Source: Escherichia phage A73
Length of the DNA stretch: 64,000 bases
Reading direction: 5' to 3' (one strand)
Sequence record: OP778609
In this document: positions 1-64,000 of the stretch, piece by piece
Position numbering within the stretch: position 1 is the first letter of the stretch
How the letters are laid out: each line of letters opens with the position of its first letter
Notes under the pieces: generated by a model
The model's database searches: none
What the model was told of the DNA's origin: nothing
The model's input: only the letters and a program-made list of their open reading frames with translations
Translations under genes and position numbers: made by a program

Positions 1-23
1 ATTAAAAAATGGAAGGAGTTTAA

Positions 24-557
24 ATGAAAAAGGTATTGAGTATTGAGCCGTTCACAACAACATACTTTGACGATTTGGAACGTCATGGTGATTATGGGGT
101 ACAAGACGCTGATGGTTGGAAAGAATTCCCTGAAGAAACAAAAGGTGACATTACAAAGCTCGGTTGTAAGATCAATGGATCTGAACCAAAAGGTGTTTAC
201 ACCATGTTTTCTTTCCTTGAAGCTATGAACCCAACGTACAAGGGAGATCGGCAATTTGGTTTTTCTTTTGCATCATTCCTTACTTGTAGCTGTGGTCATG
301 GGGGTTGTGCAGGCTATCATGATAATGTGGTTATTCGACGTAAAAAGAATACCGTGATGGTCATGGGTAAAAAGGAAGATGGTTATGACGAAGGTGTTGT
401 ATTGACAGGTGAATCTGTTGTATACTTCGATAAAAAGCAGTGGGACGGTGTTCTAGAACACTACCTTAAACTCTTCAAAGAAAATCCTGATGGTGTTTTT
501 GAAGATGCGGGTTTTATGTTTACTGGTCGTTGGGGGACTAAAAATTTTTCAAAATAA
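24..557 (+). CDS. hypothetical protein (177 aa)
   Basis: ATG at 24 with GGAAGGAG RBS; Cys cluster CSCGHGGCAGYH; no family recognised. Confidence 0.6.
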   Translation: MKKVLSIEPFTTTYFDDLERHGDYGVQDADGWKEFPEETKGDITKLGCKINGSEPKGVYTMFSFLEAMNPTYKGDRQFGFSFASFLTCSCGHGGCAGYHDNVVIRRKKNTVMVMGKKEDGYDEGVVLTGESVVYFDKKQWDGVLEHYLKLFKENPDGVFEDAGFMFTGRWGTKNFSK

Positions 558-569
558 TTTAAAAACTTG

Positions 570-597
570 TTGACTTAAGAAATAGAAAAGATATACT
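570..597 (+). promoter_or_regulatory. sigma70-type promoter TTGACT-16-TATACT
   Basis: -35/-10 hexamers with AT-rich upstream tract; transcript would start at CACATCA just before RBS GAGGAG of ORF 628. Confidence 0.6.
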
Positions 598-627
598 TAT
601 CACATCAAAAACAAGAGGAGATATAAA

Positions 628-1857
628 ATGCAAGCAACTTATCAACGTATGGACCAAACCATGTTCAAAAAACGTATCAGTATCCGTGATATGGAACCAC
701 TGATCCGTCTGGGCGCTTCCATCGGTAAGACCGTGTTCTTTTTTGGTGGTGCAGGTCTTGGTAAGTCTGAAAAAGTAAAACAGATCGCGGACTCTATGTT
801 CCCACATCGTGTAGGAAATAACCTGTGTGATGTTCGTCTGTCCGATAAAGAGCCGCAAGATATTGCAGGTATTCCGATTCCGATCTCTTATCCAGATCCA
901 AAGACTGGTGAAGAAGTTACCCGTACTGTATATGCTGTTCCAAACTTCTGGCCTACCGATCCTGATTGGGAAGGTATCGTGTTCCTGGATGAACTGCCGA
1001 ACGCACCATTGGGTACTCAGCACTCTGCATATCAGGTTATTCTTGATCACGTTGCAGGTGAACATAAGTTCCCGAAAGGTACTGTGTTTGTAGGTGCAGG
1101 TAACCGTGATACTGATGGCGCTGGGACAACATCTATGCCTGGTCCACTGGTTAACCGTATGATCATTGCAGAGGTCGATTATAATCTGGATGTGTGGATC
1201 GAAGATTATGCGATTCCGTTCCGTCTGCATCCGAACATTATTGGTTTCTTGAAGCAGTTTCCAGAGCATTTCTATACTGGTGACGTAGAAAACCGAAGCA
1301 CTCCGGTTTATTCATCTCCTCGCCAATGGAAAACCGCGTCTGACATTCTGTATAAGTACGATGCTGGCGAGATTAATGAATTTATCGCAGAGGTTGCCCT
1401 GGCAGGTACAGTTGGTGAAGGCTTGGAAGTGCAGATCCTTGCTTACCATTTACGTGCTAAAGAACTTCCTCCGATTGAAGATATCTTTAGTGGTGCAGTT
1501 AAAGAGCATAAACTTGATCGCAGCAAGAACGACCTTGTTTACGTACTGGCACAAACTGGTCTGCGTCGTATGGAAGATGAAGTTATGGATAACGATATGA
1601 CTGATGATAAGTTCCTTGAACGTGCAGGTAACTTCCTTACGTTCATGTACAATAACTATTATGCAAACAACAAGGATACGATGATTGCTTTGATCTTGGG
1701 CGTGTTCCGTGGTCCAAACGATAAGCCATCTATCCTGACTGTTAACCCGAAACGTCAGAAAATGATTCCGCTCATGCGTAAAAGTTGCCCGACTGTTTCT
1801 GCCGCAGTTATGGAATACATGACTCGCTATGGTCAACTGATTAAAGAATTCGAATAA
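628..1857 (+). CDS. AAA+ ATPase, MoxR/CbbQ-like
   Basis: Walker A GGAGLGKSE, Walker B IVFLDELP; 409 aa; ATG verified. Confidence 0.8.
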   Translation: MQATYQRMDQTMFKKRISIRDMEPLIRLGASIGKTVFFFGGAGLGKSEKVKQIADSMFPHRVGNNLCDVRLSDKEPQDIAGIPIPISYPDPKTGEEVTRTVYAVPNFWPTDPDWEGIVFLDELPNAPLGTQHSAYQVILDHVAGEHKFPKGTVFVGAGNRDTDGAGTTSMPGPLVNRMIIAEVDYNLDVWIEDYAIPFRLHPNIIGFLKQFPEHFYTGDVENRSTPVYSSPRQWKTASDILYKYDAGEINEFIAEVALAGTVGEGLEVQILAYHLRAKELPPIEDIFSGAVKEHKLDRSKNDLVYVLAQTGLRRMEDEVMDNDMTDDKFLERAGNFLTFMYNNYYANNKDTMIALILGVFRGPNDKPSILTVNPKRQKMIPLMRKSCPTVSAAVMEYMTRYGQLIKEFE

Positions 1858-1861
1858 TCTC

Positions 1862-1890
1862 TTGACAACGAAAAACAGTTAACTTAATAT
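1862..1890 (+). promoter_or_regulatory. sigma70-type promoter TTGACA-17-TAATAT
   Basis: consensus -35 and near-consensus -10, 5 nt after stop of ATPase gene. Confidence 0.6.
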
Positions 1891-1892
1891 AA

Positions 1893-1920
1893 GGGCATCT
1901 CGAAAGAGGTGTCCTTTTTT
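1893..1920 (+). terminator. GNRA-loop hairpin plus T6 tract (terminator/attenuator)
   Basis: GGCATCTC-GAAA-GAGGTGTCC stem (with G-U pairs) followed by TTTTTT; sits between promoter -10 and next RBS. Confidence 0.5.
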
Positions 1921-1937
1921 AATTTGGAGAAAATGAA

Positions 1938-3476
1938 ATGGCAAAACTTACGATTGAAGAAAGCAATATGATTGAAATGCAAGTCTCTGAAGCAGAGCGT
2001 ATCATCGAGGCTGCTAGTCTACAACTGATGCGGTTTAAGCCCTTCTACGGGGTAATGCTTTCGTCTATGCCTGTTAAAAAGGCGACGGAGTGGTGTAGTA
2101 CAATGGCGACTGATGGACGTAACCTGTATTACCATCCAGAGTTCGTTGCAGGTATGACAGAAGAACGTAAAAAATTGGTACTTGATCGACTTTCCAAAAC
2201 TGAGAAAGATCCTAAAAAGCTGAAAGAGTCCACTGAGTTTATTAATGTCTTCTATCGTCGCAAGACTGCCCGTGAGCTTGCTCTTATTCTTGAGCACGAA
2301 TGCGATCATGTGATCTCTGATCATGCCTCTCGCGGTAAAGGATTTAATCATGAACTTTACAACATTGCAGCGGATCATCGTATCAATACAACGGCGGTTC
2401 TTATTCACCAAAAGGGGGATGAGTTAGGTAAGGCATGGTTCCCTGCCGGAGAAAGAACAGTATTCGATAAGAATGCAGAATTTGGATTTATGGCCTGGTC
2501 TTACTGTGATTTCCGATTCAAAGATATGTATACTGAGCAGATCTATGAAATCCTGAATAAAGAGCAAGATGATAAAGAAAAATCCAAAGGGAAAGGTTCT
2601 GGTTCTGGAAGTGAAGAGGGTGATGGTGAAGAAGGTGGTCAAGGTCGTAAAGGTGTTGATCAGCACATGGATCAGAATGGTGATCCAGAAGATTCAGAAG
2701 GTGATGGTATCGAAGATGCACTAGGAATCGACCGTAAAGCGAAGCCTAAGCAAACAGCAGAGGAACGCCAGTATAACGATGGGGTTATGCGTCGAGCCAT
2801 TGAGAATGCCGTACAGGCAGCAGGAAGCGGTGCACCGGAAGATGCTCGTCGTTTTGTAGAAGCGGCGGGTAAACCAAAGATTAATTATCTTCGTTTGTTG
2901 CGTAAAACTATTGAACGTCTGTTCAAAGATGATGTATCATATCGTCGTTTGTCACGCCGTAGTCACTCGTTAACTCGGACTCTTCGTGGCTCGGGTTACT
3001 TATCTGGACGACAGACGATTGGTTTACCCTCAAAGAATAAACAGAAGACTATTCGTGCAGGTGTCTTCTTCGACGTATCGGGATCATTTAACGATGATCT
3101 ATTGCGTCCAACAATGCGTGAGATTCGTGGATTATGTAATCTTTACGACGAATTTGAGGTCACGATGGCTTGCTGGTCAACAAAGGTTGGTAACATCGAG
3201 ACGTATACGAAAAGAAACGTTGGTGAGATTGCTGACTATAAGATCAAAACGACATTTGGTACGGATGTTTCTTGTGTGTTTGAAGCATTAGATGAAATGA
3301 AAGACCCTATGGATCAGATCATCATCTATACTGACGGTTACTTTGCTGATGTATCCCAAAAGAAAGATTGGGCCAAAAAGTATGGTAAGAATGTTCTTTG
3401 GATCATCCTGGGTCGTGGGTCTTCGTTCACCCCACCTTTCGGTAAGGCAATTGATTTTGACAAGTATCTTAAATAA
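1938..3476 (+). CDS. VWA-domain protein with N-terminal HExxH metallopeptidase-like region
   Basis: MIDAS-type DxSxS (FFDVSGSF); HECDH motif; Gly/acidic low-complexity linker; directly follows AAA ATPase. Confidence 0.75.
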   Translation: MAKLTIEESNMIEMQVSEAERIIEAASLQLMRFKPFYGVMLSSMPVKKATEWCSTMATDGRNLYYHPEFVAGMTEERKKLVLDRLSKTEKDPKKLKESTEFINVFYRRKTARELALILEHECDHVISDHASRGKGFNHELYNIAADHRINTTAVLIHQKGDELGKAWFPAGERTVFDKNAEFGFMAWSYCDFRFKDMYTEQIYEILNKEQDDKEKSKGKGSGSGSEEGDGEEGGQGRKGVDQHMDQNGDPEDSEGDGIEDALGIDRKAKPKQTAEERQYNDGVMRRAIENAVQAAGSGAPEDARRFVEAAGKPKINYLRLLRKTIERLFKDDVSYRRLSRRSHSLTRTLRGSGYLSGRQTIGLPSKNKQKTIRAGVFFDVSGSFNDDLLRPTMREIRGLCNLYDEFEVTMACWSTKVGNIETYTKRNVGEIADYKIKTTFGTDVSCVFEALDEMKDPMDQIIIYTDGYFADVSQKKDWAKKYGKNVLWIILGRGSSFTPPFGKAIDFDKYLK

Positions 3477-3485
3477 GGAGGGTCT

Positions 3486-3857
3486 TTGAGCGAGTATACT
3501 TACAAGTTGTCAGTTGGTAGGCGTGGTGTGGTTATGACTATCAACATGATTAATGAGAGTGCGGAGGCTGTGAAGTGGTGGGCCTCCACCTTCAACGGGA
3601 AAGGTTTTACTTTATCGCGTCATAAGATTGAATCAGGAAAGCCGATAGATCTTGTCAAGGAGGACACTTTCTTGTATCCTGATCGTATCAGTGATGAAGA
3701 TATTGATTTCCTGTCCGCTACGGTTGGTAGTCTGTTAGATGAGGAGCCAGATATTGTAAGGTTGCTCTCTTTGCTTTCCGCAATGTGGTCAGCAGGTCAT
3801 GATGAGGAAAGTATGCATACGATGGTAAGGAATACGTTGAGACGTTGGTCTAAGTAA
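3486..3857 (+). CDS. hypothetical protein (123 aa)
   Basis: TTG start 6 nt after strong RBS AAGGAGG; no motif. Confidence 0.5.
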   Translation: MSEYTYKLSVGRRGVVMTINMINESAEAVKWWASTFNGKGFTLSRHKIESGKPIDLVKEDTFLYPDRISDEDIDFLSATVGSLLDEEPDIVRLLSLLSAMWSAGHDEESMHTMVRNTLRRWSK

Positions 3858-3910
3858 CAACATTTCCTTTATGCCCATTTAGGCATACAATACTATATTA
3901 GATGATAAAC

Positions 3911-3946
3911 CCCTCAACCTGCTCGGTTGCTTCGACGGGGTTTATA
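3911..3946 (+). terminator. imperfect hairpin followed by T-rich run
   Basis: CCCC..CAACC-loop-GGTTG..GGGG then TTTATAT. Confidence 0.35.
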
Positions 3947-4016
3947 TATCTATTAAAAAATTAACCACACTCACATTCGTTCGGTACTTAATTTTTTAAG
4001 TCACCACAAAATTGTG

Positions 4017-4045
4017 TTGACACCACAATGAAACAGATGTAGAGT
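4017..4045 (+). promoter_or_regulatory. sigma70-type promoter TTGACA-17-TAGAGT
   Basis: consensus -35; weaker -10; 130 nt leader before ORF 4178. Confidence 0.45.
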
Positions 4046-4177
4046 TAACAAGAGAAGGAAAGTCAATTGGATAAGTTTTACATATACTGTCTAACATTGG
4101 GATTGATCTTCATGATTGTTGGATCAGTGGGTAAAGTTTTACTCAATAGTTTTGGAATTTATTAAGAGGAGATCGTA

Positions 4178-4420
4178 ATGAGAGTACGTCAACATCGTGG
4201 TACATTGATCGAAAGTTTGAAAACTGTTAAACAGATTGAAAGTACAAAACAAGCTCTTGTGGATCATATCAACAAAGAGTTAGGTAAACCGTTTAACTTC
4301 TCTGTTGATTCGATCAGTATTGTGGAAAAAGGAGTTGATGAGCGTATCAACTGGAACAATCATCTCATCCTGATTGATGGATTTGGTGTATTTGGTTATT
4401 GTGATCAACATCCTGTTTAA
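4178..4420 (+). CDS. hypothetical protein (80 aa)
   Basis: ATG with AGAGGAG RBS. Confidence 0.55.
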   Translation: MRVRQHRGTLIESLKTVKQIESTKQALVDHINKELGKPFNFSVDSISIVEKGVDERINWNNHLILIDGFGVFGYCDQHPV

Positions 4421-4540
4421 GAGGTGGTTATGGGTATTAAATGGTGGTTGTTTGTAGTTCCTGCAAATGATAATGCAGGTGGTGATGATAAACGTGCAGT
4501 CGCACAAACCTATGTCTATGGTCGTCGTTAAGGGGTTATT

Positions 4541-4948
4541 ATGGATGCTTTTTTGAGTATAGTCTTTGCACTAACAGTGGTTGATTGGGTATTTATCGGT
4601 ATCTATTTACTGTGTATTCCTTTTGTGATCTGGTTTTACATTGACCTTTTGGCAGGTACTGGCAAAGTAAGTGGGATGGACTACTTCATGTTTATTGTTG
4701 TGATCCTGATGGGACCTTTAGCTTTGTTGTCTTTCCTTATTGCAAACATTGTGGTAAGAGGGGGCGCTATCAAACAAGCCATTCTTTTAAAGGTGAGTGG
4801 AACTGATATCGGTAAGAAGATCATTGTCTGGAACATTACACGTAAGCTTAAGAAGACTGATACCAAATGGGTTAATCCTTTAGAGCGAGCCGTTCAGAAA
4901 CGTCACAAAGTCTTAATAGGGAGAAAACATGGGAAATACAATCCGTAA
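4541..4948 (+). CDS. membrane protein (135 aa, 2 predicted TM, basic C-terminus)
   Basis: hydrophobic segments LTVVDWVFIGIYLLCIPFVIWFYI and FMFIVVILMGPLALLSFLIANIVV; RBS AAGGGG. Confidence 0.6.
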   Translation: MDAFLSIVFALTVVDWVFIGIYLLCIPFVIWFYIDLLAGTGKVSGMDYFMFIVVILMGPLALLSFLIANIVVRGGAIKQAILLKVSGTDIGKKIIVWNITRKLKKTDTKWVNPLERAVQKRHKVLIGRKHGKYNP

Positions 4949-5093
4949 AATCAAGTGGAAGTTTTGGGAATACGCGTTGGTTGTTGCTGGATATCTTTTC
5001 GGATACGGTCATGAAGTGTACTATGGTGTGAAGCATAATCGAAACATGGCGTACTTCGCGTGGAAGTTTCCAGAGCGTAAGGAAAAGAAATGA
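4929..5093 (+). CDS. small hydrophobic protein (54 aa)
   Basis: ATG at 4929, stop overlaps next start as ATGA; below size cut-off of the ORF track. Confidence 0.35.
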   Translation: MGNTIRKIKWKFWEYALVVAGYLFGYGHEVYYGVKHNRNMAYFAWKFPERKEKK

Positions 5094-5611
5094 AAGTCAC
5101 AGAAAGCTTAGTTAAAAAGGTTCGAATAGAAGAACTCCAGGAAGAAAGGCTCGATCCTATCGAGGTTATCATTGAGAACTACGAGAATGGAAGAGGTAAG
5201 CTTATAGTCACCTCAAGTGGCAAGTCTTGGGTAGGCCAATGGAATGCAATGGGAGGTAGTGTAGAGTCCTTCATCCAACGTGTAGATAATGACTACCTTA
5301 TCGGATGTATGGGGCGAGCGCCTAAATTTATTGAAGATAAGGATGAAGATCCTGTTTTCATTAAGAAGATGATCTTGAAGCAACGCCGGACCGATTCAAT
5401 AACTAAAGGGCAGGCGAAATGGGCTTGGGATTATACGGAGACGTTTGCCCCTGACCGTGATCATATCTTTCATGGGGTTCCTTTTGCGCTTCAACCCTTG
5501 AGGGAGTTAGAAGAGCCTTGGCATCTTGACTGGCCTACAAAAATCAATACTGAATATACGCATCAAAGTGAGATTTTGGATGTTGTTCGTAAAGTTATAA
5601 AGCCAAATTAA
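5090..5611 (+). CDS. hypothetical protein (173 aa)
   Basis: ORF in gene-dense + block; ATGA coupling with upstream ORF. Confidence 0.6.
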   Translation: MKVTESLVKKVRIEELQEERLDPIEVIIENYENGRGKLIVTSSGKSWVGQWNAMGGSVESFIQRVDNDYLIGCMGRAPKFIEDKDEDPVFIKKMILKQRRTDSITKGQAKWAWDYTETFAPDRDHIFHGVPFALQPLRELEEPWHLDWPTKINTEYTHQSEILDVVRKVIKPN

Positions 5612-5623
5612 TCACAAAAGGGG

Positions 5624-5652
5624 TTGACGAGAGTCACCCCCTGAGCTAAACT
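5624..5652 (+). promoter_or_regulatory. sigma70-type promoter TTGACG-17-TAAACT overlapping a hairpin
   Basis: -35 lies in stem GGGGTTGAC/GTCACCCC. Confidence 0.45.
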
Positions 5653-5681
5653 TCAGTTATCAAAACAAAGAGGAGAAAGAA

Positions 5682-6302
5682 ATGGCTATATATGCAAAAC
5701 TGAAAGAAAGTAAGAAAAGTTATTTTATTTCAATGGACCCATCTAACCGACGTATGATTGAAAATCATGGTGATCGATTCATTGTTCGACCTTCTGAGAA
5801 TAACGATTCTTACTTACGTCCGGTGGGTCCACGTATTGAGGGTCAGTTCTTAACATCCAGAGATATCGAAGAGTATTTCACATTCTTCCCTCAATGGTCA
5901 GCGGAGTCGGCAGAATACATCGTTAACCTAGCGATCCCAAGGGGTGAAGTGGCTATTGATGATCAGTATCTGCTGGGGGATAAATGGGGTGACTACAAGA
6001 TCAAAACAAGTCATCCAAATATGTGGCGACTGTATAACTCCGATAATCCTGACGATTATGTTATGCTTAAGCAAAGTAATTTGGAAAAATACTTCACCTT
6101 GCAGGAAGATAGCTTAAAAAAAGCATTGGCTAAGTTTGATAATTACACTCCTGCACCTGTAGAAAAAGAACAGGAAGTTGTAGATACGGATGTTTTTGAA
6201 GTGAACATTAAGCGCACAGTCAGAGTTAAGGATGCGGAAGTCACAGAGGACAATCTGGATCAATTCATTGCACAGCTTACTAAACTGGTTAAAGGAGAAT
6301 AA
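5682..6302 (+). CDS. hypothetical protein (206 aa)
   Basis: ATG with GAGGAG RBS. Confidence 0.65.
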   Translation: MAIYAKLKESKKSYFISMDPSNRRMIENHGDRFIVRPSENNDSYLRPVGPRIEGQFLTSRDIEEYFTFFPQWSAESAEYIVNLAIPRGEVAIDDQYLLGDKWGDYKIKTSHPNMWRLYNSDNPDDYVMLKQSNLEKYFTLQEDSLKKALAKFDNYTPAPVEKEQEVVDTDVFEVNIKRTVRVKDAEVTEDNLDQFIAQLTKLVKGE

Positions 6303-6305
6303 AAG

Positions 6306-6620
6306 ATGATTATTGATGAAAGAACACAAGCAGTTATTGACAAGACTTTCAGTGTACGTAAAAGTATTGTTGCAGACATTAGTCTTGAGCGTATAACCGA
6401 AGAGGGTATCGATACTTCTGTAAACTACCCATTGGTGGAAGAAGACTTCTTACGTAAAATTATGAAGCAAAGTTTTACCGATCATGTGCAGGTAGAAACT
6501 AACGAAGAGATGTGGTTAGTCTTTAAACTATCTGCCGATACTGATCACGAACAAGAATTCAATGCGGCATTGGCATGGATTCTTAAATACTGTAATGACA
6601 ATGATCTGGAGGTGATGTAA
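6306..6620 (+). CDS. hypothetical acidic protein (104 aa)
   Basis: ATG 4 nt after upstream stop; RBS AAAGGAG. Confidence 0.6.
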   Translation: MIIDERTQAVIDKTFSVRKSIVADISLERITEEGIDTSVNYPLVEEDFLRKIMKQSFTDHVQVETNEEMWLVFKLSADTDHEQEFNAALAWILKYCNDNDLEVM

Positions 6621-6847
6621 TGCACAAGCTTCCAAAGAACTTTCGATTCTATCGTGATCTGAAATTAAAGTCTGTACTGTTTGTCGAGAATTTAGAGTTA
6701 GAGGAGTTTTATGGTTTTGAATGGTACAAAGGGGATATGGGAGAGATGAACTTAGAGAATGTTCTCAAATTTTGGGGCAATGATGATGGGGAAGGATACA
6801 GCCCCACACCAAAACACGAGCTTTCCCTTGTTGAGATTAGACAGTAA
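6620..6847 (+). CDS. hypothetical protein (75 aa)
   Basis: start overlaps upstream stop (GTAATG); RBS GGAGGTG. Confidence 0.5.
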   Translation: MHKLPKNFRFYRDLKLKSVLFVENLELEEFYGFEWYKGDMGEMNLENVLKFWGNDDGEGYSPTPKHELSLVEIRQ

Positions 6848-6855
6848 CAAAAGAA

Positions 6856-6873
6856 GGGGCCTAAACAGGCCCC
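6856..6873 (+). other. GC hairpin GGGGCC-loop-GGCCCC (weak terminator)
   Basis: perfect 6-bp stem after stop of ORF 6620-6847; no strong U tract. Confidence 0.35.
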
Positions 6874-6952
6874 TATAAGCATAAACAAGCACAAGACGAT
6901 AAATGACCTTACCAAAGATAAAAGGTCCTCACAAACGCATACAGGAGCTTAC

Positions 6953-7771
6953 ATGGCCTATCGTAAATTTGACCCACTAATCATTTATGAAGTTGTCCCA
7001 ATGAGTGTCTCCAATCCTCATGGTTTGCAATCACCTACTCCACTTGACCATAAGACAATGATCAGGAATGCAGAGTACACCTTAAGAGATCTTGAGAACG
7101 AAGAGATTGAAAGTGCTGTGCATGGATTGAAAGACCTGATCCGTGAACTTGATACGGATGATTCTGTTCAAGAATATATTGAAAAGTCAGAGGCGCTAAT
7201 CACGAAGTTTCATGAGTACCGCACTAAGGTATCGCGTATTCTTGATGAAGCTTTTGATCCTTCATCAAAAGACCCGATAAATGATGACAAGGCAATAGCC
7301 TTACTCAGCCAAATAGCTGACGCTACTGACAGCATGGACCCTGGTTTTGTAAGGGCTGATCATACCTGTGTAGATCAGTTTCCTTTAGCCTATCTTAAAT
7401 CCAAAAAAGCATTTGGTAGTCTGGCTTTTGTCTGGGAGTATGAGAAAGATTCCCTTACTCGTTACATCAATCGGGTAGGTAAGAAAGATACTTCAGTTAC
7501 GTTAAATATCTTTTGTGATGGTTCCTTGATGGTCCATAACAACTGGACAAAAGAGAGCATCCTCTTTGGTAAAGAAAGAGATCAGAAATTTAAACTGGTA
7601 AACTATATCCGTTTCGCAACAGAGGATAGTAAAATGGGTAAGTCATTTAAAGAGGAGGACTTTAAAACTTTCTTTGAGGATTGGCTTTCCCCAACAGAAG
7701 AAGAGATCCAACTCTTCAAGGCTGTAAATGGGGATGTTTCATTTGACCTGTACACACTCTTTAACGAGTGA
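6953..7771 (+). CDS. hypothetical protein (272 aa)
   Basis: ATG with CAGGAG RBS. Confidence 0.6.
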   Translation: MAYRKFDPLIIYEVVPMSVSNPHGLQSPTPLDHKTMIRNAEYTLRDLENEEIESAVHGLKDLIRELDTDDSVQEYIEKSEALITKFHEYRTKVSRILDEAFDPSSKDPINDDKAIALLSQIADATDSMDPGFVRADHTCVDQFPLAYLKSKKAFGSLAFVWEYEKDSLTRYINRVGKKDTSVTLNIFCDGSLMVHNNWTKESILFGKERDQKFKLVNYIRFATEDSKMGKSFKEEDFKTFFEDWLSPTEEEIQLFKAVNGDVSFDLYTLFNE

Positions 7772-7887
7772 TATTTGTTTGCTAAAACAAATTCAGATTT
7801 CAGATTCAAAATCTATTTGAGATATTTCCCTGTGATATTTGTTTCATGGGGAATTTTCAGATTTCAATTTGAAATTCTATTTGAGAT
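7768..7887. repeat. two imperfect ~57-bp direct repeats
   Basis: GTGATATTTGTTT..ATTCAGATTTCA..CTATTTGAGATA at 7768-7825 and 7832-7887. Confidence 0.7.
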
Positions 7888-8067
7888 AAATTTAAGACTC
7901 TTGCCACCGTGTTACATCCATACTGTTTCATTCCTACATACCCCGCACCACTAGAACAACTAAGCTGATGCCTCGCTTACAGACACATCCTCCAGATTCA
8001 ATACGTTACTGTTCCAGTGTACATACGACACAAAGCAAACATACGACACCAGTGACCAAAATAATTT

Positions 8068-8235
8068 GAGAACTTGAGGGGTTTTTCATTTTTTAGATCG
8101 TAACCTGAAAGTTGTGAACGAGAACTTGAGAGGTTTTTCGATAGAGAAATTAGGAACTTGAGAGGTTTTTCATTTTTAAGTTTGCATTTGAAATTGAGAA
8201 CTTGAGCTACAGGCCAGATACTTGAGGGGTTTTTC
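8068..8235. repeat. five copies of 18-20 bp motif GAGAACTTGAGRGGTTTTTC
   Basis: copies at about 8068, 8120, 8153, 8196 (half copy), 8217. Confidence 0.7.
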
Positions 8236-8568
8236 AAATTTCAGTTTCATTTCAAAATTTAAAAATTTTTTATATGCACAAAAATATAGGGGTTGTCAAG
8301 GTCTTTGATAAGAAATTTTTCAGGGGGTGAGAATTATTCTCATTTTCAGAATAGCAGGCAGGGGTGGTGATTGCTTCGTGAAACCGTCCTCATCACCATG
8401 AATACATAATATCACCATTCTTGATCCGAAAGCAAGAACATTTTAAAAATATTTTTCGGTAAATTTTGGGCGAGCTACCGGCGATCCACCTTACAACCTG
8501 GCGGCGATGCCTGGTATGTTAGCCCCGCCTTTACGCCGTGGGGATGGCGATTGTTTTCCTATGCAGGT

Positions 8569-8597
8569 AGTATGGCCCCTGGCGGGGCCGTTGTCAA
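8569..8597 (-). promoter_or_regulatory. candidate promoter TTGACA-17-CATACT reading leftward into ORF-free GC-rich region
   Basis: hexamers on minus strand immediately after stop of ORF 8600-8884; spacer also forms GGCCCC/GGGGCC hairpin, so may instead be a terminator-like structure. Confidence 0.3.
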
Positions 8598-8599
8598 CA

Positions 8600-8884
8600 T
8601 TATTTTTTATTTTCTTGCCAGGAAAGAACGCCTAACCAAAAATGCACGTTGCCCCGAGCGTCCTGCGGTATCTTGCTTTCTTTACCGCCACCACACGCCC
8701 AAAGATAACCATCGGTAAACGTATCAAGGTAGTCCATATCTTCCACCTTTCGATCCGCCAGGTTAAGGATAGTATTAACGTCTAAGCCTGTTGCGCTTGC
8801 TAACTGGTAGACCGTGCCGCCTTGCCAGCCTAACGAGTGCATAAGATGCAAAGTAGTAGTAGTAGCAGTAGTGATGGTAGTCAT
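8600..8884 (-). CDS. hypothetical protein (94 aa), GC-rich moron-like gene
   Basis: only minus-strand ORF inside the + block; Thr-rich N-terminus; visibly higher GC than neighbours; own promoter. Confidence 0.5.
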   Translation of the reverse strand: MTTITTATTTTLHLMHSLGWQGGTVYQLASATGLDVNTILNLADRKVEDMDYLDTFTDGYLWACGGGKESKIPQDARGNVHFWLGVLSWQENKK

Positions 8885-8935
8885 GGTGTCGCCCTTTCTT
8901 CTGTTGTTGTGCGCCCTGGTTGGCGCGGTAAAAAG

Positions 8936-8964
8936 ACTATAAATGATCTTCCTTTATATGGCAA
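8936..8964 (-). promoter_or_regulatory. sigma70-type promoter TTGCCA-17-TATAGT for ORF 8600-8884
   Basis: minus-strand hexamers, divergent from + promoter at 8999. Confidence 0.5.
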
Positions 8965-8998
8965 GGAAAAAGAAAATTAAAAAAGATTGAAAATAATG

Positions 8999-9027
8999 TT
9001 GACGTGGTGAATCTGGTAGCGTAGTAT
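8999..9027 (+). promoter_or_regulatory. sigma70-type promoter TTGACG-17-TAGTAT
   Basis: drives ORF 9085. Confidence 0.55.
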
Positions 9028-9084
9028 TCATCTCATCGAACGGCGACATGCCAACAAGTAAACAAATAAAAGGGCAACAACAAA

Positions 9085-9270
9085 ATGAATAAAAGAATTA
9101 CAAACGTAAATCCTGGCGAACGTTTCCAACATGAGGGGCATTTGCACACTGTAGTAAGCAACAAAGAGCATACTGTAAGAGTAAATAGAAATATCTTGCA
9201 ACTTCGCGATCGTTTTGGTATCGTACAGACTTACACTTTCGAAGCAAATAAAACAGTTAAAACTTTCTGA
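9085..9270 (+). CDS. hypothetical small protein (61 aa)
   Basis: ATG with AAAGGG RBS. Confidence 0.5.
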   Translation: MNKRITNVNPGERFQHEGHLHTVVSNKEHTVRVNRNILQLRDRFGIVQTYTFEANKTVKTF

Positions 9271-9281
9271 GGATTTTTAAA

Positions 9282-9617
9282 ATGGCACTAGTCACTAAGT
9301 ATTTCATTGAAGGCCAGCAAGCGGCGCAACAAGGTTACAGCCGTGTTACTCGTTATAAGAAAGAAGAAAACAAGATTGAATTTTTCAAGGGTTACGATAG
9401 TGTAAACCGTGATGCAATGGTCCTACGCTTCGAATCCGATCCAGTGGGCAAGCCTGTTACCTCTTACCAGGCATCACCGCAGATTGTTTATGTTGGTACT
9501 GTTAAAGAATGTAACGACAAGTTAATCACTTTGAAGCAGGCCGATCGTGCGGGTTACTTTGTTGTTTACACTGCTGACGGTAAGCCTTACCAGTACGAAA
9601 GCAAATATTTTAAATAA
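9282..9617 (+). CDS. hypothetical protein (111 aa)
   Basis: ATG with GAGGA RBS. Confidence 0.6.
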   Translation: MALVTKYFIEGQQAAQQGYSRVTRYKKEENKIEFFKGYDSVNRDAMVLRFESDPVGKPVTSYQASPQIVYVGTVKECNDKLITLKQADRAGYFVVYTADGKPYQYESKYFK

Positions 9618-9623
9618 AAAGTA

Positions 9624-9652
9624 TTGACAGAAAGAAAGAAGTAAATTAAATT
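9624..9652 (+). promoter_or_regulatory. sigma70-type promoter TTGACA-17-TAAATT with leader hairpin
   Basis: followed by CACGTAA start motif and hairpin GCCGCAATCGTGCGGC (about 9665-9680). Confidence 0.55.
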
Positions 9653-9707
9653 ATACCACGTAACGCCGCAATCGTGCGGCAATAAAAACTGATAGGAATT
9701 GAACAAA

Positions 9708-9920
9708 ATGGCTAAAATCATCATTAAAAAATCCCGTGTATCTTCTGTTGCTCGCGTCGAAATGGTAAACACTATGCCAGGTTACCGGACTCGCGAGGAA
9801 GCCCGAAGCGTTGCAAAACAGATTAAAGCCCGTGGCTTAACTGTAAGTGCACCGACCAAAACACAAGAAGGATGGAAGGTATCTATTAAATCCGGTACAC
9901 TGTCAATCAATAAACACTAA
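9708..9920 (+). CDS. hypothetical basic protein (70 aa)
   Basis: ATG at 9708 preceded by AGGAA; track ORF begins at in-frame TTG 9699. Confidence 0.5.
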   Translation: MAKIIIKKSRVSSVARVEMVNTMPGYRTREEARSVAKQIKARGLTVSAPTKTQEGWKVSIKSGTLSINKH

Positions 9921-9936
9921 TAGCCAAAACATTAAC

Positions 9937-9952
9937 GGGGCAACTTTGCCCC
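9937..9952 (+). other. GC hairpin GGGGCA-loop-TGCCCC after stop (weak terminator)
   Basis: inverted repeat seen directly. Confidence 0.35.
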
Positions 9953-9983
9953 TCATTAAATAACATTATCCAGGAGTATTAAC

Positions 9984-10142
9984 ATGACTAGCCAAAACAC
10001 TAACATTGAAAAAATCAACATTACTAAAGAGCGTAAAGCATGGAATGAAACATTAAATCTCAAAGGTAAGAAGCTAAATAAAACTAAACGCGATCGCAGT
10101 ACAAAGCGGGCCTTTTGTGAATTTACAGCGGATCAAGAATGA
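9984..10142 (+). CDS. small basic protein (52 aa)
   Basis: ATG with CAGGAG RBS; ATGA coupling to next ORF; below track cut-off. Confidence 0.4.
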   Translation: MTSQNTNIEKINITKERKAWNETLNLKGKKLNKTKRDRSTKRAFCEFTADQE

Positions 10143-10438
10143 TGATTAAAGTTATTGCACTTACTACTTTATTGTGTATACCATTTTTGGCGCACGGTAC
10201 TAAGTTTTACGGTGCTAACTTGATAGATTGTAAAGCTCATATGCTGGACCATGAAACAGGCAACAAATTTGTTAAGCCTTTCCAGATCAATCCAGCGGCA
10301 TTTAGTGACGGTGTTTTGTATCAGGAAGGTAAAGCCAGTACGCTGATAATCCATTACGATCCAGCGACAAAGAAAGGTAGCTTATCAATCCAGATTGAAG
10401 GCGCGGAAGAGTTTTCAGGTAAAATAATCTGCAATTAA
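10139..10438 (+). CDS. putative secreted/periplasmic protein (99 aa)
   Basis: N-terminal signal-peptide-like segment MMIKVIALTTLLCIPFLAHG. Confidence 0.6.
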   Translation: MMIKVIALTTLLCIPFLAHGTKFYGANLIDCKAHMLDHETGNKFVKPFQINPAAFSDGVLYQEGKASTLIIHYDPATKKGSLSIQIEGAEEFSGKIICN

Positions 10439-10446
10439 TATGTTAA

Positions 10447-10476
10447 GGCCCGCCATTGTGCGGGCCTTTCTTTTAT
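10447..10476 (+). terminator. rho-independent terminator
   Basis: GGCCCGC-CATTGT-GCGGGCC stem followed by TTTCTTTT. Confidence 0.7.
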
Positions 10477-10498
10477 GAAAATAATTTTGAAAATGTTG

Positions 10499-10526
10499 TT
10501 GACAGCACCGATTAAAAGCGTATAAT
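10499..10526 (+). promoter_or_regulatory. sigma70 promoter TTGACA-16-TATAAT with no ORF downstream
   Basis: consensus hexamers; downstream hairpin CGGGGA..TCCCCG and RBS-like CCAGGAG but no start codon before the next promoter. Confidence 0.6.
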
Positions 10527-10616
10527 GTATTACATCAGGACGGGGAACCAAACAAGTAACTCCCCGTTAAGTAGTCCAGGAGTAAGACATACGAAAACCT
10601 CCCCTGATAAAATAGT

Positions 10617-10644
10617 TTGACAATAGTTTTTAGTACTGTATAAT
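10617..10644 (+). promoter_or_regulatory. sigma70 promoter TTGACA-16-TATAAT with leader hairpin
   Basis: followed by hairpin GGGGAGAATAGTTCTCCCC (about 10657-10675) then RBS AAAGGA. Confidence 0.65.
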
Positions 10645-10695
10645 ACATTACATCAAGGGGAGAATAGTTCTCCCCACATCAAAGGAATCAAAACA

Positions 10696-10923
10696 ATGGC
10701 TATCGTAATCACTCGCGTATCTGGTACAGTTGGCAATGCGGCAGTAGTAGCGGTTATCACTAACAAGAAAGGTGCGGAACTACATTTTGCAATGTATAAC
10801 TGGTCAGTTGATGAGTTTGGTCAGTACGCTAGTGTAGAATACATTGAAACCTATCAAGTGCCGTCGATTAGTTTAACTGATTTGGGCGTTGAGCGTATCC
10901 TTTGCCTGGATGAATTAAATTAA
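10696..10923 (+). CDS. hypothetical protein (75 aa)
   Basis: ATG with AAAGGAA RBS. Confidence 0.55.
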   Translation: MAIVITRVSGTVGNAAVVAVITNKKGAELHFAMYNWSVDEFGQYASVEYIETYQVPSISLTDLGVERILCLDELN

Positions 10924-10931
10924 AAAAGTAC

Positions 10932-10959
10932 TTGCAAAGTAAGTCGGATAAAGTATAAT
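10932..10959 (+). promoter_or_regulatory. sigma70 promoter TTGCAA-16-TATAAT with leader hairpin
   Basis: hairpin GGGGAGAAATGATTCTCCCC (about 10972-10991). Confidence 0.6.
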
Positions 10960-11008
10960 ACATTACATCAAGGGGAGAAATGATTCTCCCCACTAAAAGG
11001 AAACTAAA

Positions 11009-11152
11009 ATGAAAACTTGTCAGTGTGGTAAAAAGTCTATTACTGGTCTGCGTCGCGGTGTTGCTTTATGCCAGTATCATTACAATAGTCAAGTATGGGG
11101 TAAAACGTGGGCTGACCAGGTTGAAGCAGCAAATAAAGCAAAAAGTAATTGA
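11009..11152 (+). CDS. small Cys-rich protein (47 aa)
   Basis: ATG with AAGGAAA RBS; CQCG..CQYH motif; below track cut-off. Confidence 0.4.
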   Translation: MKTCQCGKKSITGLRRGVALCQYHYNSQVWGKTWADQVEAANKAKSN

Positions 11153-11176
11153 CAGTAAGAAGAAAAAGAGTAAACT
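11149..11176 (+). promoter_or_regulatory. sigma70 promoter TTGACA-16-TAAACT with leader hairpin
   Basis: followed by TACGTAG and hairpin GCGGCAATAGCGCCGC (about 11189-11204). Confidence 0.6.
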
Positions 11177-11227
11177 GTATTACGTAGAGCGGCAATAGCG
11201 CCGCCACATCAAAGAGAGAGAATCAAA

Positions 11228-11440
11228 ATGGCTAATATCCGCACTGCACTGAAAAATGCAAAACAAGTTTTATTCTCTGACGAGGAAGTATTTAATAAAG
11301 ATATTACAGGCGTTCGAAATCTTAAAGATATCTATGACATTTTCAGTATACGCATGAATATGAAACGTGTTGGAACGTTCGGGAATAAAGTACTGTATCA
11401 GAACGGTGATTATAATTTTACACTGACTATTATTAGTTGA
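11228..11440 (+). CDS. hypothetical protein (70 aa)
   Basis: ATG with AGAGAGAG RBS. Confidence 0.55.
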   Translation: MANIRTALKNAKQVLFSDEEVFNKDITGVRNLKDIYDIFSIRMNMKRVGTFGNKVLYQNGDYNFTLTIIS

Positions 11441-11459
11441 AAGTTTTAGTCTAGCGCTA

Positions 11460-11488
11460 TTGACTTAAACCGATAGTGCTGGCATAAT
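11460..11488 (+). promoter_or_regulatory. sigma70 promoter TTGACT-17-CATAAT
   Basis: hexamers; no leader hairpin. Confidence 0.55.
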
Positions 11489-11533
11489 AACTTTTATCAA
11501 GTAGTACAAATCAAACAAAGAGAGAATACAATC

Positions 11534-11773
11534 ATGGCTAATAACAAAACTTTCAACGGTCACAAAAACAAAACTCATTGGAATGTTTCCTTGTGGATTA
11601 ATAACGATGCATCACTGTATCGACTGGCTAATGATTTCATCGCCGCTAACACTAATCGTAACGATGCGGCCCGTCATATGATGTTATTTTTAGAACAAAC
11701 CGGACAACATAAAACACCGGACGGATTCAAGTATAGTACTACTGCAATCCGTGCCGCGATGGTTGGAATGTAA
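11534..11773 (+). CDS. hypothetical protein (79 aa)
   Basis: ATG with AGAGAGA RBS. Confidence 0.55.
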   Translation: MANNKTFNGHKNKTHWNVSLWINNDASLYRLANDFIAANTNRNDAARHMMLFLEQTGQHKTPDGFKYSTTAIRAAMVGM

Positions 11774-11787
11774 AAAGAAAAAAGTAG

Positions 11788-11816
11788 TTGACACAAACAA
11801 GCAAAACAAGTAAATT
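11788..11816 (+). promoter_or_regulatory. sigma70 promoter TTGACA-17-TAAATT with leader hairpin
   Basis: AAAAAGTAGTTGAC upstream block; CACATCA start; hairpin GCGGGGAATGGCCCCGC (about 11829-11845). Confidence 0.6.
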
Positions 11817-11866
11817 AATCACATCAGGCGGGGAATGGCCCCGCTAAAAGAGAAGAGAGAAATCAA

Positions 11867-12196
11867 ATGGGCTTTTTATCTATCGTACAGACTAACTTCG
11901 AAAATGATTTTATTGCTCAAGCTATCAACATTGACAAAGGTATCCCAAATATCAATTTTGGTTTCAATAGTGGTGGTTATGAGAGATACCAGTATTTTGT
12001 AACTGACGATGGAAGTGTTTTAGGTATCAATACGGTGATGGCTAATATCCAAAACATTAATTTCAATGATCCCGATGAGCGCTCATTCTATATCGTCGGT
12101 GTCCAGGTGAACTACAATGATGACTCTTTAATCGATGATTACACTGGCGAGACGTTAGAAAGTGCTTACAGTGATGAATCAGAAGAAGAAAACTAA
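11867..12196 (+). CDS. hypothetical acidic protein (109 aa)
   Basis: ATG with AGAGAGA RBS. Confidence 0.6.
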   Translation: MGFLSIVQTNFENDFIAQAINIDKGIPNINFGFNSGGYERYQYFVTDDGSVLGINTVMANIQNINFNDPDERSFYIVGVQVNYNDDSLIDDYTGETLESAYSDESEEEN

Positions 12197-12210
12197 TATT
12201 AAAAAAGTAG

Positions 12211-12239
12211 TTGACTGAAAGAGTATAAAGAAGTAAGAT
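12211..12239 (+). promoter_or_regulatory. sigma70 promoter TTGACT-17-TAAGAT with leader hairpin
   Basis: hairpin GGGGGAACATTTCCCCC (about 12253-12269). Confidence 0.55.
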
Positions 12240-12294
12240 AATTAACGAATAGGGGGAACATTTCCCCCGTAAACAAAAGAAAGAGAGATTAAAA

Positions 12295-12477
12295 ATGACA
12301 GAACTGATTGCAACTACAAAGATCGAAGGCGTTAACGATGTTACTTTGTCCTATGATCCTTCTACTCTGGTTTATGTTGTGAAATATGGCAGAATGATCG
12401 CAGAACTTGATTGCATTGATGAGGCTTTCGAAAAATATTTCGAACTTATCAATATTGCTTATGATGACTACCGTTAA
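12295..12477 (+). CDS. hypothetical protein (60 aa)
   Basis: ATG with AGAGAGA RBS. Confidence 0.5.
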   Translation: MTELIATTKIEGVNDVTLSYDPSTLVYVVKYGRMIAELDCIDEAFEKYFELINIAYDDYR

Positions 12478-12507
12478 TATACAACGCAAAAATAGGAAGG
12501 TGATAAA

Positions 12508-12717
12508 ATGATCAATGAAAAAACAATCAATGACGTTCGAGAGGAAGTTTTAGCCGTTGCCGTAGAATCTGGCGCACGTCAGGCATTTTGGAAAGCTACT
12601 GATCTTTACCCTGAGCAAGCCGAAAATATTCTCAATCAGGTCAGCGTTAAACTTGAACAAATGGGAAAACTGAAAACAAGTGAGCGCCTCGACCAAATCA
12701 TTAAAGAAAGTTTTTGA
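12508..12717 (+). CDS. hypothetical protein (69 aa)
   Basis: ATG with AGGAAGG RBS. Confidence 0.5.
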   Translation: MINEKTINDVREEVLAVAVESGARQAFWKATDLYPEQAENILNQVSVKLEQMGKLKTSERLDQIIKESF

Positions 12718-12781
12718 TTGACTTTTAACATTGCCCCTATTAGTATTCAGGGGCAAGATTAAAAGAAACAAGGACACAAAG

Positions 12782-13093
12782 ATGAACGATATTGTTAGCA
12801 TCATAGGTTTACTGGGCATAGGTTACATCGCCACATCAATTACAATGAGTTACTTCAATAAAAGGCGTGATAAAATGTTTTGTTACTTTGAGTATCGTTA
12901 CCGTGGTAAGGTTGGATCATCCCGTGACTATGGTCCGATGTTAGAGATTGATGCGGTTGGCGCTATGCAGTATCGCCAGTCACTAGGGGCTGAAATAATT
13001 TTTGAAGTGTACCGCAGTACAGAAGAAGAGATCCACGACATTATTGACGAGCGTCAATATTACCACGAACAACAAACTAAACGCAGGGCTTAA
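12782..13093 (+). CDS. membrane protein (103 aa, 1 predicted TM)
   Basis: internal ATG of track ORF 12731 preceded by AAGGACAC; hydrophobic IVSIIGLLGIGYIATSITM. Confidence 0.5.
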   Translation: MNDIVSIIGLLGIGYIATSITMSYFNKRRDKMFCYFEYRYRGKVGSSRDYGPMLEIDAVGAMQYRQSLGAEIIFEVYRSTEEEIHDIIDERQYYHEQQTKRRA

Positions 13094-13096
13094 CAT

Positions 13097-13237
13097 ATGA
13101 CTAATACAAACCGACAAAAAATCATCAAAACTAAAAAACTTGATTTCGATACTTATCAAGAATGTAAGAAGAAGAAAGTAAAAGATAAGCGAGAGAACAA
13201 GCGGCACGAATGGATCACTAATACAATCGATCTTTAA
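13097..13237 (+). CDS. small Lys-rich protein (46 aa)
   Basis: ATG 3 nt after upstream stop; below track cut-off. Confidence 0.35.
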   Translation: MTNTNRQKIIKTKKLDFDTYQECKKKKVKDKRENKRHEWITNTIDL

Positions 13238-13244
13238 CAATCAA

Positions 13245-13271
13245 GGCCCGCTATAATGTGGGCCTTTCTTT
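13245..13271 (+). terminator. rho-independent terminator
   Basis: GGCCCGC-TATAAT-GTGGGCC stem followed by TTTCTTT. Confidence 0.7.
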
Positions 13272-13284
13272 ATGGAGAACAGAC

Positions 13285-13512
13285 ATGATTAATATTCTTT
13301 CACTTACAGAAGTGATCCGCTTCCTCAAAAACAACGCCCTGGGAACGTCTATAACGTATCTAATCCCTCAAGGTAAGGATTATGCCAGTGTTACACGTTC
13401 AATCACTGCTACGGCCTCCAGAGAAGAAATAAAGGTCAGTGTAAGCCAATTGCTCATCGTTGATCCTTCCTCCTGTGAAACAATCCAGGCTGTAAAGATA
13501 ATTAGAAAATAA
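13285..13512 (+). CDS. hypothetical protein (75 aa)
   Basis: internal ATG of track ORF 13258 preceded by GGAGAA; avoids overlap with terminator stem. Confidence 0.45.
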   Translation: MINILSLTEVIRFLKNNALGTSITYLIPQGKDYASVTRSITATASREEIKVSVSQLLIVDPSSCETIQAVKIIRK

Positions 13513-13525
13513 TTTAAAAAACTTA

Positions 13526-13554
13526 TTGCATCCATTATCGAGAAGATGTACATT
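13526..13554 (+). promoter_or_regulatory. sigma70 promoter TTGCAT-17-TACATT
   Basis: hexamers preceded by A-tract. Confidence 0.45.
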
Positions 13555-13597
13555 AGTTTCATCAAGACGAGATGAAGATAACCCAAAGGTGATTGCT

Positions 13598-13891
13598 ATG
13601 TTATACGAAGTTTTTGCAGGTTTCTGTTTTTATGGTGCTGCCGCCGTTCGCCAGTGTGATGACTATGTAGTTGAGTCATTCGATGATCCTTTGGCGTGTG
13701 AGATTGTTACTACAGCTTATGAGCAAGATCGCCGTTGGATTAATCCAGCCTGTATCGCATCGCCTGAGGTTGAACCTATGCCGGAAGGTGAGGAATTAAC
13801 AGAGGAAGACTTGCAAGAAGTAAAAGAAGTTATGAGCTACATGATTGATAATCTGGACGCTGAAAACTTACAACGTGCATTGCAAAAATAA
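13598..13891 (+). CDS. hypothetical acidic protein (97 aa)
   Basis: internal ATG of track ORF 13526 preceded by AAAGGTG. Confidence 0.5.
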   Translation: MLYEVFAGFCFYGAAAVRQCDDYVVESFDDPLACEIVTTAYEQDRRWINPACIASPEVEPMPEGEELTEEDLQEVKEVMSYMIDNLDAENLQRALQK

Positions 13892-13905
13892 TTTTAAAAA
13901 AGTAG

Positions 13906-13934
13906 TTGACTCGAAGAAACAAAACAATTAAATT
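13906..13934 (+). promoter_or_regulatory. sigma70 promoter TTGACT-17-TAAATT with leader hairpin
   Basis: near-duplicate of promoter cassette at 11788; hairpin GCGGGGAATGGCCCCGC (about 13947-13963). Confidence 0.6.
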
Positions 13935-13978
13935 AATCACATGAGGCGGGGAATGGCCCCGCTGAACAAAAAGAGATT

Positions 13979-14359
13979 ATGAAAATGGCTAAAAATACTA
14001 ACGTTTGTGATTACGCTGATCTGGTTACTCTGAATGCAGATTCTAAAATCAACCTGTCAAACGTGGAAGCGGTGCACGTCCTGGCCCGCCGCTGGTTCCA
14101 AAAGTTATATGGTAATACTTATTTCTCTTTAAGTGTAGATGTGGAGATCGCTGGTAAATTGGTAGAAGTAGTTAACGTCCCGTTTAAATATGGTTATGGT
14201 GATCATTTCGATACCGTGGCACTGGAAGAATTTAGCAAGGTTATCAACATGGAAGGAAAAGAGTTTTCAGAGTATAGTTACCTTTCCCGTTTTTGCCGTG
14301 ACAATAACATCCCTGTTTATTCGAACGCTGTTGATGTTAAACGCAAAAAAGATATGTAA
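13979..14359 (+). CDS. hypothetical protein (126 aa)
   Basis: ATG downstream of promoter and hairpin. Confidence 0.6.
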   Translation: MKMAKNTNVCDYADLVTLNADSKINLSNVEAVHVLARRWFQKLYGNTYFSLSVDVEIAGKLVEVVNVPFKYGYGDHFDTVALEEFSKVINMEGKEFSEYSYLSRFCRDNNIPVYSNAVDVKRKKDM

Positions 14360-14365
14360 TTATTA

Positions 14366-14392
14366 TTGACAGTACATAGAAAACAAGTAAAC
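14366..14392 (+). promoter_or_regulatory. sigma70 promoter TTGACA-15-TAAACT with leader hairpin
   Basis: hairpin GCGGGAACACTTCCCGC (about 14408-14424). Confidence 0.5.
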
Positions 14393-14446
14393 TGTATTAC
14401 ATAGAAAGCGGGAACACTTCCCGCTTATATTCCAGGAGTAAGAGAA

Positions 14447-14698
14447 ATGATCGAACAAATCAAAACTACGACGGCTAATGTAACGGGTACAGTATCGCAC
14501 TTCATTAGTGATGAATCACGGGGCGTTCCTTATTGTGCAGTACATATAAACAAAAATGGCGACTACTGGTTAACGGCGTATGGATCTTATTCTTTCGGAC
14601 GTAGTGCACACCAAAAGATCCTAGATAAAGTACAGCCAACGGGTAAAAATATTACCGCTGAGATGTTTAATAAATCACTTGCAAAGTTAAAAGCGTAA
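14447..14698 (+). CDS. hypothetical protein (83 aa)
   Basis: ATG with CAGGAG RBS. Confidence 0.55.
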   Translation: MIEQIKTTTANVTGTVSHFISDESRGVPYCAVHINKNGDYWLTAYGSYSFGRSAHQKILDKVQPTGKNITAEMFNKSLAKLKA

Positions 14699-14706
14699 AG
14701 TATAAT
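14679..14706 (+). promoter_or_regulatory. sigma70 promoter TTGCAA-16-TATAAT with leader hairpin
   Basis: overlaps 3' end of ORF 14447; hairpin GGCGGGGAGTGTTTCCCCGCC (about 14718-14738). Confidence 0.55.
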
Positions 14707-14759
14707 ACATCACATCAGGCGGGGAGTGTTTCCCCGCCACAAAACGAAAGGCCAACAAA

Positions 14760-14930
14760 ATGAAAGCAAGCATGATGGTAGCGACTGTAAACATTATCAT
14801 TGGTAACGGAACTGGACACCACGAAATCATAAAAAACAAGGCTTACTCTATTAGCTCCCTCAAAAACGACATGCGTTTATCTTTGGGCCAAATCCGCGCT
14901 TACTTTCGTGAAGGCTATCAGAAAAAGTAG
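14760..14930 (+). CDS. small protein (56 aa)
   Basis: ATG with GAAAGG RBS downstream of promoter and hairpin; below track cut-off. Confidence 0.4.
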   Translation: MKASMMVATVNIIIGNGTGHHEIIKNKAYSISSLKNDMRLSLGQIRAYFREGYQKK

Positions 14931-14941
14931 CAAATTAATAG

Positions 14942-14970
14942 TTGACGCAAAGGTCATTTTAATTTAATCT
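14942..14970 (+). promoter_or_regulatory. sigma70 promoter TTGACG with weak -10
   Basis: consensus -35; -10 ambiguous (TAATCT or TTTAAT). Confidence 0.4.
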
Positions 14971-14998
14971 ATAACAAATCGACAAATGAGGCATAATC

Positions 14999-15301
14999 AT
15001 GTTTACCAAAGCAAATGAGTATTTCTTTTTAGATTTACTTGATGAAAGTATCTTTGTAGCTATGGGCAAAAAGTCAATGGTCTTTAAACGCAAAAAAGAT
15101 AATGGTGAATTTGAAGATAGCGAAGCCGTGCTAACAGTCAAGGAAGGTAAAGAACCTGCAACGTCTGTTTTAATCTACACCTTGACCAACGGCGGTGAAG
15201 TTATCGCATCAGGTAGTAGCCATCCGATCCCAAAATCGGAAGTGAACACTGTAATTATTGGTTTTGTTGCAGCTTGTTTCTACGAGGAAAAAAGCAAATG
15301 A
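14999..15301 (+). CDS. hypothetical protein (100 aa)
   Basis: ATG with GAGG RBS. Confidence 0.55.
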   Translation: MFTKANEYFFLDLLDESIFVAMGKKSMVFKRKKDNGEFEDSEAVLTVKEGKEPATSVLIYTLTNGGEVIASGSSHPIPKSEVNTVIIGFVAACFYEEKSK

Positions 15302-15462
15302 ATCCGCAAAATTTATCTTATGTAAACTGGCCCAATAAGGCTGAGAAGAAAGAAAACTTGAAACGTCTGGTTAACTTTTATCGTGAAGCTGGTCATAGTA
15401 AAGTAACAGCGGTTAAAATGGCAAAGCGCCACCTTAACAAGCCAAGTACTAAACTAATTTAA
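15298..15462 (+). CDS. hypothetical basic protein (54 aa)
   Basis: ATG overlapping upstream stop (ATGA). Confidence 0.45.
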   Translation: MNPQNLSYVNWPNKAEKKENLKRLVNFYREAGHSKVTAVKMAKRHLNKPSTKLI

Positions 15463-15470
15463 AAAACTTG

Positions 15471-15500
15471 TTGACGTTGGCTTGTGCCGTACCTATAATG
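15471..15500 (+). promoter_or_regulatory. sigma70 promoter TTGACG-18-TATAAT with inverted repeat spanning -10
   Basis: TGCCGTAC-CTATAATG-GACGGCA palindrome encloses the -10 hexamer. Confidence 0.55.
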
Positions 15501-15534
15501 GACGGCATAGGCAAACGAAATAGGATTTATAGAA

Positions 15535-15741
15535 ATGAAAAAGAAAATTGTATATAATATTATTAGCTTTATCGCAACTATCCTCCTGGCTATTGCTGGT
15601 CTATCTTTGATTGTTGCAGTAGGATCTCTGTTTCCTGGGGCAATAAGTATTAGCATAGCTTTCGCCGCATTGTCTGTTTTTACAGGGTATGCAGGGATTA
15701 AAGTTACTTACTGGTCAGAAGATTACAAATATTCAAACTAA
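15535..15741 (+). CDS. small membrane protein (68 aa, 2 TM)
   Basis: hydrophobic IISFIATILLAIAGLSLIVAV and ISIAFAALSVFTGYAGI. Confidence 0.55.
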   Translation: MKKKIVYNIISFIATILLAIAGLSLIVAVGSLFPGAISISIAFAALSVFTGYAGIKVTYWSEDYKYSN

Positions 15742-15754
15742 ATTGAGGTGTAAG

Positions 15755-15904
15755 ATGTACAAGCTATTAACCTGGGAAACAGAATCATCGTCACCGATCA
15801 GCCGGACCTTTTTTGATTTGTGCACGGCTTACAGGCTGGCAAAGGGAGGATATCATAAGGCCCAAATCATTGATGAATTTAATGTTATCCTTTATGAATT
15901 TTAA
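15755..15904 (+). CDS. hypothetical protein (49 aa)
   Basis: internal ATG of track ORF 15689 preceded by GAGGTG. Confidence 0.35.
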   Translation: MYKLLTWETESSSPISRTFFDLCTAYRLAKGGYHKAQIIDEFNVILYEF

Positions 15905-15951
15905 TCAATTCATACACTTAAAAGAAAGTTAGAAAAAGTTTTAAAAAGTGG

Positions 15952-15980
15952 TTGCAACAGGTATTGGATAGTAGTATAGT
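15952..15980 (+). promoter_or_regulatory. sigma70 promoter TTGCAA-17-TATAGT
   Basis: hexamers preceded by A-rich tract. Confidence 0.5.
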
Positions 15981-16033
15981 ACTTTCAACGGGGCGAGATG
16001 GCCCAAAACGAAAAAACTTGAAAGGTGATTATC

Positions 16034-16126
16034 ATGATGGCAATTTTCTTAGTTTCTCTTCTGGTTGCTGTATGTTCTGCCACTGCTGCCGCTGTACTTT
16101 ATGACACTCGCTACAATGAGGAATAA
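16034..16126 (+). CDS. tiny hydrophobic peptide (30 aa)
   Basis: ATG with AAAGGTG RBS; single TM-like segment; speculative. Confidence 0.3.
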   Translation: MMAIFLVSLLVAVCSATAAAVLYDTRYNEE

Positions 16127-16131
16127 TAAAA

Positions 16132-16350
16132 ATGAATATTGTCAACATTACAGGTAAGACCGAGATCCTTAAGAATCTTGCACCAGGTGAGTCCACCGTA
16201 TGGATCTGCAAAGATGGAGAAGTAGAAAAACAAATGAGATTGTTTACCGCTATTTGTTGTCGGTTAAACATGAAAGTTACACAAATCCGGTCGATGATTG
16301 TTAGTGTGGGAAACATTCCGACTGAATGCATAATTCTTACAAAGATTTAA
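16132..16350 (+). CDS. hypothetical protein (72 aa)
   Basis: ATG; RBS-like GAGGAA 12 nt upstream. Confidence 0.5.
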   Translation: MNIVNITGKTEILKNLAPGESTVWICKDGEVEKQMRLFTAICCRLNMKVTQIRSMIVSVGNIPTECIILTKI

Positions 16351-16357
16351 AAATAGC

Positions 16358-16385
16358 TTTACAACAACGATAAAATCAGTACAAT
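16358..16385 (+). promoter_or_regulatory. sigma70 promoter TTTACA-16-TACAAT
   Basis: hexamers upstream of ORF 16427. Confidence 0.45.
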
Positions 16386-16426
16386 ACAAATCAGGCAATA
16401 AAGCCGACTAAAGAAAGGTAAAGACC

Positions 16427-16666
16427 ATGCAAACTATTATCACTAAATTTCTTCCTCCTACTAATACCCGTGGCGCTCGCATCAAAGCAAAATGTTGGTT
16501 GACAGATATCACTATCGCCTATCCGGTAGCCGAGATCAACGAAGCCCATAAACTGGCGGCAGAAGTGTTAATTACAAAATTGAAGATGACAACAGATATT
16601 GATTGGAATATCGTTGCAAGCGGTGAAACACCGGACGGCAGCGGCTACGCTTTCATTATCAAATAA
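16427..16666 (+). CDS. hypothetical protein (79 aa)
   Basis: ATG with GAAAGG RBS. Confidence 0.55.
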   Translation: MQTIITKFLPPTNTRGARIKAKCWLTDITIAYPVAEINEAHKLAAEVLITKLKMTTDIDWNIVASGETPDGSGYAFIIK

Positions 16667-16683
16667 TCATAAAGCGGCGGGAA

Positions 16684-16702
16684 TAGTTCCCGCCTTATTA
16701 AA
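16684..16702 (+). other. orphan leader-type hairpin GGCGGGAATAGTTCCCGCC without promoter
   Basis: same stem-loop class as promoter-proximal hairpins, located between stop of ORF 16427 and RBS of ORF 16721. Confidence 0.6.
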
Positions 16703-16720
16703 GAGAAAAGAGAAGATATC

Positions 16721-16999
16721 ATGACTATTACTAAATTATCCACCGAAGAGATCACCAACATTCTGACTACTAATCTTGAAGATTGGAAGCGTGAAGCTGA
16801 TTTGCAAGCAACCTGTAAGCTGAATACAGAGCTAACATCAGACGATATTGAAACGATCGTCCATGCTGATTTCTATGATGCTTTGCATGATGATTCTATC
16901 ATCCTTGAAACGATGCTAGATAATGCCTGGATTAATCCCGATTTGGCGGCGTATGGTCGTAGCACCTTTATCACTATCCACAATATTTATAACCGTTAA
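16721..16999 (+). CDS. hypothetical protein, paralog A (92 aa)
   Basis: about 50% identical to ORF 17671 (MTIxKLSTEEI..LTTNLExWKREAD..ITIHxIYN). Confidence 0.6.
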   Translation: MTITKLSTEEITNILTTNLEDWKREADLQATCKLNTELTSDDIETIVHADFYDALHDDSIILETMLDNAWINPDLAAYGRSTFITIHNIYNR

Positions 17000-17126
17000 G
17001 AGGCGATAAATGGTCCTGTAACAGCCTAAAACGGCGAAAGTATGCAATCACCTTACTTGACGATATTCTACGCACTGGCTTACACTGGGGCTTTTAAAAG
17101 GGCACAAAATAATTCGAAAAAAGTAG

Positions 17127-17154
17127 TTGACGGCAATTAATAATCTGGTAAAGT
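17127..17154 (+). promoter_or_regulatory. sigma70 promoter TTGACG-16-TAAAGT with leader hairpin
   Basis: CACGTAAG start; hairpin GGCGGCAATAGCGCCGCC (about 17167-17184). Confidence 0.6.
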
Positions 17155-17201
17155 GTACCACGTAAGGCGGCAATAGCGCCGCCATTAAAGAGATAAACGA
17201 A

Positions 17202-17588
17202 ATGAAACAAGAAATCATCAATGAAATTATTAGCGGTTACAAAGAAGCCTTTATTTTCGCTGAATCAGCAACAGATCAGCACGGGGAGTATATCGATAAC
17301 CTTGATCCTTATGACTTCTCCCAGGATGCAAACGACCGGATCGCCCAGGATGTGACAGCCTTTATCAATGCTAATGTTGCCGCTATCTCTGAAGCGATGA
17401 GCGACGGCGCTACAGCCAACCAGATCGGGAATGATTTACATTTTACCCGTAACGGTCACGGTGTAGGCTTTTGGGATCGCCCTGAAATATACACCACTAA
17501 CACGGCTAACCGTTTGAGCAATGCCGCTAAATTAATGCCTAACGTGTCAGCTTACATTGGGAAAGATAATCTGATTTATATTGAATAA
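17202..17588 (+). CDS. hypothetical protein (128 aa)
   Basis: ATG with AGAGA RBS. Confidence 0.6.
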   Translation: MKQEIINEIISGYKEAFIFAESATDQHGEYIDNLDPYDFSQDANDRIAQDVTAFINANVAAISEAMSDGATANQIGNDLHFTRNGHGVGFWDRPEIYTTNTANRLSNAAKLMPNVSAYIGKDNLIYIE

Positions 17589-17594
17589 AAAGTA

Positions 17595-17622
17595 TTGACA
17601 AGCTGAATCAACCTGATAAGAT
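17595..17622 (+). promoter_or_regulatory. sigma70 promoter TTGACA-16-TAAGAT with leader hairpin
   Basis: CACATAG start; hairpin GGGGCGACAAGCGCCCC (about 17633-17649). Confidence 0.55.
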
Positions 17623-17670
17623 GTATCACATAGGGGCGACAAGCGCCCCGCCTAACAGAGAGATAGAATC

Positions 17671-17949
17671 ATGACCATCGCCAAATTATCCACCGAAGAA
17701 ATCGAACAAGTGTTAACTACTAACCTGGAACAATGGAAACGTGAGGCAGATATACAATCAGCAAAATGGCTTAACGAGAAGTTAACACCGGATGATCTGA
17801 GTAAGATTATAGATCCTCAATTCTATGAAGATATTCACGACACGGCGTTATCCGTTGAGGATGTACTCGATAAGCATTACATTGCTACTGATTTGCAGGT
17901 TTACGGGCGTAAAAACTTTATTACTATTCACGACATTTACAATAACTAA
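17671..17949 (+). CDS. hypothetical protein, paralog B (92 aa)
   Basis: paralog of ORF 16721. Confidence 0.6.
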   Translation: MTIAKLSTEEIEQVLTTNLEQWKREADIQSAKWLNEKLTPDDLSKIIDPQFYEDIHDTALSVEDVLDKHYIATDLQVYGRKNFITIHDIYNN

Positions 17950-17984
17950 GGGCGGCAACGCCCTACAACTAAAAGGGTAATATT

Positions 17985-18179
17985 ATGACGTTAGCAACAT
18001 GCACCGGATCAAAAATTGCTTGCTTTGAGTTTATGGAAGACTATGAAACGACAGCTATCACCGATCAATATATCACCGTGATCACGCGTGACGGTATCGC
18101 CTGGCATGTTCCGGTTTATGATGGGGATACCTATGAAGTCACCGACAGCGGCGGCAATACAGCTATCTTTGTTGTCTAA
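17985..18179 (+). CDS. hypothetical protein (64 aa)
   Basis: ATG with AAAGGG RBS; preceded by hairpin GGGCGGCAACGCCC. Confidence 0.5.
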   Translation: MTLATCTGSKIACFEFMEDYETTAITDQYITVITRDGIAWHVPVYDGDTYEVTDSGGNTAIFVV

Positions 18180-18192
18180 GGGGGGAAACACT

Positions 18193-18420
18193 ATGCACAA
18201 TAACATCATTACCGATCGTGCCGCTACTATGCGCCCTGGCGATCGGGCACGTTTACAGATCGGCGCTTATCCGTTCCCTACCTATGACTTTTGCAAAGTA
18301 ACCGCTATCGAAAACAATCCCTTTGATCCTGATACCGTGATCATCTGGTACGAAGGAAAGGGAAATAAATTTGAAGACATTTTGGGGCGGGATGAGCATA
18401 TCAATATTATTCGTTACTAA
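18193..18420 (+). CDS. hypothetical protein (75 aa)
   Basis: internal ATG of track ORF 18088 preceded by GGGGGG. Confidence 0.5.
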   Translation: MHNNIITDRAATMRPGDRARLQIGAYPFPTYDFCKVTAIENNPFDPDTVIIWYEGKGNKFEDILGRDEHINIIRY

Positions 18421-18538
18421 TCGCCACCTAACAGCCTAAATAGTAGGAGGCAATGCAATCCCCTACTCAATGAGAATGGAGCGCCCTGGCTTATGCTGGG
18501 GCGTTCTACGTTACAGCAAAATAATTTTAAAAATACAC

Positions 18539-18567
18539 TTGACGTTCGCCAGGTGAGCGGGTATATT
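18539..18567 (+). promoter_or_regulatory. sigma70 promoter TTGACG-17-TATATT with leader hairpin
   Basis: CACGTAGG start; hairpin GCGGCAATAGTGCCGC (about 18580-18595). Confidence 0.6.
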
Positions 18568-18616
18568 TTATCACGTAGGGCGGCAATAGTGCCGCTCACT
18601 GACTGGAGCTATCATT

Positions 18617-19018
18617 ATGGCCTTTACAATCACCTCTTACACTGACGTTGCCAACATTGCTAAAACTTTCGGCCCTGAAGCCCTTAAGTATGCGGTATCC
18701 AATGGTAAACTAACGAAAGAGCAATGTTACCTGATTGGAAGCTGTAAACGTTGGGCGGCATCTCGTAACATCGAGATTGAAAACGTAAATGATGGTAACA
18801 TCGAGTATAGCGTTGATGCAGTATTCAAGGCCGTGTATTTGGGCGGTATCTACAATACCAATCTTAATGATGTTCGTATCGTTCGCACTGGTTTTGGGGC
18901 TTATGATGTTCCAGTCCGCGAAGCTATGGAAAAAGGTTATATTAATCCAGCTATTTTAAGTATGATCATGACTGAGGCCAAAGAACGTAACGAAGTACGG
19001 GCCATCCTGGGCCTGTAA
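18617..19018 (+). CDS. hypothetical protein (133 aa)
   Basis: ATG with GGAG RBS. Confidence 0.6.
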   Translation: MAFTITSYTDVANIAKTFGPEALKYAVSNGKLTKEQCYLIGSCKRWAASRNIEIENVNDGNIEYSVDAVFKAVYLGGIYNTNLNDVRIVRTGFGAYDVPVREAMEKGYINPAILSMIMTEAKERNEVRAILGL

Positions 19019-19039
19019 TGAAATATTAATCGAAAACTA

Positions 19040-19067
19040 TTGACACGGATCGTCAATATGCTAATAT
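19040..19067 (+). promoter_or_regulatory. sigma70 promoter TTGACA-16-TAATAT with leader hairpin
   Basis: CACGTAGG start; hairpin GCGGCAATATCGCCGC (about 19080-19095). Confidence 0.6.
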
Positions 19068-19122
19068 TTATCACGTAGGGCGGCAATATCGCCGCTCACC
19101 CCTTAAAAGAGCGAGATCTAAA

Positions 19123-19338
19123 ATGGCGTTAACAAAACAAGAAATCATCGACCGCATCAAAGAGTCAACTGGCGAGAATATTGGTAATGGTTTAATTGTT
19201 AAAGTTCTTGATTATTCAAATAATCCCCTGGCACCGGAACCAGTGGCTTACAAATTATCCTGGATATCCGTATTTAGTGGTAAGCGTACAAGATGCGTAT
19301 ACTATCCGAACACCGTGGGGCGTCAGTACTGTAAATAA
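19123..19338 (+). CDS. hypothetical protein (71 aa)
   Basis: ATG downstream of promoter and hairpin. Confidence 0.5.
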   Translation: MALTKQEIIDRIKESTGENIGNGLIVKVLDYSNNPLAPEPVAYKLSWISVFSGKRTRCVYYPNTVGRQYCK

Positions 19339-19398
19339 AGGGCACTTTAATATTAATAAGGGGCGGCAACGCCCCAGGTCAACCAAAGGGAAACAACA

Positions 19399-19605
19399 AT
19401 GAGTATTGCAATGATTAGCTCATCCGACATTAAAAAGGCTTTATCTGTATTGCGCTATCACCATAGAAGGAAGGTAATCAATGACGAGAGCTATCTAGAT
19501 TCATCGTTAGAAAGCGATACGTTGGAAGCCATTTCAAAATTATCTGATTTGCATAAACGCATGACCGAAAGCAACCGATCCGACTTCATAGGGGGCGAAA
19601 TATGA
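19399..19605 (+). CDS. hypothetical protein (68 aa)
   Basis: ATG with AAAGGG RBS; starts MSIAM like next ORF. Confidence 0.5.
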   Translation: MSIAMISSSDIKKALSVLRYHHRRKVINDESYLDSSLESDTLEAISKLSDLHKRMTESNRSDFIGGEI

Positions 19606-19862
19606 GTATTGCAATGTTAATCAATACCGTAGAAGAGGCGAAAGCATTAAAGTTACGTGTTGAACTGATTGATCAACCAGGTGGAGATCTCCTTGTACAA
19701 ATCTATCCCCCAAAGGATGATTCTGGCGCTTATGATTGGTGCTACTCTGACACGTTCGAACAAGTAGACATTAAAGCAATAACATCATTTATCAACAGGG
19801 CTATACTTGAGCAAACGATAGAACTTAACGGGATGTTAAAAACACCCTGGCACATTTACTGA
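19602..19862 (+). CDS. hypothetical protein (86 aa)
   Basis: ATGA overlap with upstream ORF. Confidence 0.5.
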   Translation: MSIAMLINTVEEAKALKLRVELIDQPGGDLLVQIYPPKDDSGAYDWCYSDTFEQVDIKAITSFINRAILEQTIELNGMLKTPWHIY

Positions 19863-19873
19863 GTTCGACAAAA

Positions 19874-19900
19874 GGGCTTGACTTGTTCAGCCCTTTTTTG
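19874..19900 (+). terminator. rho-independent terminator
   Basis: GGGCT..AGCCC stem followed by TTTTTT. Confidence 0.7.
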
Positions 19901-20026
19901 CTATTCTTATCAAACGGGCGGCACCTGGGAACAGGGGGAGGTAATCACTGGACGACTCCGCTATACAGTGATAGTAAATAGCTATCAATAATCTCCAAAA
20001 ATAAAATAAAACCTATCGAGTCTTTA

Positions 20027-20055
20027 CAATTCTTTCTGTTGACACAACAACCGCA
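20027..20055 (+). promoter_or_regulatory. sigma70 promoter TTGACA-17-TATTAT driving an ORF-free transcript
   Basis: no ORF longer than about 10 codons between 20062 and 20340. Confidence 0.5.
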
Positions 20056-20341
20056 TTACAGTATTATTTATCTCGTAGGGCAGCGAAGCAGTGATGTAAA
20101 GTAGTTACTCTATGATGTAAGTTCTGAGAAGTCGAATCCGATAAAGTATCAGAAAGTTTCTAAGTTTTCGAATCGTCCAGATGAAAAAGGCTGGCAAGTG
20201 TTGAGAAAGGGCACGTTGAGTAAGTCCTGAACAGGGGCGCTCCTAGACACCTTCTACTGAGATTGCGATCGAAGTGTTAAACTGTGAGAAACAAAAGAGC
20301 GCTAGGAAAGAAAGAAACAAGAAAAGAAGTTAAAAAGATTG

Positions 20342-20370
20342 TTGACACAAAAGTAAGTTGTATACTATTA
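20342..20370 (+). promoter_or_regulatory. sigma70 promoter TTGACA-17-TATTAT
   Basis: followed by CTCGTAGGGCA start and ORF 20416. Confidence 0.5.
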
Positions 20371-20415
20371 TATCTCTCGTAGGGCAAACATTCAAAACAT
20401 CAAAAAGGGTACAAA

Positions 20416-20691
20416 ATGTTACAACTTAACGCTAAATTAGACAAAGAAATCACTGAATTTTGGGATATGGTAGTAGCTACTGATGTGGACGGTGTAGCAA
20501 GTCCTTACCTCAATAACATCGAGTATCACAATGTTGCCGCTATCAATGCAGAACACAAAGAGAAAGGCGGTGCTGATAAATTTGCTAAAAGCAATGGCTT
20601 CACTGATGCTAATCACATGATGCAATCAGTATTGTGGCAAGCTCAAGAAGATTTCGAAGAAAAAACTCTTGAATTTGCCAGACGCTCATAA
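20416..20691 (+). CDS. hypothetical protein (91 aa)
   Basis: ATG with AAAGGG RBS. Confidence 0.55.
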   Translation: MLQLNAKLDKEITEFWDMVVATDVDGVASPYLNNIEYHNVAAINAEHKEKGGADKFAKSNGFTDANHMMQSVLWQAQEDFEEKTLEFARRS

Positions 20692-20746
20692 TAGAATAAT
20701 CAAACGGGCCGAAAGGCCCACTAACTGACCTAACAGGATTAACATC

Positions 20747-21016
20747 ATGAATCGCATCGACCAGCTTAAAGTAGTTCAGCATATGGCTTACCGTATCCTT
20801 GAAGTTCAGAAAGGGAGCAAAAAAGAAGTATGTGAGAAGGCTTATAAGGTATTCAGCCACAAAGCTGATGATTGGAAGTTGCAGAAAGTCAAAAAGGCCG
20901 ATATCCTGGGCTACCTTGAGGATGAGATCCGCCTTGCGGAGCAAAAACAGATTCGTCGTGATGAGGCAGAACATAACCAGGCCTGGCAGGAGTGGTTTAA
21001 AGGGTATACTAAGTAA
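20747..21016 (+). CDS. hypothetical protein (89 aa)
   Basis: ATG with AGGAT RBS; charged coiled-coil-like. Confidence 0.5.
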   Translation: MNRIDQLKVVQHMAYRILEVQKGSKKEVCEKAYKVFSHKADDWKLQKVKKADILGYLEDEIRLAEQKQIRRDEAEHNQAWQEWFKGYTK

Positions 21017-21025
21017 TATCGAAAA

Positions 21026-21055
21026 CGGGGGGTTATATGCCCCCTTTGTAAATAT
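21026..21055 (+). terminator. hairpin GGGGGG-loop-CCCCC plus T-rich run
   Basis: inverted repeat then TTTGTAAATATT. Confidence 0.45.
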
Positions 21056-21079
21056 TCCATTAATTTACAATTCCCTCTA

Positions 21080-21109
21080 TTGACAAGAAAGTCAATTTTG
21101 CAGTATAGT
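21080..21109 (+). promoter_or_regulatory. sigma70 promoter TTGACA-18-TATAGT
   Basis: hexamers upstream of ORF 21150. Confidence 0.5.
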
Positions 21110-21149
21110 TATATCTCTAGCAGCAAACAACAAAACAAAGGACAACGAC

Positions 21150-21569
21150 ATGAACATCAAATCAACTAATCCGGCTTACTCTTTCGATAACGCTTTTTGT
21201 CACGGTAGTGCCGCCAAAGGTTTTGAAATTGATGGTAAACTGGTTATCGTCAATGTTGATGGGGAAGAGGTTGCAGTTTATCCAGTGGCAGACGTTAAAA
21301 GCCGTTTACAATGCCGCATGGATGTTAACGAATACCGCCTTGATCCGGTTCGTGTCGTTGCCCTGGTACTGGAAGAAGAAATTAAAGCAATGCAGCACAG
21401 CAACAAATTTATCGGCGATGCACAGGACAACATGAAAGTAAGCCGCCACAAAGTTAATGAAGCACTGAAAGATTTTGGCTTTAAAGATCTAGTTATCAAA
21501 CGTGATGAAAAATTTCGCTTTCGTAATGATCTGGCAAATCGCTACTATGAAATCTATGAAGCACTTTAA
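21150..21569 (+). CDS. hypothetical protein (139 aa)
   Basis: ATG with AAAGGA RBS. Confidence 0.6.
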   Translation: MNIKSTNPAYSFDNAFCHGSAAKGFEIDGKLVIVNVDGEEVAVYPVADVKSRLQCRMDVNEYRLDPVRVVALVLEEEIKAMQHSNKFIGDAQDNMKVSRHKVNEALKDFGFKDLVIKRDEKFRFRNDLANRYYEIYEAL

Positions 21570-21585
21570 GAGGTAAGACAACAAG

Positions 21586-21608
21586 GGGCCGCAATAGCGG
21601 CCTTTTCT
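21586..21608 (+). terminator. rho-independent terminator (GGCCGC-AATA-GCGGCC + TTTTCT)
   Basis: same GCAATAG-loop hairpin class as leader hairpins, here with a U tract; T tract abuts next -35. Confidence 0.55.
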
Positions 21609-21609
21609 A

Positions 21610-21638
21610 TTGACACCTGCTAATCATTCCTTTAATAT
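21610..21638 (+). promoter_or_regulatory. sigma70 promoter TTGACA-17-TAATAT
   Basis: followed by CTTGTAGGGCA start. Confidence 0.55.
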
Positions 21639-21689
21639 GTACCTTGTAGGGCAAGCAATAACGCAAGCCCATAAATAGGACAAACTATC

Positions 21690-21887
21690 ATGACCATCGC
21701 TAATGAACTGATCGCTGTATTGAATGAAGCCAAATCTAATCAGATCGATGTACAGATCAAAGAATTGCCCAATGGCCTGATCGGTTGCACTTGCACCTGC
21801 TTCGGAAGTGACTACACAGAGGTAAGCTCTCTAGAATCTCTCATTCGTCACTTGAAATCAATAGTTGAAGATTGGAGAATCATCTAA
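21690..21887 (+). CDS. hypothetical protein (65 aa)
   Basis: ATG with AGGAC RBS; last gene of + block; followed by hairpin GGGGCCGCAATAGTGGCCC. Confidence 0.5.
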   Translation: MTIANELIAVLNEAKSNQIDVQIKELPNGLIGCTCTCFGSDYTEVSSLESLIRHLKSIVEDWRII

Positions 21888-22503
21888 TCAACCAGGGGCC
21901 GCAATAGTGGCCCTTGTCATATCCATCGGCGTGACTCTCCCAACTCTATTAATCCCTTCCCCATTTGGATCATCATAACTTACCTCATCTAATCATTAAT
22001 CTAATCCCCTTTGGAATCTCTCCCCCACAAATCTAAACTAATCTGATAGCTTACCATAACATAATCCACAAAGAAAGAACTATTTTGCCCACAATGAAAG
22101 GCAGTTTTAAAGAGATACCATTGCCAGAGTATGGAGGTGGCGCGACCGTAGGGAGCGACACTATAAAACGAGTATACCCCTCCTACCGCTATGCGGTCAT
22201 CGGTGATAACCGATATCGTTACACGCTATCTGTTCTCTTCGTTTCCTCGTTTTATAGTGTCTATATGTAGTAATCTTTTATTCTTTGTCAATACATTATC
22301 GAAGATAATATTGAATTATTTAATGCTTTGTTATTCATATAAAGTGAATAGCTAGTCAATAGGAAGGCCGTTAGTGTGACCACACAAAGAGGCTATGCAC
22401 CACAAAGAGAGGCCGTACTTGCCCACAAAAGGAGCAAACAAGCAAGGCGGTACGCCAGTTTGCTAATGAGCGTAGCTCTTTTGCTAGACAAAACTCTCTT
22501 CTC

Positions 22504-22661
22504 TCTTCTTTCCCAAAATAAATTTTTTCTTGCTTTTATTGCCAGAGTATGGCGGGGGGAATGTTGAAAAAATAGATCTTGACTGGTCAACATACGATAC
22601 ATCCTATCTTCTTTCCCAAAATAAATTTTTTCTTGCTTTTATTGCCAGAGTATGGCGGGGG
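22504..22661. repeat. two perfect 55-bp direct repeats spaced 103 bp apart
   Basis: TCTTCTTTCCCAAAATAAATTTTTTCTTGCTTTTATTGCCAGAGTATGGCGGGGG at 22504-22558 and 22607-22661; related partial copy TTGCCAGAGTATGGAGGTGG near 22120. Confidence 0.85.
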
Positions 22662-23022
22662 CGCTCAGGCTATTGATGGCCCTGATGGAGTCGCTCCTGT
22701 ACAGTTGGAATAGTTCACAGTTGGATAGTAACAAGTTGGTATTATTCTTCCCACAAGTTGGAGCAGGCCAGAACTGGCGGGGCTTAGAGTCGCCTCACTT
22801 GTTGGACTGGAAGGAGGGCGCTTGCGGTGCGTATAAGTTGTATTATGTTAAATGCAGATCGAAATCGGTATTCTAAACCAGATTCAGAAGTCAATAGAAA
22901 TCTTTAACTTTATTGTTGGGGCAGCACAACATTTTTCTTGACAAGTCGAATCAAAGATGTATTGTGGATTGAAAATAAATGAAGATAATGCTTGACTTCT
23001 TGGATATTTTGAAAACATCGGA

Positions 23023-23039
23023 CCCCCTCCCCCTCCCCC
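23023..23039. repeat. poly-C tract CCCCCTCCCCCTCCCCC
   Basis: 17-nt C-rich run in an otherwise AT-rich non-coding region. Confidence 0.8.
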
Positions 23040-23346
23040 ACGGTCGCCGTGCCTGGCAGCAGTGCCAACGCACTAGACAAAAAAGATGCTTTCTTGCTGA
23101 CGAAGAACAAGGTCAACAGACAACAGACAAGGCTGGTTAGACTGGTTAGCCTCTTCAGGCCAGTACCCTTTGGATATATTTGGGCAGGTACAGAAAAGGA
23201 CCCACCCCGTCATTAGTGACTCAAAATTTTGGCGGGAGGGTAAAATAACTAAAAAGTGGTCGTTTAAAATTCAGGCTGGAGGTCCACTCAGAGTAGACGT
23301 ATACTGGAAATTATAAACTACAAGACGAGTGGATGTATGGACGTGA

Positions 23347-23504
23347 CTCCGTGGCATGAATGCCACTCTGTGGACAATAGGCATTACTCTGTGGCAAGAG
23401 AGGAGCCTCTGTGGACAATCGGAGTGCCTCGATAGGCAGAATGGACTTGACTCTGTGGGCAAAGTAGTGTGTCTCAGTAGGCCAACAGTGGTTACTCTTT
23501 AGGC
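23347..23504. repeat. array of 8 degenerate CTCYGTGGRCAA repeats at about 21-bp periodicity
   Basis: copies start near 23347, 23366, 23387, 23407, 23428, 23451, 23473, 23496; core TGTGGACAA is 8/9 match to complement of DnaA box (TGTGNATAA). Confidence 0.7.
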
Positions 23505-23515
23505 AAACTACCTAA

Positions 23516-23684
23516 TTTTGGGATGAACTGATATTTGTGGGAATCATTGTACGATATTTGGGCATTATTGTAGGTGGAGTACAACAGTTTGGAAGGACGA
23601 TATAGTTTGGTGGGCACAACATTTTGGGATGAGCAGATGAGTTTGGTTGCAATCCAGATGCAAAAAGCACCCACTTTTGGGGTG
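23516..23684. repeat. array of about 9 degenerate TTTGGGR-type repeats at about 20-bp spacing
   Basis: TTTTGGGA, TTTGTGGGA, TTTGGGCA, TTGTAGGTGG, TTTGGAAGG, TTTGGTGGG, TTTTGGGAT, TTTGGTTGC, TTTTGGGGTG; contiguous with the previous array. Confidence 0.6.
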
Positions 23685-23701
23685 CTCTCTGTAGTTCAGG
23701 A

Positions 23702-24100
23702 TCATACAGCCAGTCGTCTGAGGGCATACGTTGGATTGTCAATGTCAAATAGATTGACAAGCTTAACAATTCTGTAGCTCTGGGCTTTTACTGACTTGTA
23801 TTGAGATTTATCTTTATCTTCTTGAAGGATGATAGATTCAATTCCGTTATCATAGGCGTACTCAAGGTAGCTCTGAGTAAACCCAAGGGCATCTGCATCC
23901 TTCTTGGCTATTTGGTAGATAAATTGTTGCTCTGTGCCGTCATAAATTACCTTCTTGTCTTTCGGTTCTATATAGATTCTACGTGCAGAGCCAGAACCAA
24001 TCTTCTGTTCTTGTTCTTTACGTTTTTCGGCCTCTTCTGCCAAAGATTTCCGTGTACCATTCCAACGATGCGCGATTTTATTTACCATTCCGGCCTCCAA
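23702..24100 (-). CDS. hypothetical protein (132 aa)
   Basis: first gene of minus block; charged; start codon not verified. Confidence 0.5.
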   Translation of the reverse strand: MEAGMVNKIAHRWNGTRKSLAEEAEKRKEQEQKIGSGSARRIYIEPKDKKVIYDGTEQQFIYQIAKKDADALGFTQSYLEYAYDNGIESIILQEDKDKSQYKSVKAQSYRIVKLVNLFDIDNPTYALRRLAV

Positions 24101-24324
24101 GTGATATCAACTTTAATTTCTACCTGTGCCAACACGAAAGGACGTTCATCACCACTGAAGTTATGTCGCCAATCCGTCTCCCGAATGTCCAGACAGTCTT
24201 TACTCTTAACATCGTAGAACGTAAACGTCCCCGACTTCCTGAACACTTCGTCATTAGGGCCGTCCACATGACCGAAGTAGGCCCCTCTTTTAATTTCCTG
24301 AAAGTTATAGTGTGCCATGTTCAT
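24082..24324 (-). CDS. hypothetical protein (80 aa)
   Basis: ORF in contiguous minus-strand operon. Confidence 0.5.
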   Translation of the reverse strand: MNMAHYNFQEIKRGAYFGHVDGPNDEVFRKSGTFTFYDVKSKDCLDIRETDWRHNFSGDERPFVLAQVEIKVDITWRPEW

Positions 24325-24329
24325 CCTTA

Positions 24330-24524
24330 TCAGTAGTATTCATATTCATCACCCTTGTACCATGAATCGTAACCTTCATTGTGGGTGTATAATTTAGTTG
24401 GTGTTTTCTTTGTCTGATCTTTAGAGAACAATGCCGTGCCGTCCTTAAGGAATCCAGCAGCTTCCTCTCCTTTTACGACGACACGACCTTTCTTTTTCCA
24501 CTCTTCAAATGTACGGTATACCAT
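24330..24524 (-). CDS. hypothetical protein (64 aa)
   Basis: internal ATG (MVYRTF..) of track ORF 24330-24578, chosen to abut upstream stop. Confidence 0.4.
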   Translation of the reverse strand: MVYRTFEEWKKKGRVVVKGEEAAGFLKDGTALFSKDQTKKTPTKLYTHNEGYDSWYKGDEYEYY

Positions 24525-24525
24525 A

Positions 24526-24735
24526 TCACTTCTCTCCCTTCTCCGCTTCGTCTGCTGCGGCGATAAGTGCTGCCGCAAGCTTACGTGCTGCCTCTGGTGT
24601 ATAGTACATTAATGTATTTCCTTCTTCATATTCATCGGGATTGAAGTCTACAGAGACGAGGTTACCGACCCCAGACTTCTTGATGCTAACCTCGGTTTCG
24701 TCGAAATCAACGTCTTCAATGCGTACAGTTTTCAT
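24526..24735 (-). CDS. hypothetical acidic protein (69 aa)
   Basis: ORF; Ala-rich C-terminal helix. Confidence 0.5.
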   Translation of the reverse strand: MKTVRIEDVDFDETEVSIKKSGVGNLVSVDFNPDEYEEGNTLMYYTPEAARKLAAALIAAADEAEKGEK

Positions 24736-25054
24736 AGTAATTTCCTCTTTATTGTCGATAGGGTAATTATGATTTAAACCCTGATGTTAAGTGCTCACCA
24801 AGTGCCCCACTGACCCTTCTTTGTGTCAGTGTGATTCATCGTCCTTTCTCCATAATGTCCACCATAATCATGGAGAACGCCAGTATCAGTAATGGTAGCG
24901 CGATCACTACCCCAGCAGTCATCATAGTTGCTCCAGAGCCGACAGCACGGCGACGGATGCGAGTAACACCAAGATAATGCCCCAGGTCAAGTAATGATAC
25001 CAATTAGGCCATAAAAGGTAGTCACAATTCTCCCAACGGGCGTTCGGGTTATCG

Positions 25055-34413: not shown

Positions 34414-34851
34414 TCATACCCCCTCTTGAATTTTTATCTCTGCCTCGTCCAAAGCTTCACCCATTGCAAGGATATACCTTGAAATTTCAGGAAACAACGC
34501 TTCAAACATCTCTATCTCTTCTTCAAGTATATCCGTTGGATCGAGGAAATACTCTTCAAGGACTATCCGCTTTGTCCCACTCTTGTTGCCATAAGTAACA
34601 AAAACGAAACGATCAGGTTTGCCAATAGAATCTTTGGAGGTTCTCCATTGGAAAAGATGCCTGTTTGAACTTATGTTTATCCTTTTGTCAGCCTTGTCCA
34701 GCGGGATTCTAAAACTTACGGATGTTGACATTCCTTCGGATTGAGTCCATTTTTCACTCTTCTTAAAAATATTGTTCCGGTATCTGTTTTTACCTAAGGC
34801 ATTAAAAGTCCACTGCCTGCTCAATCTCTCGATTATCTCTTTAGTTTTCAA
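34414..34851 (-). CDS. hypothetical protein, same motif family (145 aa)
   Basis: EYFLDPTDILEEEIEMFEALFPE; TTG start. Confidence 0.5.
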   Translation of the reverse strand: MKTKEIIERLSRQWTFNALGKNRYRNNIFKKSEKWTQSEGMSTSVSFRIPLDKADKRINISSNRHLFQWRTSKDSIGKPDRFVFVTYGNKSGTKRIVLEEYFLDPTDILEEEIEMFEALFPEISRYILAMGEALDEAEIKIQEGV

Positions 34852-35369
34852 AACGGTATGTCCTCGTCAACAATAAATTTTATAGCATTCTTTACAGCCG
34901 CTTTATTCAGATGTTGAACACGCTGGAAGAACATTAGGTTCAAGTCAAGAAGAATATCATCATCTCCGTACAACGCCGTGAAAAGATCAAGCTCTTCATC
35001 TGTCGGATGCGTGGGATTCTCAAATAAGCCCTCAAACACCACCTGGGCCTCATTTCTTTTAGCCAGCGTGGTTGAGTCTCGATAGATATTTAATACCGTG
35101 TGTACATCATCTACGCTTAGGATTTTGACACATTCCAGATCTCCTGTGTCACCATCGAGATAAAGAGTGATCGCAGGAGTTGACCAATTTGATTCACTTA
35201 TTGCATAAACGTAGATGCTTTTGCGATTACCAACTGCAATAGACTCTTCAATTTTCTTTTCTGCCGCCTTAAAGAAAGGTTGGTGTTTGATCCAATGCTC
35301 CCAACCAATCCAACGAGCACCCTTACCATACGCATTCAGCACATGATTCTCAATGTTACGTTTACTCAT
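34848..35369 (-). CDS. hypothetical protein, same motif family (173 aa)
   Basis: GLFENPTHPTDEELDLFTALYGDD. Confidence 0.55.
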   Translation of the reverse strand: MSKRNIENHVLNAYGKGARWIGWEHWIKHQPFFKAAEKKIEESIAVGNRKSIYVYAISESNWSTPAITLYLDGDTGDLECVKILSVDDVHTVLNIYRDSTTLAKRNEAQVVFEGLFENPTHPTDEELDLFTALYGDDDILLDLNLMFFQRVQHLNKAAVKNAIKFIVDEDIPF

Positions 35370-35381
35370 TTAAAACCCCCA

Positions 35382-35415
35382 TAAAAGAAAAGCCAGCCAC
35401 CTTTCGGTGACTGGC
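35382..35415 (-). terminator. rho-independent terminator
   Basis: minus-strand GCCAGTCACC-GAAA-GGTGGCTGGC followed by TTTTCTTTT. Confidence 0.7.
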
Positions 35416-35421
35416 CTAGAG

Positions 35422-35880
35422 TTAGCTACTAATCACCACGAATGCAGTAACTATAGCATACAGAAATCCAATTGCAACAAAAATTATCATAATGGGGTCA
35501 GAGGTTACTCGCTTAAGTTTTCCTAAGAAAGTTGATCGGTATTTGTGTTCCTTCTCCATTTTGTTTATCAAAATGATGAAAGAGTTGATATGAATATCTT
35601 CAGCACTCTCTGCAAAAGGTGTGTACTTGAACGTACCTTCTGTATTTGCAACAAAGCTGCGATGATACTTTTTACCGTCATAACTTTCTATAAGAAGACC
35701 ATCCTTTGTCACCCGATAACTGACTGAACGGAACTTGTCATAAAAAACGTATGCCCTGAATCCATCTTGATCGGGAACAGCCTTTCTGACGTAGCCGTCA
35801 AAAAACTCCAATCTCTTTCCAGAATTCAGTTCCAAGTTGTCAGCTAACATAGGGAGTTGACTTACGTATGTAAAGTACAT
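35422..35880 (-). CDS. tail-anchored membrane protein (152 aa)
   Basis: C-terminal TM PIMIIFVAIGFLYAIVTAFVVI; ATG at 35880 preceded by GGAAGGA (track start 35889). Confidence 0.5.
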   Translation of the reverse strand: MYFTYVSQLPMLADNLELNSGKRLEFFDGYVRKAVPDQDGFRAYVFYDKFRSVSYRVTKDGLLIESYDGKKYHRSFVANTEGTFKYTPFAESAEDIHINSFIILINKMEKEHKYRSTFLGKLKRVTSDPIMIIFVAIGFLYAIVTAFVVISS

Positions 35881-36025
35881 AATGATCATCCTTCCACTAA
35901 GCTGAAATCATTTTATCATATTATGAAAAAATACAACAGCGAAGATCGGTCATGAACACTATGTTGTTAATTTTTACAACAGGACTCCAAAAAAGTATTT
36001 AAATCACTTAAATCGATTTTAATAC

Positions 36026-36061
36026 ATAGAAAATACCTATGGACCAGATCTGACCCATAGG
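36026..36061 (-). terminator. terminator: 26-bp near-palindrome plus T-rich run
   Basis: CCTATGG..CAGATCTG..CCATAGG then TATTTTCT on minus strand, downstream of ORF 36082. Confidence 0.55.
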
Positions 36062-36081
36062 CTATACCTTAATGTGAAATT

Positions 36082-36660
36082 TTATTCATTTCCCCGATAT
36101 TTTTGAATTGCGATCGAAGTCCTTGGTTCAGCCAGTCCAGTTCCATATGCATACCATTTGCCAGTGAGTGTTTTTCGAGCACCGTAGGACCCAATCTCCA
36201 TGTCGTCACAATAAACATCGTAACCGATCGGGGTCTTAACTAAAAAGAGTACATTACGAGGAATCCCTAAGAGGGTAAACATCGATATGGCATCTTTTGC
36301 GATCTCGTGAGAAATCTTCTCTGCATTCTTTTTACTGGTTGCACTTCTAAACAGTTCCATCTTTAAGAAGATATTGAAATGAATATCATCAAGAACCATC
36401 TCATCACGGAAGCATGGGGTCACAGCCATCCAACTGCCATCTTCCAACTTCCCTTCTTTGTCGAGTTGGAGGAATGATTGCTCTGCGGAAGCCACTGCAT
36501 ATTTCCCGTTCTGGACAATTCGAAGATCAGTAACATCTTCGGGGCATGTATGGTCCATAGCATCATCATCCACATAGCTTGGGACAACCTTATCATTGAA
36601 ACCTTTACATTTCCACCAACTGTGGGCATCAATAAACAATGTGAAGTCGATGTTTGACAT
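36082..36660 (-). CDS. hypothetical protein (192 aa)
   Basis: ATG (MSNIDF..) preceded by GCGAGG; track ORF starts at GTG 36690. Confidence 0.5.
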   Translation of the reverse strand: MSNIDFTLFIDAHSWWKCKGFNDKVVPSYVDDDAMDHTCPEDVTDLRIVQNGKYAVASAEQSFLQLDKEGKLEDGSWMAVTPCFRDEMVLDDIHFNIFLKMELFRSATSKKNAEKISHEIAKDAISMFTLLGIPRNVLFLVKTPIGYDVYCDDMEIGSYGARKTLTGKWYAYGTGLAEPRTSIAIQKYRGNE

Positions 36661-36661
36661 T

Positions 36662-37165
36662 TTAGCCTCGCTTACCATTCTGGAATGCACGTTTAGTAAT
36701 TTTTGACATAACCATCAGGTCTTCTATTGAAGTGCTTGGATGATACTTATTCAGGTAGGCTTCCATAGCACCGACCAGATCAGAAAGCTCTACCAACTCC
36801 ATGATCTTACATTTTTGTTTAGCTGCATCCTTGAGTTCATCAAGTTCTTCTTGAATCTTAGTGATCTCTCCAAGCTCTCCGCGAGGGAAAGTATCCAGAT
36901 GATAACCAGGTTTTTGTTCTTCAATACCCTCATGTCCGACAACACGAAATTTTCCGGCAGCGAAACGCCAAACACCTTCAAAATACACAATGTAATGTTC
37001 CGACTCTACAATGAAGATAGTGTCGAAATTTTTAAATTTAAAAAATCCTTCGACAAGATTATCTTCTGTACTGAAACTTCCTAAGAAGTTGAGTTCTTGC
37101 TCCGTATGAAATTCCATAACCATATTTTCGTTCTGGAGTTTCGTCAGCAATTTTAAAATTTTCAT
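36662..37165 (-). CDS. putative MazG-like nucleotide pyrophosphohydrolase-domain protein (167 aa)
   Basis: C-terminal helix pair with EELDELKDA..ELVELSDLVGA resembles MazG/HisE-type metal-binding helices; ATG 37165 preceded by GAGGAG. Confidence 0.35.
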   Translation of the reverse strand: MKILKLLTKLQNENMVMEFHTEQELNFLGSFSTEDNLVEGFFKFKNFDTIFIVESEHYIVYFEGVWRFAAGKFRVVGHEGIEEQKPGYHLDTFPRGELGEITKIQEELDELKDAAKQKCKIMELVELSDLVGAMEAYLNKYHPSTSIEDLMVMSKITKRAFQNGKRG

Positions 37166-37176
37166 TTTCTCTCCTC

Positions 37177-37665
37177 TTATGGGCAACACCGTGGAGATCT
37201 TCCACAGAAGAATTGCCAATTGGTTTCTGAGTCTTTGTAATTTACAAACCCTATCCTTCCGCACCCTTGTCCACTACAAACAGCCTCACGAGGATGATAG
37301 TCTATACTACAAGAGTGTGGATGGTCAAATGCTTCTCGTATTTCAACACATAGTCGGCTTAACCAGGCGAACATTTTTGGCATAGAAGCCTCAAGAAGTT
37401 TAAGTTCGTCGATCGTAGGTTTGTCTTTCTCAAGGAAGAAGTCATCTATCTCGGAAAACAAAATAACGTTTTGAACTATCCCGTCAGTTACCTTGTAAGA
37501 GAACTCCTCAGTAAGCCTCACGGTAACTTCCTCTATCAGTTCTTTTTCATTATCTTGATCTTTTGCCAGTCTTTCCTCAATCCATCGGATAATGAAGAAT
37601 CTTTCTCTCTGAACATCCATGTTCAAAGTGTTGATTATTTTTTCATAGATTAGGTTTCCTTCCAT
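37177..37665 (-). CDS. hypothetical protein with C-terminal Cys-rich zinc-finger-like tail (162 aa)
   Basis: HPHSCSIDYH..CSGQGCGR..CGRSPRCC; also carries FLEKDKPTIDELKLLEASMP family motif. Confidence 0.5.
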   Translation of the reverse strand: MEGNLIYEKIINTLNMDVQRERFFIIRWIEERLAKDQDNEKELIEEVTVRLTEEFSYKVTDGIVQNVILFSEIDDFFLEKDKPTIDELKLLEASMPKMFAWLSRLCVEIREAFDHPHSCSIDYHPREAVCSGQGCGRIGFVNYKDSETNWQFFCGRSPRCCP

Positions 37666-38777
37666 ACCTTGTCTTGTGCCTCCAGGATAAGTTTTTCAAC
37701 AATCTTCAGATCTGTTTTCTTTGGTAAGCTCGATTGCTTATAAAGAACATCTGTGATCATTTTATCTTTTTCTTCAGCCCAGTCAACAATTTCTTCATAG
37801 CGGTATTCACCATTTCGGATTGCGAGGAGTTCTTCAGCGTCTGGTCGATTCACTAAAACTTTACCTTCTGTGAGGATTTCTTCACCCATCCGAAGAAGCC
37901 GGACCAAATGCATAGCATGTTTAGTGTCGTAACCGAACTTCTCTTCCAGTTCATGACGCTTCTCGTTACGATTCTTAACCCATTCCCAATAGTTGTGGTG
38001 TTTCTCCTTGGCCCATTTATGATCGTCAGCACAATACTTAACAATCATCAGTGTCTTACCTCTTTTAACTTCATCTGGGATTTCTTCATAGTCCAGCTTA
38101 CGGATAGAACCATCTTTGTTAAACATAGGTTCAACATTTTCACGACGATCCTCTACAACGCCGTAAATGTTACTGCCGTAATGAACCAAAGTACAGAAGC
38201 CTTCCATGTTTTTAAATTTACGAACAAAGTCTTCGTACTTCAACTCACCTTCTCCGAGATAGCTCTGCACCAGACGGAAATAGTCAAATTGAGTTGGTGG
38301 CTCTTTTGGTTGCGGATTATTAATGTGTTTGTTGTGACCCTTGATCCGCTTTAACTGAGACATTGCATAACCACTGAAGCGAAATGCAACTTCACGAGAC
38401 AGTAAGGAGTAGAAATGTTCTTTCATCTCTTTCCAAGCTTCGTGCTCGTACAATGTGGCTTTCGGATCAGTAAAACCCAGTTCAATGATATTTGGGTTCA
38501 TCTTCGAAAACAGTTGAAGGAAAGTTCCCAATTCGTAGATCTTAGCATCCTCTTCACCAGGGATGTTTAATTCAGTAACCTCTTTGAATGGGGTACGAAC
38601 CACATTTGGGGTTGCAACAAAAACCCCACGGATATCAATATCACTACCTTCGTTATTCGTACCATACGCATGAGATCCTGCCAGACTCAACATCAGTACC
38701 TTCGCCACGTCTGGATGATTTTCCATCTTCTCTACGATACTTTTTACCTTTCCAGCACTCACAACTGAATTTTCCAT
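37650..38777 (-). CDS. Pol-beta-superfamily nucleotidyltransferase (375 aa)
   Basis: GS-x10-DIDI motif (AGSHAYGTNNEGSDIDIRGVF); ATG 38777 preceded by GGAGGA. Confidence 0.6.
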   Translation of the reverse strand: MENSVVSAGKVKSIVEKMENHPDVAKVLMLSLAGSHAYGTNNEGSDIDIRGVFVATPNVVRTPFKEVTELNIPGEEDAKIYELGTFLQLFSKMNPNIIELGFTDPKATLYEHEAWKEMKEHFYSLLSREVAFRFSGYAMSQLKRIKGHNKHINNPQPKEPPTQFDYFRLVQSYLGEGELKYEDFVRKFKNMEGFCTLVHYGSNIYGVVEDRRENVEPMFNKDGSIRKLDYEEIPDEVKRGKTLMIVKYCADDHKWAKEKHHNYWEWVKNRNEKRHELEEKFGYDTKHAMHLVRLLRMGEEILTEGKVLVNRPDAEELLAIRNGEYRYEEIVDWAEEKDKMITDVLYKQSSLPKKTDLKIVEKLILEAQDKVWKET

Positions 38778-38867
38778 TTATCCTCCAATCATGTAAGTCA
38801 CACAAGCCAACCCAGTTGGCCTGTTTAATCTTTATAAAGTTTACGCAGCTTGTGCAGTCTTTTTTAT

Positions 38868-39263
38868 TTATAGGCATTTCACACCATAAATGATCATCAA
38901 TACAACAAGTGTCAGTGTATAGATCAAACTCCCATAAAGTCCATGACTGGTGATTTTAAGCTTTTTCTTAAAGCACATCATTGTACTATAAATTACACCA
39001 GTCCAGTGAATCACTAAAATCGCGGTGGCAATATCTGAAACATTACCCGCCCAAAGCATCAGAGAGTATGAGAGGTACATTGCAAAACCTGATAGCAGGA
39101 ATGTAAACAAATAACCAATTACACTTTTCTTTTTCTGATATACGATTTTATTTTTCATGGTATCGATGTTCAGATTGTAATAGGCAACTGCCACTATCTG
39201 GATAATCAGCCCCAAGATAAAGAAAGAGATCAGTGTAACGTATTCAAAAATTGGTGCAGTCAT
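38868..39263 (-). CDS. integral membrane protein (131 aa, about 4 TM)
   Basis: four hydrophobic segments. Confidence 0.55.
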   Translation of the reverse strand: MTAPIFEYVTLISFFILGLIIQIVAVAYYNLNIDTMKNKIVYQKKKSVIGYLFTFLLSGFAMYLSYSLMLWAGNVSDIATAILVIHWTGVIYSTMMCFKKKLKITSHGLYGSLIYTLTLVVLMIIYGVKCL

Positions 39264-39661
39264 TATAATTTCTCCTCAATAATTTCAGAAATGAGATTCG
39301 AGATCTCGAAAGTTTCTAACTCTTCGACGTGTGACAAGCGCTGGAGGCGCTCGATAACAAAGTCTTTCTTCACAAATACATCCGACAAATGCTCAATGTC
39401 CTGCTTACCACGCATTCCGCTAACCAACTGCTTGTATCGGATGAGTTCAATATACTCCTCTTTAGACATTACTGTCAAGCGTTCATCTGCACAAATATGC
39501 AAAAATACTTGCTTGCTGTCCCAGTCAAATCCTCTGTACACTGCCTCTACTTCACGGCGTGGTGTCCCGCCCAGTGTTACATGACCAACCTCAACAGGGA
39601 TAGATACCTGATCATCAGGTCGGCACTGCTGCAACTCCTCAATCAATTCAGAAACTTTCAT
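39263..39661 (-). CDS. hypothetical protein (132 aa)
   Basis: ATG verified. Confidence 0.5.
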   Translation of the reverse strand: MKVSELIEELQQCRPDDQVSIPVEVGHVTLGGTPRREVEAVYRGFDWDSKQVFLHICADERLTVMSKEEYIELIRYKQLVSGMRGKQDIEHLSDVFVKKDFVIERLQRLSHVEELETFEISNLISEIIEEKL

Positions 39662-39663
39662 AG

Positions 39664-40119
39664 TTACCCCTGCTTAAGCTTGAAAGATTTAAATGCTTCG
39701 ATAAAGTCCATTTCTTTTTGCGTATACTTATGATCGATTGTATCAGCGAAAAGAGGGCAACGACCATCAACCAACTTCACATCCCACAGATGTTGAGGGA
39801 GAATAAATGCAATGGCTGTAAGTGCACCATTCAAAGAATCATTCTCCTCGCAGAAAAATGCGTAAGGAATCTTCTCTATGTTTGGAGCTAAAAATCCTTC
39901 TGCAAAATTAAGCATCTTAGATTGATAGCCTCCGTTCAACAAGATCATTGTTTGGTCTTTGCTTTGCCACTGATCTACAAGGTTGTATCTGTCATCATAT
40001 CGATCGGCATAGGCAAAGCCATAATGACCTACAAGGTTTGCTGCTGCATGTGCTGCTTGGATACCTGCTTGGATTCCCATCATATAGCTGTTTACCAATA
40101 CGTACATCCGAGTTTTCAA
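39664..40119 (-). CDS. hypothetical protein, possible PTH2-like peptidyl-tRNA hydrolase fold (151 aa)
   Basis: N-terminal VLVNSYMMGIQAGIQAAHAA loosely resembles PTH2 motif (..MGKGKIAAQCSHAA); TTG start; weak call. Confidence 0.25.
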   Translation of the reverse strand: MKTRMYVLVNSYMMGIQAGIQAAHAAANLVGHYGFAYADRYDDRYNLVDQWQSKDQTMILLNGGYQSKMLNFAEGFLAPNIEKIPYAFFCEENDSLNGALTAIAFILPQHLWDVKLVDGRCPLFADTIDHKYTQKEMDFIEAFKSFKLKQG

Positions 40120-40436
40120 TTCTTACCTCCGAAAATTCTTTTTGCAAATTTTTCATTACCTAACGTCATGTTGTAGAAAACTATAATTGAATAGACAATC
40201 CACGCAAGGACATAAAATAAAATCAAGAAAGGCCAGCCCACAAACCAAAACACTGTCATTATTAACCAGCCCGTCATAAGGAGTTTATAATTAACATTCC
40301 CGTGATTTAAAGGGTCAAGTAAGTTACTGTTCTCTGGCAGGGTGATACGAAACCCACCTTGACGAAGCTTGATCAAAAAGAACCAAGCAGCAGAACTTAT
40401 AATGCAACATAAAATATATATCAGTAATCCTGTCAT
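40116..40436 (-). CDS. small membrane protein, paralog (106 aa)
   Basis: shares AWFFLIKLRQGGF and WFVGWPFLILF with next ORF. Confidence 0.5.
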   Translation of the reverse strand: MTGLLIYILCCIISSAAWFFLIKLRQGGFRITLPENSNLLDPLNHGNVNYKLLMTGWLIMTVFWFVGWPFLILFYVLAWIVYSIIVFYNMTLGNEKFAKRIFGGKN

Positions 40437-40762
40437 TTTTTAACTCCGAAGATCTTAGATAGTAATTTATCATTCCCGATAGTTACACCACAAAAACTTT
40501 TTACTCCGTATACTAGATACGACCCGATTGTAACACAGATAATGATCGGATAAACAAGATACCAAAAGAATGTTGCAAGTATCCACCCTGCCATCACCAT
40601 ACGTAAATTTACATTTTCGTTATTCAGTGGCTCCAGGATATAAATATCCTCACAATCTTTTGGGAAGGGGATGTTGAACCCCTTCTGCCGTAATTTGATC
40701 AGTAAGAACCAAAGTGGGCAACTAATAAGACAACCTATTAAATAACCTTCAACCATTTTCAC
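40433..40762 (-). CDS. small membrane protein, paralog (109 aa)
   Basis: tandem duplicate of ORF 40116. Confidence 0.5.
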   Translation of the reverse strand: MKMVEGYLIGCLISCPLWFLLIKLRQKGFNIPFPKDCEDIYILEPLNNENVNLRMVMAGWILATFFWYLVYPIIICVTIGSYLVYGVKSFCGVTIGNDKLLSKIFGVKK

Positions 40763-41999
40763 TCTCCTTCAACTTGTCAAGATATTGTGTAACGTATCTT
40801 ACTTTTACATTTCGGATTCTGCTCTTGATCTCATCTGGACGTCCCGCGAATTTTTCAGAAATCTCTTTACTTTCTTTTGAGATTGCAACACTGTTCTGAA
40901 TAATCCCCGCCAGTGCTGAGAATAATACCAGTGGTTGACTGTAGTTGTCAAACATTTTTTCAGGTCCACGCCCACGAGCATCACAGATGCAAGCGTCAAT
41001 AAATTCAGAGAGGAATGCTTGGTCCTTTTCACCACGTAAGGCTACTAACAAGTCATAAACTTTCTTTGGCTTCATTTCTTTGATACGGTGAAGTCGTGTA
41101 TGATGCTCAGTTACAGCTAAAGCCAACTTCTTCCAATTATTGGGGACACCAAAGCGATCACAAACTTGTTCAGTTAACTTGATACCATGTTCTTCGTGAC
41201 CGTGCAGTTTACCCGTTAGCCAATAAATACATTTACCTAAGTCGTGACAAAGGACTGCCCACTTCACAGCCTCACTTGCACGAGTCGCCTGGGCATAATC
41301 CATGCAAAGTAAAGTGTGAACAAATGCATCACCTTCAGGATGGTGCTCCTTGGGTTGAACAACATCGTATAAATCCACAAGCTCAGGAAATTCTCCCAGT
41401 TGAGTCAACATACGGATCATTACCGAAGGTTTATTCATTTCTGACTGATCACTGAAGCATTTCTTAATCTCTGCAAATTTACGCTCTTTTGGCAATGCAC
41501 TTAAATCCACACTCCGACACATTAGCCAAGTGTCAGGATCAATTGTAAACTCACCGCCGTATCTGGCATGTAATCTGGCTAGTCGGTACACACGTAAAGG
41601 GTCTTCGATAAATGCTTTAGTGGATACACAACGTAACCGACGAAGTTCAATATCCATTGCACCATTACAAGGGTCGATAATTTCGCCCGTGGAAATATCC
41701 TTGGCGATCGCATTAATGGTTAAATCTCTTCGCATCAGGTCTTGTTCAATTGTAACGTCTGGAGAGAACACAACTTCGAAATCGTGATAACCAGGGCCTG
41801 TTGATCTTTCCGTTCGAGCAAGAGCATACTCTTCTTTAGTGTTCGGTTCAAGGTACACAGGGAAAGCTGCACCAACCTTAGTAAATCCCTTCTCAATCAT
41901 TTCTTCATGGGTCGCTCCAACTACAACGTAGTCACGATCCTTGCTTTCAACACTCATTAGTTCATCGCGAACTGCACCACCTACCAAGTAAACTTTCAT
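40749..41999 (-). CDS. cca: tRNA nucleotidyltransferase (CCA-adding enzyme) with HD domain
   Basis: head-domain motif YLVGGAVRDEL; HD motif LCHDLGK; ATG 41999 (MKVYLVGG) preceded by GGAGAAGAAGGA; track start 42047. Confidence 0.75.
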   Translation of the reverse strand: MKVYLVGGAVRDELMSVESKDRDYVVVGATHEEMIEKGFTKVGAAFPVYLEPNTKEEYALARTERSTGPGYHDFEVVFSPDVTIEQDLMRRDLTINAIAKDISTGEIIDPCNGAMDIELRRLRCVSTKAFIEDPLRVYRLARLHARYGGEFTIDPDTWLMCRSVDLSALPKERKFAEIKKCFSDQSEMNKPSVMIRMLTQLGEFPELVDLYDVVQPKEHHPEGDAFVHTLLCMDYAQATRASEAVKWAVLCHDLGKCIYWLTGKLHGHEEHGIKLTEQVCDRFGVPNNWKKLALAVTEHHTRLHRIKEMKPKKVYDLLVALRGEKDQAFLSEFIDACICDARGRGPEKMFDNYSQPLVLFSALAGIIQNSVAISKESKEISEKFAGRPDEIKSRIRNVKVRYVTQYLDKLKESENG

Positions 42000-42037
42000 T
42001 CCTTCTTCTCCCATTCTTTCCAATTCTGCATGTCCGC

Positions 42038-42202
42038 TCATAGCCATCCCCTTTCTTTATACCCTTTTGTAAATCCTGATTCCCAATCTTGAAATTGCTC
42101 CGGCATGGTGTTTGGATTATACGGGTTGTTTCTCTTGAACATCCCAAACTTGAATCCAGCGGCTCGGCCCTTCTCGTATGCTGAACTGCTTTTTCTTGTC
42201 AT
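42038..42202 (-). CDS. small basic protein (54 aa)
   Basis: ATG 42202 preceded by GAGGAG; track start 42232. Confidence 0.45.
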   Translation of the reverse strand: MTRKSSSAYEKGRAAGFKFGMFKRNNPYNPNTMPEQFQDWESGFTKGYKERGWL

Positions 42203-42528
42203 ACTCTTTCTCCTCTTAAATTTAAAGACCAATCTTTTATTTCTTCTTTCCAGTTCGTATTTCTCTTAATGTCTTGCTTTTGACCGCGAAGATAGTTAAT
42301 GATCTCAAGCGGGTCTTGCTTAACAAAAGAAATATTGTCGATCGGGCACTCAACTAACTTAAGCATCCTTTCAAAACGATTATACTCATCTTCTGATTTC
42401 GGTGCAACAGGAATAACATCATAATCTTCAAGATTGTCGAGAGTTTCAAGGGTAACCCTCATCTCGTAGCCTTCTAATCTCTTTGTCTTGATACCAAACA
42501 CTCTTCGAAAGTAAATGTAATATTTCAT
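42199..42528 (-). CDS. hypothetical protein (109 aa)
   Basis: ATG verified. Confidence 0.5.
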   Translation of the reverse strand: MKYYIYFRRVFGIKTKRLEGYEMRVTLETLDNLEDYDVIPVAPKSEDEYNRFERMLKLVECPIDNISFVKQDPLEIINYLRGQKQDIKRNTNWKEEIKDWSLNLRGERV

Positions 42529-42554
42529 TATGTTCTCCTACTTAATGATCATCA

Positions 42555-42582
42555 TTATACACATCCCTGAATTCAAGTCAAC
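42555..42582 (-). promoter_or_regulatory. sigma70 promoter TTGACT-16-TATAAT (minus strand)
   Basis: consensus hexamers; -35 overlaps U tract of terminator 42582-42607. Confidence 0.6.
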
Positions 42583-42607
42583 AAAAAAGGCCACCCGAAG
42601 GTGACCT
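42582..42607 (-). terminator. rho-independent terminator AGGTCACC-TTCG-GGTGGCCT + T6
   Basis: seen directly on minus strand after stop of methyltransferase gene. Confidence 0.8.
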
Positions 42608-42613
42608 TTAAAT

Positions 42614-43123
42614 TTAAGGGTGAATCCAGTAAAAAGGTTTTGTTAAACCAAGTTTACCTTTCGGGTCCCAAATGAAGTAGGCATACGCCGCACCATCTGT
42701 TTTCCCATCCTCAGTAAAAGAGGGTCGCTTGGATAGAGTAACCAAGTGATCAACAGGATATTCCTTCCAGAACTCCACACGTTTGGTACTCTCAAGGAAA
42801 CCTAAACGAAGCAGCATTATCACCACATCAGCATCCTTGTGAGCCTTCTCTACAAACTCTTGAGCTAAATTATAAGGTGGGTTAGTTAACACACAATCTA
42901 CCTTATTGTATTTAGTTGCAAGATAATCAACACCTTCTTGAATCTCTCCCCAAGCTGAACCAATTGGCATTTCATTATAAAAACGTCCAGAGGCTCTGCA
43001 AGGTTCCAGATAAGTCCAATCCTGACGGATTGGAACTAAATTCAAGAAAGCATCTACTGCCCATTTCGGAGTTTCATAGCGATCATTTTCACGGCGCTCT
43101 GCTTTAGGTTTCAATGCTGCCAC
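42614..43123 (-). CDS. DNA N6-adenine methyltransferase
   Basis: motif IV TNPPY (CVLTNPPYNL); 169 aa; GTG start preceded by AAGGGGG. Confidence 0.7.
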   Translation of the reverse strand: MAALKPKAERRENDRYETPKWAVDAFLNLVPIRQDWTYLEPCRASGRFYNEMPIGSAWGEIQEGVDYLATKYNKVDCVLTNPPYNLAQEFVEKAHKDADVVIMLLRLGFLESTKRVEFWKEYPVDHLVTLSKRPSFTEDGKTDGAAYAYFIWDPKGKLGLTKPFYWIHP

Positions 43124-43125
43124 TC

Positions 43126-43971
43126 TTATTTGCCCCCTTCTTTCGCCGCAGTGATGATCTGTTCAATTAACTCATCACGATAATAAACGTACTGTTCAAC
43201 ACCGAAACATTCCGCAATCTCGTCTAGTTCGTCGAGGTTGTACTCGTCAAAGTCTCGTGGGTTAAGAGTAAAGATGTTGAATTTTTTGGCGTAGCCTTCG
43301 TCGAGGACGATTTCAAATTCTCCCTCTCCGATTTCCTTCGCATCATCAACATCACTCGATTCGATTGACCCTTCAACCTTAATCCCCCCTGTATTTTGTT
43401 GATCGGCTTCCATTTGCTTTTTAATTGCTTCATCTTCAGCGGTCAAACGGGCTTGCATCTGAGAGGAAGTGAAGTAAATTTCGCCAGCACGATCAAACAG
43501 TTCAACGAGTTCATCTTCTGTCATAACACCCTTGTACAGATCGTAGTATTTCTCTTTGAACAGGTCTTTGTAGAAATCGCTACGTTTAAATACCAGTGCT
43601 GAATCACCACCCATACTCATCTGAACGTTGTGGAACATGTAATGAGAACCTGGACGACAAATTCGAACATGACCAGACAAGAAGATCATTGTTGCAGCAC
43701 TTGCCACTTCACCAATACCGTGTGTTACAACAGTCGCCTTTGTTTCAGAGATCGCTGTCATGTACATATCTGCGATATCACAATAACCACCACAAGAAGT
43801 AATGTACAGATTTACAATATCACCTTCAGGTGCTGAACGAATCAGGTCAACAGCCTCGATATGTGCTTCAGGTGAATTGTGCAGATCCGTAACATAAATA
43901 CGCCAATCGTTAGAAGTTACTGGAGACACCCAAATGTTTTTTGCCGGACCATTCATTACGATTTCTTCCAT
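43126..43971 (-). CDS. ClpP-family serine protease-like protein (281 aa)
   Basis: YITSCGGY..GEVASAATMIFLSG..MFHN matches ClpP core; acidic C-terminal extension. Confidence 0.6.
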   Translation of the reverse strand: MEEIVMNGPAKNIWVSPVTSNDWRIYVTDLHNSPEAHIEAVDLIRSAPEGDIVNLYITSCGGYCDIADMYMTAISETKATVVTHGIGEVASAATMIFLSGHVRICRPGSHYMFHNVQMSMGGDSALVFKRSDFYKDLFKEKYYDLYKGVMTEDELVELFDRAGEIYFTSSQMQARLTAEDEAIKKQMEADQQNTGGIKVEGSIESSDVDDAKEIGEGEFEIVLDEGYAKKFNIFTLNPRDFDEYNLDELDEIAECFGVEQYVYYRDELIEQIITAAKEGGK

Positions 43972-43983
43972 ATTAATTCCCCC

Positions 43984-44454
43984 TTAGCTAATTAAAGTAC
44001 GGATGCGGGTAGCGTTTTGCAGAACCCAGTCTACTACGACAGAATGATCAGAGTCAACAATTACTTCATGATGACGTTTGAACATATCAAGAATCTTTGC
44101 TGCTTCGGCAGTATAAAGTGCCGCACGATCTAAAAAGATAATCTGCTCTTTAAGTTCTTCTGTAATCGGACATAACTTACTTGGGACCTTGATGGCTGAC
44201 AAATGTTCTACCAACTCTTTTCGAGTAGAGAACATAATATCAACTTCCTGATCGATACTAAGAGAGCCTAAGAATAAGCGAGAAAACCATCCACGATACT
44301 CATCGTTGTTTTTACGCAAAGTCTTAATTCCAAATATTAACTCTTCGAACAGGGCTGTTGCAATTTCTTCAATACGATCAGGAACAATAGCCCCACAATT
44401 TTTCAATTCCATCAGTTTACGATGATCAACTGTTGCGTACATACCCTTATCCAT
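43984..44454 (-). CDS. hypothetical protein (156 aa)
   Basis: ATG verified. Confidence 0.5.
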   Translation of the reverse strand: MDKGMYATVDHRKLMELKNCGAIVPDRIEEIATALFEELIFGIKTLRKNNDEYRGWFSRLFLGSLSIDQEVDIMFSTRKELVEHLSAIKVPSKLCPITEELKEQIIFLDRAALYTAEAAKILDMFKRHHEVIVDSDHSVVVDWVLQNATRIRTLIS

Positions 44455-44462
44455 ATCACCCC

Positions 44463-44780
44463 TTAAATTCCGATTAAATATTTAAACTTCCCGTCGTTCT
44501 CTGCGATCTTGTGGATTACATAGAACCAATTTTCAATTCCGTCTTCATCTTCCTCTTTCACACGATCACCAGTTTTTAACTCAACCTCGGAAACGTACTC
44601 CTTACTTTCAAGGAAATACTTCCACTGAACCATGTCTTTAAAATTACAGATTAGTTTATTTTTGCCATCTGTCGTCCAAAGGTCCTGATTGACCCACATA
44701 CCAACAACGAAATTCTTTTCTTTCTTAGGACGACCAAGTGCATAAGTGTTGTTTAACATCTTTGCTTTATCTAAGACCAC
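44463..44780 (-). CDS. hypothetical protein (105 aa)
   Basis: GTG start preceded by GGAG. Confidence 0.45.
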   Translation of the reverse strand: MVLDKAKMLNNTYALGRPKKEKNFVVGMWVNQDLWTTDGKNKLICNFKDMVQWKYFLESKEYVSEVELKTGDRVKEEDEDGIENWFYVIHKIAENDGKFKYLIGI

Positions 44781-45384
44781 GTTTTGACTCCAAGTTAACT
44801 AAGAAACTCTCAAGCACTGCGATGTTGTCTTCTTTCCAAAGATTAAGTGTTCTTACACCATTCTTCTTTGCCAGATTGACTGCTGTTGCAGTGCCGCCTT
44901 TAGGATTACCCGTCTTTGTTTCCTTTGCGTAGTATATCACAAATTTACTTTGCATCAAGTAGGCATTTGAAAGATTTTTACCAAAAATTTGGTGTACGTT
45001 TCTTTCGTGTAATTTCCTTGCCCCTTGACTCAACTTGTCCCATCCACCATGAACTTCCTTTATCCATTCCCATCGCATTTCTGTATGTTCTGGAAATTCT
45101 TTATCAATCGTGTTCAGGGAGATATTATACAGATCTTTAAGTCCTTGTCCACCTTTAAAGTTGTCCCAAGGAACATATATCTCTGCAAGTTTGCTCGGTG
45201 ATTGAGTCATATTGCAATCTTCATGAAACTTCTGCATACCTCTTTGGAAAGCTGCATCTGCACCATCTGCACCGCCAGATCGTAATGTATATCCGACCCT
45301 TGCTAATCTCCAACCCGCATCTTCCATAATTTTTAATACTTCTTCAGGGGCCTCCCTTGAACCTATTCCTGTATAAGCTGGCAC
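44767..45384 (-). CDS. DprA/Smf-like Rossmann-fold (SLOG-type) protein (about 206 aa)
   Basis: GIGSREAP..LRSGGADGADAAF motif; GTG 45384 preceded by AAGGAGG; track ORF extends to 45498, overlapping nrdG. Confidence 0.45.
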   Translation of the reverse strand: MPAYTGIGSREAPEEVLKIMEDAGWRLARVGYTLRSGGADGADAAFQRGMQKFHEDCNMTQSPSKLAEIYVPWDNFKGGQGLKDLYNISLNTIDKEFPEHTEMRWEWIKEVHGGWDKLSQGARKLHERNVHQIFGKNLSNAYLMQSKFVIYYAKETKTGNPKGGTATAVNLAKKNGVRTLNLWKEDNIAVLESFLVNLESKRGLR

Positions 45385-45385
45385 T

Positions 45386-45868
45386 TTAACCTCCTTCATC
45401 TTCAGTTGACCAGTACCCATTAACTTTTTTCCAAAGTCTTTGGTTATCTGATCCCCTGAATCTTTTAGTTGTAGGTTTGTTTTCATCATACTTGCCATCC
45501 ATGATTAAGTCAACGTATTTCTTTATTTCCTCATCTAAGTCTTGAAAAAGATACCCTGTCCACACCATGATATCTTTACTCTCACCAAAGCACGACTTTA
45601 CTTCCTTGATAATTCTTTTTACAACATCAATATTCTCAGGGTCAAGAGGTTCTCCACCCATAATTGACAATCCACTGATAAAATTTCGAGAAAGATCTTT
45701 TTTCAAACTCTCCATATCTTCATCTGTGAATTCTTTCCCATACCTGTATGACCAAGCCTTTTGGTTAAAACAACCCTTACACTTATGACTGCATCCACTA
45801 ACCCAGAGAGAGGTTCTTACCCCCTCTCCATTGATGAAGTCTGTTCTTTCATATCCGCAAATGTTCAA
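45386..45868 (-). CDS. nrdG: anaerobic ribonucleotide reductase activating enzyme (radical SAM)
   Basis: CxxxCxxC (CSHKCKGC); immediately downstream of nrdD; TTG start. Confidence 0.75.
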   Translation of the reverse strand: MNICGYERTDFINGEGVRTSLWVSGCSHKCKGCFNQKAWSYRYGKEFTDEDMESLKKDLSRNFISGLSIMGGEPLDPENIDVVKRIIKEVKSCFGESKDIMVWTGYLFQDLDEEIKKYVDLIMDGKYDENKPTTKRFRGSDNQRLWKKVNGYWSTEDEGG

Positions 45869-47943
45869 ACGTGTTTTTCCCTTTGTAAGACCTCCTGCAT
45901 CTTACCTTTGTTATAAGGTCTTGCATTTGGTGCAGATAAATAACCAGAAACCCTTCGGATTACTGAAATTGTTCCCTCTTCTTTGTTACCGCAACAAGGG
46001 CATTCAAAACCTTTAGCCGTTGCATCGAACTCCCCGCTAAAGTTACATTTAAAGCACTGGTCTACAGGTTGATTAACACCGAAGTAAGGTATGGTTTTAT
46101 AACCGTAATCGATCAACGTTTCAAGTGCCTTCATATTATTTTTCAAGTTTGGCGTTTCAACATAACCAATATTACCGCCTGAACTTATTGTTGCGAAACC
46201 GGATTCATACTTCCACTTAGCGAAAGGATCTGAATGTTCCCAAACAGGTGCATGAAAAGAGTTTGTAAGATAGTCTCGCTTAATGGCTTCTGGATATTTT
46301 TCCTTAAGCTTGGTGGCGAAACGATAACATAAACTCTCAGCGGGTGTTCCGTAGAGGCTAAAGGAAATACGTGAACGCTCTTTAAATTCATCACATTTGA
46401 TTTTCATGTGATTGAGGATCATTACCGCTAAAGCCTTATGCTTTTGCCCCACCATAATATCAACTGCTTCCGATAAGCCTACATATCCAATACTGATCGA
46501 TGCGTACCCGTCATAGAATAACTTACTAATCTTTTCATCAGCACCCAATCTTGCTAAAGCACCCTCCATAAACAGGGTTGGGTTTTGAGATGCTTTCACA
46601 TTCTTGAGTCTATTGACACGAACCATATGCGATTCATATGCGTTTTCCATGTGCTGGTCAAGAAGTGCATAAAAATTACCACCTTTGGCTTTATACTCTG
46701 CCGCAATCAATGGGAGGTTGATCGACACAACACCAAGGTTGAACCTTCCATCATACTTCTCTCCATGTTCTGTCGTAAATTTGGAAAGGAAGCTCCTACA
46801 ACCCATACTTGTAACTTTCCCATCTGAAGATCCAGTAACCTCTTTATTTAATGGCACAGAGATGAAGTCAGGATAGATCCTTTCAACACAGCACTGCATT
46901 GCTATTTGTTTAAGGTCATAATTAACATCACCAGGTTTCAGGTTTACACCATCTTGCAAAAAGAAGACAACCTTCGGAAAAACTGGAGTTACCTTATCCT
47001 TGCCAAGCCCCTCAGTATGGACCTTTAGATAGTTTTTGGTAATCATCCTACCAAACTCTGAAGTTTCAAGACCCATACTGATCGTAATGAAAGGCGATTG
47101 ACCGTTAACACTCATTAAAGTATTAACCTGATAAACCAGAGTCTGCATTGCATCATACACATCTCGGTCTGTCATTTCCATTGCTAAAGATTCATTAGGT
47201 TTTCCGATCTTTTCTAAAAACTCGATATTCTTTTTGTGACTCATCTCAACATATGTTTTCAAACCCTCATCGATATGAGCACATGTTTGTCCTCCGTATT
47301 GACTGGATGCTACAGCCTGAATGATTTGAGTCAGAACTGTTGTTGCAACACCAATCGACTTAGGTTTTTCGATCTTCGCATTTCCAATCTTAAAACCATT
47401 TTCAAGCATGTCCCGATAGTTAACAAGACAACAGTTAGTTAATGGACTAACCAAATAATCCAAGTCGTGAATGTGACCATAACCTTCATTGTGCCAAGCA
47501 GCGAGGTCTTTTGGCAAGATCTGATTAATACTGACATGCTTGCTTAAAATACCTGCCAGCAAGTCCCGATGAGTATTTACCAAATTGCTAGGTTTGTTTG
47601 CATTCTCACGAGTAAATTCTTCAGCCGTTTGATCCAAAAATCCGCTAATATCTGAATAAAGTTTACCTTTGCCTTCACGAACTGAATCCCGATCATGACG
47701 GTATTCAATATAGCATCTGGCAACATCTTGAAGATTTTTCTGACTCATTAAGGTATTCTCAACAACCTTATGAATCTCTTCTACAGATATACGATCTTTA
47801 TCTTCAATCTGACTAACGACTTCAGTAATGAGTTTATCAACATCGGCTTTAGTGCCTGCGGATAAAAGAGCGCCCCGAAGGGCTGCTCCGATCTTATCCG
47901 TGCACAAGGTTTCTTCACGCCCGTCACGTTTTGCAATAATCAA
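45865..47943 (-). CDS. nrdD: anaerobic ribonucleoside-triphosphate reductase (class III)
   Basis: 692 aa; ATP-cone-like N-terminus IAKRDGREE..KI; C-terminal glycyl-radical motif RVSGYL; Cys cluster CFKCN..CPCCG; TTG start after AAGGAGG. Confidence 0.8.
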   Translation of the reverse strand: MIIAKRDGREETLCTDKIGAALRGALLSAGTKADVDKLITEVVSQIEDKDRISVEEIHKVVENTLMSQKNLQDVARCYIEYRHDRDSVREGKGKLYSDISGFLDQTAEEFTRENANKPSNLVNTHRDLLAGILSKHVSINQILPKDLAAWHNEGYGHIHDLDYLVSPLTNCCLVNYRDMLENGFKIGNAKIEKPKSIGVATTVLTQIIQAVASSQYGGQTCAHIDEGLKTYVEMSHKKNIEFLEKIGKPNESLAMEMTDRDVYDAMQTLVYQVNTLMSVNGQSPFITISMGLETSEFGRMITKNYLKVHTEGLGKDKVTPVFPKVVFFLQDGVNLKPGDVNYDLKQIAMQCCVERIYPDFISVPLNKEVTGSSDGKVTSMGCRSFLSKFTTEHGEKYDGRFNLGVVSINLPLIAAEYKAKGGNFYALLDQHMENAYESHMVRVNRLKNVKASQNPTLFMEGALARLGADEKISKLFYDGYASISIGYVGLSEAVDIMVGQKHKALAVMILNHMKIKCDEFKERSRISFSLYGTPAESLCYRFATKLKEKYPEAIKRDYLTNSFHAPVWEHSDPFAKWKYESGFATISSGGNIGYVETPNLKNNMKALETLIDYGYKTIPYFGVNQPVDQCFKCNFSGEFDATAKGFECPCCGNKEEGTISVIRRVSGYLSAPNARPYNKGKMQEVLQREKHV

Positions 47944-47945
47944 CC

Positions 47946-48692
47946 TTAATTACCTCCTTTAAGATCCTTTTCACGAGCCTTGACAACTGCCTTACAGAAT
48001 GGACTACGAACGATTTCTTCACTAGTCGCTTCAACATAATCGGCAAAGTCGTAAAGTTCATGACGATCAATGAATTCGATTGCCCATTCTAATCCAGTTT
48101 CACGATTACGCATATCGTTCTGTGTGATATCGCCTAAGCAGAACAGCTTAGAACTTTCACCTTTACGAGTCATGATCGTGTAAGCCGTATCTTCATCTGT
48201 GTTCTGAAACTCATCGACAATAACAACCGCATTATCGAAAGAACGCCCACGGATATATTCCAGAGGAACAAATTCAATGTTACCACAACCCAACTGAGTT
48301 TCAAAGAAACCGTGACCGTAGCGTTGCTGAATAACCTGAATAAGTGCCTGAAGGAAAGGCTCGAATTTCTCACGGATAGTCCCAGGTAGTAACCCGAGGC
48401 TGTTCCCCATTCCCAATGTTGGTCGAGTAAGGACGATCTTTTCAATCTTACCTTGCTTCAGCCAATCAATAACGGTACTCATAATGACAAATGTCTTACC
48501 TGTACCCGCCGGAGCGTTAACGAAAACAACTTCCTTCTCGTTAACCAGAGATAACAATTCCTTTTGGAATCGGTTCTTTGGAGTAATAGGTTTTTTCAAC
48601 TCTTCATAGGCTTTAGGTGTTACCTGACGGCCTTTTGAACGCTTCTCTTCACGACGATCCTGACGAGATTTACGATTAGTATGACGTTGCAT
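47946..48692 (-). CDS. phoH: PhoH-like ATPase
   Basis: Walker A NAPAGTGKT; 248 aa. Confidence 0.8.
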   Translation of the reverse strand: MQRHTNRKSRQDRREEKRSKGRQVTPKAYEELKKPITPKNRFQKELLSLVNEKEVVFVNAPAGTGKTFVIMSTVIDWLKQGKIEKIVLTRPTLGMGNSLGLLPGTIREKFEPFLQALIQVIQQRYGHGFFETQLGCGNIEFVPLEYIRGRSFDNAVVIVDEFQNTDEDTAYTIMTRKGESSKLFCLGDITQNDMRNRETGLEWAIEFIDRHELYDFADYVEATSEEIVRSPFCKAVVKAREKDLKGGN

Positions 48693-48707
48693 AGAGTACC
48701 TCGCTTC

Positions 48708-49091
48708 TTAAGGGTAGAGTTTATGAGGGAGTTGGAAATGAGGACCATCTTTAAATGAAGTCCAATCACCGCCCCACTCAATCGGGATGTTTAATTCTTT
48801 TGCTGCATCCTTAACAGCTTCTGCCATCGGGTAATAATATTTCCAGTCCCAAGTAACCGATCCGTTAACCAAAGGCCACAAATCTACAGCATGTCCGGTC
48901 AGATGACGACTATTCATCGTTTTACTCTTACCTTCTGCAACATACTTACGTTGGGTTTCTATTGTACGTAGACCTTCACCAACAGTAAAGTCAATCGTAC
49001 TCTTTTTGATTGCCAGTTTCACAACTTCAACCAAGTCGGGATGAACGCCCTTAAGACGTTCAATACTCCGTTTACCTAATACAAATCCCAT
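48708..49091 (-). CDS. endolysin, L-alanyl-D-glutamate peptidase (M15/VanY-like)
   Basis: 127 aa; resembles the T5 endolysin (from memory) with SRHLTGHAVDL and GGDW motifs. Confidence 0.75.
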   Translation of the reverse strand: MGFVLGKRSIERLKGVHPDLVEVVKLAIKKSTIDFTVGEGLRTIETQRKYVAEGKSKTMNSRHLTGHAVDLWPLVNGSVTWDWKYYYPMAEAVKDAAKELNIPIEWGGDWTSFKDGPHFQLPHKLYP

Positions 49092-49099
49092 TAAGTCTC

Positions 49100-49510
49100 C
49101 TAGTGAGTAACTTCAGTTTTTACATACCCCAAGATCAAATCATCTTGGATCTCTTTCATCGCCACAGACATTTTCAACTGAACTTCAGCGATAGCTTCTG
49201 AATATTCAATTTCGTCTACAAAGCGTTGAAGATGTTCAGTGGATAACGAATCCATATTTTCCACGATCGCATTCTGCATTACCTTTTCGTAATTTTCAGA
49301 AGTCATCGCTTCAACGATCTTCTGTTGATTTCGGACCTTAATGATATCTTCTTCTGTCTTATCTTCAATACCTTTCAGGAAGTCCAGCGTCATCACTGCC
49401 ACTTCAAGGTTTGCGTCAATTGCCTTACCAACAACGTACTTTGCAATTTTATGAAGCAGACGCTCACGATCAGTCAGTTCTTTTTCAATTTTATCAACGG
49501 TATTAGTCAT
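49100..49510 (-). CDS. hypothetical protein (136 aa)
   Basis: helical, charged; no TM. Confidence 0.5.
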   Translation of the reverse strand: MTNTVDKIEKELTDRERLLHKIAKYVVGKAIDANLEVAVMTLDFLKGIEDKTEEDIIKVRNQQKIVEAMTSENYEKVMQNAIVENMDSLSTEHLQRFVDEIEYSEAIAEVQLKMSVAMKEIQDDLILGYVKTEVTH

Positions 49511-49797
49511 TACAGATCTCCCAGGTCATCGTTATTGAAGTCAAGTTCTACTTTGCTCGGCAAATTCTTTGCTACCAGTTCAGTGTAGCCACCAACGTAC
49601 TCACTGTCAATAAAAATCTGAGGAACTGTACGTGGAACATAACCAACAGCATCGCTTACCTTTTTAACCATCTCTTGCAGATTGCCAGAGTTTGCACCCA
49701 CGTCAATATACTCATACTCATAACCTTTCTGATCAAGGAGGGTTTTTGCATTGTCACAGAATGGGCAGTTTACTTTACCAAAAATCACATTACTCAT
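49510..49797 (-). CDS. glutaredoxin/NrdH-like redoxin
   Basis: CPFC active site (GKVNCPFCDNAK); ATG 49797 preceded by AAGGAGA. Confidence 0.75.
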   Translation of the reverse strand: MSNVIFGKVNCPFCDNAKTLLDQKGYEYEYIDVGANSGNLQEMVKKVSDAVGYVPRTVPQIFIDSEYVGGYTELVAKNLPSKVELDFNNDDLGDL

Positions 49798-49834
49798 TAT
49801 CAATCTCCTTTATCCAGAAAACAAAACTATTTAA

Positions 49835-50029
49835 TCACACTTCTTTGAACGTTGCAAGCACTGTTGATTCAATTTCGTAATAATTTTCACGAACTTTGAT
49901 ATCTTCATTCAATGCCCAAGGTACACCAAGGTCAGTGCTTACATATTGGAGATCATCTGATCCATCATAAACAGAATTCTGTTCAAACACAAAACCTTCC
50001 ACTGCAAAAGTACAAATAAGTTTTTTCAC
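49835..50029 (-). CDS. hypothetical protein (about 64 aa)
   Basis: GTG start preceded by GGAGA; track ORF extends into nrdB. Confidence 0.35.
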   Translation of the reverse strand: MKKLICTFAVEGFVFEQNSVYDGSDDLQYVSTDLGVPWALNEDIKVRENYYEIESTVLATFKEV

Positions 50030-50049
50030 TTTTAGAATCTCCAGGTTAA

Positions 50050-50063
50050 GGGCCTTTCGGCCC
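50050..50063 (-). other. GC hairpin GGGCC-GAAA-GGCCC without U tract
   Basis: between nrdB stop and next start. Confidence 0.45.
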
Positions 50064-50069
50064 AGCTTA

Positions 50070-51167
50070 TTAAAGTTCGAAATCGAAGTCAGATGCACTT
50101 ACTGAAGAGTCAACCTGACCAGACAGATATTGACCATTTTCTAGTTCCTGTGGAGTCACCTGGACGTTTTTAGTATTCAGGTGGCTATTGATCCAAGGGA
50201 TCGGATTCTTCAGTGGCTTACTGATGAAACTATCTAAACCAACTGCTCGCATACGTTGGTCAGCCATATAATCTACGTATTGCCACAGGATCTCTTTATT
50301 CAGTCCAACCATCGAACCATCTTTGAACAGGTATTCTGCCCAATCACGTTCTTGCTGTCGTGCCTGTAAGAACAACTCACGGGCTTCATCTTTACAATCT
50401 TCTGCAACTCGTGCAATAAGGTCACCTTCACGACCACTCTGCATTTCGTTCAGAATATACTGAGTACCCGACAAATGCAAGGCTTCATCACGAGCGATCA
50501 GTTCAATAATGTTGGTGTTACCAGTCATGATACTACGCTCACCAAATGCAAACGAACATGCAAAGCTCACATAGAAACGGATTGCTTCCAGAGCATTAAT
50601 GCTGTGCATACACAGATACAGTGCTCGTGCATGTGCATAACGATCAACTGACAAGTTCAAAGCGTAACGACTGTTCAACTGGAATAAATCGTCATACAGC
50701 CTCGTAACCGCATCTGCACGTTCCAGAATTTCTGGAGTTTTCATGATCTCATCAAGAATTGCAGAAGGATCACTAAATACATTTCGAATAATGTGTGTAT
50801 ATGAACGGCTGTGGATTGTTTCACTGAAACCCCAAGTCTCAATCCAAGTTTCCAAAGCTGGATCAGAAACAATTGGAAGTAATACTGCATTCGGGCCACG
50901 CCCTTGAACTGAATCAAGCAATGTTTGATACTTAAGGTTACTAATGAAAATATGTTTTTCATGATCAGGTAATCCCATAAAGTCAATTCGGTCGCGGGTC
51001 ACATCGATCTCTTCCGGCCGCCAGAAGAATGCCAACTGCTTTTCTGTCAGCTTTTCAAATTTGTTGTGTTTTTGCTTGTCGTAACGAGAAACGTTAACAG
51101 ACTCGCCAAAGAACATCGGTTGTTCCATAAAATCAAACTGGTTTTTGTTAAAAGTTGTGTAACTCAC
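50070..51167 (-). CDS. nrdB: ribonucleotide reductase class Ia beta subunit
   Basis: 365 aa; di-iron ligand helices (..HSRSYTHI.., EALHLSG); GTG start after GAGGAG. Confidence 0.8.
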
Positions 51168-51222
51168 TTATTATCTCCTCTTCGCTAATCTGAAAACCAT
51201 TATACCTAAACTTACCAGGAAA

Positions 51223-51564
51223 TCAATAGTTATTTCTTAAAATTTCAATCCCATACCGCTTAAAGACTTCCTTTGCTGCCATAAACTTTTGTGCTGCACT
51301 TGGATTTGAAGTGTGAACAAACAGAACAGCAGGATACAGGATCGGTTTGCCAAACACAAGTTTTTCTTCTAACATTTCTAAGCAACGGTAACCTTCTTTT
51401 GAATCTTCACCAAGATCATTGTCGAAATGCCATTCTGTTACCCGACGATACATTTTATTAGGGTCCTCAAGGAACTCTATAAACTGGTCAGAATTTTTAA
51501 ACCAGATGGCATCATCATGCCCGTAATCTTTCGGATCTCTCAAATCATCAAGCCAAATCTTCAT
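51223..51564 (-). CDS. hypothetical protein (113 aa), possible receiver-like fold
   Basis: MKIWLDDLRDP..WHFDNDLGED..VHTSNP pattern; family not securely identified. Confidence 0.45.
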   Translation of the reverse strand: MKIWLDDLRDPKDYGHDDAIWFKNSDQFIEFLEDPNKMYRRVTEWHFDNDLGEDSKEGYRCLEMLEEKLVFGKPILYPAVLFVHTSNPSAAQKFMAAKEVFKRYGIEILRNNY

Positions 51565-51593
51565 CCTTTCCTCCTGTCTCGTTTATGTGATTT

Positions 51594-51621
51594 ATTATAC
51601 GGATTACTTTACCAAAGTCAA
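51594..51621 (-). promoter_or_regulatory. sigma70 promoter TTGACT-16-TATAAT (minus strand)
   Basis: consensus hexamers; -35 overlaps U tract of terminator 51620-51646. Confidence 0.6.
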
Positions 51622-51646
51622 TAAAAAACCGCCCCAAAGGGCGGTT
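51620..51646 (-). terminator. rho-independent terminator AACCGCCC-TTTG-GGGCGGTT + T6
   Basis: seen directly on minus strand after ORF 51651. Confidence 0.8.
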
Positions 51647-51650
51647 AATT

Positions 51651-51839
51651 TCAATTGTACTTGTTGAGAATCTTAAACATATCTTTTGCAATATATTTAT
51701 TGTCTCGACAACCAGCAAGGTTGTTACGAAGTGCAGCCATATAGATCTCTGTACCACAACCTGGGTATTTCGTTCCGAATCTTTTTGCCTGCCGTTTAAA
51801 TGTCCAACGATCAATAAAGAACCACGAGATAAACTTCAT
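51651..51839 (-). CDS. hypothetical protein (62 aa)
   Basis: ATG 51839 preceded by GAGGAGG; track start 51857. Confidence 0.5.
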   Translation of the reverse strand: MKFISWFFIDRWTFKRQAKRFGTKYPGCGTEIYMAALRNNLAGCRDNKYIAKDMFKILNKYN

Positions 51840-51850
51840 ATTCCTCCTCA

Positions 51851-51866
51851 GAACCACCCCAAAGGG
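51851..51866 (-). other. GC hairpin CCACCC-TTTG-GGGTGG without U tract
   Basis: between nrdA stop and RBS of next gene. Confidence 0.45.
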
Positions 51867-51879
51867 TGGCTATTCATTG

Positions 51880-54138
51880 TCACAATTTGCAAGCACCTGA
51901 TTCGCAACCATCATCCTCTTCATCTTCACCATCGCGAGTTTCTTGATAGTAAACAGTTTTCAAGCCAATCTTGTAAGCATACATCAGGTCACGCAGTACA
52001 ATCTTAATTGGCAGTTTGCCACCTGGATAATCCCAAGGTTTGTAGAAGGTATTGGTCGAGATCGACTGGTCAATAAACTTCTGGATGATAGCCATCAGGT
52101 TAAGATAAGCTGTCGGTCCGTTCATATCCCATTTGTACTCGTACACCACACCTTCCTCACCAACACCAGGAACCAGCGTCGGAAGCATACCCGCAGGTGA
52201 CTTCTTAAACGTCACCGGACCACGAGGAGGTTCAATCCCGTTGGTAGAGTTGGTGATCTGGCTTGATGTTTCACAAGGCATCATTGTGGACAACGTTGAG
52301 TTACGTAATCCGTGCAATGCGATATCCAGACGCAAACTTTCCCAATCTTGTTGCAATTCTGCGGTATGCAACTGATCAACTTCTTTCTTGTAGCGATCGA
52401 TAGGTAAGATGCCACGAGAATAAGATGTTTGATCGTACCACTCACAAGAACCACGCTCTTTTGCCAACTGAACAGAAGCTTTCAGCAGGTAGAACTGGAA
52501 TGCTTCCGCGAGTTTATGAACTTCATTGGCAGCTTCTGGCGAACTATATTTGAGTCCACGTTTAGCTAAGTAATACGCCAAGTTAGTCCAGCCAATACCC
52601 AAAGTACGACGCAGTAACGTTTTCTCTGCTGCAAGAACAGGGTAGTTCTGATAATCAAGCAGGTTATCAAGAGCACGTACCGTGATCATAACAGGTTCTT
52701 CTAAATCTTCAAGCTTCTCGATCTTCCCGAGGTTGATTGCTGATAAAGTACACAGTGCAACTTCACCAGAATCTTTCGGGTCCTTAATGTTATTGATCGG
52801 GGCCGTAGGTAATGCAATTTCCATACACAGATTAGACTGCTTAATCGGAGCCACATCAGGAAGGAACGGACTGTTGCTATTGCAGTGGTCAACGTTCTGA
52901 ATATAAATACGACCTGTCTGGCTACGTTCTTGAGCTAAACGAGTGAAAGCATCCGTCGCTTCAAGCTCTTTGCGAGGAATGGAAGGGTCTGCTTCCAATT
53001 TCTCATACAGTTCTGCAAATGCTTCTTGATCCGAGAAGAAGTGTTTATACAGATCGCCGTTTGCTACGTTTGGATGGAAGAAACTGATCTTGCCACCTTT
53101 CTGTAAACGAGTATAGAAGAACTTGTTGATCTGAACACCATAGTCAACATGTCGTGCACGGGTGCTTTCAGTACCACGGTTGTTCTTCATTACGATCAGA
53201 TTTTCAAAGTCCCAGTGCCAAATCGGGTAGAAGTAGTTAGCTGAAGCTTTACGCAGACCACCTTGAGATGCCCAACCTAAAGATTCTTGATACATTCGAA
53301 CAATGCCGACCGTACCTGCATGTTTAACTTCCCCGCCGCGAATAGGAGCGTCCTGTCCACGAATAGCACCAAAGTTCAAACCGATACCTGCTCGCTGTGC
53401 TGCATACTTACCTTGTGCTTCAACTGCGGCAAAGATCTGGTTAATATCATCACCAGATTCAATCAGTACACAAGAACTGAATTGGCGAGTCGGAGTTCGT
53501 ACACCACCCATAATCGGAGTAGGCAGAGAAACCTTCATGGTAGAAACCATATTGTACAGATCAATCACTTTTTGTAGACGCTTCTTAGGATCTTCTTTAC
53601 TCATCAAGCACATTGCGATCAGCATCAGTGCTGTCTGAGGAGATTCAAAGATTTCACCTGTTACACGATCCTTGACCAGATATTTATCTTCGTACTGACG
53701 CATAGCTGCGTAAGTGTAATCAAAATCACGGTCATGATCGATAACTGTATCTAAAAATTCAATCTCTTCTTTCGTGTAATCTGAAATCAGATGTTCATCG
53801 TATTTACCGCGAGCCACAGTCATAAGAATGTGAGCGTACAGTGGACGAGGTTCAAAACCACCATAAGCCTGCTTACGCAGTTTAAACAGAAGCAGACGTG
53901 CTGCTGGATACTGATAGTTTGGACTTTCTACACTAATTAGGTCCGCTGCGGACTTGATCAGGGTATCGTGGATCGCGTCTGTTTCTACACCATCATACAT
54001 CTGAATCTGAGATTTCATCAGGATATCAGAAGGACTTACATCATTAACCCCTTCACAAGACCAAACTACAACACGGTTGATTTTCTCAGCTTCGAATTTC
54101 TCTACAGAACCATTACGCTTACGAACAGTAATACCCAA
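51880..54138 (-). CDS. nrdA: ribonucleotide reductase class Ia alpha subunit
   Basis: 752 aa; ATP-cone N-terminus VRKRNGSVEKFEAEKI; C-terminal Cys pair CESGACKL; TTG start after AAGGAGA. Confidence 0.85.
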   Translation of the reverse strand: MGITVRKRNGSVEKFEAEKINRVVVWSCEGVNDVSPSDILMKSQIQMYDGVETDAIHDTLIKSAADLISVESPNYQYPAARLLLFKLRKQAYGGFEPRPLYAHILMTVARGKYDEHLISDYTKEEIEFLDTVIDHDRDFDYTYAAMRQYEDKYLVKDRVTGEIFESPQTALMLIAMCLMSKEDPKKRLQKVIDLYNMVSTMKVSLPTPIMGGVRTPTRQFSSCVLIESGDDINQIFAAVEAQGKYAAQRAGIGLNFGAIRGQDAPIRGGEVKHAGTVGIVRMYQESLGWASQGGLRKASANYFYPIWHWDFENLIVMKNNRGTESTRARHVDYGVQINKFFYTRLQKGGKISFFHPNVANGDLYKHFFSDQEAFAELYEKLEADPSIPRKELEATDAFTRLAQERSQTGRIYIQNVDHCNSNSPFLPDVAPIKQSNLCMEIALPTAPINNIKDPKDSGEVALCTLSAINLGKIEKLEDLEEPVMITVRALDNLLDYQNYPVLAAEKTLLRRTLGIGWTNLAYYLAKRGLKYSSPEAANEVHKLAEAFQFYLLKASVQLAKERGSCEWYDQTSYSRGILPIDRYKKEVDQLHTAELQQDWESLRLDIALHGLRNSTLSTMMPCETSSQITNSTNGIEPPRGPVTFKKSPAGMLPTLVPGVGEEGVVYEYKWDMNGPTAYLNLMAIIQKFIDQSISTNTFYKPWDYPGGKLPIKIVLRDLMYAYKIGLKTVYYQETRDGEDEEDDGCESGACKL

Positions 54139-54149
54139 TTTATTTCTCC

Positions 54150-54398
54150 TTATTTAGTTTCAGTTTTAGTTGCAGACTTGTTGATCAGGGTATCATATTT
54201 ATCGACATTTTCAAGTGTCGGTTCACCTAATCGAACAGTTAATCCAGAATATTGATCGTGGTAAGTGTCGTCATAACCAAACGAGTCATCAACCAGATCA
54301 TTAAACTGCAACCAACCTAAGTATTCATGCTTGCTTGCAAAACCACGCTGGAACCATTTAGTTTGTTCAACCGGAACTGTTAATTTAGATTTACCCAT
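54150..54398 (-). CDS. hypothetical protein (82 aa)
   Basis: ATG verified. Confidence 0.5.
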   Translation of the reverse strand: MGKSKLTVPVEQTKWFQRGFASKHEYLGWLQFNDLVDDSFGYDDTYHDQYSGLTVRLGEPTLENVDKYDTLINKSATKTETK

Positions 54399-54412
54399 AA
54401 TATCTCTCCTTA

Positions 54413-54886
54413 TTATTTAATCAGTGTTTCAGAAAACTCAGGAAGATCCATAACGATTGTTTCGGAACGATCTTCTTTTCGTGTGTACTTACGGGTATTC
54501 ACCTTTTCAACAACCGGAATATCAAAATCTAAAGAGTTAACAAAAGCTGTTGCTTTTGAACTTCTAACATCCAGAATGTCCATCTTTTCATAGATATCTA
54601 CCAGCGGGAATTCTGATTTGTCACGTAGACGTCCAGAAAACACTGTTGTTTCACGGCAAAGGTACGGCTTGTCGATACAACGCACATTCACTCGGTTAAT
54701 TCGGTCAATCTGGCAAGGTTTATATTCACCAGTCTCTTCATTCAGAATTGAAACTTGGAAACCGATCAGGTGAAGGACTTTACGAAGAGTTTTGTCATCC
54801 TTCGGGTCGAAGTTCATGATTTTTGCACATTCCAAAATGAAATCCAGAGTTACTGCACCGTATTTAACTTCTTTCTTAAAACCCAT
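54413..54886 (-). CDS. hypothetical protein (157 aa)
   Basis: ATG 54886 preceded by GAGGAG; track start 54907. Confidence 0.5.
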   Translation of the reverse strand: MGFKKEVKYGAVTLDFILECAKIMNFDPKDDKTLRKVLHLIGFQVSILNEETGEYKPCQIDRINRVNVRCIDKPYLCRETTVFSGRLRDKSEFPLVDIYEKMDILDVRSSKATAFVNSLDFDIPVVEKVNTRKYTRKEDRSETIVMDLPEFSETLIK

Positions 54887-54973
54887 TTTAATCTCCTCGT
54901 ACAACATTTTAAAAGTGGGGCAACATGCCCCAGCGCCGATAATGATATAAAATTAACTAACCAATGTCAATAA

Positions 54974-55996
54974 TTATTTTGCAACATGTCCAGGAATTAA
55001 CTGACGATGTTGAACAAACCCTTTCAGGTTACCACTCCAGAAGTTACCGTCGCGATCTACGTGAGTAATGCCTTCTTCCCAAGATTCTGGACACCACGGC
55101 ACGTTCACCATGCTCTGCCCTTCTTCAACATCCTCACACGTTTCCTGGATCTCCTTCGCCTGATGCTCGAATGGAGAAGCGTGAACCTTTTTACCCGATA
55201 CAAGCTTGGCATAAATATCCAGAGCCTTATCTTTCGTATTGTTAAGACGACGATAACTTACCTGCCCACAACAAGAGGAAGAGATAGACAAAGCTTCTTC
55301 TTCAGACAGCATAATATGATTACCATCTTCATCCTGTACACAATACCCTGCGAAAATATGTCCATCGCCCAAAGGTCCAGAGTCGAAGCAATGATCTACG
55401 TAAGGAGTATGCCACACCCCAGGCTGTAACCATTCTGGAGTAGAAGCTTTATAAGCTTCGTGCATTTTCTTAGCCAATACTTCGATCGTTGGATCTGCAT
55501 CTGCATCAACACGTAGCCAGAAGAAGTTTTCAAATTCCGTTGCTGTAACGATAGTCTTCATCATCTGGAACGGTTCGATCAATCGGTTAGCAATCTGCTT
55601 ATGGAACCCTGCCGTCTCGAAACGTTCTGCCCATTCACAGGCATTTTCCGCAGCCTTGGCCCAAGCTTCTCGTCCGGTACAGTACAGTTCATGACACACG
55701 CCACTTGTATCTTCCACCCAATCATACCATACTTTACCATCATGTTCTGTTCCTTTATCCTGCATACCAGGTTGGTTAGCACCAAATCGAACAGGCATTG
55801 CCATATTTTCACGGATCAGTTTAACCATTGTCTTGATCGGCACTGCACGAGAAGACATTGCATTTCGGCTAAACAGTCGGTGCGTCATAAGTTCTGAGTG
55901 AATGAATCGAGGATAGGTCAATTCAAACGTGGTGATACGAGCTTTACTACGGTAGCCAACAGAATCTGCAATAATACGGGCTTCAATCATGGACAT
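54974..55996 (-). CDS. thyX: flavin-dependent thymidylate synthase
   Basis: ThyX signature region FIHSELMTHRLFSRNAMSSRAV (variant of RHR-x7-S); 340 aa. Confidence 0.7.
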   Translation of the reverse strand: MSMIEARIIADSVGYRSKARITTFELTYPRFIHSELMTHRLFSRNAMSSRAVPIKTMVKLIRENMAMPVRFGANQPGMQDKGTEHDGKVWYDWVEDTSGVCHELYCTGREAWAKAAENACEWAERFETAGFHKQIANRLIEPFQMMKTIVTATEFENFFWLRVDADADPTIEVLAKKMHEAYKASTPEWLQPGVWHTPYVDHCFDSGPLGDGHIFAGYCVQDEDGNHIMLSEEEALSISSSCCGQVSYRRLNNTKDKALDIYAKLVSGKKVHASPFEHQAKEIQETCEDVEEGQSMVNVPWCPESWEEGITHVDRDGNFWSGNLKGFVQHRQLIPGHVAK

Positions 55997-56012
55997 TCAA
56001 ATCTCCTCTCTA

Positions 56013-56219
56013 TTAATTTAAATCTTCAACAAATTGTGGCAAGTAATCTTCAATTGGGCGACTCAAATCATTTTCTCTTACAATTTCCAAGTTAGCAAGT
56101 CTTTTCTTTGCCAAGTAAGAAATAAATTCCTTAGTATCTACCCTGTGCCCTTCTAGTGCCAACTTACCGTCAATATAAACACCTTCCCAATCTTCACCTT
56201 CGAAAAATACTATTTTCAT
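56013..56219 (-). CDS. hypothetical protein (68 aa)
   Basis: ATG verified. Confidence 0.5.
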   Translation of the reverse strand: MKIVFFEGEDWEGVYIDGKLALEGHRVDTKEFISYLAKKRLANLEIVRENDLSRPIEDYLPQFVEDLN

Positions 56220-56401
56220 TTTATTTTCCTGATTTTGTAATCAACACGAACATCATACATAACGTGAAGATACATGTCAAACATTTCTTTGCACATATCG
56301 CTTTTTACTTTGAAGGAAGCCAAAAGGCTTCCATTTTCTTTAGAAAGGATCTCTACATAATCCCCTTCCCTAACTACCCACCTTCCTTTACCACATCTCA
56401 A
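56216..56401 (-). CDS. hypothetical protein (61 aa)
   Basis: TTG start; overlaps neighbours by 4 nt. Confidence 0.4.
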   Translation of the reverse strand: MRCGKGRWVVREGDYVEILSKENGSLLASFKVKSDMCKEMFDMYLHVMYDVRVDYKIRKIK

Positions 56402-57003
56402 GATTCTCTCTCCAAAATAAATTCAGCAATCGATGCCCAATCGCTAGTTACCAAGTCGTAACATCCGATCTCTTCTTCATCTTGACTGAAGGGTGTATCA
56501 TACTTGATTTTTACTACCTTGTCACTAAATTGATTCAAAAATTTATTACGATCATCAATGATGTAATCACCCGAAACTCCAGCCTTGTACTTTGTAGCAT
56601 AAAATCCACACCCGTCTGTTCCATTTTCAAGGTCCAGGTTAGGGAAGTGTCTCTTCAAGAAACGAACCTTACTGCTAAAATGACCTTTCTTGCAATAAGA
56701 AACAAACCGAATAGGGAATCCTGCGGCATGTAACTTGTTGATTGCATCTACCGCCCCCGCAATAGGGAACATCTTATCATACAAGAAAGGATCTTCCCAA
56801 TAATCATAAGGAGGGATAGCCTTCTTACAGCGATCAGGGAAGTACCGAGAAAGATTGTAATCAAAATACCCATTCTCGCTAATGTCCTTGTCCATAAGGT
56901 CAGAATCAGCCTCCATATTATAGATGCTTTCCATCCAGTGCAACCAAGGCCATCCAGAATCAACGATAGTTAAGTCAACATCCACAATGATCGCTTTTTT
57001 CAT
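56398..57003 (-). CDS. HAD-superfamily phosphatase (putative 5'-nucleotidase)
   Basis: N-terminal DxD motif (IIVDVDLTIVD); 201 aa; sits next to dNMP kinase. Confidence 0.55.
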   Translation of the reverse strand: MKKAIIVDVDLTIVDSGWPWLHWMESIYNMEADSDLMDKDISENGYFDYNLSRYFPDRCKKAIPPYDYWEDPFLYDKMFPIAGAVDAINKLHAAGFPIRFVSYCKKGHFSSKVRFLKRHFPNLDLENGTDGCGFYATKYKAGVSGDYIIDDRNKFLNQFSDKVVKIKYDTPFSQDEEEIGCYDLVTSDWASIAEFILERES

Positions 57004-57642
57004 TTACTCTTTCCCCTCTGAGAGTTTGATAATTAATTTTGCAGTTTCAGTTAGCTTACCATTAACGTTTTCAACGTCGAAATCTCTAGGTCGTGCACTT
57101 TCAGGGAAATTCTCAGAGTAAATATAATTACGAGAATCACCTTCAAAAGTTAATTTATTACCTGTTCGTGGATCAGTACGATGTAAACGGATCAGGGTGT
57201 AATCACCATTTACCGCTTTAACTACCGGAACACTTTCATGAATAAATCCACCATCAGAGCTAATAAATGTACAAGTATAACCATCCATTTCCATACTTTT
57301 CGCAATATCTTTAACACGCTTGGCAAGAGCAACACCGAAGTATTCTTCCCCGAAGAGAGGCTTCGCAACATTCTCCGAGATGTGGATCAGCCAGTTACGT
57401 GGGGACACTTGTTTACCTGCAACATTAAAATATGGTTGAGGTACTTCTTTATAATCACGGTGGTAAAGTGCATCCCACAGTTCACGATTAATACCTGCAA
57501 TACGAATAGCTAGATCGATAAGGGAACCTTTAAACTCCACATGAATACCCACGTTGTTGCCTACGGTAACTAACTGAGCGATCTCACCAGCAAGAGCATC
57601 TTTACCAGAAAAAGCAGGACCATTCAAATTGATAAATTTCAT
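57004..57642 (-). CDS. P-loop nucleotide kinase (putative dNMP kinase)
   Basis: Walker A GPAFSGKD at N-terminus; 212 aa. Confidence 0.5.
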   Translation of the reverse strand: MKFINLNGPAFSGKDALAGEIAQLVTVGNNVGIHVEFKGSLIDLAIRIAGINRELWDALYHRDYKEVPQPYFNVAGKQVSPRNWLIHISENVAKPLFGEEYFGVALAKRVKDIAKSMEMDGYTCTFISSDGGFIHESVPVVKAVNGDYTLIRLHRTDPRTGNKLTFEGDSRNYIYSENFPESARPRDFDVENVNGKLTETAKLIIKLSEGKE

Positions 57643-57664
57643 ATTAATCTCCTCTCAGTTTCAC

Positions 57665-57690
57665 AATAAAAAACCGCCCCGAAGGGCGGT
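57665..57690 (-). terminator. rho-independent terminator AACCGCCC-TTCG-GGGCGGTT + T6
   Basis: third copy of the AACCGCC..GGCGGTT terminator type. Confidence 0.8.
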
Positions 57691-57700
57691 TAAATCAAAA

Positions 57701-58795
57701 TTACAGAATGTTTGCCAGCGTTTTCTTCATCGCTGCCTTCTCGCGAACATTCTGACGATCTCGTGCACAAGAACCACATTCTTGACAACGATAAATCTTG
57801 AACTTAGACAAGAACGTTACTGCTGACTTACCTTCCTCAATAACCAGGTCGTCACTACCACAACGAACACAACGCATTGCCGTCTGATCTTTGTGGAACA
57901 ATGCAATGTTCGGATGTTTACGCATGAAAGGTCGTACAGTCAGATACAGTTCTTCCAGCGTTGGAATATCACCAATGTTATATTCTTCCATCTCTTCAAA
58001 TGCGGTTGGGTCACCTTCAACACAACGTCGCCACAGACTGAAACCTTCGTGCGACAGCTTACGACTATCAAGTTCAAAATAGTTACATGCTGCTTCAAGT
58101 GCATTTGAAGGAAGAGAGAAAGCTTCTTTCAGTGCAGCCAATGTATCGATCGTAATGTAAGGACTTGGTGGTTGCATACCGTAGTATGCGAAACGCTGAT
58201 TTGCCCAACCACGGTCAAAGCGAGCATTATGTGCGATGAAGATATCACATTCATCCAGAACTTTCCACAGGTCTTCGATCAACTTACGATCTGACTGGTG
58301 ATCTCGTGCAAACTCTTCTGGATAATCCGTCAGCTTACGGCTGAAGATCGACGGGTTGTGCAACCACTTACCAGCGAATGTCAGCATGTACGGTTCCATA
58401 ATTACCTGCTTCGGTGCAATGAACTGTTTAAATCGTCCAAACGAATATGCAACAGAAGGAGATGTTTCAACGTCACCAAGGAAAACTTTAGCACCTGGGT
58501 TCTGCTCTTTGATCTTTTCAATGAAATCTTTTTGAATCTTAGCAACAGGTTCACCACTCGACTCTTTCTGCTGCATATATTCCGCATAGTTTTCGTAATC
58601 TTCATAGGCCGGAGTAATTTCAAGGAGTTCCTTAACACTTGAAACATCATTCTTTTCAATTTCACGACGGATCATATTACGAACCGTGGATTCCTGAGAC
58701 TCTTTACCCAATTGGCGAGCTACTTCACGCTGAGACAGACCGTGTTTCATCAGTTGCAGAACTTGTTCAACAGTAAAAGTTACTTTATTAGTCAC
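57701..58795 (-). CDS. DEDDh 3'-5' exonuclease with N-terminal HTH and C-terminal zinc ribbon
   Basis: HTH-like LSQREVARQLG; Exo I FLGDVETS; Exo III FIAHNARFD; C-terminal CVRCG..CQECGSC; GTG start after AAGGAG. Confidence 0.6.
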   Translation of the reverse strand: MTNKVTFTVEQVLQLMKHGLSQREVARQLGKESQESTVRNMIRREIEKNDVSSVKELLEITPAYEDYENYAEYMQQKESSGEPVAKIQKDFIEKIKEQNPGAKVFLGDVETSPSVAYSFGRFKQFIAPKQVIMEPYMLTFAGKWLHNPSIFSRKLTDYPEEFARDHQSDRKLIEDLWKVLDECDIFIAHNARFDRGWANQRFAYYGMQPPSPYITIDTLAALKEAFSLPSNALEAACNYFELDSRKLSHEGFSLWRRCVEGDPTAFEEMEEYNIGDIPTLEELYLTVRPFMRKHPNIALFHKDQTAMRCVRCGSDDLVIEEGKSAVTFLSKFKIYRCQECGSCARDRQNVREKAAMKKTLANIL

Positions 58796-58805
58796 TAAAA
58801 ACTCC

Positions 58806-59033
58806 TTATTTAAAAAATTCGATTACATCGGCAACAGCAAAGTCACGGATATCTTGTTTATCTACATCATACGCTTTCATAAACCACTGTTCGCCACGAT
58901 GATAGGGCGATTCACCATACCACATCACTGGCGTTCCAGTTACAGTACGATAACCACACTCACCTTTCCAATTGCGATAATAAAACCGCAGGGTTGGTAA
59001 ACCGTAGGTGTTATGGTCAACTTCTTGACTCAT
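58806..59033 (-). CDS. hypothetical protein (75 aa)
   Basis: ATG 59033 preceded by GAGGAGG; track start 59051 is TTG. Confidence 0.45.
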   Translation of the reverse strand: MSQEVDHNTYGLPTLRFYYRNWKGECGYRTVTGTPVMWYGESPYHRGEQWFMKAYDVDKQDIRDFAVADVIEFFK

Positions 59034-59595
59034 ACAAATAACCCTCCTCAAGTTTATCGATAAACGCTTTTACATAAAGAGTTATCATCTCTCCTTTATC
59101 CAAGCTCTCATCGATAACTACATTGTATCTCAATAAAGCGTTCGTTGCAATTGTTTCTTTCTTTAATCTCTTCAAATATTTTTTCAGGTCAGCAACAATC
59201 TCACCATGAAATTTCCTTGAAGAGTAATCCCTTTCGAGATAGTCAGCCATTCTACGCAGAACTTCACTCATTGTCAAGTCTGTTTTATCTTCCATATGTT
59301 TAGACCAAAGTTTTTGTACACCACCTTCGAAAAGGTTAAGAGTGCTTCCAATAACGCCCCTTACCTTTCCGTCGAAGTGGTCATGGTCCAAACAAGGCTT
59401 CTCCATAACTTCACCCAGTATAGCACAAACTCCTTGTTGGTCAAGCAATATTTCATCACGATATTTTGCTATTTCTTTTGACCCACTTACCCAAAGATCC
59501 TTATTTAGTTTCACACGGATAGGTGTAGTCGCCTTATCCTTTGCTGTGAATAGAGGCTTCTTTGACCGCCGCTTCCTCACTCTCGGTACTCGCAT
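59017..59595 (-). CDS. endonuclease VII-like (His-Me finger) junction-resolving nuclease
   Basis: CAILGEVMEKPCLDHDHFDGKVRGVIGSTLN matches the C..C..LDHDH..G.VRG core. Confidence 0.55.
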   Translation of the reverse strand: MRVPRVRKRRSKKPLFTAKDKATTPIRVKLNKDLWVSGSKEIAKYRDEILLDQQGVCAILGEVMEKPCLDHDHFDGKVRGVIGSTLNLFEGGVQKLWSKHMEDKTDLTMSEVLRRMADYLERDYSSRKFHGEIVADLKKYLKRLKKETIATNALLRYNVVIDESLDKGEMITLYVKAFIDKLEEGYLYESRS

Positions 59596-60202
59596 GTACT
59601 CCCTCCAAGGCTAAAGCCATTAATAACTCACCATGTGTTGGTTCAAGAGGGTTTTCAAAATACTCTTCCATTCCGAAACGATAAAGTGACATTGGGAAGT
59701 TTATACTACTAAACAAGCTGTTGTCAACATTATTTTTAAATTCCGGTGGAACGTTCGTATCAAATTCCCTAAAGAATTCAGATCGACTAGAGTTTATAAA
59801 AACCCTTAGAGCATTATCAAAAATTGGATTACCTTTTTGCTTAGTCAGATAAAGCAATTCTTTTAGCGAAGCCTTATCAGAAACAGACTTAAAAGAATAT
59901 CCACTGATGATGATCTCGTCAAAACACATACCCCTGACTTTTTGCCAGAAAGACCACTGTGCAGAACTGATCGTCTGAATGTGCATGTTCAGCTTAGATC
60001 GTTCATTAAACAGGTTTATATCGTAACCACTACGATCTTTCTGATAAGAACCAAACCCCAAGCTATTTGCAGTGTGCTTCAGTTTAGCAATGAAATCCCC
60101 CCTTTCGAGGGTATTCCAACAGATCACTAATTTCTTACTCTGGTAAAACTCTTCAGATTCATAGCGTTCAATAACCGTTTCGTTCAAGGTAGCATCTCCC
60201 AA
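59534..60202 (-). CDS. hypothetical protein (222 aa)
   Basis: TTG start; overlaps neighbours; start uncertain. Confidence 0.4.
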   Translation of the reverse strand: MGDATLNETVIERYESEEFYQSKKLVICWNTLERGDFIAKLKHTANSLGFGSYQKDRSGYDINLFNERSKLNMHIQTISSAQWSFWQKVRGMCFDEIIISGYSFKSVSDKASLKELLYLTKQKGNPIFDNALRVFINSSRSEFFREFDTNVPPEFKNNVDNSLFSSINFPMSLYRFGMEEYFENPLEPTHGELLMALALEGVHASTESEEAAVKEASIHSKG

Positions 60203-60746
60203 TTAAGTAGGCATCTGCAAGATCTGTAGACCCGCCGTTCTTACCCGTCTTTGAATATCCAGCTAAAAACCCAGGTTCCATCAACTCGCAAACCTTCATC
60301 ATTTGATCTTTATCCATTTTAATTTTTTCCATCTTCGTACCTTTTGCATTCATCACTTCTTGTTCTTCACCAGGTAACTTACCTCGTGCCCAAGATTTAA
60401 CGGATGTTGGTGCAATTGTGTGTATGTTGTCCATACTATACCCATCTCGAAGCAGTGTCAACTGAATACAGAAAAATAATCCTGCAAGATCCCTTGTCGC
60501 ATTACCAGCAGAGCCGAAACTCAAAGACTCCAATACGATCTTCTCAACCTTAAAAGATTCACAAATATCTGCAATGTGTCTAGAGATGTATGCCATCTGC
60601 TCGACAGGGTTGTCAAATCGAATCTGCCAGTCCTTGGCATTTGCAGATCCAGTGGTTTTTAATACCTCTTTAAAGATCGGTTCATTACCGTCAAAAACTA
60701 CACATGCACAAGAAGCCATACTCTGATCGATGGATAAAATTTTCAC
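60168..60746 (-). CDS. RuvC-like (RNase H-fold) resolvase
   Basis: N-terminal KILSIDQSMASCACVVF and ESLSFGSAGNATRDLAG resemble RuvC catalytic strands; GTG start. Confidence 0.45.
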   Translation of the reverse strand: MKILSIDQSMASCACVVFDGNEPIFKEVLKTTGSANAKDWQIRFDNPVEQMAYISRHIADICESFKVEKIVLESLSFGSAGNATRDLAGLFFCIQLTLLRDGYSMDNIHTIAPTSVKSWARGKLPGEEQEVMNAKGTKMEKIKMDKDQMMKVCELMEPGFLAGYSKTGKNGGSTDLADAYLIGRCYLERNGY

Positions 60747-61054
60747 GCTGATTCCCCTTCTTCGGTATTATCAAGATAATGATACTGGTCGATTAAGAAC
60801 ACATAGTTCTTTACTTCTCCGTCCATGTAAACCATAAAAGTTACATATTTCTCATCATAGAACGGATCACCAACAACATAGATCTGGCAGATAGAATCAA
60901 CACGTTTGTCAAACCACTGGATTCGCCAAGGCTCCTCAAGCATAGTCCAAGGTTCTTCAATCTTGTAGACCTGGCGCTTTGCGCCAGGAACGAGTGCTGC
61001 ACGAATTTCGTCAGCGATCATAACATCATCAAAACTCTCAGAAAAACCCGACAT
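60743..61054 (-). CDS. hypothetical protein (103 aa)
   Basis: ATG verified. Confidence 0.5.
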   Translation of the reverse strand: MSGFSESFDDVMIADEIRAALVPGAKRQVYKIEEPWTMLEEPWRIQWFDKRVDSICQIYVVGDPFYDEKYVTFMVYMDGEVKNYVFLIDQYHYLDNTEEGESA

Positions 61055-62163
61055 TAAATACCTACCCGTTTTAAAGTTGAGGCTAATGTTGTCTTATCAT
61101 TTTCTGTACGCTTCATATAAACACACTGGAAAATGACAGAAGCCCACTGACCCGCCGAAAACTTACGATGATTACCTAAATGATCTGTGTATTCAACACC
61201 ATCAGGAAACCACTTCTTATATTGATCAATAATAGCCAACCACATACTCTTCTCGTCTGCACAAGGGGAGATGACCTGGAAAGCCGATGTTTCACCAAAG
61301 CGAAGACCCTCGAAGGTTTGATATGGTTTAACGTTATCCGCTGCATCACCAAATAGCATTTGGTAACCGAAGAATTTCTTACCCCAACCTTTTACCTTAC
61401 CAGACTCCATCCAGATCTCACCCATAGAATCATCGATCAACCAAAGTTCAGGATGTTTCCATGTACGCTCTGTTGAGTCACGCATTGTGTTAAACAACAA
61501 AGAAGGAACCTGAACCTGATCCTTATCGAATGATGCCACAATATGACTAAACTTTCCAGTCTTCCGATAATTTAAATATCCTTTATATCCAAGGATCGAT
61601 AAATAATCATCTGCCTCAATACCATCCACAATGATCGCACCATACTTCTGCTGAACATATCGACGAGTCTCCCCAAGCAACAGAGGACGTAAAGTATCTT
61701 CACGGTTACCCTTATAGATCTCAGGGGTCGGGAGTGCAAGACGGAAGTTACCACTCCCACCTAAAACACCAAGCCCGTTTGCTGATCCTACGTGTTCAAG
61801 AATAGCATTGATCTTAATCTTCAATAAGTGAAGACAGTTCTCCACTGGTTCTGGAGTTTGCTTTTCAATGATCTCGAAATCATCACGGGTCCACGGAGTA
61901 AATTCTTTTCCGCGAGCAACCGCTTTTGCTTCCATATTAATGTTTTGGTCTTTTAACCATCCACCAACAACATTCTTTTGGCGACCCCAGAATTCTGTTC
62001 GATTTTTAAACTCTTTCTCTCGGCCTGTTTCTTTGTGCCGAGCAATGATCGTTCGCTTCTCTGCACCTGCCGCAGCCACGTATGCTGTCTGGTCCAGATC
62101 CAATGCCACGACAACATTATCTTCGACAATACCTGACCAATCTTTAATTACCGGATAACCCAT
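61054..62163 (-). CDS. possible FEN/5'-3' exonuclease-like protein (369 aa)
   Basis: motif VDGIEADDYLSILG resembles FEN E-A-D-D acidic cluster; weak call. Confidence 0.3.
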   Translation of the reverse strand: MGYPVIKDWSGIVEDNVVVALDLDQTAYVAAAGAEKRTIIARHKETGREKEFKNRTEFWGRQKNVVGGWLKDQNINMEAKAVARGKEFTPWTRDDFEIIEKQTPEPVENCLHLLKIKINAILEHVGSANGLGVLGGSGNFRLALPTPEIYKGNREDTLRPLLLGETRRYVQQKYGAIIVDGIEADDYLSILGYKGYLNYRKTGKFSHIVASFDKDQVQVPSLLFNTMRDSTERTWKHPELWLIDDSMGEIWMESGKVKGWGKKFFGYQMLFGDAADNVKPYQTFEGLRFGETSAFQVISPCADEKSMWLAIIDQYKKWFPDGVEYTDHLGNHRKFSAGQWASVIFQCVYMKRTENDKTTLASTLKRVGI

Positions 62164-62177
62164 GAAATCTCCCCTTA

Positions 62178-62696
62178 TTAAAATGCTTCGCCGTAATCTT
62201 CGTCTTCTTTAACTTCTTTTACTGGTCGCTTAAATTTGAAATCTTGACCCATGTATTCATACAGATAATCAATATTCAAAGACCATTCTTGCTTACTTCT
62301 TTGTCGCCATAAACTAAATTCTTCTTTCAAATAATCAATCGCCTGATCACGAGTGATGTTGTTAACCTTCATGAATTGACGAATTGCCCTTTCAAGGTGT
62401 CCATTCTTTTGTGCTAACCCAGGATGCATGAATTCATGACAAGGTGGGCAAAGACACATAAGGCCGACAAGTTTAACCTCTCCATTTTCAAAAGTCCACT
62501 CTTCATGACATTCTACCGCATGTTTTCTTCCATTACCTCCCTGACCGTTACATATCTGACAATGCCAGTTGTGCTCTGCATAACTTTTCTTGCGGATCTT
62601 ATCCCATTGGGACTGAGTAAGATATGAACGTAAATTGTTATTCCATGCTGTCTGTGGGATTATGCAAATTTTATGTTTTATATCTACCATTTTCAT
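62178..62696 (-). CDS. HNH-like zinc-finger nuclease (172 aa)
   Basis: CQICNG..HAVECHEEW..CLCPPCHEF. Confidence 0.45.
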   Translation of the reverse strand: MKMVDIKHKICIIPQTAWNNNLRSYLTQSQWDKIRKKSYAEHNWHCQICNGQGGNGRKHAVECHEEWTFENGEVKLVGLMCLCPPCHEFMHPGLAQKNGHLERAIRQFMKVNNITRDQAIDYLKEEFSLWRQRSKQEWSLNIDYLYEYMGQDFKFKRPVKEVKEDEDYGEAF

Positions 62697-63202
62697 TTTC
62701 CTCTAAAGTTGCCTTCCAGTTCAGGGTATTTTTCATTTTTTAGATCGAGGTAAGCTTGTTTTGCTTCCTCTTCTGTTTTGCAATACTTCACGTACTCTCG
62801 ACCACCCCTGTTAAGTCTTGCTTGCCAGCAATTACTCTTTTTATGCCAACGATAACCTTTACTCAGTGACCTGTTTACGTTGTTTGCAGATCTATCGACT
62901 TCTCGCAGATTCCAACCTGCATTATTTTGTCTATTCCCGTCTATGTGATCAATATCTCCAAGAGGCCAATACCCATTAAGAATGAAAAACACAACTCTAT
63001 GCGCCCTATAAGTTTTGTCATTAAGATTCCCGTAAAAATAATTACGATCTCCTTTCTTACATGTTGTGAAGGCGGGATCTCCTATCTCAGACCTTATTCT
63101 CTTTATCTTCCAACGAAGACCTGTATAACTTGACTCATCAACCCCCAGCGATAACTTTATATTTTCAAGTTCCTCCTCGGTTGGGACTCTAACTTTTGTC
63201 AT
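62693..63202 (-). CDS. HNH homing endonuclease with AP2-like DNA-binding domain
   Basis: HNH core LGDIDHIDGNRQNNAGWNLR; AP2-like GYRWHKKSNCWQARL. Confidence 0.75.
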   Translation of the reverse strand: MTKVRVPTEEELENIKLSLGVDESSYTGLRWKIKRIRSEIGDPAFTTCKKGDRNYFYGNLNDKTYRAHRVVFFILNGYWPLGDIDHIDGNRQNNAGWNLREVDRSANNVNRSLSKGYRWHKKSNCWQARLNRGGREYVKYCKTEEEAKQAYLDLKNEKYPELEGNFRGK

Positions 63203-63754
63203 TTAATATGCCTCACATTTACCAATCATATTCATAGCTTCAGAAACATCGATAATCATATCGGTTGCTTCGTCCCAAGCTTTCCCCAAGAGATTCTCAC
63301 CATACCAGAAACTTTCATCATCTACCATAGGGTGATTCTCATCCATACCGATCCCCCATATACGATCTCTCGGAGAAGCCTCTACAAACTTTAAACCCTT
63401 TTTACGGTAACCTACCGCAAGTTCACGGAGATTACCATTATCACACATACGACTATACACTAAACGGGTTACAATGTTAAATTTATTTTCATCCCAAACT
63501 GCCTGATCAAAATCCTTAACTTTACGACCTAGCCTTTTAGCACCTTGTGGAGTTACAGATTTAAGGATTCTTTCCGCTGAAGCTTTGTCACCGAAAAGCA
63601 TAGCCTTTTCATACATCATGTAATGCTCACCTGTGTGGAAATAAACCCCTTTCATCTTCTGGTCGAAGTTTGAAAACGGAGAGATCTCCTGGTAATGATT
63701 ACTAAAAACATCACGAAAAGAATAAAAGAACACATGTTTATCAGTGACTCGCAT
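63203..63754 (-). CDS. NADAR-domain (YbiA-like) protein
   Basis: HVFFYSFRDVFSNHYQ..FHTGEHYMMYEKAMLFGD..RIWGIGMDENH; ATG 63754 preceded by TAGGAG; track ORF extends to GTG 63847. Confidence 0.6.
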   Translation of the reverse strand: MRVTDKHVFFYSFRDVFSNHYQEISPFSNFDQKMKGVYFHTGEHYMMYEKAMLFGDKASAERILKSVTPQGAKRLGRKVKDFDQAVWDENKFNIVTRLVYSRMCDNGNLRELAVGYRKKGLKFVEASPRDRIWGIGMDENHPMVDDESFWYGENLLGKAWDEATDMIIDVSEAMNMIGKCEAY

Positions 63755-63894
63755 AAAAACTCCTATAGATCTAATGCAGATATTGAAATCAAGAATAGCA
63801 CTACCGAAAGTAATCCGTCCGGCGTACTGAAAAATCCAATCCAGCACGCTCTTGTGAACAGGTAGAATGCCAGTATTAAAACGATAACCCCTAA

Positions 63895-63999
63895 GAATGT
63901 TTCGATTTTTCTAACTCCCGAGCCATAATCTTCGTAATGTCAGCAAACGCAACATAAGCATGTTTGTAACAACCTACATCAACATTGAGAGACTTGATC
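63895..63999 (-). CDS. 3' end of an upstream gene (partial, continues beyond window)
   Basis: open frame entering from window edge; about 35 codons to TAG stop. Confidence 0.3.
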
Positions 64000-64000
64000 T

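Follow-up and report, generated by a model that had tools for sequence, protein, structure and literature searches.

The window analysed here, a stretch of 64,000 nucleotides from Escherichia phage A73, belongs to a Vequintavirinae (rV5-like) coliphage with approximately 96% identity to deposited genomes. Close to its start lies a real gene pair, confirmed here, that codes for an AAA+ ATPase of MoxR type together with a partner in which a zinc-peptidase-like region is fused to a metal-binding VWA domain. The pair is the already catalogued gp24/gp25-type module of coliphage N4 and is not a new kind of system. The explanation that we favour, and regard as reasonably probable, is that this Vequintavirinae version of the module is a MoxR/VWA-cochaperone machine that carries its own zincin protease and acts early or mid-infection on a target other than the virion. 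A sequence-only reading had placed an ATPase and a 512-residue partner within 628 to 3476, and both open reading frames are present there:

628 to 1857, + strand: MoxR-type AAA+ ATPase gene, N4 gp24 homolog, 409 amino acids, ATG start in the ORF list (phrog_1297, E 7.5e-101; hhalign; AF2; Foldseek)
1938 to 3476, + strand: zincin-like peptidase plus VWA gene, N4 gp25 homolog, 512 amino acids, ATG start in the ORF list (Pfam; phrog_1314, E 1e-105; hhalign; AF2, pLDDT 80.5)

The testable parts of that reading, which saw in the genes a MoxR-VWA module with an added metallopeptidase-like region, hold up, while the identity of the pair with the known N4 module had been missed. In profile comparisons N4 gp24 (AAA ATPase) aligns with the window ATPase at an hhalign probability of 99.9% (E 8e-34) and N4 gp25 (vWFA / pfam13203) with the window partner at 100% (E 2.9e-45), in both cases over nearly the full length. 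Both genes belong to the 14-gene core of the N4-like phages (Schitoviridae). Gene order and the two-domain partner with HExxH and MIDAS are common to N4 and the window, but the window proteins are larger (409 versus 352 and 512 versus 380 amino acids) and the partner has a two-helix insert of approximately 35 residues, a far longer Gly/acidic linker and additional sequence ahead of the VWA core. The insert, at residues 73-108 of the N-terminal domain, is lineage-specific and missing from N4 gp25. The middle genes of N4 are transcribed by its own RNAPII, whereas the window genes are preceded by host-type promoters.

The ATPase contains the AAA+ core set, comprising Walker A, Walker B, a sensor-1 asparagine and an arginine finger, and R160 and R232 are also invariant in the alignment of 35 homologs:

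745 to 768, + strand: Walker A GGAGLGKS, residues 40-47 (G40, G43, G45, K46 and S47 invariant in 35 homologs)
844 to 969, + strand: helix-2 insert region, residues 73-114, with beta-hairpin E82-89/E96-103 (DSSP of the model; conservation)
976 to 993, + strand: Walker B IVFLDE, residues 117-122 (D121 and E122 invariant in 35 homologs)
1048 to 1080, + strand: pre-sensor-1 beta-hairpin region, residues 141-151 (DSSP pattern of the model)
1102 to 1104, + strand: sensor-1 N159 (invariant in 35 homologs)
1156 to 1158, + strand: R177, the arginine finger (invariant in 35 homologs)

Two features mark the PS1/H2-insert clade, and both were taken from the secondary structure of the AF2 model (pLDDT 88.6) rather than from its coordinates: beta2 and beta3 are separated by a hairpin (E82-89/E96-103), and short strands (residues 141-149) precede beta4. 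When the model was compared with the PDB using Foldseek the top 13 matches were NorQ and CbbQ2, with a TMt of approximately 0.6 compared to approximately 0.4 for RFC. The family profile aligns with a Pfam AAA_3-positive MoxR protein at an hhalign probability of 100% (E 1.4e-46), and in a profile search of the PDB the best match was Midasin (E 6e-13), with Clp at 1e-5; PDB searches with single sequences gave nothing useful. The window ATPase has no Pfam match at E<=1 and does not reach the AAA_3 or AAA_5 gathering score. Against the AAA_5 cut-off of 22, N4 gp24 lies just below at 20.4 and an Aeromonas phage homolog passes at 31.3, while the commonest sub-threshold Pfam match is bpMoxR, in 16 of the 35 family members. 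NCBIfam gives no assignment for the pair. Judged by these profiles, the family is a divergent MoxR branch outside the coverage of the Pfam models. The MoxR assignment made earlier is borne out by structural matches to NorQ and CbbQ2, by the hhalign, Midasin and bpMoxR matches and, in the window, by a VWA partner gene that adjoins the ATPase gene as in other MoxR pairs.

NorQ-NorD and CbbQ-CbbO belong to the CGN subfamily of MoxR proteins and have VWA partners, but neither NorD nor CbbO has a peptidase as its N-terminal domain, and the enzymes that are their clients function in respiration or carbon fixation. What sets the phage ATPase apart from NorQ and CbbQ is an extra C-terminal helical domain of approximately 150-200 residues that has no PDB match (TMq approximately 0.4). 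In the cryo-EM structure of NorQD the VWA finger sits in the MoxR pore and the linker stretches (PMC13036017). By analogy with NorQ (PMC13036017) the helix-2 insert, which is the most conserved stretch of the phage family (DKEPxDxxG...FWPTDPNW), may face the pore and bind a VWA finger; unlike NorD, the phage VWA model has no evident finger-like extension.

The partner protein divides into a putative peptidase domain, a linker and a VWA domain:

1938 to 2561, + strand: DUF2201_N putative metallopeptidase domain, residues 1-208 (Pfam; profile against PDB zincins)
2295 to 2333, + strand: HECDHVISDHASR, the HExxHxxxxHxxR active-site helix motif (homolog alignment; aligns to BepA HEISHVTQRHLAR)
2562 to 2726, + strand: Gly/acidic disordered linker, residues 209-263 (composition; pLDDT)
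2937 to 2963, + strand: basic motif SYRRLSRRS, just N-terminal to the VWA core (conserved as [ST][YF]xRxxRR in phage, N4 and Clostridia forms)
3045 to 3476, + strand: VWA-like domain, residues ~370-512 (MIDAS DVSGS at 3072-3086; T442 at 3261-3263; D466 at 3333-3335)

A DUF2201-like peptidase domain had been anticipated, and Pfam reports exactly this family, with DUF2201_N (putative metallopeptidase) at 91.5 bits (cut-off 23.2) followed by DUF2201 (VWA-like) at 33 bits (cut-off 26.4); all 34 partner homologs match both. The HECDH motif that the earlier reading had seen in the N-terminal half occupies residues 120-124 (2295-2309) and is strongly conserved. Across 34 homologs, down to 22% identity, H120, H124, H129 and R132 never vary, and conservation is at least 90% for E121 and likewise for D146 and E200, the candidates for a third zinc ligand in the homolog alignment. 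In the AF2 model the N-terminal domain comprises three short strands followed by the active-site helix (residues 111-131), in which the HExxH lies, and a second helix, an order of elements compatible with a zincin. A profile of this domain matched only zincins in the PDB, the best being MJ1213 (E 1.9e-4) and the others HtpX, BepA, M48 and Ste24 (E up to 0.04), and the HExxH of the proposed metallopeptidase-like region aligns with the catalytic motif in M48 and minigluzincin peptidases of known structure (MJ1213, HtpX, BepA). Several family members also gave sub-threshold SprT-like matches. In fold searches with the partner model both lists were filled by VWA matches. The N-terminal domain is probably a minimal zincin of M48/minigluzincin type and a putative peptidase. 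It shares the HExxHxxxxHxxR motif with BepA, and like BepA, HtpX, Ste24 and MJ1213/projannalysin it would be a compact zincin core in need of gating, but the matches are of marginal significance (E 1.9e-4 to 0.04) and the partner has neither membrane segments nor a TPR domain and is fused to VWA.

As had been described, the two halves are joined by a Gly/acidic linker (residues 209-263), which contains 14 Gly and 18 Asp/Glu among its 55 residues, varies in length among homologs and is disordered, with an AlphaFold pLDDT below 50 at residues 221-236. The C-terminal half has the VWA domain that was claimed for it, since the Rossmann-like alpha/beta fold is confirmed by fold search and the MIDAS is complete, with D379, S381, S383, T442 and D466 all invariant in the 34 homologs. 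We speculate that the basic motif SYRRLSRRS could be a MoxR-contact element.

Homologs of the ATPase were found in 814 phage records and homologs of the partner in 326-680, and over 30,000 cluster representatives of the partner family exist in public data. The pair is among the most widespread phage gene modules without an assigned function. It occurs throughout the Vequintavirinae and in several jumbo-phage groups. Absence from related phages had been named as evidence that would count against the module; the pair is present in all Vequintavirinae genera checked. The two genes are adjacent in N4, RaK2, phAPEC6, Aeromonas phage 2L372X, Certrevirus, marine phage contigs and Clostridia, and in N4, RaK2 and the marine contigs their neighbours include genes for replication and nucleotide metabolism. 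In the rV5 and PVP-SE1 genera the two genes are on opposite strands and separated by 3.7 kb, which makes operon coupling dispensable. In both genera the peptidase-VWA gene follows a gene for an Srd-like anti-sigma-70 protein. PVP-SE1 genes 218 and 217 were considered as the ATPase and rejected (hhalign probability 0.2%), since PHROGs identifies the upstream gene of BP9 and PVP-SE1 as Srd-like, and the promoter annotated there is not counted as conserved. A separate observation is that in Clostridia the distant bacterial homologs form an SNF2 helicase/MoxR/DUF2201 operon that is strictly conserved at 75 of 75 loci, a count from a genome scan with a Clostridia-type sub-alignment that samples one clade. 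The MoxR and DUF2201 reading frames overlap there by 11 nucleotides, and the overlap is present in 80 genomes.

The same architecture and family were described by Iyer et al. 2021 (Viruses 13:63, PMC7824862) as a MoxR-vWA pair with an N-terminal metallopeptidase in group 2.2 jumbo phages. Homologs in RaK2 and phAPEC6 were found by tblastn, those of phAPEC6 (gp265c/gp264c) being annotated as "MoxR ATPase" and "N4 gp25-like". Their description covered only jumbo phages and proposed virion assembly, whereas the window comes from an rV5-like phage of 137-145 kb and holds the pair in an early-type gene block. A full-text literature search on DUF2201 returned no functional study and no published peptidase assay, and the literature yielded no experiment on family members, whether on protease or ATPase activity, on binding, on knockouts or on transcripts. 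The genome-wide CRISPRi-ART screen covered T4, T5, SUSP1 and PTXU04, a set that N4 and the rV5-like phages lie outside. The label "HNH endonuclease", carried by phrog_1314 and many GenBank records, was rejected, as neither the window protein nor its 34 homologs have an HNH Pfam match at E<=1, and on this sequence evidence the label is an annotation artefact. "HNH endonuclease" and "anti-sigma factor" are wrong labels for the window genes, and replacing them with MoxR-like ATPase and N4 gp25-like zincin-VWA protein is of practical value.

The pair forms the third and fourth genes at the start of a block of approximately 55 short ORFs, beside a divergent promoter region. Three elements were located in the spacers:

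570 to 597, + strand: sigma-70-like promoter TTGACT-16-TATACT upstream of the ATPase gene (10/12 consensus match, 70-nt spacer)
1862 to 1890, + strand: sigma-70-like promoter TTGACA-17-TAATAT upstream of the peptidase-VWA gene (10/12 consensus match)
1891 to 1922, + strand: 11-bp stem-loop with a T-run after it, resembling an intrinsic terminator, in the spacer that separates the genes (RNA fold of the spacer -19.4 kcal/mol, z -2.97)

Each gene had been given its own early promoter, and this stands to the extent that promoter-like consensus sites occur in both spacers and are kept at the same positions in one other genus, by Pectobacterium phage POP15 (TTGACA-17-TATAAT for the ATPase gene and TTGACA-16-TAAAAT for the VWA gene). 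It does not hold generally, as the ATPase gene of the rV5 genus abuts its upstream gene. The 13 promoter-like sites in positions 1 to 4600 do not exceed the shuffle expectation of 10.6 +/- 3.1, and the three best on the + strand all lie within intergenic spacers. The stem-loop, which the earlier reading did not mention, begins one nucleotide past the second -10 hexamer, and analogous hairpins of other sequence lie just upstream of the VWA gene SD in POP15, PVP-SE1, BP9 and RaK2. The idea that the hairpin sets a 6:1 ATPase:VWA ratio was weakened, as the VWA gene has the hairpin ahead of it also in genomes whose ATPase gene is elsewhere. In N4 gp24 and gp25 are reported to be middle transcripts (PMC4193335), in Certrevirus an early promoter of sigma-70-like type occurs mainly in the short-ORF region (PMC7344957), and rV5 unit 11-26 starts at bidirectional promoters (PMC3606486). 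A short-ORF block with host sigma-70-type promoters suggests that the module is probably expressed early or mid-infection and has a host or non-structural phage target.

In the mechanism that we propose, an ATPase hexamer would dock one copy of the partner through the VWA domain, by analogy with NorQ-NorD and CbbQ-CbbO, and the invariant MIDAS would capture an acidic residue of the target protein. Driven by ATP, the VWA domain would then shift against the N-terminal domain, and this motion, passed on through the long flexible linker, would remodel the target or un-gate the small peptidase domain, which could cleave it. ATP-driven activation of the protease is proposed by analogy, with the target expected to be a host or non-structural phage protein rather than the virion. 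The domain identities, the homology to N4 gp24/gp25 and to bona fide MoxR, the conservation of catalytic and metal sites, the wide co-occurrence of the genes and the promoter-like sites are direct observations on which this scheme builds; from them we infer complex formation, proteolysis, timing and target class. FtsH-type AAA+ zinc proteases, and Cdc48/p97 with Wss1/SPRTN, follow a like logic in which an AAA+ motor serves an HExxH peptidase, but they belong to another AAA+ clade and use fusion or SHP/VIM motifs instead of a separate VWA adaptor. The likeness is one of analogy, with homology limited to the zincin and AAA+ superfamilies.

The published proposal for this architecture, made by analogy with the MoxR/VWA pair of Acidianus two-tailed virus (PMC7824862), is a chaperone and protease that helps structural proteins to fold or assemble and trims them as the particle matures. 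The MoxR homolog gp265c of phAPEC6 was detected in virion mass spectrometry by 6 peptides (19% coverage), and in both RaK2 and phAPEC6 the genes immediately upstream of the pair are annotated, or were detected, as coding for virion proteins. However, the phAPEC6 table also lists thymidylate synthase, making carry-over of non-structural proteins likely, and the excerpt considered does not include the partner gp264c. The genes of the window, Certrevirus, rV5 and N4 lie in early/middle blocks with host promoters or beside nucleotide-metabolism and replication genes, not in structural modules (PMC4193335), and the pair is found in N4-like podoviruses as well as in myoviruses of very different architecture, so that a shared structural substrate is unlikely. 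We therefore consider a role in virion assembly unlikely, and gene context favours a non-virion role. Metal insertion or remodelling without proteolysis, in the manner of NorQD, CoxDE, CobST and BchID, would make the His-rich N-terminal domain a metal-binding or docking module, with the pair inserting a metal or cofactor into a phage or host enzyme or reactivating it. Most characterised MoxR/VWA pairs do carry out metal insertion or enzyme activation (PMC13036017, PMC9976466), NorQ and CbbQ are the closest structural matches, and phages with the pair encode metalloenzymes nearby, such as an anaerobic ribonucleotide reductase. The general-base Glu of the HExxH, which metal binding alone does not need, is nevertheless at least 90% conserved in the family, the N-domain profile matches true peptidases only, and the lineages share no conserved candidate client linked to the pair, which leaves this reading distinctly improbable.

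That the two genes are independent neighbours, the ATPase serving another process and the VWA-peptidase acting alone, would fit their separation on opposite strands in the rV5 and PVP-SE1 genera, the Srd-like gene ahead of the VWA gene there and the terminator-like hairpin in the window. It is very improbable given adjacency in seven or more unrelated lineages of phages and bacteria, the overlapping frames of the 80 Clostridia genomes, the retention of both genes in the rV5 genus and the finding that MoxR ATPases hardly ever work without a VWA partner (PMC13036017). A vWA-MoxR ternary conflict system (VMAP/iSTAND) was rejected, as there is no conserved third gene across the phage lineages and no PADLOC match; PADLOC, with its models of known anti-phage defence systems, gave only a DolB P-loop hit to the ATPase (E 0.01) and none to the partner or N4 gp24/gp25. 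Ternary systems combine VMAP/iSTAND/beta-propeller proteins with a variable effector on the vWA protein, and metallopeptidase effectors are mentioned as rare (Kaur et al. 2020).

A more specific and distinctly improbable idea is that the module is an early ATP-driven protease that strips or degrades DNA-bound proteins, for example those of the host nucleoid or of transcription, or DNA-protein adducts, instead of a virion chaperone. Hints in this direction are the SNF2/MoxR/DUF2201 operon, the replication-gene neighbours, the Srd-like neighbour and the SprT-like matches, and if true the module would extend the Cdc48-Wss1/SPRTN logic to prokaryotes and viruses. Identification of the target would explain a conserved infection step in many therapeutic-candidate coliphages and would give the DUF2201 family its first function.

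One further gene directly follows the pair:

3486 to 3857, + strand: 123-residue ORF, possible accessory gene (TTG start 9 nt past the VWA stop, AGGAGG upstream; phrog_12385, E 1.7e-27)

It was rejected as a conserved third component because its homolog is confined to the Vequintavirinae, and it is unrelated to the small gene beside the ATPase gene of the rV5 genus. In PVP-SE1 the homolog (E 2e-5) lies directly downstream of the VWA gene and overlaps it.

The gene pair is of an already known kind, the MoxR / vWA-metallopeptidase pair of the coliphage N4 gp24/gp25 type, and the copy in the window differs little from deposited sequences. Both open reading frames lie exactly where the sequence-only reading had placed them, and the Walker A and B motifs, HECDH motif, Gly/acidic linker and MIDAS signature named there were all located; the domain interpretation given there is supported as well.

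Genes and motifs of the pair
628..1857, + strand: ATPase gene, 409 aa
745-768 (aa 40-47 of the ATPase): Walker A, GGAGLGKS
976-993 (aa 117-122 of the ATPase): Walker B, IVFLDE
1938..3476, + strand: partner gene, 512 aa
aa 120-124 of the partner: HECDH
aa 209-263 of the partner: linker of 55 residues, 14 Gly and 18 Asp/Glu
D379-V-S-G-S383 of the partner, with T442 and D466: MIDAS signature

Conservation was followed in alignments of 35 ATPase homologs and 34 partner homologs, down to 22-26% identity. Walker A, D121/E122, N159, R177 and R232 of the ATPase are invariant or nearly so, as are H120, H124, H129, R132 and all MIDAS residues of the partner, with E121 kept in at least 90%. Judged by this near-invariance, the motifs of both proteins are genuine and under selection, not chance matches.

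A Pfam scan of the window ATPase gave no match even at E<=1, so that the description "MoxR-type" needed testing. The AlphaFold model of the protein is confident (pLDDT 88.6, pTM 0.81) and contains a beta-hairpin inserted behind helix 2 (aa 82-103) and, ahead of beta4, short strands (aa 141-149), which as modelled are the signature inserts of the MoxR-containing clade; the helix-2-insert region is also the most conserved stretch among the 35 homologs. The best 13 Foldseek matches in the PDB were NorQ, alone or bound to the NorD VWA domain, and CbbQ2, a Rubisco activase, at target-normalised TM scores of about 0.6, followed by clamp-loader subunits at about 0.4. Searched against PDB sequences, the family profile matched Midasin AAA modules best (E 6e-13) and Clp at 1e-5, while in Pfam scans of the family members bpMoxR was the commonest match (16/35) and AAA_5, dynein AAA_7 and Mg-chelatase also recurred. 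Alignment of the profile by hhalign with a Clostridia ATPase carrying Pfam AAA_3, the MoxR family model, covered 282 columns with a probability of 100% (E 1.4e-46). The MoxR assignment is thus supported by fold, by the Midasin profile match and by hhalign. The C-terminal helical region (approximately aa 250-409) is family-specific, without a PDB counterpart.

In the partner, Pfam identifies DUF2201_N ("putative metallopeptidase domain") at 91.5 bits against a cut-off of 23.2 and DUF2201 ("VWA-like domain") at 33 bits against a cut-off of 26.4. In its AlphaFold model (pLDDT 80.5) the N-terminal domain is confident, the C-terminal domain is alpha/beta and the linker is disordered, with pLDDT below 50 at aa 221-236. 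VWA matches filled both lists of the fold searches, and PDB sequences were searched instead with a profile restricted to the N-terminal domain (alignment A3). All 12 matches were zincin peptidases, including the minigluzincin MJ1213 (E 1.9e-4), HtpX, BepA, an M48 peptidase, projannalysin and Ste24, and the HExxH of the DUF2201 family aligned onto their catalytic HExxH; with Pfam DUF2201_N, this supports the metallopeptidase-like N-terminus proposed from the sequence. BepA (HEISHVTQRHLAR) and the partner family share the extended pattern HExxHxxxxHxxR. M48 (14/34), PhageMetallopep, SprT-like and M56 recur as sub-threshold Pfam matches in the homologs, and the conserved D146 and E200 are candidates for the third zinc ligand. 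In Vequintavirinae-type proteins a two-helix insert of about 35 residues (aa 73-108, window 2154-2261) separates the beta-sheet of the zincin-like domain from its active-site helix; N4 gp25 and the marine phage and Clostridia forms lack it. The label "HNH endonuclease" (phrog_1314 and many GenBank records, applied to window 1938-3476, N4 gp25 and RaK2 gp481) is unsupported, none of the 34 family members matching HNH models even at E<=1.

The annotation of phage RaK2 pointed to N4 gp24 and gp25. Profile comparison gave a probability of 99.9% (E 8e-34) for the ATPase with gp24 and 100% (E 2.9e-45) for the partner with gp25, confirming homology at the level of sequence profiles; N4 gp25 is itself a textbook DUF2201_N (E 3e-87) and DUF2201 (E 1e-46) protein in Pfam. 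The 14 core genes of N4-like phages include gp24 ("unknown" or putative AAA ATPase) and gp25 ("vWFA domain"), whose transcripts are reported to be of the middle class (PMC4193335, PMC2784036, PMC6992544). Together with the description of the same architecture in jumbo phages by Iyer et al. 2021, this means that the architecture was already catalogued.

Over its first 6 kb the window shares 94-96% identity with Escherichia phages vB_EcoM-LTH01, W70, A5-4, A7_1 and UPEC06, all rV5-like myoviruses of the Vequintavirinae with genomes of 137-145 kb. Both genes are labelled "hypothetical protein" in the W70 record, and the first is "ATPase / MoxR ATPase" in that of UPEC06. Searches by tblastn found the ATPase in 814 phage records, the window partner in 326 and N4 gp25 in 680, spread over Vequintavirinae, Schitoviridae, RaK2/121Q-like and PA5oct jumbo phages, Bacillus phage G and Aeromonas Plateaulakevirus. 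An exhaustive profile search for the partner family yielded 31,677 cluster representatives at E<=1e-3, with 12,510 left at E<=1e-30; most are full-length proteins with both domains, 380-500 aa long. Sixteen "Campylobacter phage" records (C5, A135, A12a, C9 and others; MG065659, MG065690, MG065666 and others) hold rV5-type copies with the same identity as those in E. coli rV5 phages, apparently a case of mis-assigned hosts or of contamination in those records.

The ATPase and partner genes lie side by side in N4, RaK2, phAPEC6, Aeromonas phage 2L372X, Certrevirus and marine phage contigs. They are apart in the rV5 genus (BP9), where 3.7 kb separates the MoxR gene, on the opposite strand near rIIA, from the peptidase-VWA gene; the gene directly upstream of the latter (L095:2892-3881) encodes a T4 Srd-like anti-sigma-70 protein (phrog_3118; PMC3606486). 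In PVP-SE1, too, the MoxR and peptidase-VWA genes are separated, and an Srd-like gene (L005:2809-3684) precedes the latter; a reading of this Srd-like gene as the ATPase was rejected. The label "anti-sigma factor" on the VWA gene in the APECc02, A6-1 and pangalan records was apparently mis-transferred from this neighbour.

Distant bacterial homologs (about 23% identity) were recovered from 80 genomes, Clostridia in nearly every case. In each of the 75 loci where the upstream DNA sufficed, the gene for a SNF2/ResIII-type helicase of about 1,100 aa is followed first by a MoxR (AAA_3) gene and then by a DUF2201 gene (e.g. Clostridia locus L007:1396-7257), the MoxR and DUF2201 genes overlapping by 11 nt; since these loci form one clade (57-79% identity) they count as a single evolutionary observation. 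No system in PADLOC or NCBIfam matched the operon, and a literature search found no description of it. The helicase weakly matches "SCO1167/SCO6262 family helicase" and the N4 record terms gp24 and gp25 "similar to S. coel. protein 1/2", so Streptomyces may have a comparable trio. A DNA-linked role for the phage module, based on the Clostridia helicase operon, is speculative.

The best mechanistic template is NorQ-NorD. Cryo-EM places one VWA partner on the MoxR hexamer, its pore finger touching the helix-2 inserts, and ATP-driven rotation stretches the linker joining the VWA and N-terminal domains (PMC13036017). The phage pair has matching parts in the conserved helix-2-insert region of the ATPase and in the invariant MIDAS, long flexible linker and conserved basic motif directly preceding the VWA core of the partner, and we therefore propose that the two proteins could form a MoxR6-VWA1 machine. 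The MIDAS would take hold of an acidic residue on a client, and the motor would either remodel the client, which the tethered zincin would then cut, or un-gate the small peptidase. Gating is typical of small peptidases of the M48 and minigluzincin families.

The position of the genes favours a client that is not a virion protein. The pair stands in an early-type block here and among middle or replication genes in N4, lies beside thymidylate synthase and DprA in RaK2 and beside a 5'-3' exonuclease in marine contigs, and is present in both podoviruses and myoviruses. The sole contrary datum, which would favour a virion client, is the detection of the phAPEC6 MoxR homolog gp265c (L097:3041-4366) in virion preparations; however, the excerpted virion table also has thymidylate synthase, and the adjacent N4 gp25-like partner is absent from that excerpt.

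The genes are the third and fourth in a + strand block of some 55 ORFs, most of them short, and a divergent intergenic region immediately before the window marks the start of this block. In UPEC06 (L001:3464-4027) and POP15 (L002:2902-3462) the unit opens with a gene that corresponds to a place just before window position 1 and carries the annotation GTP pyrophosphokinase or (p)ppGpp pyrophosphohydrolase, which suggests alarmone manipulation at the opening of this early-type block. The + strand of 1-23000 has many sigma-70-like sites, with 12/12 matches at 10499-10526 and 10617-10644, and 29 terminator-like hairpins against a shuffle expectation of 14.3 +/- 4.2, about twofold. Near 24 kb the coding strand switches and the sign of the GC skew flips.

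Features flanking the partner and ATPase genes
570-597: sigma-70-like site TTGACT-16-TATACT, in the short spacer before the ATPase gene
1862-1890: sigma-70-like site TTGACA-17-TAATAT, in the short spacer before the partner gene
1891-1916 (to 1922): terminator-like 11-bp stem-loop and T-run, starting one base after the second -10 hexamer
3486-3857: 123-aa ORF, TTG start 9 nt after the VWA stop, AGGAGG upstream; phrog_12385, function unknown

A homolog of the 123-aa ORF beside the gene pair was found nowhere outside Vequintavirinae; a weak one in PVP-SE1 (E 2e-5) overlaps the VWA gene end.

Each gene had been credited with its own early promoter. Sigma-70-like sites do stand in both spacers, and Pectobacterium phage POP15, with proteins only approximately 63-74% identical, has both sites at matching positions. 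Promoter-like matches in 1..4600 do not exceed shuffle expectation in total, and the best three on the + strand are all intergenic. Such promoters are concentrated in the short-ORF regions of Certrevirus and rV5, where they are read as early (PMC7344957, PMC3606486); early expression of the pair is what we infer.

Because the hairpin starts just downstream of the second -10 hexamer, it would be whole only in read-through transcripts: RNA from the 1862-1890 promoter would lack its 5' arm, and transcription running through from upstream would encounter a terminator. Hairpins of a similar kind, their stems unrelated in sequence, lie just upstream of the VWA gene Shine-Dalgarno in POP15 (L002:6275-6305), PVP-SE1 (L005:3952-3975), BP9 (L095:2870-2886, minus strand) and RaK2 (L003:3934-3962), so that a hairpin and T-run precede this ribosome-binding site in five phage lineages, the window included.

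Follow-up and report, generated by a model that had tools for sequence, protein, structure and literature searches.

A conserved non-coding island with an RNA-like element, a Fur-box-like site and repeat arrays in a large lytic Escherichia phage

Why does the early region of a large lytic phage keep several hundred base pairs that encode no recognizable protein? This question is raised by an ORF-free island located at positions 7772-8600 of the DNA analysed here, a stretch of 64,000 nucleotides (called the window below) that originates from a Septuagintavirus-like member of Vequintavirinae. With Escherichia phage UPEC06 the window shares 94% identity, and with A5-4, A7_1 and W70 it shares 90-92%. 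The rV5-like and phi92-like phages are widely isolated and appear in phage-therapy work, and their early regions are annotated almost wholly as 'hypothetical'. The island is the largest conserved non-coding feature of this early region. In the records examined, neither its RNA-like element, near-constant across genera, nor its Fur-like operators nor its single-locus repeat arrays are annotated.

To judge from its sequence, the island is real and serves a large lytic E. coli phage as a conserved control region. The reading that we prefer, and to which we give about even chances, is that it is an early-transcribed locus under host RNA polymerase, which would combine a non-coding RNA with regulatory sites, have a probable input from Fur and carry repeats serving as protein-binding sites. 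It is based on the sequence features, on how they are conserved and confined to one locus of the genome, and on compensatory changes.

The island and its genomic setting

The earlier, sequence-only reading of the region as non-coding and repeat-rich holds: the features that it described are found where it had placed them and exceed chance, and no ORF of the island has a family match. The gene order around the island is also conserved. A plus-strand gene of ~272 aa is followed by a non-coding island of 0.7-1 kb and then usually by a small minus-strand gene, and this order is kept in phi92, PBES02, Mydo, KpS8, KB57, 4MG, ABPH49, KP2025 and phiTE (island at 38,964-39,841), the small minus-strand gene being missing in PBES02 and ABPH49. 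In the window, this lone minus-strand gene (8600-8884) has its own putative promoter (8964-8936) and encodes a 94-aa protein of PHROG 19316, homologous to phi92 gp224. Used as a query for related loci in viral contigs, this protein gave no confirmed relative, and DNA patterns were used instead.

The proteins encoded next to the island have no Pfam or PDB match, and their PHROGs are without known function. For instance, the upstream 272-aa protein has no match in Pfam and only distant PHROG matches without assigned function; a word-based search found homologues in one close and eight Mydo-like relatives, a PDB sequence search gave nothing meaningful and the AF2 model was unusable (pLDDT about 37, 37.5). 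A box labelled 'non-coding' in rV5 was considered as a counterpart of the island and rejected, since it lies in a different region, has other repeats and has no core element (defined below) within the part of rV5 searched (90-138 kb).

A structured element behind a leftward promoter

The segment 8463-8600 has a GC content of 58.7%, compared with 40.7% for the window. Most of it is occupied by an element of ~100 nt on the minus strand (8463-8562), called the core, that lies directly behind a predicted promoter, PL. The core starts with a purine-rich 5' leader, continues with two short stems, S1 (8549-8546 : 8537-8534, CGCC:GGCG) and S2 (8543-8540 : 8526-8523), that may together form an H-type pseudoknot, and with a long hairpin, H3 (8518-8494), and has a conserved 3' part, AUCGCCGGUAGCUCG. 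None of its 100 positions differs from UPEC06, whereas the flanks differ at ~10%. Moreover, matches to 8463-8592 at 75-89% identity were found in 224-226 phage records from many genera, mostly unannotated, and a covariance model of the core has a single match in the window (8463-8569, minus strand). The core is a concrete new feature for the annotation of more than 200 genomes.

The sequence-only reading had proposed a structured non-coding RNA, and the GC-rich part indeed behaves like one in its conservation, its compensatory changes and its fixed distance to a conserved promoter. Since the loop lengths of the core vary (13, 14, 15 and 16 nt) among near-identical phi92-like copies, a reading frame over it is excluded. 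In an alignment of 35 sequences, 91% of the cells of the proposed structure are paired, against 25-47% when the structure is slid along the alignment. The alignment has a covariation score of 0.116, a value that none of 500 shuffles reaches (0.046 in these); such Watson-Crick covariation is common to RNA and single-stranded DNA hairpins and to both strands. Individual pairs change in a compensated manner: the hairpin pair 53:75 is A-U in 19 sequences and G-C in 13, for the pair 30:44, 32 sequences have C-G and three have A-U, and the L060 core shows GAU:AUC replaced by GGU:ACC. Furthermore, ABPH49, L035/L047 and the type-2 allele carry unrelated hairpin sequences in the same position of the core. 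S1 is invariant apart from two misaligned rows and, because it never varies, is uninformative on pairing, for or against. In S2, three related sequences share a double change from CCCC:GGGG to CCAA:UUGG, which counts as one event, and a U.G wobble is seen once. Compensatory changes thus support the long hairpin and, weakly, the pseudoknot, a type of fold that MFE tools do not model. As for the strand, a U.G pair of the 4MG core is legal on the minus strand only; the Ro1 core is followed, also on the minus strand, by an HNH gene that has a ribosome-binding site of its own.

Folding energies and family searches gave no further signal. Folding of the single core sequence was no better than that of shuffles (z = -0.5 for the minus strand, +0.1 for the plus strand), and over both core strands and the second segment described below, z ranged from -0.6 to +0.1, with no thermodynamic signal. 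The Rfam scan of the window that had been proposed as a check gave no match at the gathering threshold and hence no family; at E-values up to 10, the sole match in the core was Bp1_684 (14.3 bits against a threshold of 44). ARAGORN found no tRNA or tmRNA. No intrinsic terminator was found behind the core on the minus strand in the window or in Mydo, and in PBES02 the sole hairpin downstream of the core (2690-2674) has no real U-run, so that the core does not look like a terminator-bounded (Hfq-type) sRNA, which ends in a GC-rich hairpin and a U-run. When 185,579 bacterial and archaeal genomes were scanned with a strict pattern, eight matches appeared, all of them due to chance in GC-rich coding DNA, and hence no host homologue was found.

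The GC-rich inverted repeats noted earlier do exist as 8-mers, GCCCCGCC (8522-8529) and GGCGGGGC (8582-8589), but they belong to two separate modules. Their mutual pairing is rejected because it is not conserved: GCCCCGCC is part of the putative RNA helix and GGCGGGGC of a lineage-specific hairpin in the promoter spacer. A helix between the 5' CCACC and the variable GGUNNAUCG segment was likewise rejected, since the changes in this segment are not compensated in the alignment. A second candidate leftward RNA segment (8345-8399, minus strand) was delimited by alignment around a hairpin UGGUGAU..AUCACCA; its outer helix, AUrGCG:CGYUAU, has G.U pairs only on the minus strand, as judged by eye and not by a formal count, and its MFE is not exceptional.

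As a putative short, structured and unannotated RNA gene with its own predicted promoter, the core resembles known phage sRNAs (phiTE pseudo-ToxI, T4 RNA C/D, P1/P7 C4 RNA and prophage sRNAs), but it differs from them in having no Rfam match (E-values up to 10) and no terminator. The island is not the phiTE pseudo-ToxI locus, which lies at 106,714-106,772, 68 kb from the phiTE island, and consists of 36-nt tandem repeats. A mimic of a type III antitoxin was also discarded, the copies of the B repeat described below being dispersed and not exact ~36-nt tandem repeats. The phiTE genome carries both pseudo-ToxI and, elsewhere, the present island.

Promoter-like sites and the Fur-box-like palindrome

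The leftward promoter that had been suspected in the GC-rich segment is recovered as a prediction: PL (8597-8569, minus strand) is a near-consensus early sigma-70 promoter, TTGACA-17-CATACT, that matches at 10 of 12 positions. It has a GC hairpin in its spacer (8575-8590) and an A/T-rich tract upstream (8598-8616). In each of the 31 distinct relatives, a sigma-70-like promoter match of at least 9/12, often 11-12/12, lies on the minus strand 18-22 nt ahead of S1, or 15 nt in a single case. PL also belongs to the AAAA..TGTTGAC class of early promoters, which has 12 matches in the window for 0.59 expected. PL has the signature, UP plus TGTTGAC, that was described for the early promoters of Certrevirus (PMC7344957). 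With its A-tract, its TGTTGAC and its 17-nt spacer, PL resembles the early promoters of Vequintavirinae, AAAA(N4)TGTTGAC(N17)TATAAT (Buttimer et al. 2020, PMC7344957), a class that is abundant in the early block of the window. Unlike them, PL opposes the gene block, has no ORF behind it and has a covarying GC hairpin as its spacer.

Beyond the core, the other promoter-like sites of the window are weak consensus matches. P3 (8406-8435, minus strand; TTGCTT-18-TATTAT) matches at 8/12, and at its offset TTGCAA-17-TATATT, TTGATC-16-TATTAT or a close variant is present in 22 of 30 distinct relatives. P4 (8283-8311, minus strand; TTATCA-17-TATATT, 9/12) is a prediction that overlaps a TTGACA at 8299-8294; it has leftward equivalents in Mydo (TTGACT-17-GATACT with TG) and PBES02, where tandem leftward promoter-like sites are also found. 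A weak candidate rightward promoter (8305-8334, plus strand; TTGATA-18-GAGAAT, 9/12) has a counterpart in other genera (TTGAAT-18-CAGAAT, 8/12), although a best-match search does not consistently choose the same site. Overall, promoter-like sites are not in excess in the region (7 against 5.8 in shuffles).

The -10 hexamer of this rightward candidate lies inside a perfect 7-1-7 palindrome (8328-8342), TGAGAATtATTCTCA, that matches the 19-bp Fur consensus GATAATGATAATCATTATC at 15 of 19 positions. The palindrome is unchanged in four close relatives and single in the genome equivalent, which consists of the window and the remaining part of UPEC06. It is the only Fur-like palindrome of the island and scores on both strands; seven further matches of at least 14/19 occur elsewhere in the 64-kb window. 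At the orthologous place, relatives carry arrays of one to five Fur-like boxes with matches up to 16/19, and KP2025 has the exact Fur core, TGATAATCATTAT. In related loci, 154 sites match the consensus at 14 or more of 19 positions within the 12.25 kb beside the core, compared with 58 in 289 kb elsewhere, a 63-fold higher density. In phi92, the Mydo group, 4MG and L037, Fur-like sites overlap at a distance of 6 bp, and footprinted Fur clusters of E. coli show the same 6-bp overlap (PMC2189734). Named from its likeness to the consensus, the binding protein of the palindrome is probably Fur. A CpxR-type box, GTAAA-N5-GTAAA, is present in most lineages except the present one.

These sites resemble those of Fur-repressed E. 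coli promoters (ryhB, fhuF, iucA) in the 7-1-7 inverted repeat close to TGATAATnATTATCA and, in the relatives, in overlapping sites 6 bp apart that extend over 30-110 bp and over promoter-like hexamers (PMC2189734). Furthermore, as at ryhB, a Fur-type site would stand in front of a non-coding transcript, which is predicted here. In contrast to Fur-repressed promoters, the island belongs to a virulent phage, the promoter that the box overlaps is weak and the window has one box only, downstream of which nothing resembles RyhB or an iron gene. The same phage encodes iron-dependent ribonucleotide reductases.

In the preferred reading, host RNA polymerase would start at PL, against the direction of the surrounding genes, and would produce a structured RNA of ~100 nt (8562 to about 8463) in which a purine-rich leader precedes a probable pseudoknot of small size and a long hairpin with bulges. 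The core would be followed by one or two more leftward promoter-like sites (P3, P4), with the Fur-like palindrome between them and over the weak rightward promoter. Fur, and hence iron status, would probably gate transcription over 8293-8600; it might repress a convergent antisense transcript or else block leftward transcription. Leftward transcription would then enter the repeats of the left half (7768-8292), whose repeat families and AT-rich tract may be cis-acting sites for a co-evolved DNA-binding protein. We infer that the promoters fire, that the RNA exists and is made from the minus strand, that Fur binds and that the repeats have a bound partner. If Fur truly binds, a strictly lytic phage would here clearly have made a metal regulator of its host part of its early programme. 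The literature searched contains no report of such a use, nothing usable on Fur boxes in lytic phages and no usable transcriptome for the subfamily.

Repeat arrays and alternative explanations

The left half starts with the two imperfect 57-bp direct repeats of the sequence-only reading, which are present at the given place: A copy 1 (7768-7824), consisting of GTGATATTTGTTT, 11 diverged nt and TTCAGATTTCAGATTCAAAATCTATTTGAGATA, and A copy 2 (7832-7888), which holds the 7-1-7 palindrome ATTTCAAtTTGAAAT. The copies are identical at 44 of 57 positions with a period of 64 nt, have the 13-mer GTGATATTTGTTT in common without a mismatch and agree at 88% over a 33-mer, for a shuffle expectation of zero. 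Two to four GATATTT units and TTTC..GAAA palindromes occupy the same place in PBES02, 4MG, Mydo, ABPH49 and phi92. Among four close relatives, 1 of 64 columns varies in A copy 2, compared with 18% in the spacer that follows. This unique C-rich spacer (7896-8062; GC skew -0.27 to -0.31) is the least conserved part of the island, with 30 of 168 columns variable among close relatives and no alignment possible between genera.

The B repeats come next. Five motif copies had been claimed; the repeats are real, but their count is 4.5. Indeed, GAACTTGAGRGGTTTTTC has four full copies (8070, 8122, 8154 and 8218; 0.15 expected), to which a half copy, GAGAACTTGAG, is added at 8196. On the plus strand, the units are B1 (8068-8087, GAGAACTTGAGGGGTTTTTC), B2 (8120-8139), located 52 nt or 4.95 helical turns from B1, B3 (8152-8171), located 32 nt or 3.05 turns from B2, the half copy (8196-8206), where GAGAACTTGAG is followed by CTACAG, and B4 (8216-8235, AGATACTTGAGGGGTTTTTC); the copies are dispersed, with spacings of 52, 32, 44 and 20 nt. 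PBES02 has the same half unit followed by GTACAG, and a half unit with (G/C)TACAG is common to the orthologous arrays across genera. In these arrays the motif is altered in all copies together, for instance GGTTCTCGATCGGTTTTTC instead of GAGAACTTGAGGGGTTTTTC. Among close relatives, 4 of 91 columns vary inside the B motifs and 11 of 84 between them. In the genome equivalent defined above, neither the A nor the B family occurs outside the island.

For the repeat half, the chief competing explanation is that the island, or at least its left half, is a replication origin, which we consider possible but rather doubtful. The B (and A) repeats would be iterons and the AT-rich tract that adjoins the B repeats (8238-8292; 55 bp, 20% GC) the unwinding element, and leftward transcripts from PL, P3 and P4 would activate or prime replication, with a possible modulation by the Fur-controlled antisense transcript. 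Transcripts activate or prime replication at T4 oriE/oriF and at the T7 primary origin, and RNA I modulates it at ColE1. T4 oriE combines RNA_E with iterons, and the T7 primary origin combines tandem promoters with an AT-rich region. An iteron-type or transcript-primed origin would be expected to have three or more direct repeats of ~17-22 bp next to an AT-rich unwinding element, an arrangement that is seen here with the 4.5 copies of 18-20 bp. In addition, three of them are spaced at near-integral helical turns, promoter-like sites are aimed into the array in three lineages, the repeat motifs occur at one locus per genome, and their concerted change between genera is expected under co-evolution with a binding protein. 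The arrays of Mydo, 4MG, PBES02 and ABPH49 are GATC-rich, and skew analysis did not locate the origin of rV5-like phages (PMC3606486). Against this, GATC does not cluster in the island of the window (three sites in 829 bp, for 6.2 per kb overall), the remaining B copies (4.19 and 1.9 turns) and the arrays of other genera are unphased, no initiator is recognised among the neighbours (the 272-aa protein has no family and a model pLDDT of 37), the DNA polymerase and helicase genes lie 16-30 kb off in UPEC06, and the Fur operators are left unexplained.

The comparison with T4 oriE/oriF/oriG and the T7 primary origin is similarly divided. The island resembles them in host-type early promoters without a gene behind them, in a single locus per genome and in a non-coding transcript (putative here) that would enter AT-rich DNA and arrayed short direct repeats. 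It differs in having no sequence similarity to them, no recognised initiator of the RepEA/RepEB or other type, a highly conserved structured domain in its putative transcript and Fur-like operators. If the repeats do mark an origin, a long-open question for this group of phages becomes directly testable.

A broader version, which we hold to be improbable, would join this idea to the preferred reading. The island would be a hub for 'host-state sensing', in which Fur (in nearly all lineages examined) and CpxR-type operators gate tandem early promoters for a new family of pseudoknot RNA, and transcripts that enter the iteron and AT-rich array couple iron or envelope status to the start of replication.

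It is more unlikely still that the island is a DNA-level transcriptional boundary that separates the plus-strand operon upstream of it from the lone minus-strand gene. In this case, hairpins, T-runs and opposing promoters would prevent read-through, the repeats would have arisen by slippage or recombination and would bind no specific partner, and the core would be conserved as protein-binding or bidirectional-terminator DNA and not as RNA. Plus- and minus-strand transcription do converge at the island, terminator-like hairpins of the plus strand are found at 8534-8549 and at the gene end (7755-7770), the GC hairpin of the PL spacer covaries as a transcribed hairpin would, and the phiTE annotation places a terminator within the island. 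However, the T-run behind 8534-8549 is missing in phi92, PBES02 and Mydo, and the island is kept in PBES02 and ABPH49, which have no annotated minus-strand gene. Moreover, a boundary has no need for ~100 nt kept identical amid drifting flanks, does not explain the promoter at a fixed distance in 31 lineages or the Fur boxes, and does not fit with repeats that are less variable than spacers.

A packaging (pac) region, with the small terminase acting on the repeat arrays, is very unlikely. Headful packaging and permuted ends are described for relatives (PMC3475682, PMC3606486), which implies a pac site at some position of the genome; the repeat arrays and the GATC-rich units of some genera recall P1 pac, and the LTH01 record is cut inside the core. 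P1-like pac sites have clustered hexamers that contain GATC and are usually close to the terminase genes. However, these GATC units are missing from the island of the window, with its three GATC sites, and the terminase gene lies ~70 kb off in UPEC06. Record starts were rejected as a sign of a genome end, since the ~6 of 226 GenBank records that start within 2 kb of the island are what chance gives for 145-kb genomes.

There is hardly any likelihood that the repeat region encodes a small protein, the 79-aa product of ORF 7998-8237 (minus strand) as annotated in A5-4 and LTH01. The frame is open in the window, is annotated in these two relatives and has no indel among four relatives. On the other hand, it starts with TTG and has no PHROG match, the UPEC06 product is annotated as shorter, ending ~50 nt earlier, so that the C-terminal end is not conserved there, no conserved ORF covers the orthologous arrays of other genera, and the conserved columns correspond to DNA motifs and not to codon positions. 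The ORF thus looks, as had been proposed, like a translation of the repeats.

Finally, the T5-like first-step-transfer or injection-stop element that had been suggested is rejected. The likeness is superficial and does not go beyond non-coding, repeat-rich DNA amid early genes; a terminal repeat boundary is not seen, and the position of the island is ~9 kb inside the gene block. Furthermore, the relatives rV5 and phiTE have genomes with circular permutation and terminal redundancy (PMC3606486, PMC3475682), in which no fixed sequence enters first, as is presumably also the case for the present phage.

Genomic setting and repeat arrays

Over positions 7600-9100, the window shares 94% identity with Escherichia phage UPEC06 and 90-92% with phages A5-4, A7_1 and W70, all of them Vequintavirinae belonging to a group published as Septuagintavirus (PMC11370258). 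The ORF-free island (7772-8600) is bordered by the stop codons of a 272-aa gene (6953-7771, plus strand) and of a lone 94-aa gene (8600-8884, minus strand), and lies within a plus-strand block of small early genes. In UPEC06, the distance from the island to a divergent transcription switch is ~9 kb. The same arrangement, i.e. a ~270-aa plus-strand gene, an ORF-free stretch of 0.7-1 kb, usually a small minus-strand gene and further plus-strand genes, is found in phi92, PBES02, phiTE, Mydo, KpS8, KB57, 4MG, ABPH49 and KP2025, although no minus-strand gene is annotated beside the island in PBES02 and ABPH49. By this comparison, the island is old and its synteny conserved.

The sequence-only reading had described this stretch as carrying two long direct repeats, five copies of a short motif and a GC-rich segment with possible leftward promoters. 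This observation is confirmed, with the motif count corrected from five to 4.5. The long A repeats (7768-7824 and 7832-7888) have a 64-nt period and 44/57 identity. The short motif GAACTTGAGRGGTTTTTC of the B repeats is present in four full copies (0.15 expected), the supposed fifth being a half copy at 8196. They are followed by a tract of 20% GC (8238-8292). Segment 8463-8600 reaches 58.7% GC versus 40.7% window-wide, and the leftward promoter is a sigma-70-type TTGACA-17-CATACT at 8597-8569, hereafter PL.

From left to right, the islands of relatives comprise (i) two to four GATATTT motifs immediately after the stop codon, (ii) TTTC..GAAA-type palindromes (the 'A' region), (iii) a variable unique spacer, (iv) three to five 'B' units, (v) an A/T-rich tract, (vi) one to five palindromes of type AATGAGAATCATTCTCATT and (vii) the conserved GC-rich element, then its promoter. 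The B units of the window have homologues in other genera, the motif being altered jointly in all copies (GGTTCTCGATCGGTTTTTC..AGATCGTATT versus GAGAACTTGAGGGGTTTTTC..AGATCGTAAC), and PBES02 and the window have in common even the B half unit followed by (G/C)TACAG. Furthermore, variation of the A and B repeats among four close relatives is lower than that of their surroundings: variable columns amount to 1/64 in the second A repeat and 4/91 in the B motifs, versus 11/84 between B motifs and 30/168 in the unique spacer. The A motif, the B motif and the palindrome have no further copy elsewhere in the window, nor in the other 84 kb of UPEC06, where two B-like matches within genes, with three mismatches, look like chance. 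Therefore, these motifs are single-locus cis elements, as opposed to a promoter or terminator motif spread over the genome. The A and B repeats may equally be, or not be, binding sites for a protein.

The B units of Mydo, 4MG, ABPH49 and PBES02 (L021, L024, L025 and L006, respectively) are ~65-75 nt long and contain two GATC sites each, as well as an inverted repeat within the unit, with a partner sequence that changes from unit to unit (TCTCGAT..ATCGAGA; CGATCGGT..ACCGATCG). They end with GAAAAAATTTTT in Mydo, 4MG and ABPH49 and not in PBES02. The lineage of the window has neither the GATC pairs, nor the internal inverted repeat, nor this end. GATC occurs 397 times in the 64-kb window (6.2 per kb versus ~3.9 per kb expected at equal base frequencies) and three times in the 829 bp of the island.

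A conserved, probably structured element and its promoter

BLAST matched 8463-8592 in 224-226 phage records with 75-89% identity, belonging to Phapecoctavirus, Justusliebigvirus, Seunavirus, Certrevirus, Mydovirus and other genera; most of the records listed have no annotation under the match. The core element (8463-8562, minus strand) shows 0/100 differences between the window and UPEC06, versus ~10% in both flanks. One core loop varies between 13, 14, 15 and 16 nt among near-identical phi92-like copies, which excludes a reading frame over the core. When 185,579 genomes were scanned with a strict core pattern, the matches, located in GC-rich bacterial genes, were all due to chance; in viral and metagenome collections, the pattern retrieved ~15 additional phage contigs. 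No Rfam family matched the core. A covariance model built from the core alignment found one copy in the window (8463-8569, minus strand), whereas the rest of UPEC06 and rV5 90-138 kb gave no match. The GenBank record of vB_EcoM-LTH01 is linearised exactly within the core (window 8475/8476).

Read on the minus strand from near 8562, the core begins with a purine-rich leader (AGGAAAAC in the window, AGAAGAGGAAAC in most relatives), followed by the proposed helices S1 (CGCC..GGCG), S2 (CCCC inside the S1 loop, pairing with a downstream GGGG) and H3 (a 9-10-bp hairpin with a one-nucleotide bulge), and by a conserved 3' sequence, AUCGCCGGUAGCUCG. S1 and S2 could possibly form an H-type pseudoknot whose third loop is A-rich. 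Across 35 distinct sequences, 91% of cells are paired, versus 25-47% with partners slid, and the covariation score is 0.116 versus 0.046 for shuffled alignments, 0/500 of which reach it, a significance overstated by the relatedness of the sequences. Within H3, pair 53:75 is A-U in 19 sequences and G-C in 13, and pair 56:73 is C-G in 29, G-C in four and G-U in two. Support for S2 amounts to one event (pair 30:44, C-G in 32 and A-U in three); its pair 28:46 shows one U.G, legal on the minus strand only. S1 is invariant in all sequences compared. H3 is replaced by an unrelated, again hairpin-forming sequence in ABPH49, in L035/L047 and in the 'type 2' allele, and metagenome contig L060 shows a paired change from GAU:AUC to GGU:ACC. 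Folded as a single sequence, the core does not stand out on either strand (z = -0.5 for the minus and +0.1 for the plus strand). Promoter and terminator scans of the window, Mydo and PBES02 found no terminator after the core.

Raoultella phage Ro1 (L017 6290-7130) carries both a type 2 and a type 1 core allele, each with its own leftward promoter, and an HNH homing endonuclease ORF (PHROG 953, E = 8e-79) between them. Moreover, a type-2 middle part takes the place of type 1 in A5-4 (L002 3874-3945), with flanks otherwise typical of the lineage, and also in L060. This suggests an endonuclease-driven exchange of alleles at the highly conserved core sequence.

A near-consensus minus-strand sigma-70 promoter precedes the first helix by 18-22 nt (15 in one case) in all 31 distinct upstream sequences, for instance TTGACA-17-TATAAT in L011 and L041 or TTGCAA-17-TATATT in the Mydo group. 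PL bears the A-tract and TGTTGAC that define a class of early promoters described for Certrevirus (PMC7344957). TGTTGAC-N17-19-TANNNT has 12 matches in the whole window versus 0.59 expected. Up to ~20 kb they are plus-strand and from ~33 kb onwards minus-strand matches, always following the direction of the gene block; PL is a copy of this class directed against its gene block, with no ORF behind it. An inverted repeat (8593-8616 and 8980-9003, 24 nt, 83%) bracketing the lone minus-strand gene consists of oppositely oriented early-promoter upstream modules (A-tract plus AATGTTGAC), its left arm belonging to PL and its right arm to the next rightward promoter (8999-9027).

Candidate downstream promoters and Fur-box-like operators

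Further leftward candidate promoters lie beyond the core. A second candidate, P3, is present in 22/30 distinct relatives as TTGCAA-17-TATATT, TTGATC-16-TATTAT or a close variant, at a constant distance past the core; its window version (8435-8406) matches at only 8/12 positions. The window has a third candidate at 8311-8283. In independent scans, the Mydo island (L021 814-1332) showed four leftward promoter-like sites, spaced ~160 nt apart, and the PBES02 island (L006 2157-2855) likewise four, the flanking genes of both islands being on the opposite strand. In an alignment read by eye, AUrGCG and CGYUAU of the segment following P3 form an outer helix whose G.U pairs are kept only on the minus strand.

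A GTAAA-N5-GTAAA direct repeat is located exactly 14 nt past the core in 28/36 related loci, 3-4 nt upstream of the P3 -35 box (PBES02, L006 2700-2716; Mydo, L021 ~1180-1196; L005 ~2125-2141). Among these 36 loci, it is absent from the window (its place being ~8440-8462), UPEC06, A5-4, ABPH49, L039/L042/L050 and L060. The repeat matches the consensus of the CpxR response regulator.

The E. coli Fur box, discussed in PMC2189734, has the consensus GATAATGATAATCATTATC, or TGATAATnATTATCA in its 7-1-7 form, and the palindromes left of the core match it. The window has a single one, TGAGAATtATTCTCA (8328-8342), a perfect palindrome with a 15/19 match, invariant in four relatives; phi92-like phages have four or five. 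Taking 35 related loci together, the 12.25 kb adjoining the core contain 154 matches of at least 14/19 and the other 289 kb contain 58, a 63-fold enrichment. Many matches are paired at a 6-bp shift, as seen for overlapping sites in footprinted E. coli Fur clusters (PMC2189734). In most genera, the box occupies the spacer of a rightward TTGAAT-18-CAGAAT, a weak promoter match; in the window, an equally rightward TTGATA-18-GAGAAT, also a weak match, has its -10 within the box. An unbiased best-match search did not single out rightward promoters at Fur-like boxes. A literature search for Fur boxes in the genomes of virulent phages yielded no such report, its sole match being the sit operon of temperate lambdoid phages. 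Fur binding to the palindrome appears somewhat probable.

The window encodes, on the minus strand, the large subunits of two ribonucleotide reductases, an anaerobic NrdD-like one (45865-47943) and an aerobic NrdA-like one (51880-54138), both of them iron-dependent enzyme classes. Such enzymes are a possible reason for an iron-responsive input.

Proposed function and rival explanations

The explanation we favor, at even confidence, is a composite one: an early non-coding locus driven by the host polymerase, with Fur-type gating and with repeats bound by a protein. PL would fire leftward and produce a structured RNA; this RNA and promoter part is the likeliest of the whole. The Fur-type operator, ~220 nt downstream of PL and overlapping a weak convergent promoter, would let the host iron repressor gate transcription across the region. 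Farther left, both repeat arrays (A and B), along with the AT-rich tract, would be sites for a sequence-specific DNA-binding protein. The region can be likened to a phage sRNA gene combined with a Fur-repressed promoter region, a likeness and not an established membership.

The main rival, clearly less probable than the composite and compatible with the RNA reading, is that the left half is a replication origin made of an early promoter, iterons and an unwinding element. T4 oriE and the T7 primary origin are of this type, and the island resembles lytic-phage origins in layout, again without established membership. Helicase and DNA polymerase genes are 16-30 kb from the island in UPEC06. A pure transcriptional boundary fits less well and is improbable. 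Still less probable is a pac site; the terminase gene is ~70 kb away in UPEC06, and record starts near the island are overall no commoner than chance.

A small protein is very unlikely. ORF 7998-8237 (minus strand), already described by the sequence-only reading as a translation of the repeats, has no PHROG match and its end is not kept in UPEC06. The T5-like injection stop considered in that reading deserves the least credence, being at odds with what is known of rV5 and phiTE, whose genomes are circularly permuted.

The pseudo-ToxI locus of phiTE was ruled out as the identity of the island. Nor does the island correspond to the 2.6-kb 'non-coding' box drawn in the genome paper of rV5. That box has different repeats and no core; it is located at a convergent gene junction (L064 14015-16618, i.e. 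rV5 104,014-106,617) and has its own AACTGTTTACA-like repeats. Elsewhere in the window, three tandem paralogous ORFs of ~380-414 aa (26228-29726, minus strand) match PHROG 4219, 'regulator of chromosome condensation' (RCC1-like repeats).

Follow-up and report, generated by a model that had tools for sequence, protein, structure and literature searches.

We have examined a lone leftward gene at 8600-8884 of the window, i.e., the whole 64,000-nt stretch of Escherichia phage A73 (OP778609) analysed here. This gene is probably an immediate-early coliphage gene with a promoter of its own, P0, placed in a conserved slot whose content is exchanged by recombination and which heads a leftward unit of tandem promoters. 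The features that the argument draws on are as follows.

8999-9027, plus strand: divergent early promoter TTGACG-17-TAGTAT, which would serve the plus-strand early block from 9085 (promoter scan)
8936-8964, minus strand: promoter P0, TTGCCA (8964-8959), 17 nt, TATAGT (8941-8936), with an A/T-rich tract upstream (scan, 10/12 matches; conserved)
8892-8926, minus strand: 5'UTR with hairpin GCGCC-aaccag-GGCGC (8911-8926) and ribosome-binding site AAGAAAGGG (8892-8900)
8600-8884, minus strand: gene of the 'GWQGGT' family (phrog_19316), 94 aa, ATG start (ORF list, homology, third-position bias, AF2 model)
8843-8881, minus strand: run of ACT/ACC/GCT codons, TTITTATTTT (sequence and homolog alignment)
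8569-8597, minus strand: P1, PeSL-like composite element, promoter plus stem-loop, right at the stop codon, TTGACA (8597-8592), 17-nt spacer, CATACT (8574-8569)
8445-8562, minus strand: block B, candidate small RNA directly downstream of P1, core 8463-8552 with 59% GC (conservation, non-coding on both strands)
8406-8435, minus strand: P2, second tandem promoter, TTGCTT (8435-8430), 18 nt, TATTAT (8411-8406) (locus comparison)
8321-8405, minus strand: block A, conserved non-coding stretch downstream of P2, ending in palindrome GTGAGAATTATTCTCAT (8327-8343) (conservation)

According to the proposed mechanism, the host sigma70 RNA polymerase would transcribe the gene leftwards from P0, against the surrounding early genes, and the slot would open a unit of three tandem early promoters, with P0 reading into the gene, P1 into block B and P2 into block A. 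The slot would be bounded by the P0/5'UTR-hairpin region on one side and by P1 on the other. The P1 stem-loop would attenuate transcription arriving through the gene, while P1 itself would restart it; we infer this role of the hairpin, like the minus-strand transcription of the unit, from sequence and conservation. The conserved flanks would serve as recombination sites, at which the gene is swapped as a cassette between phages, as described for the PeSLs of T4-like phages.

Across 8300-9100, identity is 94% with Escherichia phage UPEC06 and 84-92% with W70, A5-4 and A7_1, which are unclassified Vequintavirinae of 137-145 kb, and the window belongs to a Vequintavirinae-like E. coli myovirus. 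Its first ~22 kb are made up of small plus-strand genes, each of which has in front of it an A/T-rich tract, a sigma70 promoter close to consensus, a 5'UTR hairpin rich in GC and a purine-rich ribosome site. This layout matches the published early regions of Vequintavirinae, which depend on the host polymerase and carry sigma70-type early promoters with UP elements (PMC7344957, PMC3606486); literature searches for a transcriptome or sRNA of these phages have returned nothing relevant. The signals of gene 8600-8884 follow the same design as those of the ordinary plus-strand early genes.

A sequence-only reading of this DNA had described the TTGCCA-17-TATAGT promoter as the gene's own and as divergent from the neighbouring plus promoter, and we do find it so: P0 stands back to back with the promoter at 8999-9027. 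Scanning the window for promoters gives 10 sites against 9.3 expected in shuffles, and a single match is not above chance; P0, the 5'UTR hairpin (GCGCC-N6-GGCGC) and the AAGAAAGGG ribosome site are, however, conserved in the homologous loci. The gene had further been called the only minus-strand one in 22 kb. Actually, further minus-strand ORFs of at least 60 aa are present (7998-8237, 15459-15656, 16032-16331 and 20609-20974), but none of them has a PHROG family, and gene 8600-8884 is the sole supported one.

Judging from conservation, ORF 8600-8884 is a real gene under purifying selection. Matches by tblastn are present in 141 phage records, a protein search in a 5.8-billion-protein collection gave 10 clusters at 46-90% identity, and a profile search with the GWQGGT family gave 187 representative clusters. 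The 94-aa product has a full-length match to phrog_19316 (E = 7.5e-49, profile positions 2-88 of 88 being covered by residues 8-94); all 61 relatives in the alignment match the same profile and 60 of the 61 match phrog_33408, both of which carry the label 'unknown function' in PHROGs v4. By homology, the gene is therefore a further member of a widespread, uncharacterised phage family. A candidate member, P0079, was rejected, as it is without the motif and its match to the profile is a spurious LRR match. Elsewhere within the 64-kb window there is no paralog of the protein. The records of phAPEC8 (gp009), UPEC06 (L001, 6546-6686) and A5-4 (A54_63) annotate overlapping plus-strand ORFs, and the frame could accordingly be taken for a chance one, antisense to something else and no gene at all. 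This is next to impossible and already refuted: the protein is strongly conserved with a third-position bias (differences between the window ORF and phAPEC8-type homologs number 14, 5 and 33 at codon positions 1, 2 and 3), the PHROG match is as strong as given above, a fold is predicted with confidence, and ribosome site and start codon are conserved.

The family is marked by the signature ALGWQGGT(I/V)HQ(V)A..TGL, then G, then GN..FW.GV. Its N-terminal half is invariant (LGWQGGT-HQ-A--TGL) and its C-terminal half variable, and it is in the latter that most members of phrog_19316 differ from the window protein. The Thr-rich N-terminus encoded by ACT/ACC codons, as the sequence-only reading had pointed out for this 94-aa ORF, is indeed present (first codons ATG ACT ACC ATC ACT ACT GCT ACT ACT ACT ACT TTG, translated MTTITTATTTTL), and it is a property of the window allele. 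That is, the conserved core starts at residue 7/8 (MTTTTLHLMHSLGWQGGTV...), where the 88-aa homologs begin (MTTTTLHLMHSLGWQGGTV), and 11, 11 or 10 residues precede LHLM in close relatives versus 5 in the 88-aa homologs. The expansion takes 6 codons in the window allele and 5-6 in the window and its nearest relatives, among which its length varies. Between the closest alleles, the nonsynonymous versus synonymous codons number 9 versus 3-4; dN/dS is not clearly above 1, and these alleles do not demonstrate an arms race at the gene.

We have gathered about 25 loci by matching a conserved 26-mer, by a covariance model and by looking up proteins. Read on the gene's strand, all of them share one order: P0 is followed by one to three small genes, with P1 at the stop, then by block B, the direct repeat TGTAAAGA, P2, and finally block A, which ends in 1-4 copies of the palindrome ATGAGAATnATTCTCAT. 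Without exception, the one to three small minus-strand genes lie between the common promoter frame and block B. Presence or absence in related phages, which had been proposed as a check, does not set the gene apart, since a small minus-strand gene occupies the slot everywhere examined, and an empty slot was seen neither in the 5 close relatives nor at the roughly 25 loci that are more distant.

On sequence comparison, Vequintavirinae and Stephanstirmvirinae have this conserved slot in common, and it is filled either by the GWQGGT family or by DUF7170. The former is found in the window, UPEC06, W70, A5-4, phAPEC8, phi92-like phages, Av-05 and several metagenomic phages, with two GWQGGT paralogs in the slot of one locus (L132). 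The alternative is an unrelated 60-aa DUF7170 gene, carried by PVP-SE1 (gp201) and by Klebsiella and Raoultella phages. On the other hand, a GWQGGT homolog in a 350-kb phage is co-oriented with its neighbours, so inversion is not universal in the family.

When relatives are compared with the window segment by segment at the nucleotide level, the gene stands out from its flanks. For W70, the flanks are 95-100% identical, while the ORF shows 61% in its C-terminal half, 76% in its N-terminal half and 38% at its start; for the metagenomic contig L131, the flanks are 92-99% and the ORF 38-67% identical. In both, identity falls from 92-100% to about 38-76% exactly between P1 and the stop codon on one side and the start codon and 5'UTR on the other. 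As dissimilar alleles lie between near-identical flanks, the gene cassette appears to have been exchanged, and the identity profiles point to recombination at the conserved flanks. A5-4 shows another pattern, with an ORF allele at 92-98% but a different block B (68%). Taken together, the patterns of A5-4 and of W70 and L131 suggest that the gene and block B are independently replaceable modules in a fixed frame. A search for the donor lineage of the W70 allele found none among GenBank phages, where the next best match is at 65%.

The base composition of the gene can be read against this background. ORF 8600-8884 has a GC content of 46.7% and a GC3 of 47.4%, against 40.3 +/- 3.1% and 38.7 +/- 5.5%, respectively, for 109 window ORFs, and 3.9% of 285-nt windows are as GC-rich. 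The GC enrichment that had been noted by the sequence-only reading is real and modest (z about 2), and the absolute peak, 52.3% at 8471-8755 as the maximum of the entire 64-kb window, is owed mainly to the adjoining non-coding stretch 8463-8599 (59.1% GC). The GC and codon-usage scan that it had suggested thus gives an excess over the 109 ORFs, but the same GC and GC3 excess is common to all homologs and to the unrelated DUF7170 gene of the slot, in genomes of 36-44% GC. This indicates a trait of the locus and gives no sign of recent arrival.

On its left, the gene cassette is bounded by P1. The P1 spacer forms the hairpin GGCCCC-gcca-GGGGCC (8574-8589), which folds at -14.8 kcal/mol, and the AT-rich AAAATAAAAAATAATG precedes the promoter as an upstream region. 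We could parse the P1 promoter at 27 of 27 copies of block B; the spacer is always a GC hairpin, with at least 7 different stem sequences. These traits are those of the PeSLs, i.e., a sigma70 promoter with an AT-rich upstream region and a stem-loop mostly between -35 and -10, flanked by ORFans and used as a recombination substrate (PMC2839356, PMC4122927). In T4-like phages, PeSLs have been demonstrated to start and to stop transcription and to be sites of recombination (Arbiol, Comeau and Krisch 2010, PMC2839356; Comeau et al. 2014, PMC4122927). The locus shares with them the sigma70-type early promoter, the AT-rich upstream tract, the GC-rich stem-loop between -35 and -10, the position in a gap between small genes of unknown function, and the replacement of the flanked gene between near-identical phages with breakpoints in conserved regulatory flanks. 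It differs in lineage, since all documented PeSL shuffling is from T4-like phages, whereas the phages here are Vequintavirinae and Stephanstirmvirinae, and in having a conserved non-coding block, not a gene, downstream of P1. Moreover, promoter and terminator activity and mini-circle formation were shown experimentally there, whereas the signals here are known from sequence. By this analogy, we read gene 8600-8884 as one PeSL-like early cassette, inverted, a likeness that stops short of membership.

Further along the unit, P2 reads TTGCAA-17-TATATT in most relatives, with TTTGTAAAGAnTTGTAAAGA before it. Block A has no Rfam match at the gathering score. Its palindrome at 8327-8343 shows 2 mismatches to the 7-1-7 form of the Fur box (TGATAATnATTATCA / GATAATGATAATCATTATC), and the window has two Fur-box-like matches, a number not above chance (14/100 shuffles). 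The palindrome itself is conserved, and relatives repeat it 2-4 times.

No neighbouring gene is as strongly conserved as block B. The block occurs in 227 phage records, compared with 141 for gene 8600-8884, and is 80-88% identical across Stephanstirmvirinae, Seunavirus, Certrevirus and Mydo-like Klebsiella and Proteus phages, the surrounding DNA being mostly past alignment across those subfamilies; in nearly all records it is unannotated. A coding role was rejected on both strands, as 1-nt and 5-nt indels put the conserved nucleotides in different frames, and its sole plus-strand ATG reads ACG in eight sequences. Rfam has no match over the window at the gathering score and only noise in 7700-9100 (<=21 bits, E >= 0.04), the tRNA/tmRNA search found neither, and block B has no similarity to E. 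coli genomes. RNAalifold predicts two hairpins, a short one (CGCC-N7-GGCG) and a long, imperfect one that GGCGG/UCGCC closes; 16 pairs are 98.4% paired, with double changes at only 2 pairs, and folding z-scores run from -1.6 to +1.0, a stability not better than that of shuffles. By eye, the block was also compared with SRP RNA, the T-arm of a tRNA and a DnaA box, and we considered whether its H1 loop might pair with the internal loop in a pseudoknot and whether it might serve as a replication origin or an R-loop primer; neither variation nor Rfam supports any of these. Scanning viral contigs with a 14-mer proved too unspecific, with mostly chance matches.

The centre of block B is itself replaceable. 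About 13 records have a type 2 allele, in which both ends are kept and the centre is an unrelated, better-paired hairpin; carriers are A5-4, A7_1, Ro1, cardinal and several Klebsiella, Pectobacterium and Erwinia phages, and another locus (L138) has a third, shorter self-complementary centre. Two phages of different subfamilies, a Raoultella-phage-Ro1-like one (L017) and the Justusliebigvirus 'cardinal', have an HNH endonuclease gene of 197 aa (phrog_953) inserted in block B, at one and the same point, and the two copies of the gene are 87% identical. The gene is placed behind P1, from which it would be expressed; after it come a further promoter of PeSL-like form, new at this place, and a type-2 block B in full. 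Intron-less homing is the known behaviour of free-standing HNH endonuclease genes beside conserved targets. HNH genes are abundant in Vequintavirinae (PMC7344957). The pattern here is the same in that the insertion lies at a conserved target and is accompanied by a divergent target copy, and it is that of block B as a homing-endonuclease insertion site, with the HNH gene carrying an alternative target allele. The difference is that the target, presumably cleaved by the enzyme, is a non-coding block and not some protein or RNA gene whose function is known; the window itself is without an HNH gene at block B. It is quite possible, though we hold this tentatively, that block B is an undescribed phage small-RNA gene and that the lone gene is merely a variable passenger before a conserved early RNA module. 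The invariable promoter before every copy favours an RNA over a DNA element.

As to the product of the gene, the 94-aa protein is of ~10 kDa and acidic (pI 5.4). The structure prediction that had been suggested was run, and the AF2 model is all-helical with 5 helices (pLDDT 89.7). The maximum Kyte-Doolittle value of a 19-residue window is 0.82, i.e., there is no hydrophobic or transmembrane segment, and the N-terminus has no Cys-containing lipobox. On the model and composition, the product is a soluble, acidic, all-helical protein. Its residues 25-42 have, by eye, an HTH-like pattern. Pfam, NCBIfam and PADLOC scans gave no match, nor did Pfam on the 61 relatives; the PDB has no match by single sequence, by profile or by fold; BFVD relatives are uncharacterised ones only; and longer proteins with the GWQGGT motif, scanned for fused domains, contain none that is informative. 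Literature searches with DUF7170 and the PHROG ids have also returned nothing relevant.

Our best guess, which is a tentative one, is that the protein binds a host (or phage) macromolecule early, as an accessory factor of host takeover or counter-defence. This guess draws on the immediate-early signals, on the small, soluble, acidic and helical character, on the invariant N-terminal and swappable C-terminal half, and also on the many alleles that otherwise identical phages carry; binding specificity would lie in the C-terminal half. An anti-defence role, which the sequence-only reading had raised together with superinfection exclusion, is possible, with no PADLOC match, while superinfection exclusion in its usual membrane form is unlikely given the lack of a hydrophobic segment (0.82) and the pI of 5.4.

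Two other roles for the protein have to be weighed against an early accessory factor. It could be a small Cro-like helix-turn-helix regulator of the back-to-back early promoters or of the tandem P1/P2 promoters, with the nearby palindromes as sites. We consider this improbable, since an hhalign profile-profile comparison with a Cro/CI alignment (434 Cro, 434 repressor, P22 C2, SinR and lambda cI) gave a probability of 3% and aligned the wrong helices, Pfam HTH_26 stayed short of the cut-off at E = 0.18, there is no significant fold match, and the protein is acidic. In addition, palindromes and promoters are equally conserved where the slot holds DUF7170, so they are not private operators of the 94-aa protein. 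Less probable still is that the protein works with block B, as an RNA-binding partner, a chaperone or one half of a toxin/antidote pair. Block B does still follow homologs of only 32-36% identity (L132, L138), and no terminator except the P1 hairpin lies between the two, which could place block B within the 3'UTR of that mRNA. Against such a pairing, the records with block B exceed those with the gene (227 versus 141), the remainder having DUF7170 upstream, and the two are replaced independently, as A5-4 combines a gene allele at 92-98% with a block B allele at 68%. Besides, in the 350-kb phage with a family member, similarity to block B is just marginal (19.7 bits, E = 0.054) and is located ~1.1 kb from the homolog, on the opposite strand.

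The remaining alternative concerns the origin of the gene, which the sequence-only reading had called a horizontally acquired moron. The moron concept of lambdoid phages is that of Hendrix and Juhala. Lambdoid morons, as summarised in PMC2839356, share with this locus a single gene with its own promoter, a terminator-like hairpin, an orientation against its neighbours and a deviating base composition; they differ in being scattered insertions, absent from relatives and thought to come from illegitimate recombination, whereas here two subfamilies have slot and regulatory frame in conserved form, and exchange appears to go through conserved flanks. A classic moron in this sense would be a recent capture from a higher-GC source, with its own promoter and terminator and a role in superinfection exclusion or anti-defence. 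The gene is indeed accessory in character and inverted, with P0 in front and a GC hairpin after its stop codon, its GC deviates (46.7% vs 40.3%), and alleles are exchanged between near-identical phages (W70, L131); this part of the claim stands. What does not hold is a foreign insert peculiar to this phage. Vequintavirinae and Stephanstirmvirinae alike conserve the slot with its frame, the early signals are of native type, the GC/GC3 excess is common to all homologs and to the DUF7170 alternative in many genomes, the membrane segment or lipobox of typical exclusion proteins is missing, and the phage is of virulent type, with no lysogeny module seen. A recent capture is thus unlikely, and we prefer to regard the gene as an early gene in a conserved, exchangeable slot.

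Overall, what appears to be a foreign moron is better seen as a cassette in an early accessory slot that is conserved, prone to recombination and common to two large subfamilies. Both subfamilies contain therapeutic-candidate coliphages, and small genes of unknown function are swapped in this slot between otherwise identical phages. Host-range and counter-defence determinants are usually found in such accessory slots. When near-identical phages differ on the same host, the slot is a sensible place to look. The idea of PeSLs, in which a cassette of promoter and stem-loop is a handle for recombination, is also extended by these findings to phages that are not T4-like. The adjoining block B, and not the lone gene, is the more unusual part and the one most worth following up: it is an unannotated, conserved, apparently promoter-driven element, present in more than 200 sequenced phages and targeted by a homing endonuclease, and it could be a new early phage RNA.

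Block B, the conserved non-coding element downstream of the predicted promoter P1, is present in 227 GenBank phage records spanning two subfamilies, in which it is almost never annotated, and a search of Rfam gave no match for it. Upstream of the element there is always a predicted sigma70 promoter with a hairpin-forming spacer. We consider block B a candidate new phage small RNA. It occurs as two alleles (types 1 and 2), which have both ends in common while their centres are unrelated. In a Justusliebigvirus and a Raoultella phage, block B is interrupted at the identical point by a gene for a 197-aa HNH homing endonuclease, with 87% identity between the two, and downstream of this inserted gene come a predicted promoter of its own and then a type-2 copy of block B. 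The loci are as follows.

Window 8445-8562 (core 8463-8552), minus strand: block B, GC-rich, deeply conserved, non-coding
L017 6267-7138: block B allele/HNH locus, Raoultella phage Ro1-like
L139 1778-2645: block B allele/HNH locus, Escherichia phage cardinal
L134 1641-1768: block B allele locus, phage A5-4

Directly upstream of P2, the second tandem minus-strand promoter, most phages carry the direct repeat TTTGTAAAGAnTTGTAAAGA (window 8436-8460 region; e.g. comparison loci L005 and L003); the window's own version is degenerate and A/T-rich. A similar motif, TCTTTACAATTCTTTC, lies upstream of a plus-strand early promoter at ~20.05 kb of the window, and a further one is found in a 350-kb phage contig (L135 3818-3840). 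The motif could serve either as a shared upstream promoter element or as a factor-binding site. Almost all plus-strand early genes (intergenic gaps of window 9618-21690) have a common cassette, namely AAAAAGTAGTTGAC..., 17 nt and TAnAnT, followed in order by ATCACATCAGG, a GC hairpin, a ribosome site rich in purines and the ATG. Some of the hairpins overlap the -35 box or the spacer and have a T-run after them (e.g. 5612-5681 and 19863-19900), and such arrangements are thus predicted to be composite terminator/promoters.

The leftward unit has a conserved palindrome, GTGAGAATTATTCTCAT, at its far end. This palindrome occurs once in the window (8327-8343), and relatives carry two to four copies at a spacing of ~30 bp (L132 4790-4910; L138 2785-2845). 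With two mismatches to the Fur box TGATAATnATTATCA, its sequence resembles a Fur box. The ~550 nt at window 7772-8320 are repeat-rich and hold no supported gene, with a direct repeat of ~55 nt at 7771-7885 and four copies of ACTTGAGRGGTTTTTC in 8068-8240. Outside the window, this stretch is confined to close relatives and is absent from PVP-SE1; there is no family support for the small minus-strand CDSs annotated at the equivalent place in UPEC06, W70 and A5-4.

Published records place plus-strand 'hypothetical proteins' opposite the conserved minus-strand lone gene (the GWQGGT family) or across its 5' end, and these are probably mis-calls.

L002 3044-3385, plus strand: phAPEC8 gp009
L001 6546-6686, plus strand: call in UPEC06
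L134 2040-2168, plus strand: A5-4 A54_63

The phAPEC8 record lacks an annotation for the real minus-strand gene. The Stephanstirmvirinae-type locus also appears in several records whose names point to non-enterobacterial hosts (MG0656xx, 'Campylobacter phage'; OP562383, 'Acinetobacter phage'; OR584014, 'Pseudomonas phage'), and since its identity there equals that of E. coli phages, mislabelled hosts or contaminating coliphages are suggested for these submissions.

Among near-identical phages, the run of Thr codons with which the lone gene starts (window 8843-8881) differs in length (MTTITTATTTT, MTTITTTTTTT or MTTITTTTTT versus MTTTT), a pattern that slippage in the ACT repeat could explain. 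The N-terminal module, LGWQGGT(I/V)HQ...TGL..(E/D)QI, is also found within larger proteins of 161-561 aa (P0089, P0094, P0120, P0134, P0144 and P0155), in none of which Pfam recognises a domain. As it stands at the N-terminus, at the C-terminus or internally in them, the GWQGGT module behaves as an independent small domain.

Follow-up and report, generated by a model that had tools for sequence, protein, structure and literature searches.

The early genes of the rV5-like coliphage Escherichia phage A73 contain a repeated unit in which a strong host-type promoter and a GC-rich hairpin precede one small gene. In the 64,000-nt stretch analyzed (OP778609; hereafter, the window), this 67–93-nt unit recurs approximately 14 times. 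The unit is a variant of the promoter–early stem–loop (PeSL) cassettes known in T4-like phages, and we consider with high confidence that it is a PeSL-like cassette and a site of recombination.

Anatomy and distribution of the cassettes

Each cassette runs from an A-rich UP element through near-consensus sigma70 -35 and -10 boxes, a conserved initial transcribed sequence (RTATYACRTAGG), and the hairpin to an unstructured A-rich leader carrying the ribosome-binding site (Shine–Dalgarno) and a single small ORFan, whose start codon lies approximately 22 nt past the stem. The hairpin is GC-rich and G-first, and its stem begins 11–13 nt past the -10 box. The cassettes are direct repeats with 60–84% identity and are listed here with their promoters, hairpins, and gene starts (J1–J4 are rearrangement junctions with the phage UPEC06).

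9624..9680, plus strand: cassette 1, TTGACA-17-TAAATT; hairpin 9665–9680, GCCGCA-aucg-UGCGGC; gene start 9708
10499..10567, plus strand: orphan cassette, consensus promoter; hairpin 10540–10567 (7-bp stem, 14-nt loop) at junction J1; no ORF between it and the next promoter
10617..10675, plus strand: cassette, consensus promoter; hairpin 10657–10675, GGGGAGAA-uag-UUCUCCCC; gene 10696
10932..10991, plus strand: cassette, TTGCAA-16-TATAAT; hairpin 10972–10991, GGGGAGAA-auga-UUCUCCCC; gene 11009
11149..11204, plus strand: cassette, TTGACA-16-TAAACT; hairpin 11189–11204, GCGGC-aauagc-GCCGC; gene 11228
11788..11845, plus strand: cassette, TTGACA-17-TAAATT; hairpin 11828–11844, GCGGGG-aaugg-CCCCGC, with an outer G·U pair; gene 11867
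12211..12268, plus strand: cassette, TTGACT-17-TAAGAT; hairpin 12252–12268, GGGGGAA-cau-UUCCCCC; gene 12295
13906..13963, plus strand: cassette, TTGACT-17-TAAATT; hairpin 13946–13962, GCGGGG-aaugg-CCCCGC; gene 13979/13985
14366..14426, plus strand: cassette, TTGACA-16-TAAACT; hairpin 14406–14426, AAGCGGGAA-cac-UUCCCGCUU; gene 14447
14679..14738, plus strand: cassette, TTGCAA-16-TATAAT; hairpin 14718–14738, GGCGGGGA-guguu-UCCCCGCC; gene 14760
17127..17183, plus strand: cassette, TTGACG-16-TAAAGT; hairpin 17166–17183, GGCGGC-aauagc-GCCGCC; gene 17202; junction J2
17595..17649, plus strand: cassette, TTGACA-16-TAAGAT; hairpin 17633–17649, GGGGCG-acaag-CGCCCC; gene 17671
18539..18597, plus strand: cassette, TTGACG-17-TATATT; leader hairpin 18580–18595, extending to 18578–18597 via G·U and G–C pairs; gene 18617; junction J3
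19040..19097, plus strand: cassette, TTGACA-16-TAATAT; hairpin 19080–19095, GCGGC-aauauc-GCCGC; gene 19123; junction J4
8911..8964, minus strand: divergent cassette, TTGCCA-17-TATAGT; hairpin GCGCC-aaccag-GGCGC (8926–8911); A-rich leader; ATG near 8884

The minus-strand cassette at 8964, which is predicted to drive a minus-strand gene, is conserved in four related phages, and a weak leader hairpin also follows promoter 8999 on the plus strand. Promoter 18539 has an extra hairpin in its spacer (18543–18559).

When the whole 64 kb was scanned for perfect GC-rich hairpins (stem ≥6 bp, GC pairs ≥5), 20 of the 36 matches fell within 9.6–21.9 kb. Pairing promoters with ≤3 mismatches to hairpins of ≥5 bp identified 13 plus-strand sigma70-like promoters in this region with a perfect hairpin just past the predicted start, the stem starting 11–13 nt after the -10 hexamer (-35 boxes at 9624, 10617, 10932, 11149, 11788, 12211, 13906, 14366, 14679, 17127, 17595, 18539, and 19040). 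By comparison, 300 dinucleotide-preserving shuffles yielded 0.013 ± 0.11 pairs, and 0.28 pairs were expected when the real hairpins were placed at random. Promoter 10499, with its 7-bp stem and 14-nt loop, provides a 14th copy, and the minus strand of the window contains two promoter–hairpin pairs. A preceding sequence-only reading had recognized this association and proposed at least 15 copies with stems of 6–9 bp; the repeated element and its perfect GC-rich stems are confirmed, but 14 copies are robust (approximately 16 if stems of 3–4 bp are included) and the stems range from 5 to 9 bp. Its figure of about 25 promoters is fair, because 18 score ≥10/12 and approximately six more score 9/12 with a UP element. 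Its consensus, GCGGCAAUAGCGCCGC, fits only approximately five copies, which form one subfamily (9665, 11189, 17166, 18580, and 19080); the other stems are GGGGAGAA, GCGGGG, GGGGGAA, AAGCGGGAA, GGCGGGGA, and GGGGCG. What is conserved across the copies is the position, the G-rich 5' arm, and the A-rich loop. Of the roughly 24 promoters here, approximately eight carry no hairpin, and one ortholog in jumbo phage 121Q has lost it, indicating that the hairpin is not essential.

Relative to the predicted transcription start, the stem begins at about +5 to +7, or at +3 to +5 if flanking G·U and G–C pairs are counted. This promoter geometry bears out the earlier placement of the hairpins in the transcribed leader, and transcription of the hairpin within the leader is very probable; no mapping of transcription starts for these phages was found in the searchable literature. 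Among 68 cassettes from the window and five phage-record loci (L001–L005), the distance from the end of the -10 box to the stem was 12.8 ± 1.35 nt (mode 13, in 34 of 68), and that from the stem end to the start codon was 21.9 ± 3.5 nt. Every leader folded into a 4–6-nt tail plus the hairpin, and the Shine–Dalgarno sequence and AUG were unpaired in most.

Promoterless hairpins and canonical terminators

Similar hairpins also occur without a promoter. The two promoterless copies proposed earlier do exist, a few nucleotides from where they had been placed (16676–16694 and 17949–17964), and there are more of them, at 9937, 19360, 20706, 21028, 21587, and 21896. Those at 21587 and 21028 have T-rich tails.

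9937..9952, plus strand: promoterless intercistronic hairpin, GGGGCA-acuu-UGCCCC; stop codon 16 nt upstream, next ATG 31 nt downstream
16676..16694, plus strand: promoterless hairpin, GGCGGGAA-uag-UUCCCGCC; top match of the covariance model
17949..17964, plus strand: promoterless hairpin, AGGGCG-gcaa-CGCCCU, GNRA loop; overlaps a stop codon
19360..19375, plus strand: promoterless hairpin, GGGGCG-gcaa-CGCCCC; right-hand junction of the J4 replacement
20706..20719, plus strand: promoterless hairpin, GGGCC-gaaa-GGCCC; loop gaga in UPEC06 and aaaa in DrSchubert
21587..21602, plus strand: promoterless, terminator-like hairpin, GGCCGC-aaua-GCGGCC followed by UUUUCUAUU; left repeat of J5
21896..21913, plus strand: promoterless hairpin, GGGCCGC-aaua-GUGGCCC; right repeat of J5
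10445..10468, plus strand: canonical intrinsic terminator with U tract (contrast class)
13243–13266 and 19874–19893: canonical intrinsic terminators with U tract (contrast class)

All 14 leader hairpins lack a U tract: the 9 nt past the stem contain a mean of 1.6 T, compared with 6.0 in the three real terminators (10445, 13243, and 19874). The leader hairpins are therefore not intrinsic terminators, as had been recognized, although they share with that class a GC-rich stem–loop in an intergenic position; they also differ in following the promoter rather than preceding it, and genuine terminators coexist with them in the region.

Conservation, rearrangement junctions, and relationship to PeSL cassettes

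The promoter–hairpin architecture was found on the early-gene strand in UPEC06, Vequintavirus, Justusliebigvirus, Phapecoctavirus, and jumbo phage 121Q, amounting to 99 copies. Conservation in related phages, on which the sequence-only reading had staked its proposal, extends to five related phage groups, in which the position and shape are kept and the stem sequences differ. The coliphages concerned are Vequintavirinae-like, Stephanstirmvirinae, and Asteriusvirus. Individual loci (UPEC06, DrSchubert, alia, vB_Ec-G1, 121Q, and three IMG/VR contigs) contain 6–13 cassettes, which with few exceptions are on the early-gene strand. The stems preceding orthologous genes differ in sequence yet occupy equivalent positions, and some hairpins are retained where the promoter is absent. 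No cassettes were detected in 20 more distant loci, though some of these have 40–55 promoter-like sites, and one early gene has distant metagenomic relatives without the architecture. The 99 copies, pooled over all phages, comprise 46 distinct hairpins, and the 5' arm is purine-rich in 97 of 99, against an approximately 50:50 split among control hairpins. The apical motif AAU(A/G)G or AAUGA occurs in 71 of 99 hairpins with differing stems (57 of 67 when the window, UPEC06, and DrSchubert are excluded). Non-Watson–Crick pairs within the helices are G·U (16) more often than A·C (4), with most G·U pairs tracing to one inherited motif; changes between the window and UPEC06 include G–C<->G·U and A–U<->G·U, and five of eight stem pairs in the triloop subset show double-sided changes. 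The percentage of paired positions is circular, because the covariation set was picked for being hairpins.

When the window was compared with its closest relative, UPEC06, all five breaks in colinearity (J1–J5) lay inside hairpins, such that every indel or replacement between the two phages has a junction at these elements. J1 is at the orphan cassette (10499..10567); at J2, hairpin 17166–17183 is chimeric relative to two UPEC06 hairpins; J3 involves cassette 18539, with a 28-nt repeat; and the J4 crossover lies in the loop of hairpin 19080–19095. At J5, hairpins 21587 and 21896 flank promoter 21610 and the gene at 21690–21887, a module that is absent from UPEC06.

PeSL cassettes have been described in the T4-like phages RB49/phi1, PST/T4, and nt-1/KVP40 (Arbiol et al. 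2010, PMC2839356; Comeau et al. 2014, PMC4122927), and both the concept and the loop-localized crossovers are published (PMC2839356). The PeSLs and the window cassettes both combine a sigma70-like early promoter, AT-rich in its upstream region, with a G(n)-loop-C(n) stem–loop, and both end on the 3' side in the Shine–Dalgarno sequence and start codon of a small ORFan. Many copies of each are clustered in a plastic small-gene region, and both contain the junctions of indels or replacements between close relatives, including loop crossovers. The resemblance to phi1 extends to the UP element (AAAAAGTTGTTGACA), the initial transcribed sequence (ACACATC), and the ribosome-binding site (GGAGAATCAAAATG). 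The carriers differ, however, being Vequintavirinae-like, Stephanstirmvirinae, and Asteriusvirus phages here, and so does the placement: the stem–loops of the window lie at one fixed distance of 11–13 nt downstream of the -10 box, within the leader predicted to be transcribed. The phi1 stem–loop is usually part of the promoter, preceding its own start, and acts there as an attenuator, and those of PST and nt-1 lie upstream of the promoter. In phi1, the stem–loop is followed by TATAAT, which gives a U-rich tail in the RNA; the window hairpins, having no such tail, are not built like terminators, and the published role in attenuation is therefore not directly transferable. One phi1 copy (L030, reverse-complement 12306) has its stem 10–11 nt after the -10 box, which is the geometry of the window cassettes.

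Possible functions of the hairpin

We tentatively propose RNA end protection as a possible function of the hairpin. Host RNA polymerase would start 3–7 nt upstream of the stem, in which case every early mRNA would begin with a short tail and a hairpin of -10 to -18 kcal/mol, leaving the ribosome-binding site open. In read-through transcripts, the leader hairpins and the promoterless ones past stop codons would lie between cistrons. The hairpin may then form a nuclease-resistant boundary, limiting 5'-end-dependent attack (RppH, RNase E) at the 5' end and, after an endonucleolytic cut in the A-rich leader, shielding the preceding message from 3' exonucleases by capping its 3' end. The presence of leader hairpins at the first promoters of divergent units (8964, minus strand; 8999, plus strand, weak) argues for a leader role and not only an upstream 3'-end role. 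The E. coli ompA (hp1) and phage T7 gene 10 mRNAs (T7 gene 10 leader, GGGAGACCACAACGGUUUCCC) are stabilized by 5'-terminal stem–loops that start 0 to approximately 4 nt from the mapped 5' end, with measured effects on half-life. They resemble the window leaders in having a GC-rich hairpin near the 5' end of a highly expressed mRNA, in the G-rich arm that precedes an A-rich loop, and in the unstructured leader and strong ribosome-binding site that follow. In the window, the start is predicted, and the unpaired tail of 3–7 nt is borderline, at or beyond the approximately 2–4 nt tolerated by classical 5' stabilizers. Furthermore, RNase E readily bypasses simple or orthogonal stem–loops while scanning (PMC9943677), which counts against end protection.

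Four other explanations were weighed. As proposed for the PeSLs, the hairpin might halt or delay polymerases that come from upstream promoters, leaving each small gene mainly dependent on its own promoter. According to the PeSL papers, inserting a phi1/RB49 stem–loop between a strong promoter and lacZ reduced expression to an extent similar to that seen with rrnB T1 (PMC2839356), and the intergenic position of the hairpins, the T-rich tails at 21587 and 21028, and the phi1-like spacer hairpin of promoter 18539, which precedes a T-rich -10 box, are consistent with this. However, a U tract is missing from the leader hairpins, the phi1 logic of a TATAAT tail upstream of the element's own start is lost, and this phage ends its transcription units with canonical U-tract terminators; because the hairpin lies downstream of its own predicted start, termination would equally affect the cassette's own transcript. 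Attenuation therefore seems unlikely. We rate just as low the suggestion that a specific phage or host protein binds the A-rich loop, in which case the hairpin might serve for antitermination, like a nut/boxB site, or as a handle through which timed repression or cleavage coordinates all early transcripts. The apical motif is kept despite differing stems, many small early ORFans are candidate binders, and the position just past early promoters resembles that of lambda nutL; the lambda/P22 boxB is likewise a short GC-stem hairpin with a purine/A-rich loop, transcribed soon after early promoters, and we take the loop C-GACAA-G at 17633 to resemble that of P22 boxB. Against this, the loops vary within the window (uag, auga, cau, cac, guguu, acaag, and aucg), the apical motif occurs in none of the six hairpins of the Vequintavirus DrSchubert, no boxA-like sequence was found near any hairpin, copies number more than 14 rather than two, no Rfam family matches the hairpin, and no candidate or N-like protein was identified. 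Some copies have part of the motif in the stem and others have it in the loop, suggesting shared ancestry.

Another view is that the palindrome has no RNA function and is a passenger of a repeated DNA cassette, persisting by promoting or resulting from recombination, its position, polarity, and loop being inherited and unselected. The fixed spacing, G-first polarity, and AAURG loops could reflect inheritance from one ancestral cassette instead of selection. The five of five junctions within hairpins, the direct repeats, the promoters that work without a hairpin, and the varying position of the stem–loop among PeSL families all fit this view. It is nevertheless improbable, if slightly less so than the preceding two, given that perfect pairing is kept in 46 distinct hairpins despite stem divergence, orthologous leaders have different stems at the same place, G·U pairs outnumber A·C pairs, strand polarity is strict (97 of 99), and hairpins are kept even without a promoter. 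The least likely explanation is a co-transcriptional aid at very strong promoters, in which an early hairpin in the nascent RNA would prevent backtracking or R-loops and speed promoter clearance. The tighter spacing to the promoter (SD 1.35 nt) than to the start codon (SD 3.5 nt), the purine-rich arm coming first within the initial transcribed region, and the near-consensus promoters with UP elements favor it, but it is impossible for the promoterless copies, and the phi1 stem–loops have the same G-first polarity despite lying in the promoter spacer. We know of no precedent for such a clearance aid at sigma70 promoters.

Overall, the best explanation, to which we give roughly even odds, is a PeSL-type early cassette whose hairpin is both a nuclease-resistant mRNA end structure and a recombination site. 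At the DNA level, the 20–90 nt of shared cassette sequence would be a substrate for homologous exchange, by which promoter–gene modules may be inserted, deleted, and swapped.

Promoter-linked hairpins in the early region

Over 92% of its length, the early region (9.6–21.9 kb) was 94% identical to Escherichia phage UPEC06 (Vequintavirinae), and shorter stretches of it matched Justusliebigvirus, Phapecoctavirus, and jumbo phage 121Q at ~80–87% identity. The plus strand carries ~40 very small genes up to ~22 kb, and minus-strand genes follow from ~24 kb on; neighboring genes encode an ATPase, an HNH endonuclease, RCC1-like proteins, ribonucleotide reductases, and thymidylate synthase. When 10 early proteins were annotated with PHROG, nine matched a family and one matched none, a convincing function was obtained for none of the 10, and the sole named match was weak, secondary, and to a family labelled DNA ligase. 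A tRNA scan of the window returned no tRNAs. The genes at 26228–29726 on the minus strand form a tandem array encoding RCC1-like ("regulator of chromosome condensation") repeat proteins, and a similar array is annotated beside the early region of 121Q. The plus- and minus-strand units meet in the ~2 kb at 21900–24000, which lacks a convincing ORF and contains a 58-nt direct repeat (22501–22558 and 22604–22661, 98% identical) as well as ATTGCCAGAGTATGG in three copies (at 22120, 22538, and 22641); this stretch is probably the counterpart of the "non-coding" box on the rV5 genome map.

Perfect GC-rich hairpins (stem ≥6 bp with ≥5 GC pairs) numbered 36 in the 64 kb, 20 of them inside 9.6–21.9 kb. 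With promoters defined by at most three mismatches to TTGACA/TATAAT and a spacer of 16–18 nt, 13 plus-strand promoters preceded a perfect stem of 5–9 bp that began 11–13 nt past the –10 hexamer, compared with expectations of 0.013 ± 0.11 pairs in dinucleotide shuffles and 0.28 when the real hairpins were placed at random. The strong copies all lie within 9.6–21.9 kb, and approximately one-third of the promoters lack a hairpin. The promoter–hairpin feature is therefore real, statistically unambiguous, and conserved. The sequence-only reading, which had placed the hairpins in the leaders of early transcripts, was right by this predicted geometry. The consensus hairpin that it quoted proved too narrow, fitting only five copies, and its perfect GC-rich stems of 6–9 bp were confirmed with the range widened to 5–9 bp. 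The promoterless copies that it reported do exist, at the corrected coordinates 16676–16694 and 17949–17964, and others occur at 9937, 19360, 20706, 21028, 21587, and 21896, those at 21028 and 21587 with T-rich tails. Two paralogous 92-aa genes (16721–16999 and 17671–17949; ~53–55% amino acid identity, with a 102-nt DNA repeat, D7) lie one behind a promoterless hairpin and the other behind a full cassette.

The hairpin is part of a 67–93 nt direct repeat (families D1–D6, 60–84% identity) that runs from an A-rich UP element (AAAAAGTAGT) through the –35, the –10, the conserved initial transcribed sequence RTATYACRTAGG, the hairpin, and an A-rich leader to the Shine–Dalgarno sequence and ATG. The predicted promoters have the form TTGACA-N16/17-TAnnnT, with AAAAAGTAGT upstream. 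In 68 cassettes drawn from six loci, the stem began 12.8 ± 1.35 nt (mode 13) past the end of the –10, and the start codon followed the stem at a distance of 21.9 ± 3.5 nt. Because Y(–1)R(+1) is the usual preference in E. coli, transcription likely starts at the purine at position 6 or 8 past the –10, which would leave a tail of 5–7 nt, or of 3–5 nt where a flanking GG...UC lengthens the stem by one G·U and one G–C pair. When folded, the predicted leaders formed a single-stranded tail of 4–6 nt followed by a hairpin of –10 to –18 kcal/mol, and the Shine–Dalgarno region and AUG were unpaired in most of them. We infer that each early mRNA starts with a hairpin at its 5′ end and that the hairpins are intercistronic in read-through RNAs. 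A divergent cassette on the minus strand (8911–8964; hairpin GCGCC-aaccag-GGCGC) precedes a gene that starts near 8884, and its hairpin is also kept in alia, vB_Ec-G1, and two IMG/VR contigs. At the plus-strand promoter facing it, 8999, the hairpin is weak, with a stem of only 4 bp (GGCG-aca-UGCC). Since the first promoters of both divergent units (8964, minus; 8999, plus) have a hairpin with no co-directional gene upstream, a leader role is supported.

The consensus promoters 20039 and 20342, which follow a terminator (19874–19893) in a 553-nt stretch without an ORF (19863–20415), have no leader hairpin, and their initial transcribed sequence is of a second class (..CTCGTAGGGCA). This class is also present at 19057 and 21628, and promoter 20039 might yield a noncoding RNA of ~250 nt.

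Conservation of the cassette with changing stems

The cassette recurs at 6–13 copies per locus, nearly all on the early-gene strand, in UPEC06, DrSchubert (Vequintavirus), alia (Justusliebigvirus), vB_Ec-G1 (Phapecoctavirus), 121Q (Asteriusvirus), and three IMG/VR contigs. A locus search with a single protein as the query returned no loci, and a search with a protein alignment returned three close and 20 distant loci, the latter serving as negative controls. These 20 loci contain a homolog of one early gene, and the cassette was found in none of them; some have 40–55 promoter-like sites, so the pairing of promoter and hairpin is not an artifact of the scan. Several "Campylobacter phage" records (MG0656xx, ~146 kb) matched the coliphage early regions as closely as the Justusliebigvirus genomes did, and their host labels look doubtful.

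The position of the hairpin was the same at orthologous genes, but the stems differed, and each lineage had a typical stem, such as GGGGAGAA-uag-UUCUCCCC in 121Q, GGCGGGAAA-ugg-UUUCCCGCC in alia, and GCGGCA-augg-UGCCGC in vB_Ec-G1. Among the 121Q orthologs, one lacks the hairpin and another has the hairpin but lacks the promoter. The 99 copies comprise 46 distinct hairpins, and the purine-rich arm comes first in 97 of the 99, compared with a ratio of approximately 50:50 in the hairpins of the control loci. Inside the helices, 16 G·U pairs, most of them from one inherited motif, were counted against four A·C pairs, and the pair changes between the window and UPEC06 include G–C to G·U and A–U to G·U exchanges. 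The loop AAURG is common but not universal, occurring in 7 of 13 copies in the window and in none of six in DrSchubert. A MAFFT alignment of all the hairpins (A1) was not structure-consistent because the loop lengths differ, and pair counts were therefore taken only from a subset of 16 triloop sequences (A2). This subset showed double-sided changes at five of eight pairs, and 94.5% pairing compared with 42–62% for slid partners. Since its members had been chosen as hairpins, this count has some circularity, and its informative part is the variety of pair types alone. R1, a covariance model derived from the 16 triloop hairpins, gave matches at E < 0.1 only at 10.6–16.7 kb, with higher scores on the plus strand; being so short, it contributes little over the custom scan.

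Rearrangement junctions and likeness to promoter-early stem-loops

Aligned with UPEC06, the window showed five breaks in colinearity, and all five fell in hairpins.

Colinearity breaks between the window and UPEC06
J1, 10545/10638: between two cassettes; leaves an orphan promoter–hairpin without an ORF in the window
J2, 17166–17183: window hairpin that is a chimera of two UPEC06 hairpins bracketing three extra genes
J3, 18575–18602: 28-nt hairpin repeat that brackets one extra UPEC06 gene
J4, 19087/19346: homology stops in the loop and restarts immediately ahead of hairpin 19360; the gene in between is unrelated
J5, 21587 and 21896: hairpins that bracket a promoter and gene absent from UPEC06

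The orphan at J1 (10499–10616) is an additional copy of the feature, with a consensus promoter (10499), a 7-bp stem with a 14-nt loop, and AGGAG, but neither a start codon nor an ORF ahead of promoter 10617. It looks like a deletion scar, and UPEC06 has ~480 nt with genes at this place.

Promoter-early stem-loops (PeSLs), described in RB49/phi1 and other T4-like phages, consist of a sigma70-like promoter and a G(n)-loop-C(n) stem-loop flanking ORFans, and their crossovers have been mapped even to the loop (PMC2839356, PMC4122927). The cassettes resemble them in several respects: a predicted near-consensus sigma70-type early promoter behind an AT-rich (UP-like) region, an adjacent stable GC-rich stem-loop (5–9 bp, –10 to –18 kcal/mol, purine-rich arm first), a Shine–Dalgarno sequence and small-ORFan start codon at the 3′ end, grouping of numerous copies within a hyperplastic region of small, putatively non-essential genes, and insertion, deletion, or replacement junctions between close relatives that fall in the element. 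When the phi1 hyperplastic region was scanned (L030, the locus at 110000–135000 read as the reverse complement), its cassettes proved to have an UP element, an initial transcribed sequence (ACACATC), and a ribosome-binding site (GGAGAATCAAAATG) in common with those of the window. The two differ in geometry: the PeSL stem-loop lies upstream of its own start, as a terminator or attenuator of upstream transcription, and in phi1 mostly occupies the spacer or overlaps the –10, followed by TATAAT, whereas the window stem lies 11–13 nt past the –10 without a U tract. Only one phi1 copy has the window-type geometry. Conversely, two window promoters are phi1-like: 15471 (15471–15510), with its –10 TATAAT in the loop of TGCCGU...ACGGCA, and 18539 (18539–18567), with a spacer hairpin (18543–18559), then a T-rich –10, and a leader hairpin as well. 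In the remaining window cassettes, the hairpin lies past the predicted start. On these sequence comparisons, the cassettes belong with the PeSLs as a variant that is found in other phage lineages and has a fixed place in the predicted transcribed leader. In the literature on rV5, phAPEC8, 121Q, and RaK2/GAP32/CBB, we found no earlier description of leader hairpins and, for these genera, no mapping of transcription starts; the genome papers for rV5 (PMC3606486) and CBB describe promoters but not hairpins.

Readings of the leader hairpin

As had already been concluded from the sequence alone, the leader copies are not intrinsic terminators, because the U tract is absent: the 9 nt past the stem contain 0–3 T (mean 1.6), compared with 5–7 (mean 6.0) in the genuine terminators at 10445, 13243, and 19874. 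For a minus-strand or antisense terminator, the flanks upstream of the hairpins are only moderately A-rich. An Rfam scan of 8–24 kb found no relevant family, and its sole match below E = 1 was Trp_leader (E = 0.085), on the real terminator at 10445. In phi1, the –10 TATAAT directly 3′ of the stem-loop gives a U-rich tail that is terminator-like in read-through RNA, which fits, and may explain, the attenuator activity seen there by experiment. Because the window hairpin lies inside the predicted transcript, the published attenuator role cannot be the whole story, and we consider a PeSL-type attenuator rather improbable here. Just as improbable is a loop-specific protein site, either nut-like or a regulator of decay or translation: the frequent AAURG loop would suit it, but no boxA (CGCTCTTA or GCTCTTTA, with at most one mismatch) was found next to any hairpin, so that a lambda-type nut site was rejected. 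A purely DNA-level passenger repeat, with which the junctions in the hairpins are consistent, is unlikely, and a co-transcriptional aid to promoter clearance, for which the near-constant stem position might be cited, is very unlikely.

We prefer the reading that the hairpin forms a nuclease-resistant boundary of the early mRNAs. The 5′ stem-loop would limit 5′-end-dependent decay and, once the A-rich leader had been cut, would cap the upstream message at its 3′ end, while the DNA repeat would drive module exchange in parallel. Against this boundary count the borderline tail length, the third of promoters without a hairpin, and the spacing, polarity, and AAURG loop, which may simply be inherited. 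In known 5′-terminal stabilizing stem-loops, the hairpin lies ~0–4 nt from the real 5′ end, compared with the predicted tail of 3–7 nt here, which varies with the start purine chosen and the flanking GG..UC pairing. T4 Srd stimulates RNase E. An Srd homolog has been noted in rV5 (PMC3606486), and Srd-stimulated RNase E as a motive for protecting phage mRNA is speculation. RNase E readily bypasses orthogonal stem-loops during scanning (PMC9943677), which weakens a scanning-barrier mechanism and also counts against the boundary.

It is quite improbable that the leader hairpins are a dedicated RNA signal of the rV5-like, phAPEC8-like, and 121Q-like coliphages, in which a phage or host factor recognizes all early transcripts at once by their AAURG/A-rich loop and their conserved 5′ flank, ACRUAGG, protecting, or else cleaving or antiterminating, them. 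Protection would operate while an Srd-like phage factor speeds the RNase E decay of host mRNA, and cleavage or antitermination would act at the early-to-middle switch. If true, such a signal would be a regulon-wide 5′ tag, undescribed for any phage.

The PeSL idea, that is, mobile promoter-plus-hairpin cassettes carrying small host-takeover genes, comes from T4-like phages and is extended here to three more large-coliphage groups, jumbo phages included. The cassettes mark sites of ORFan gain and loss in phages used for therapy, and, as compact (~110 nt), predicted strong, modular expression units, they may be of use in synthetic biology. They suggest that these unrelated phages exchange early-gene modules via a shared sequence "connector".
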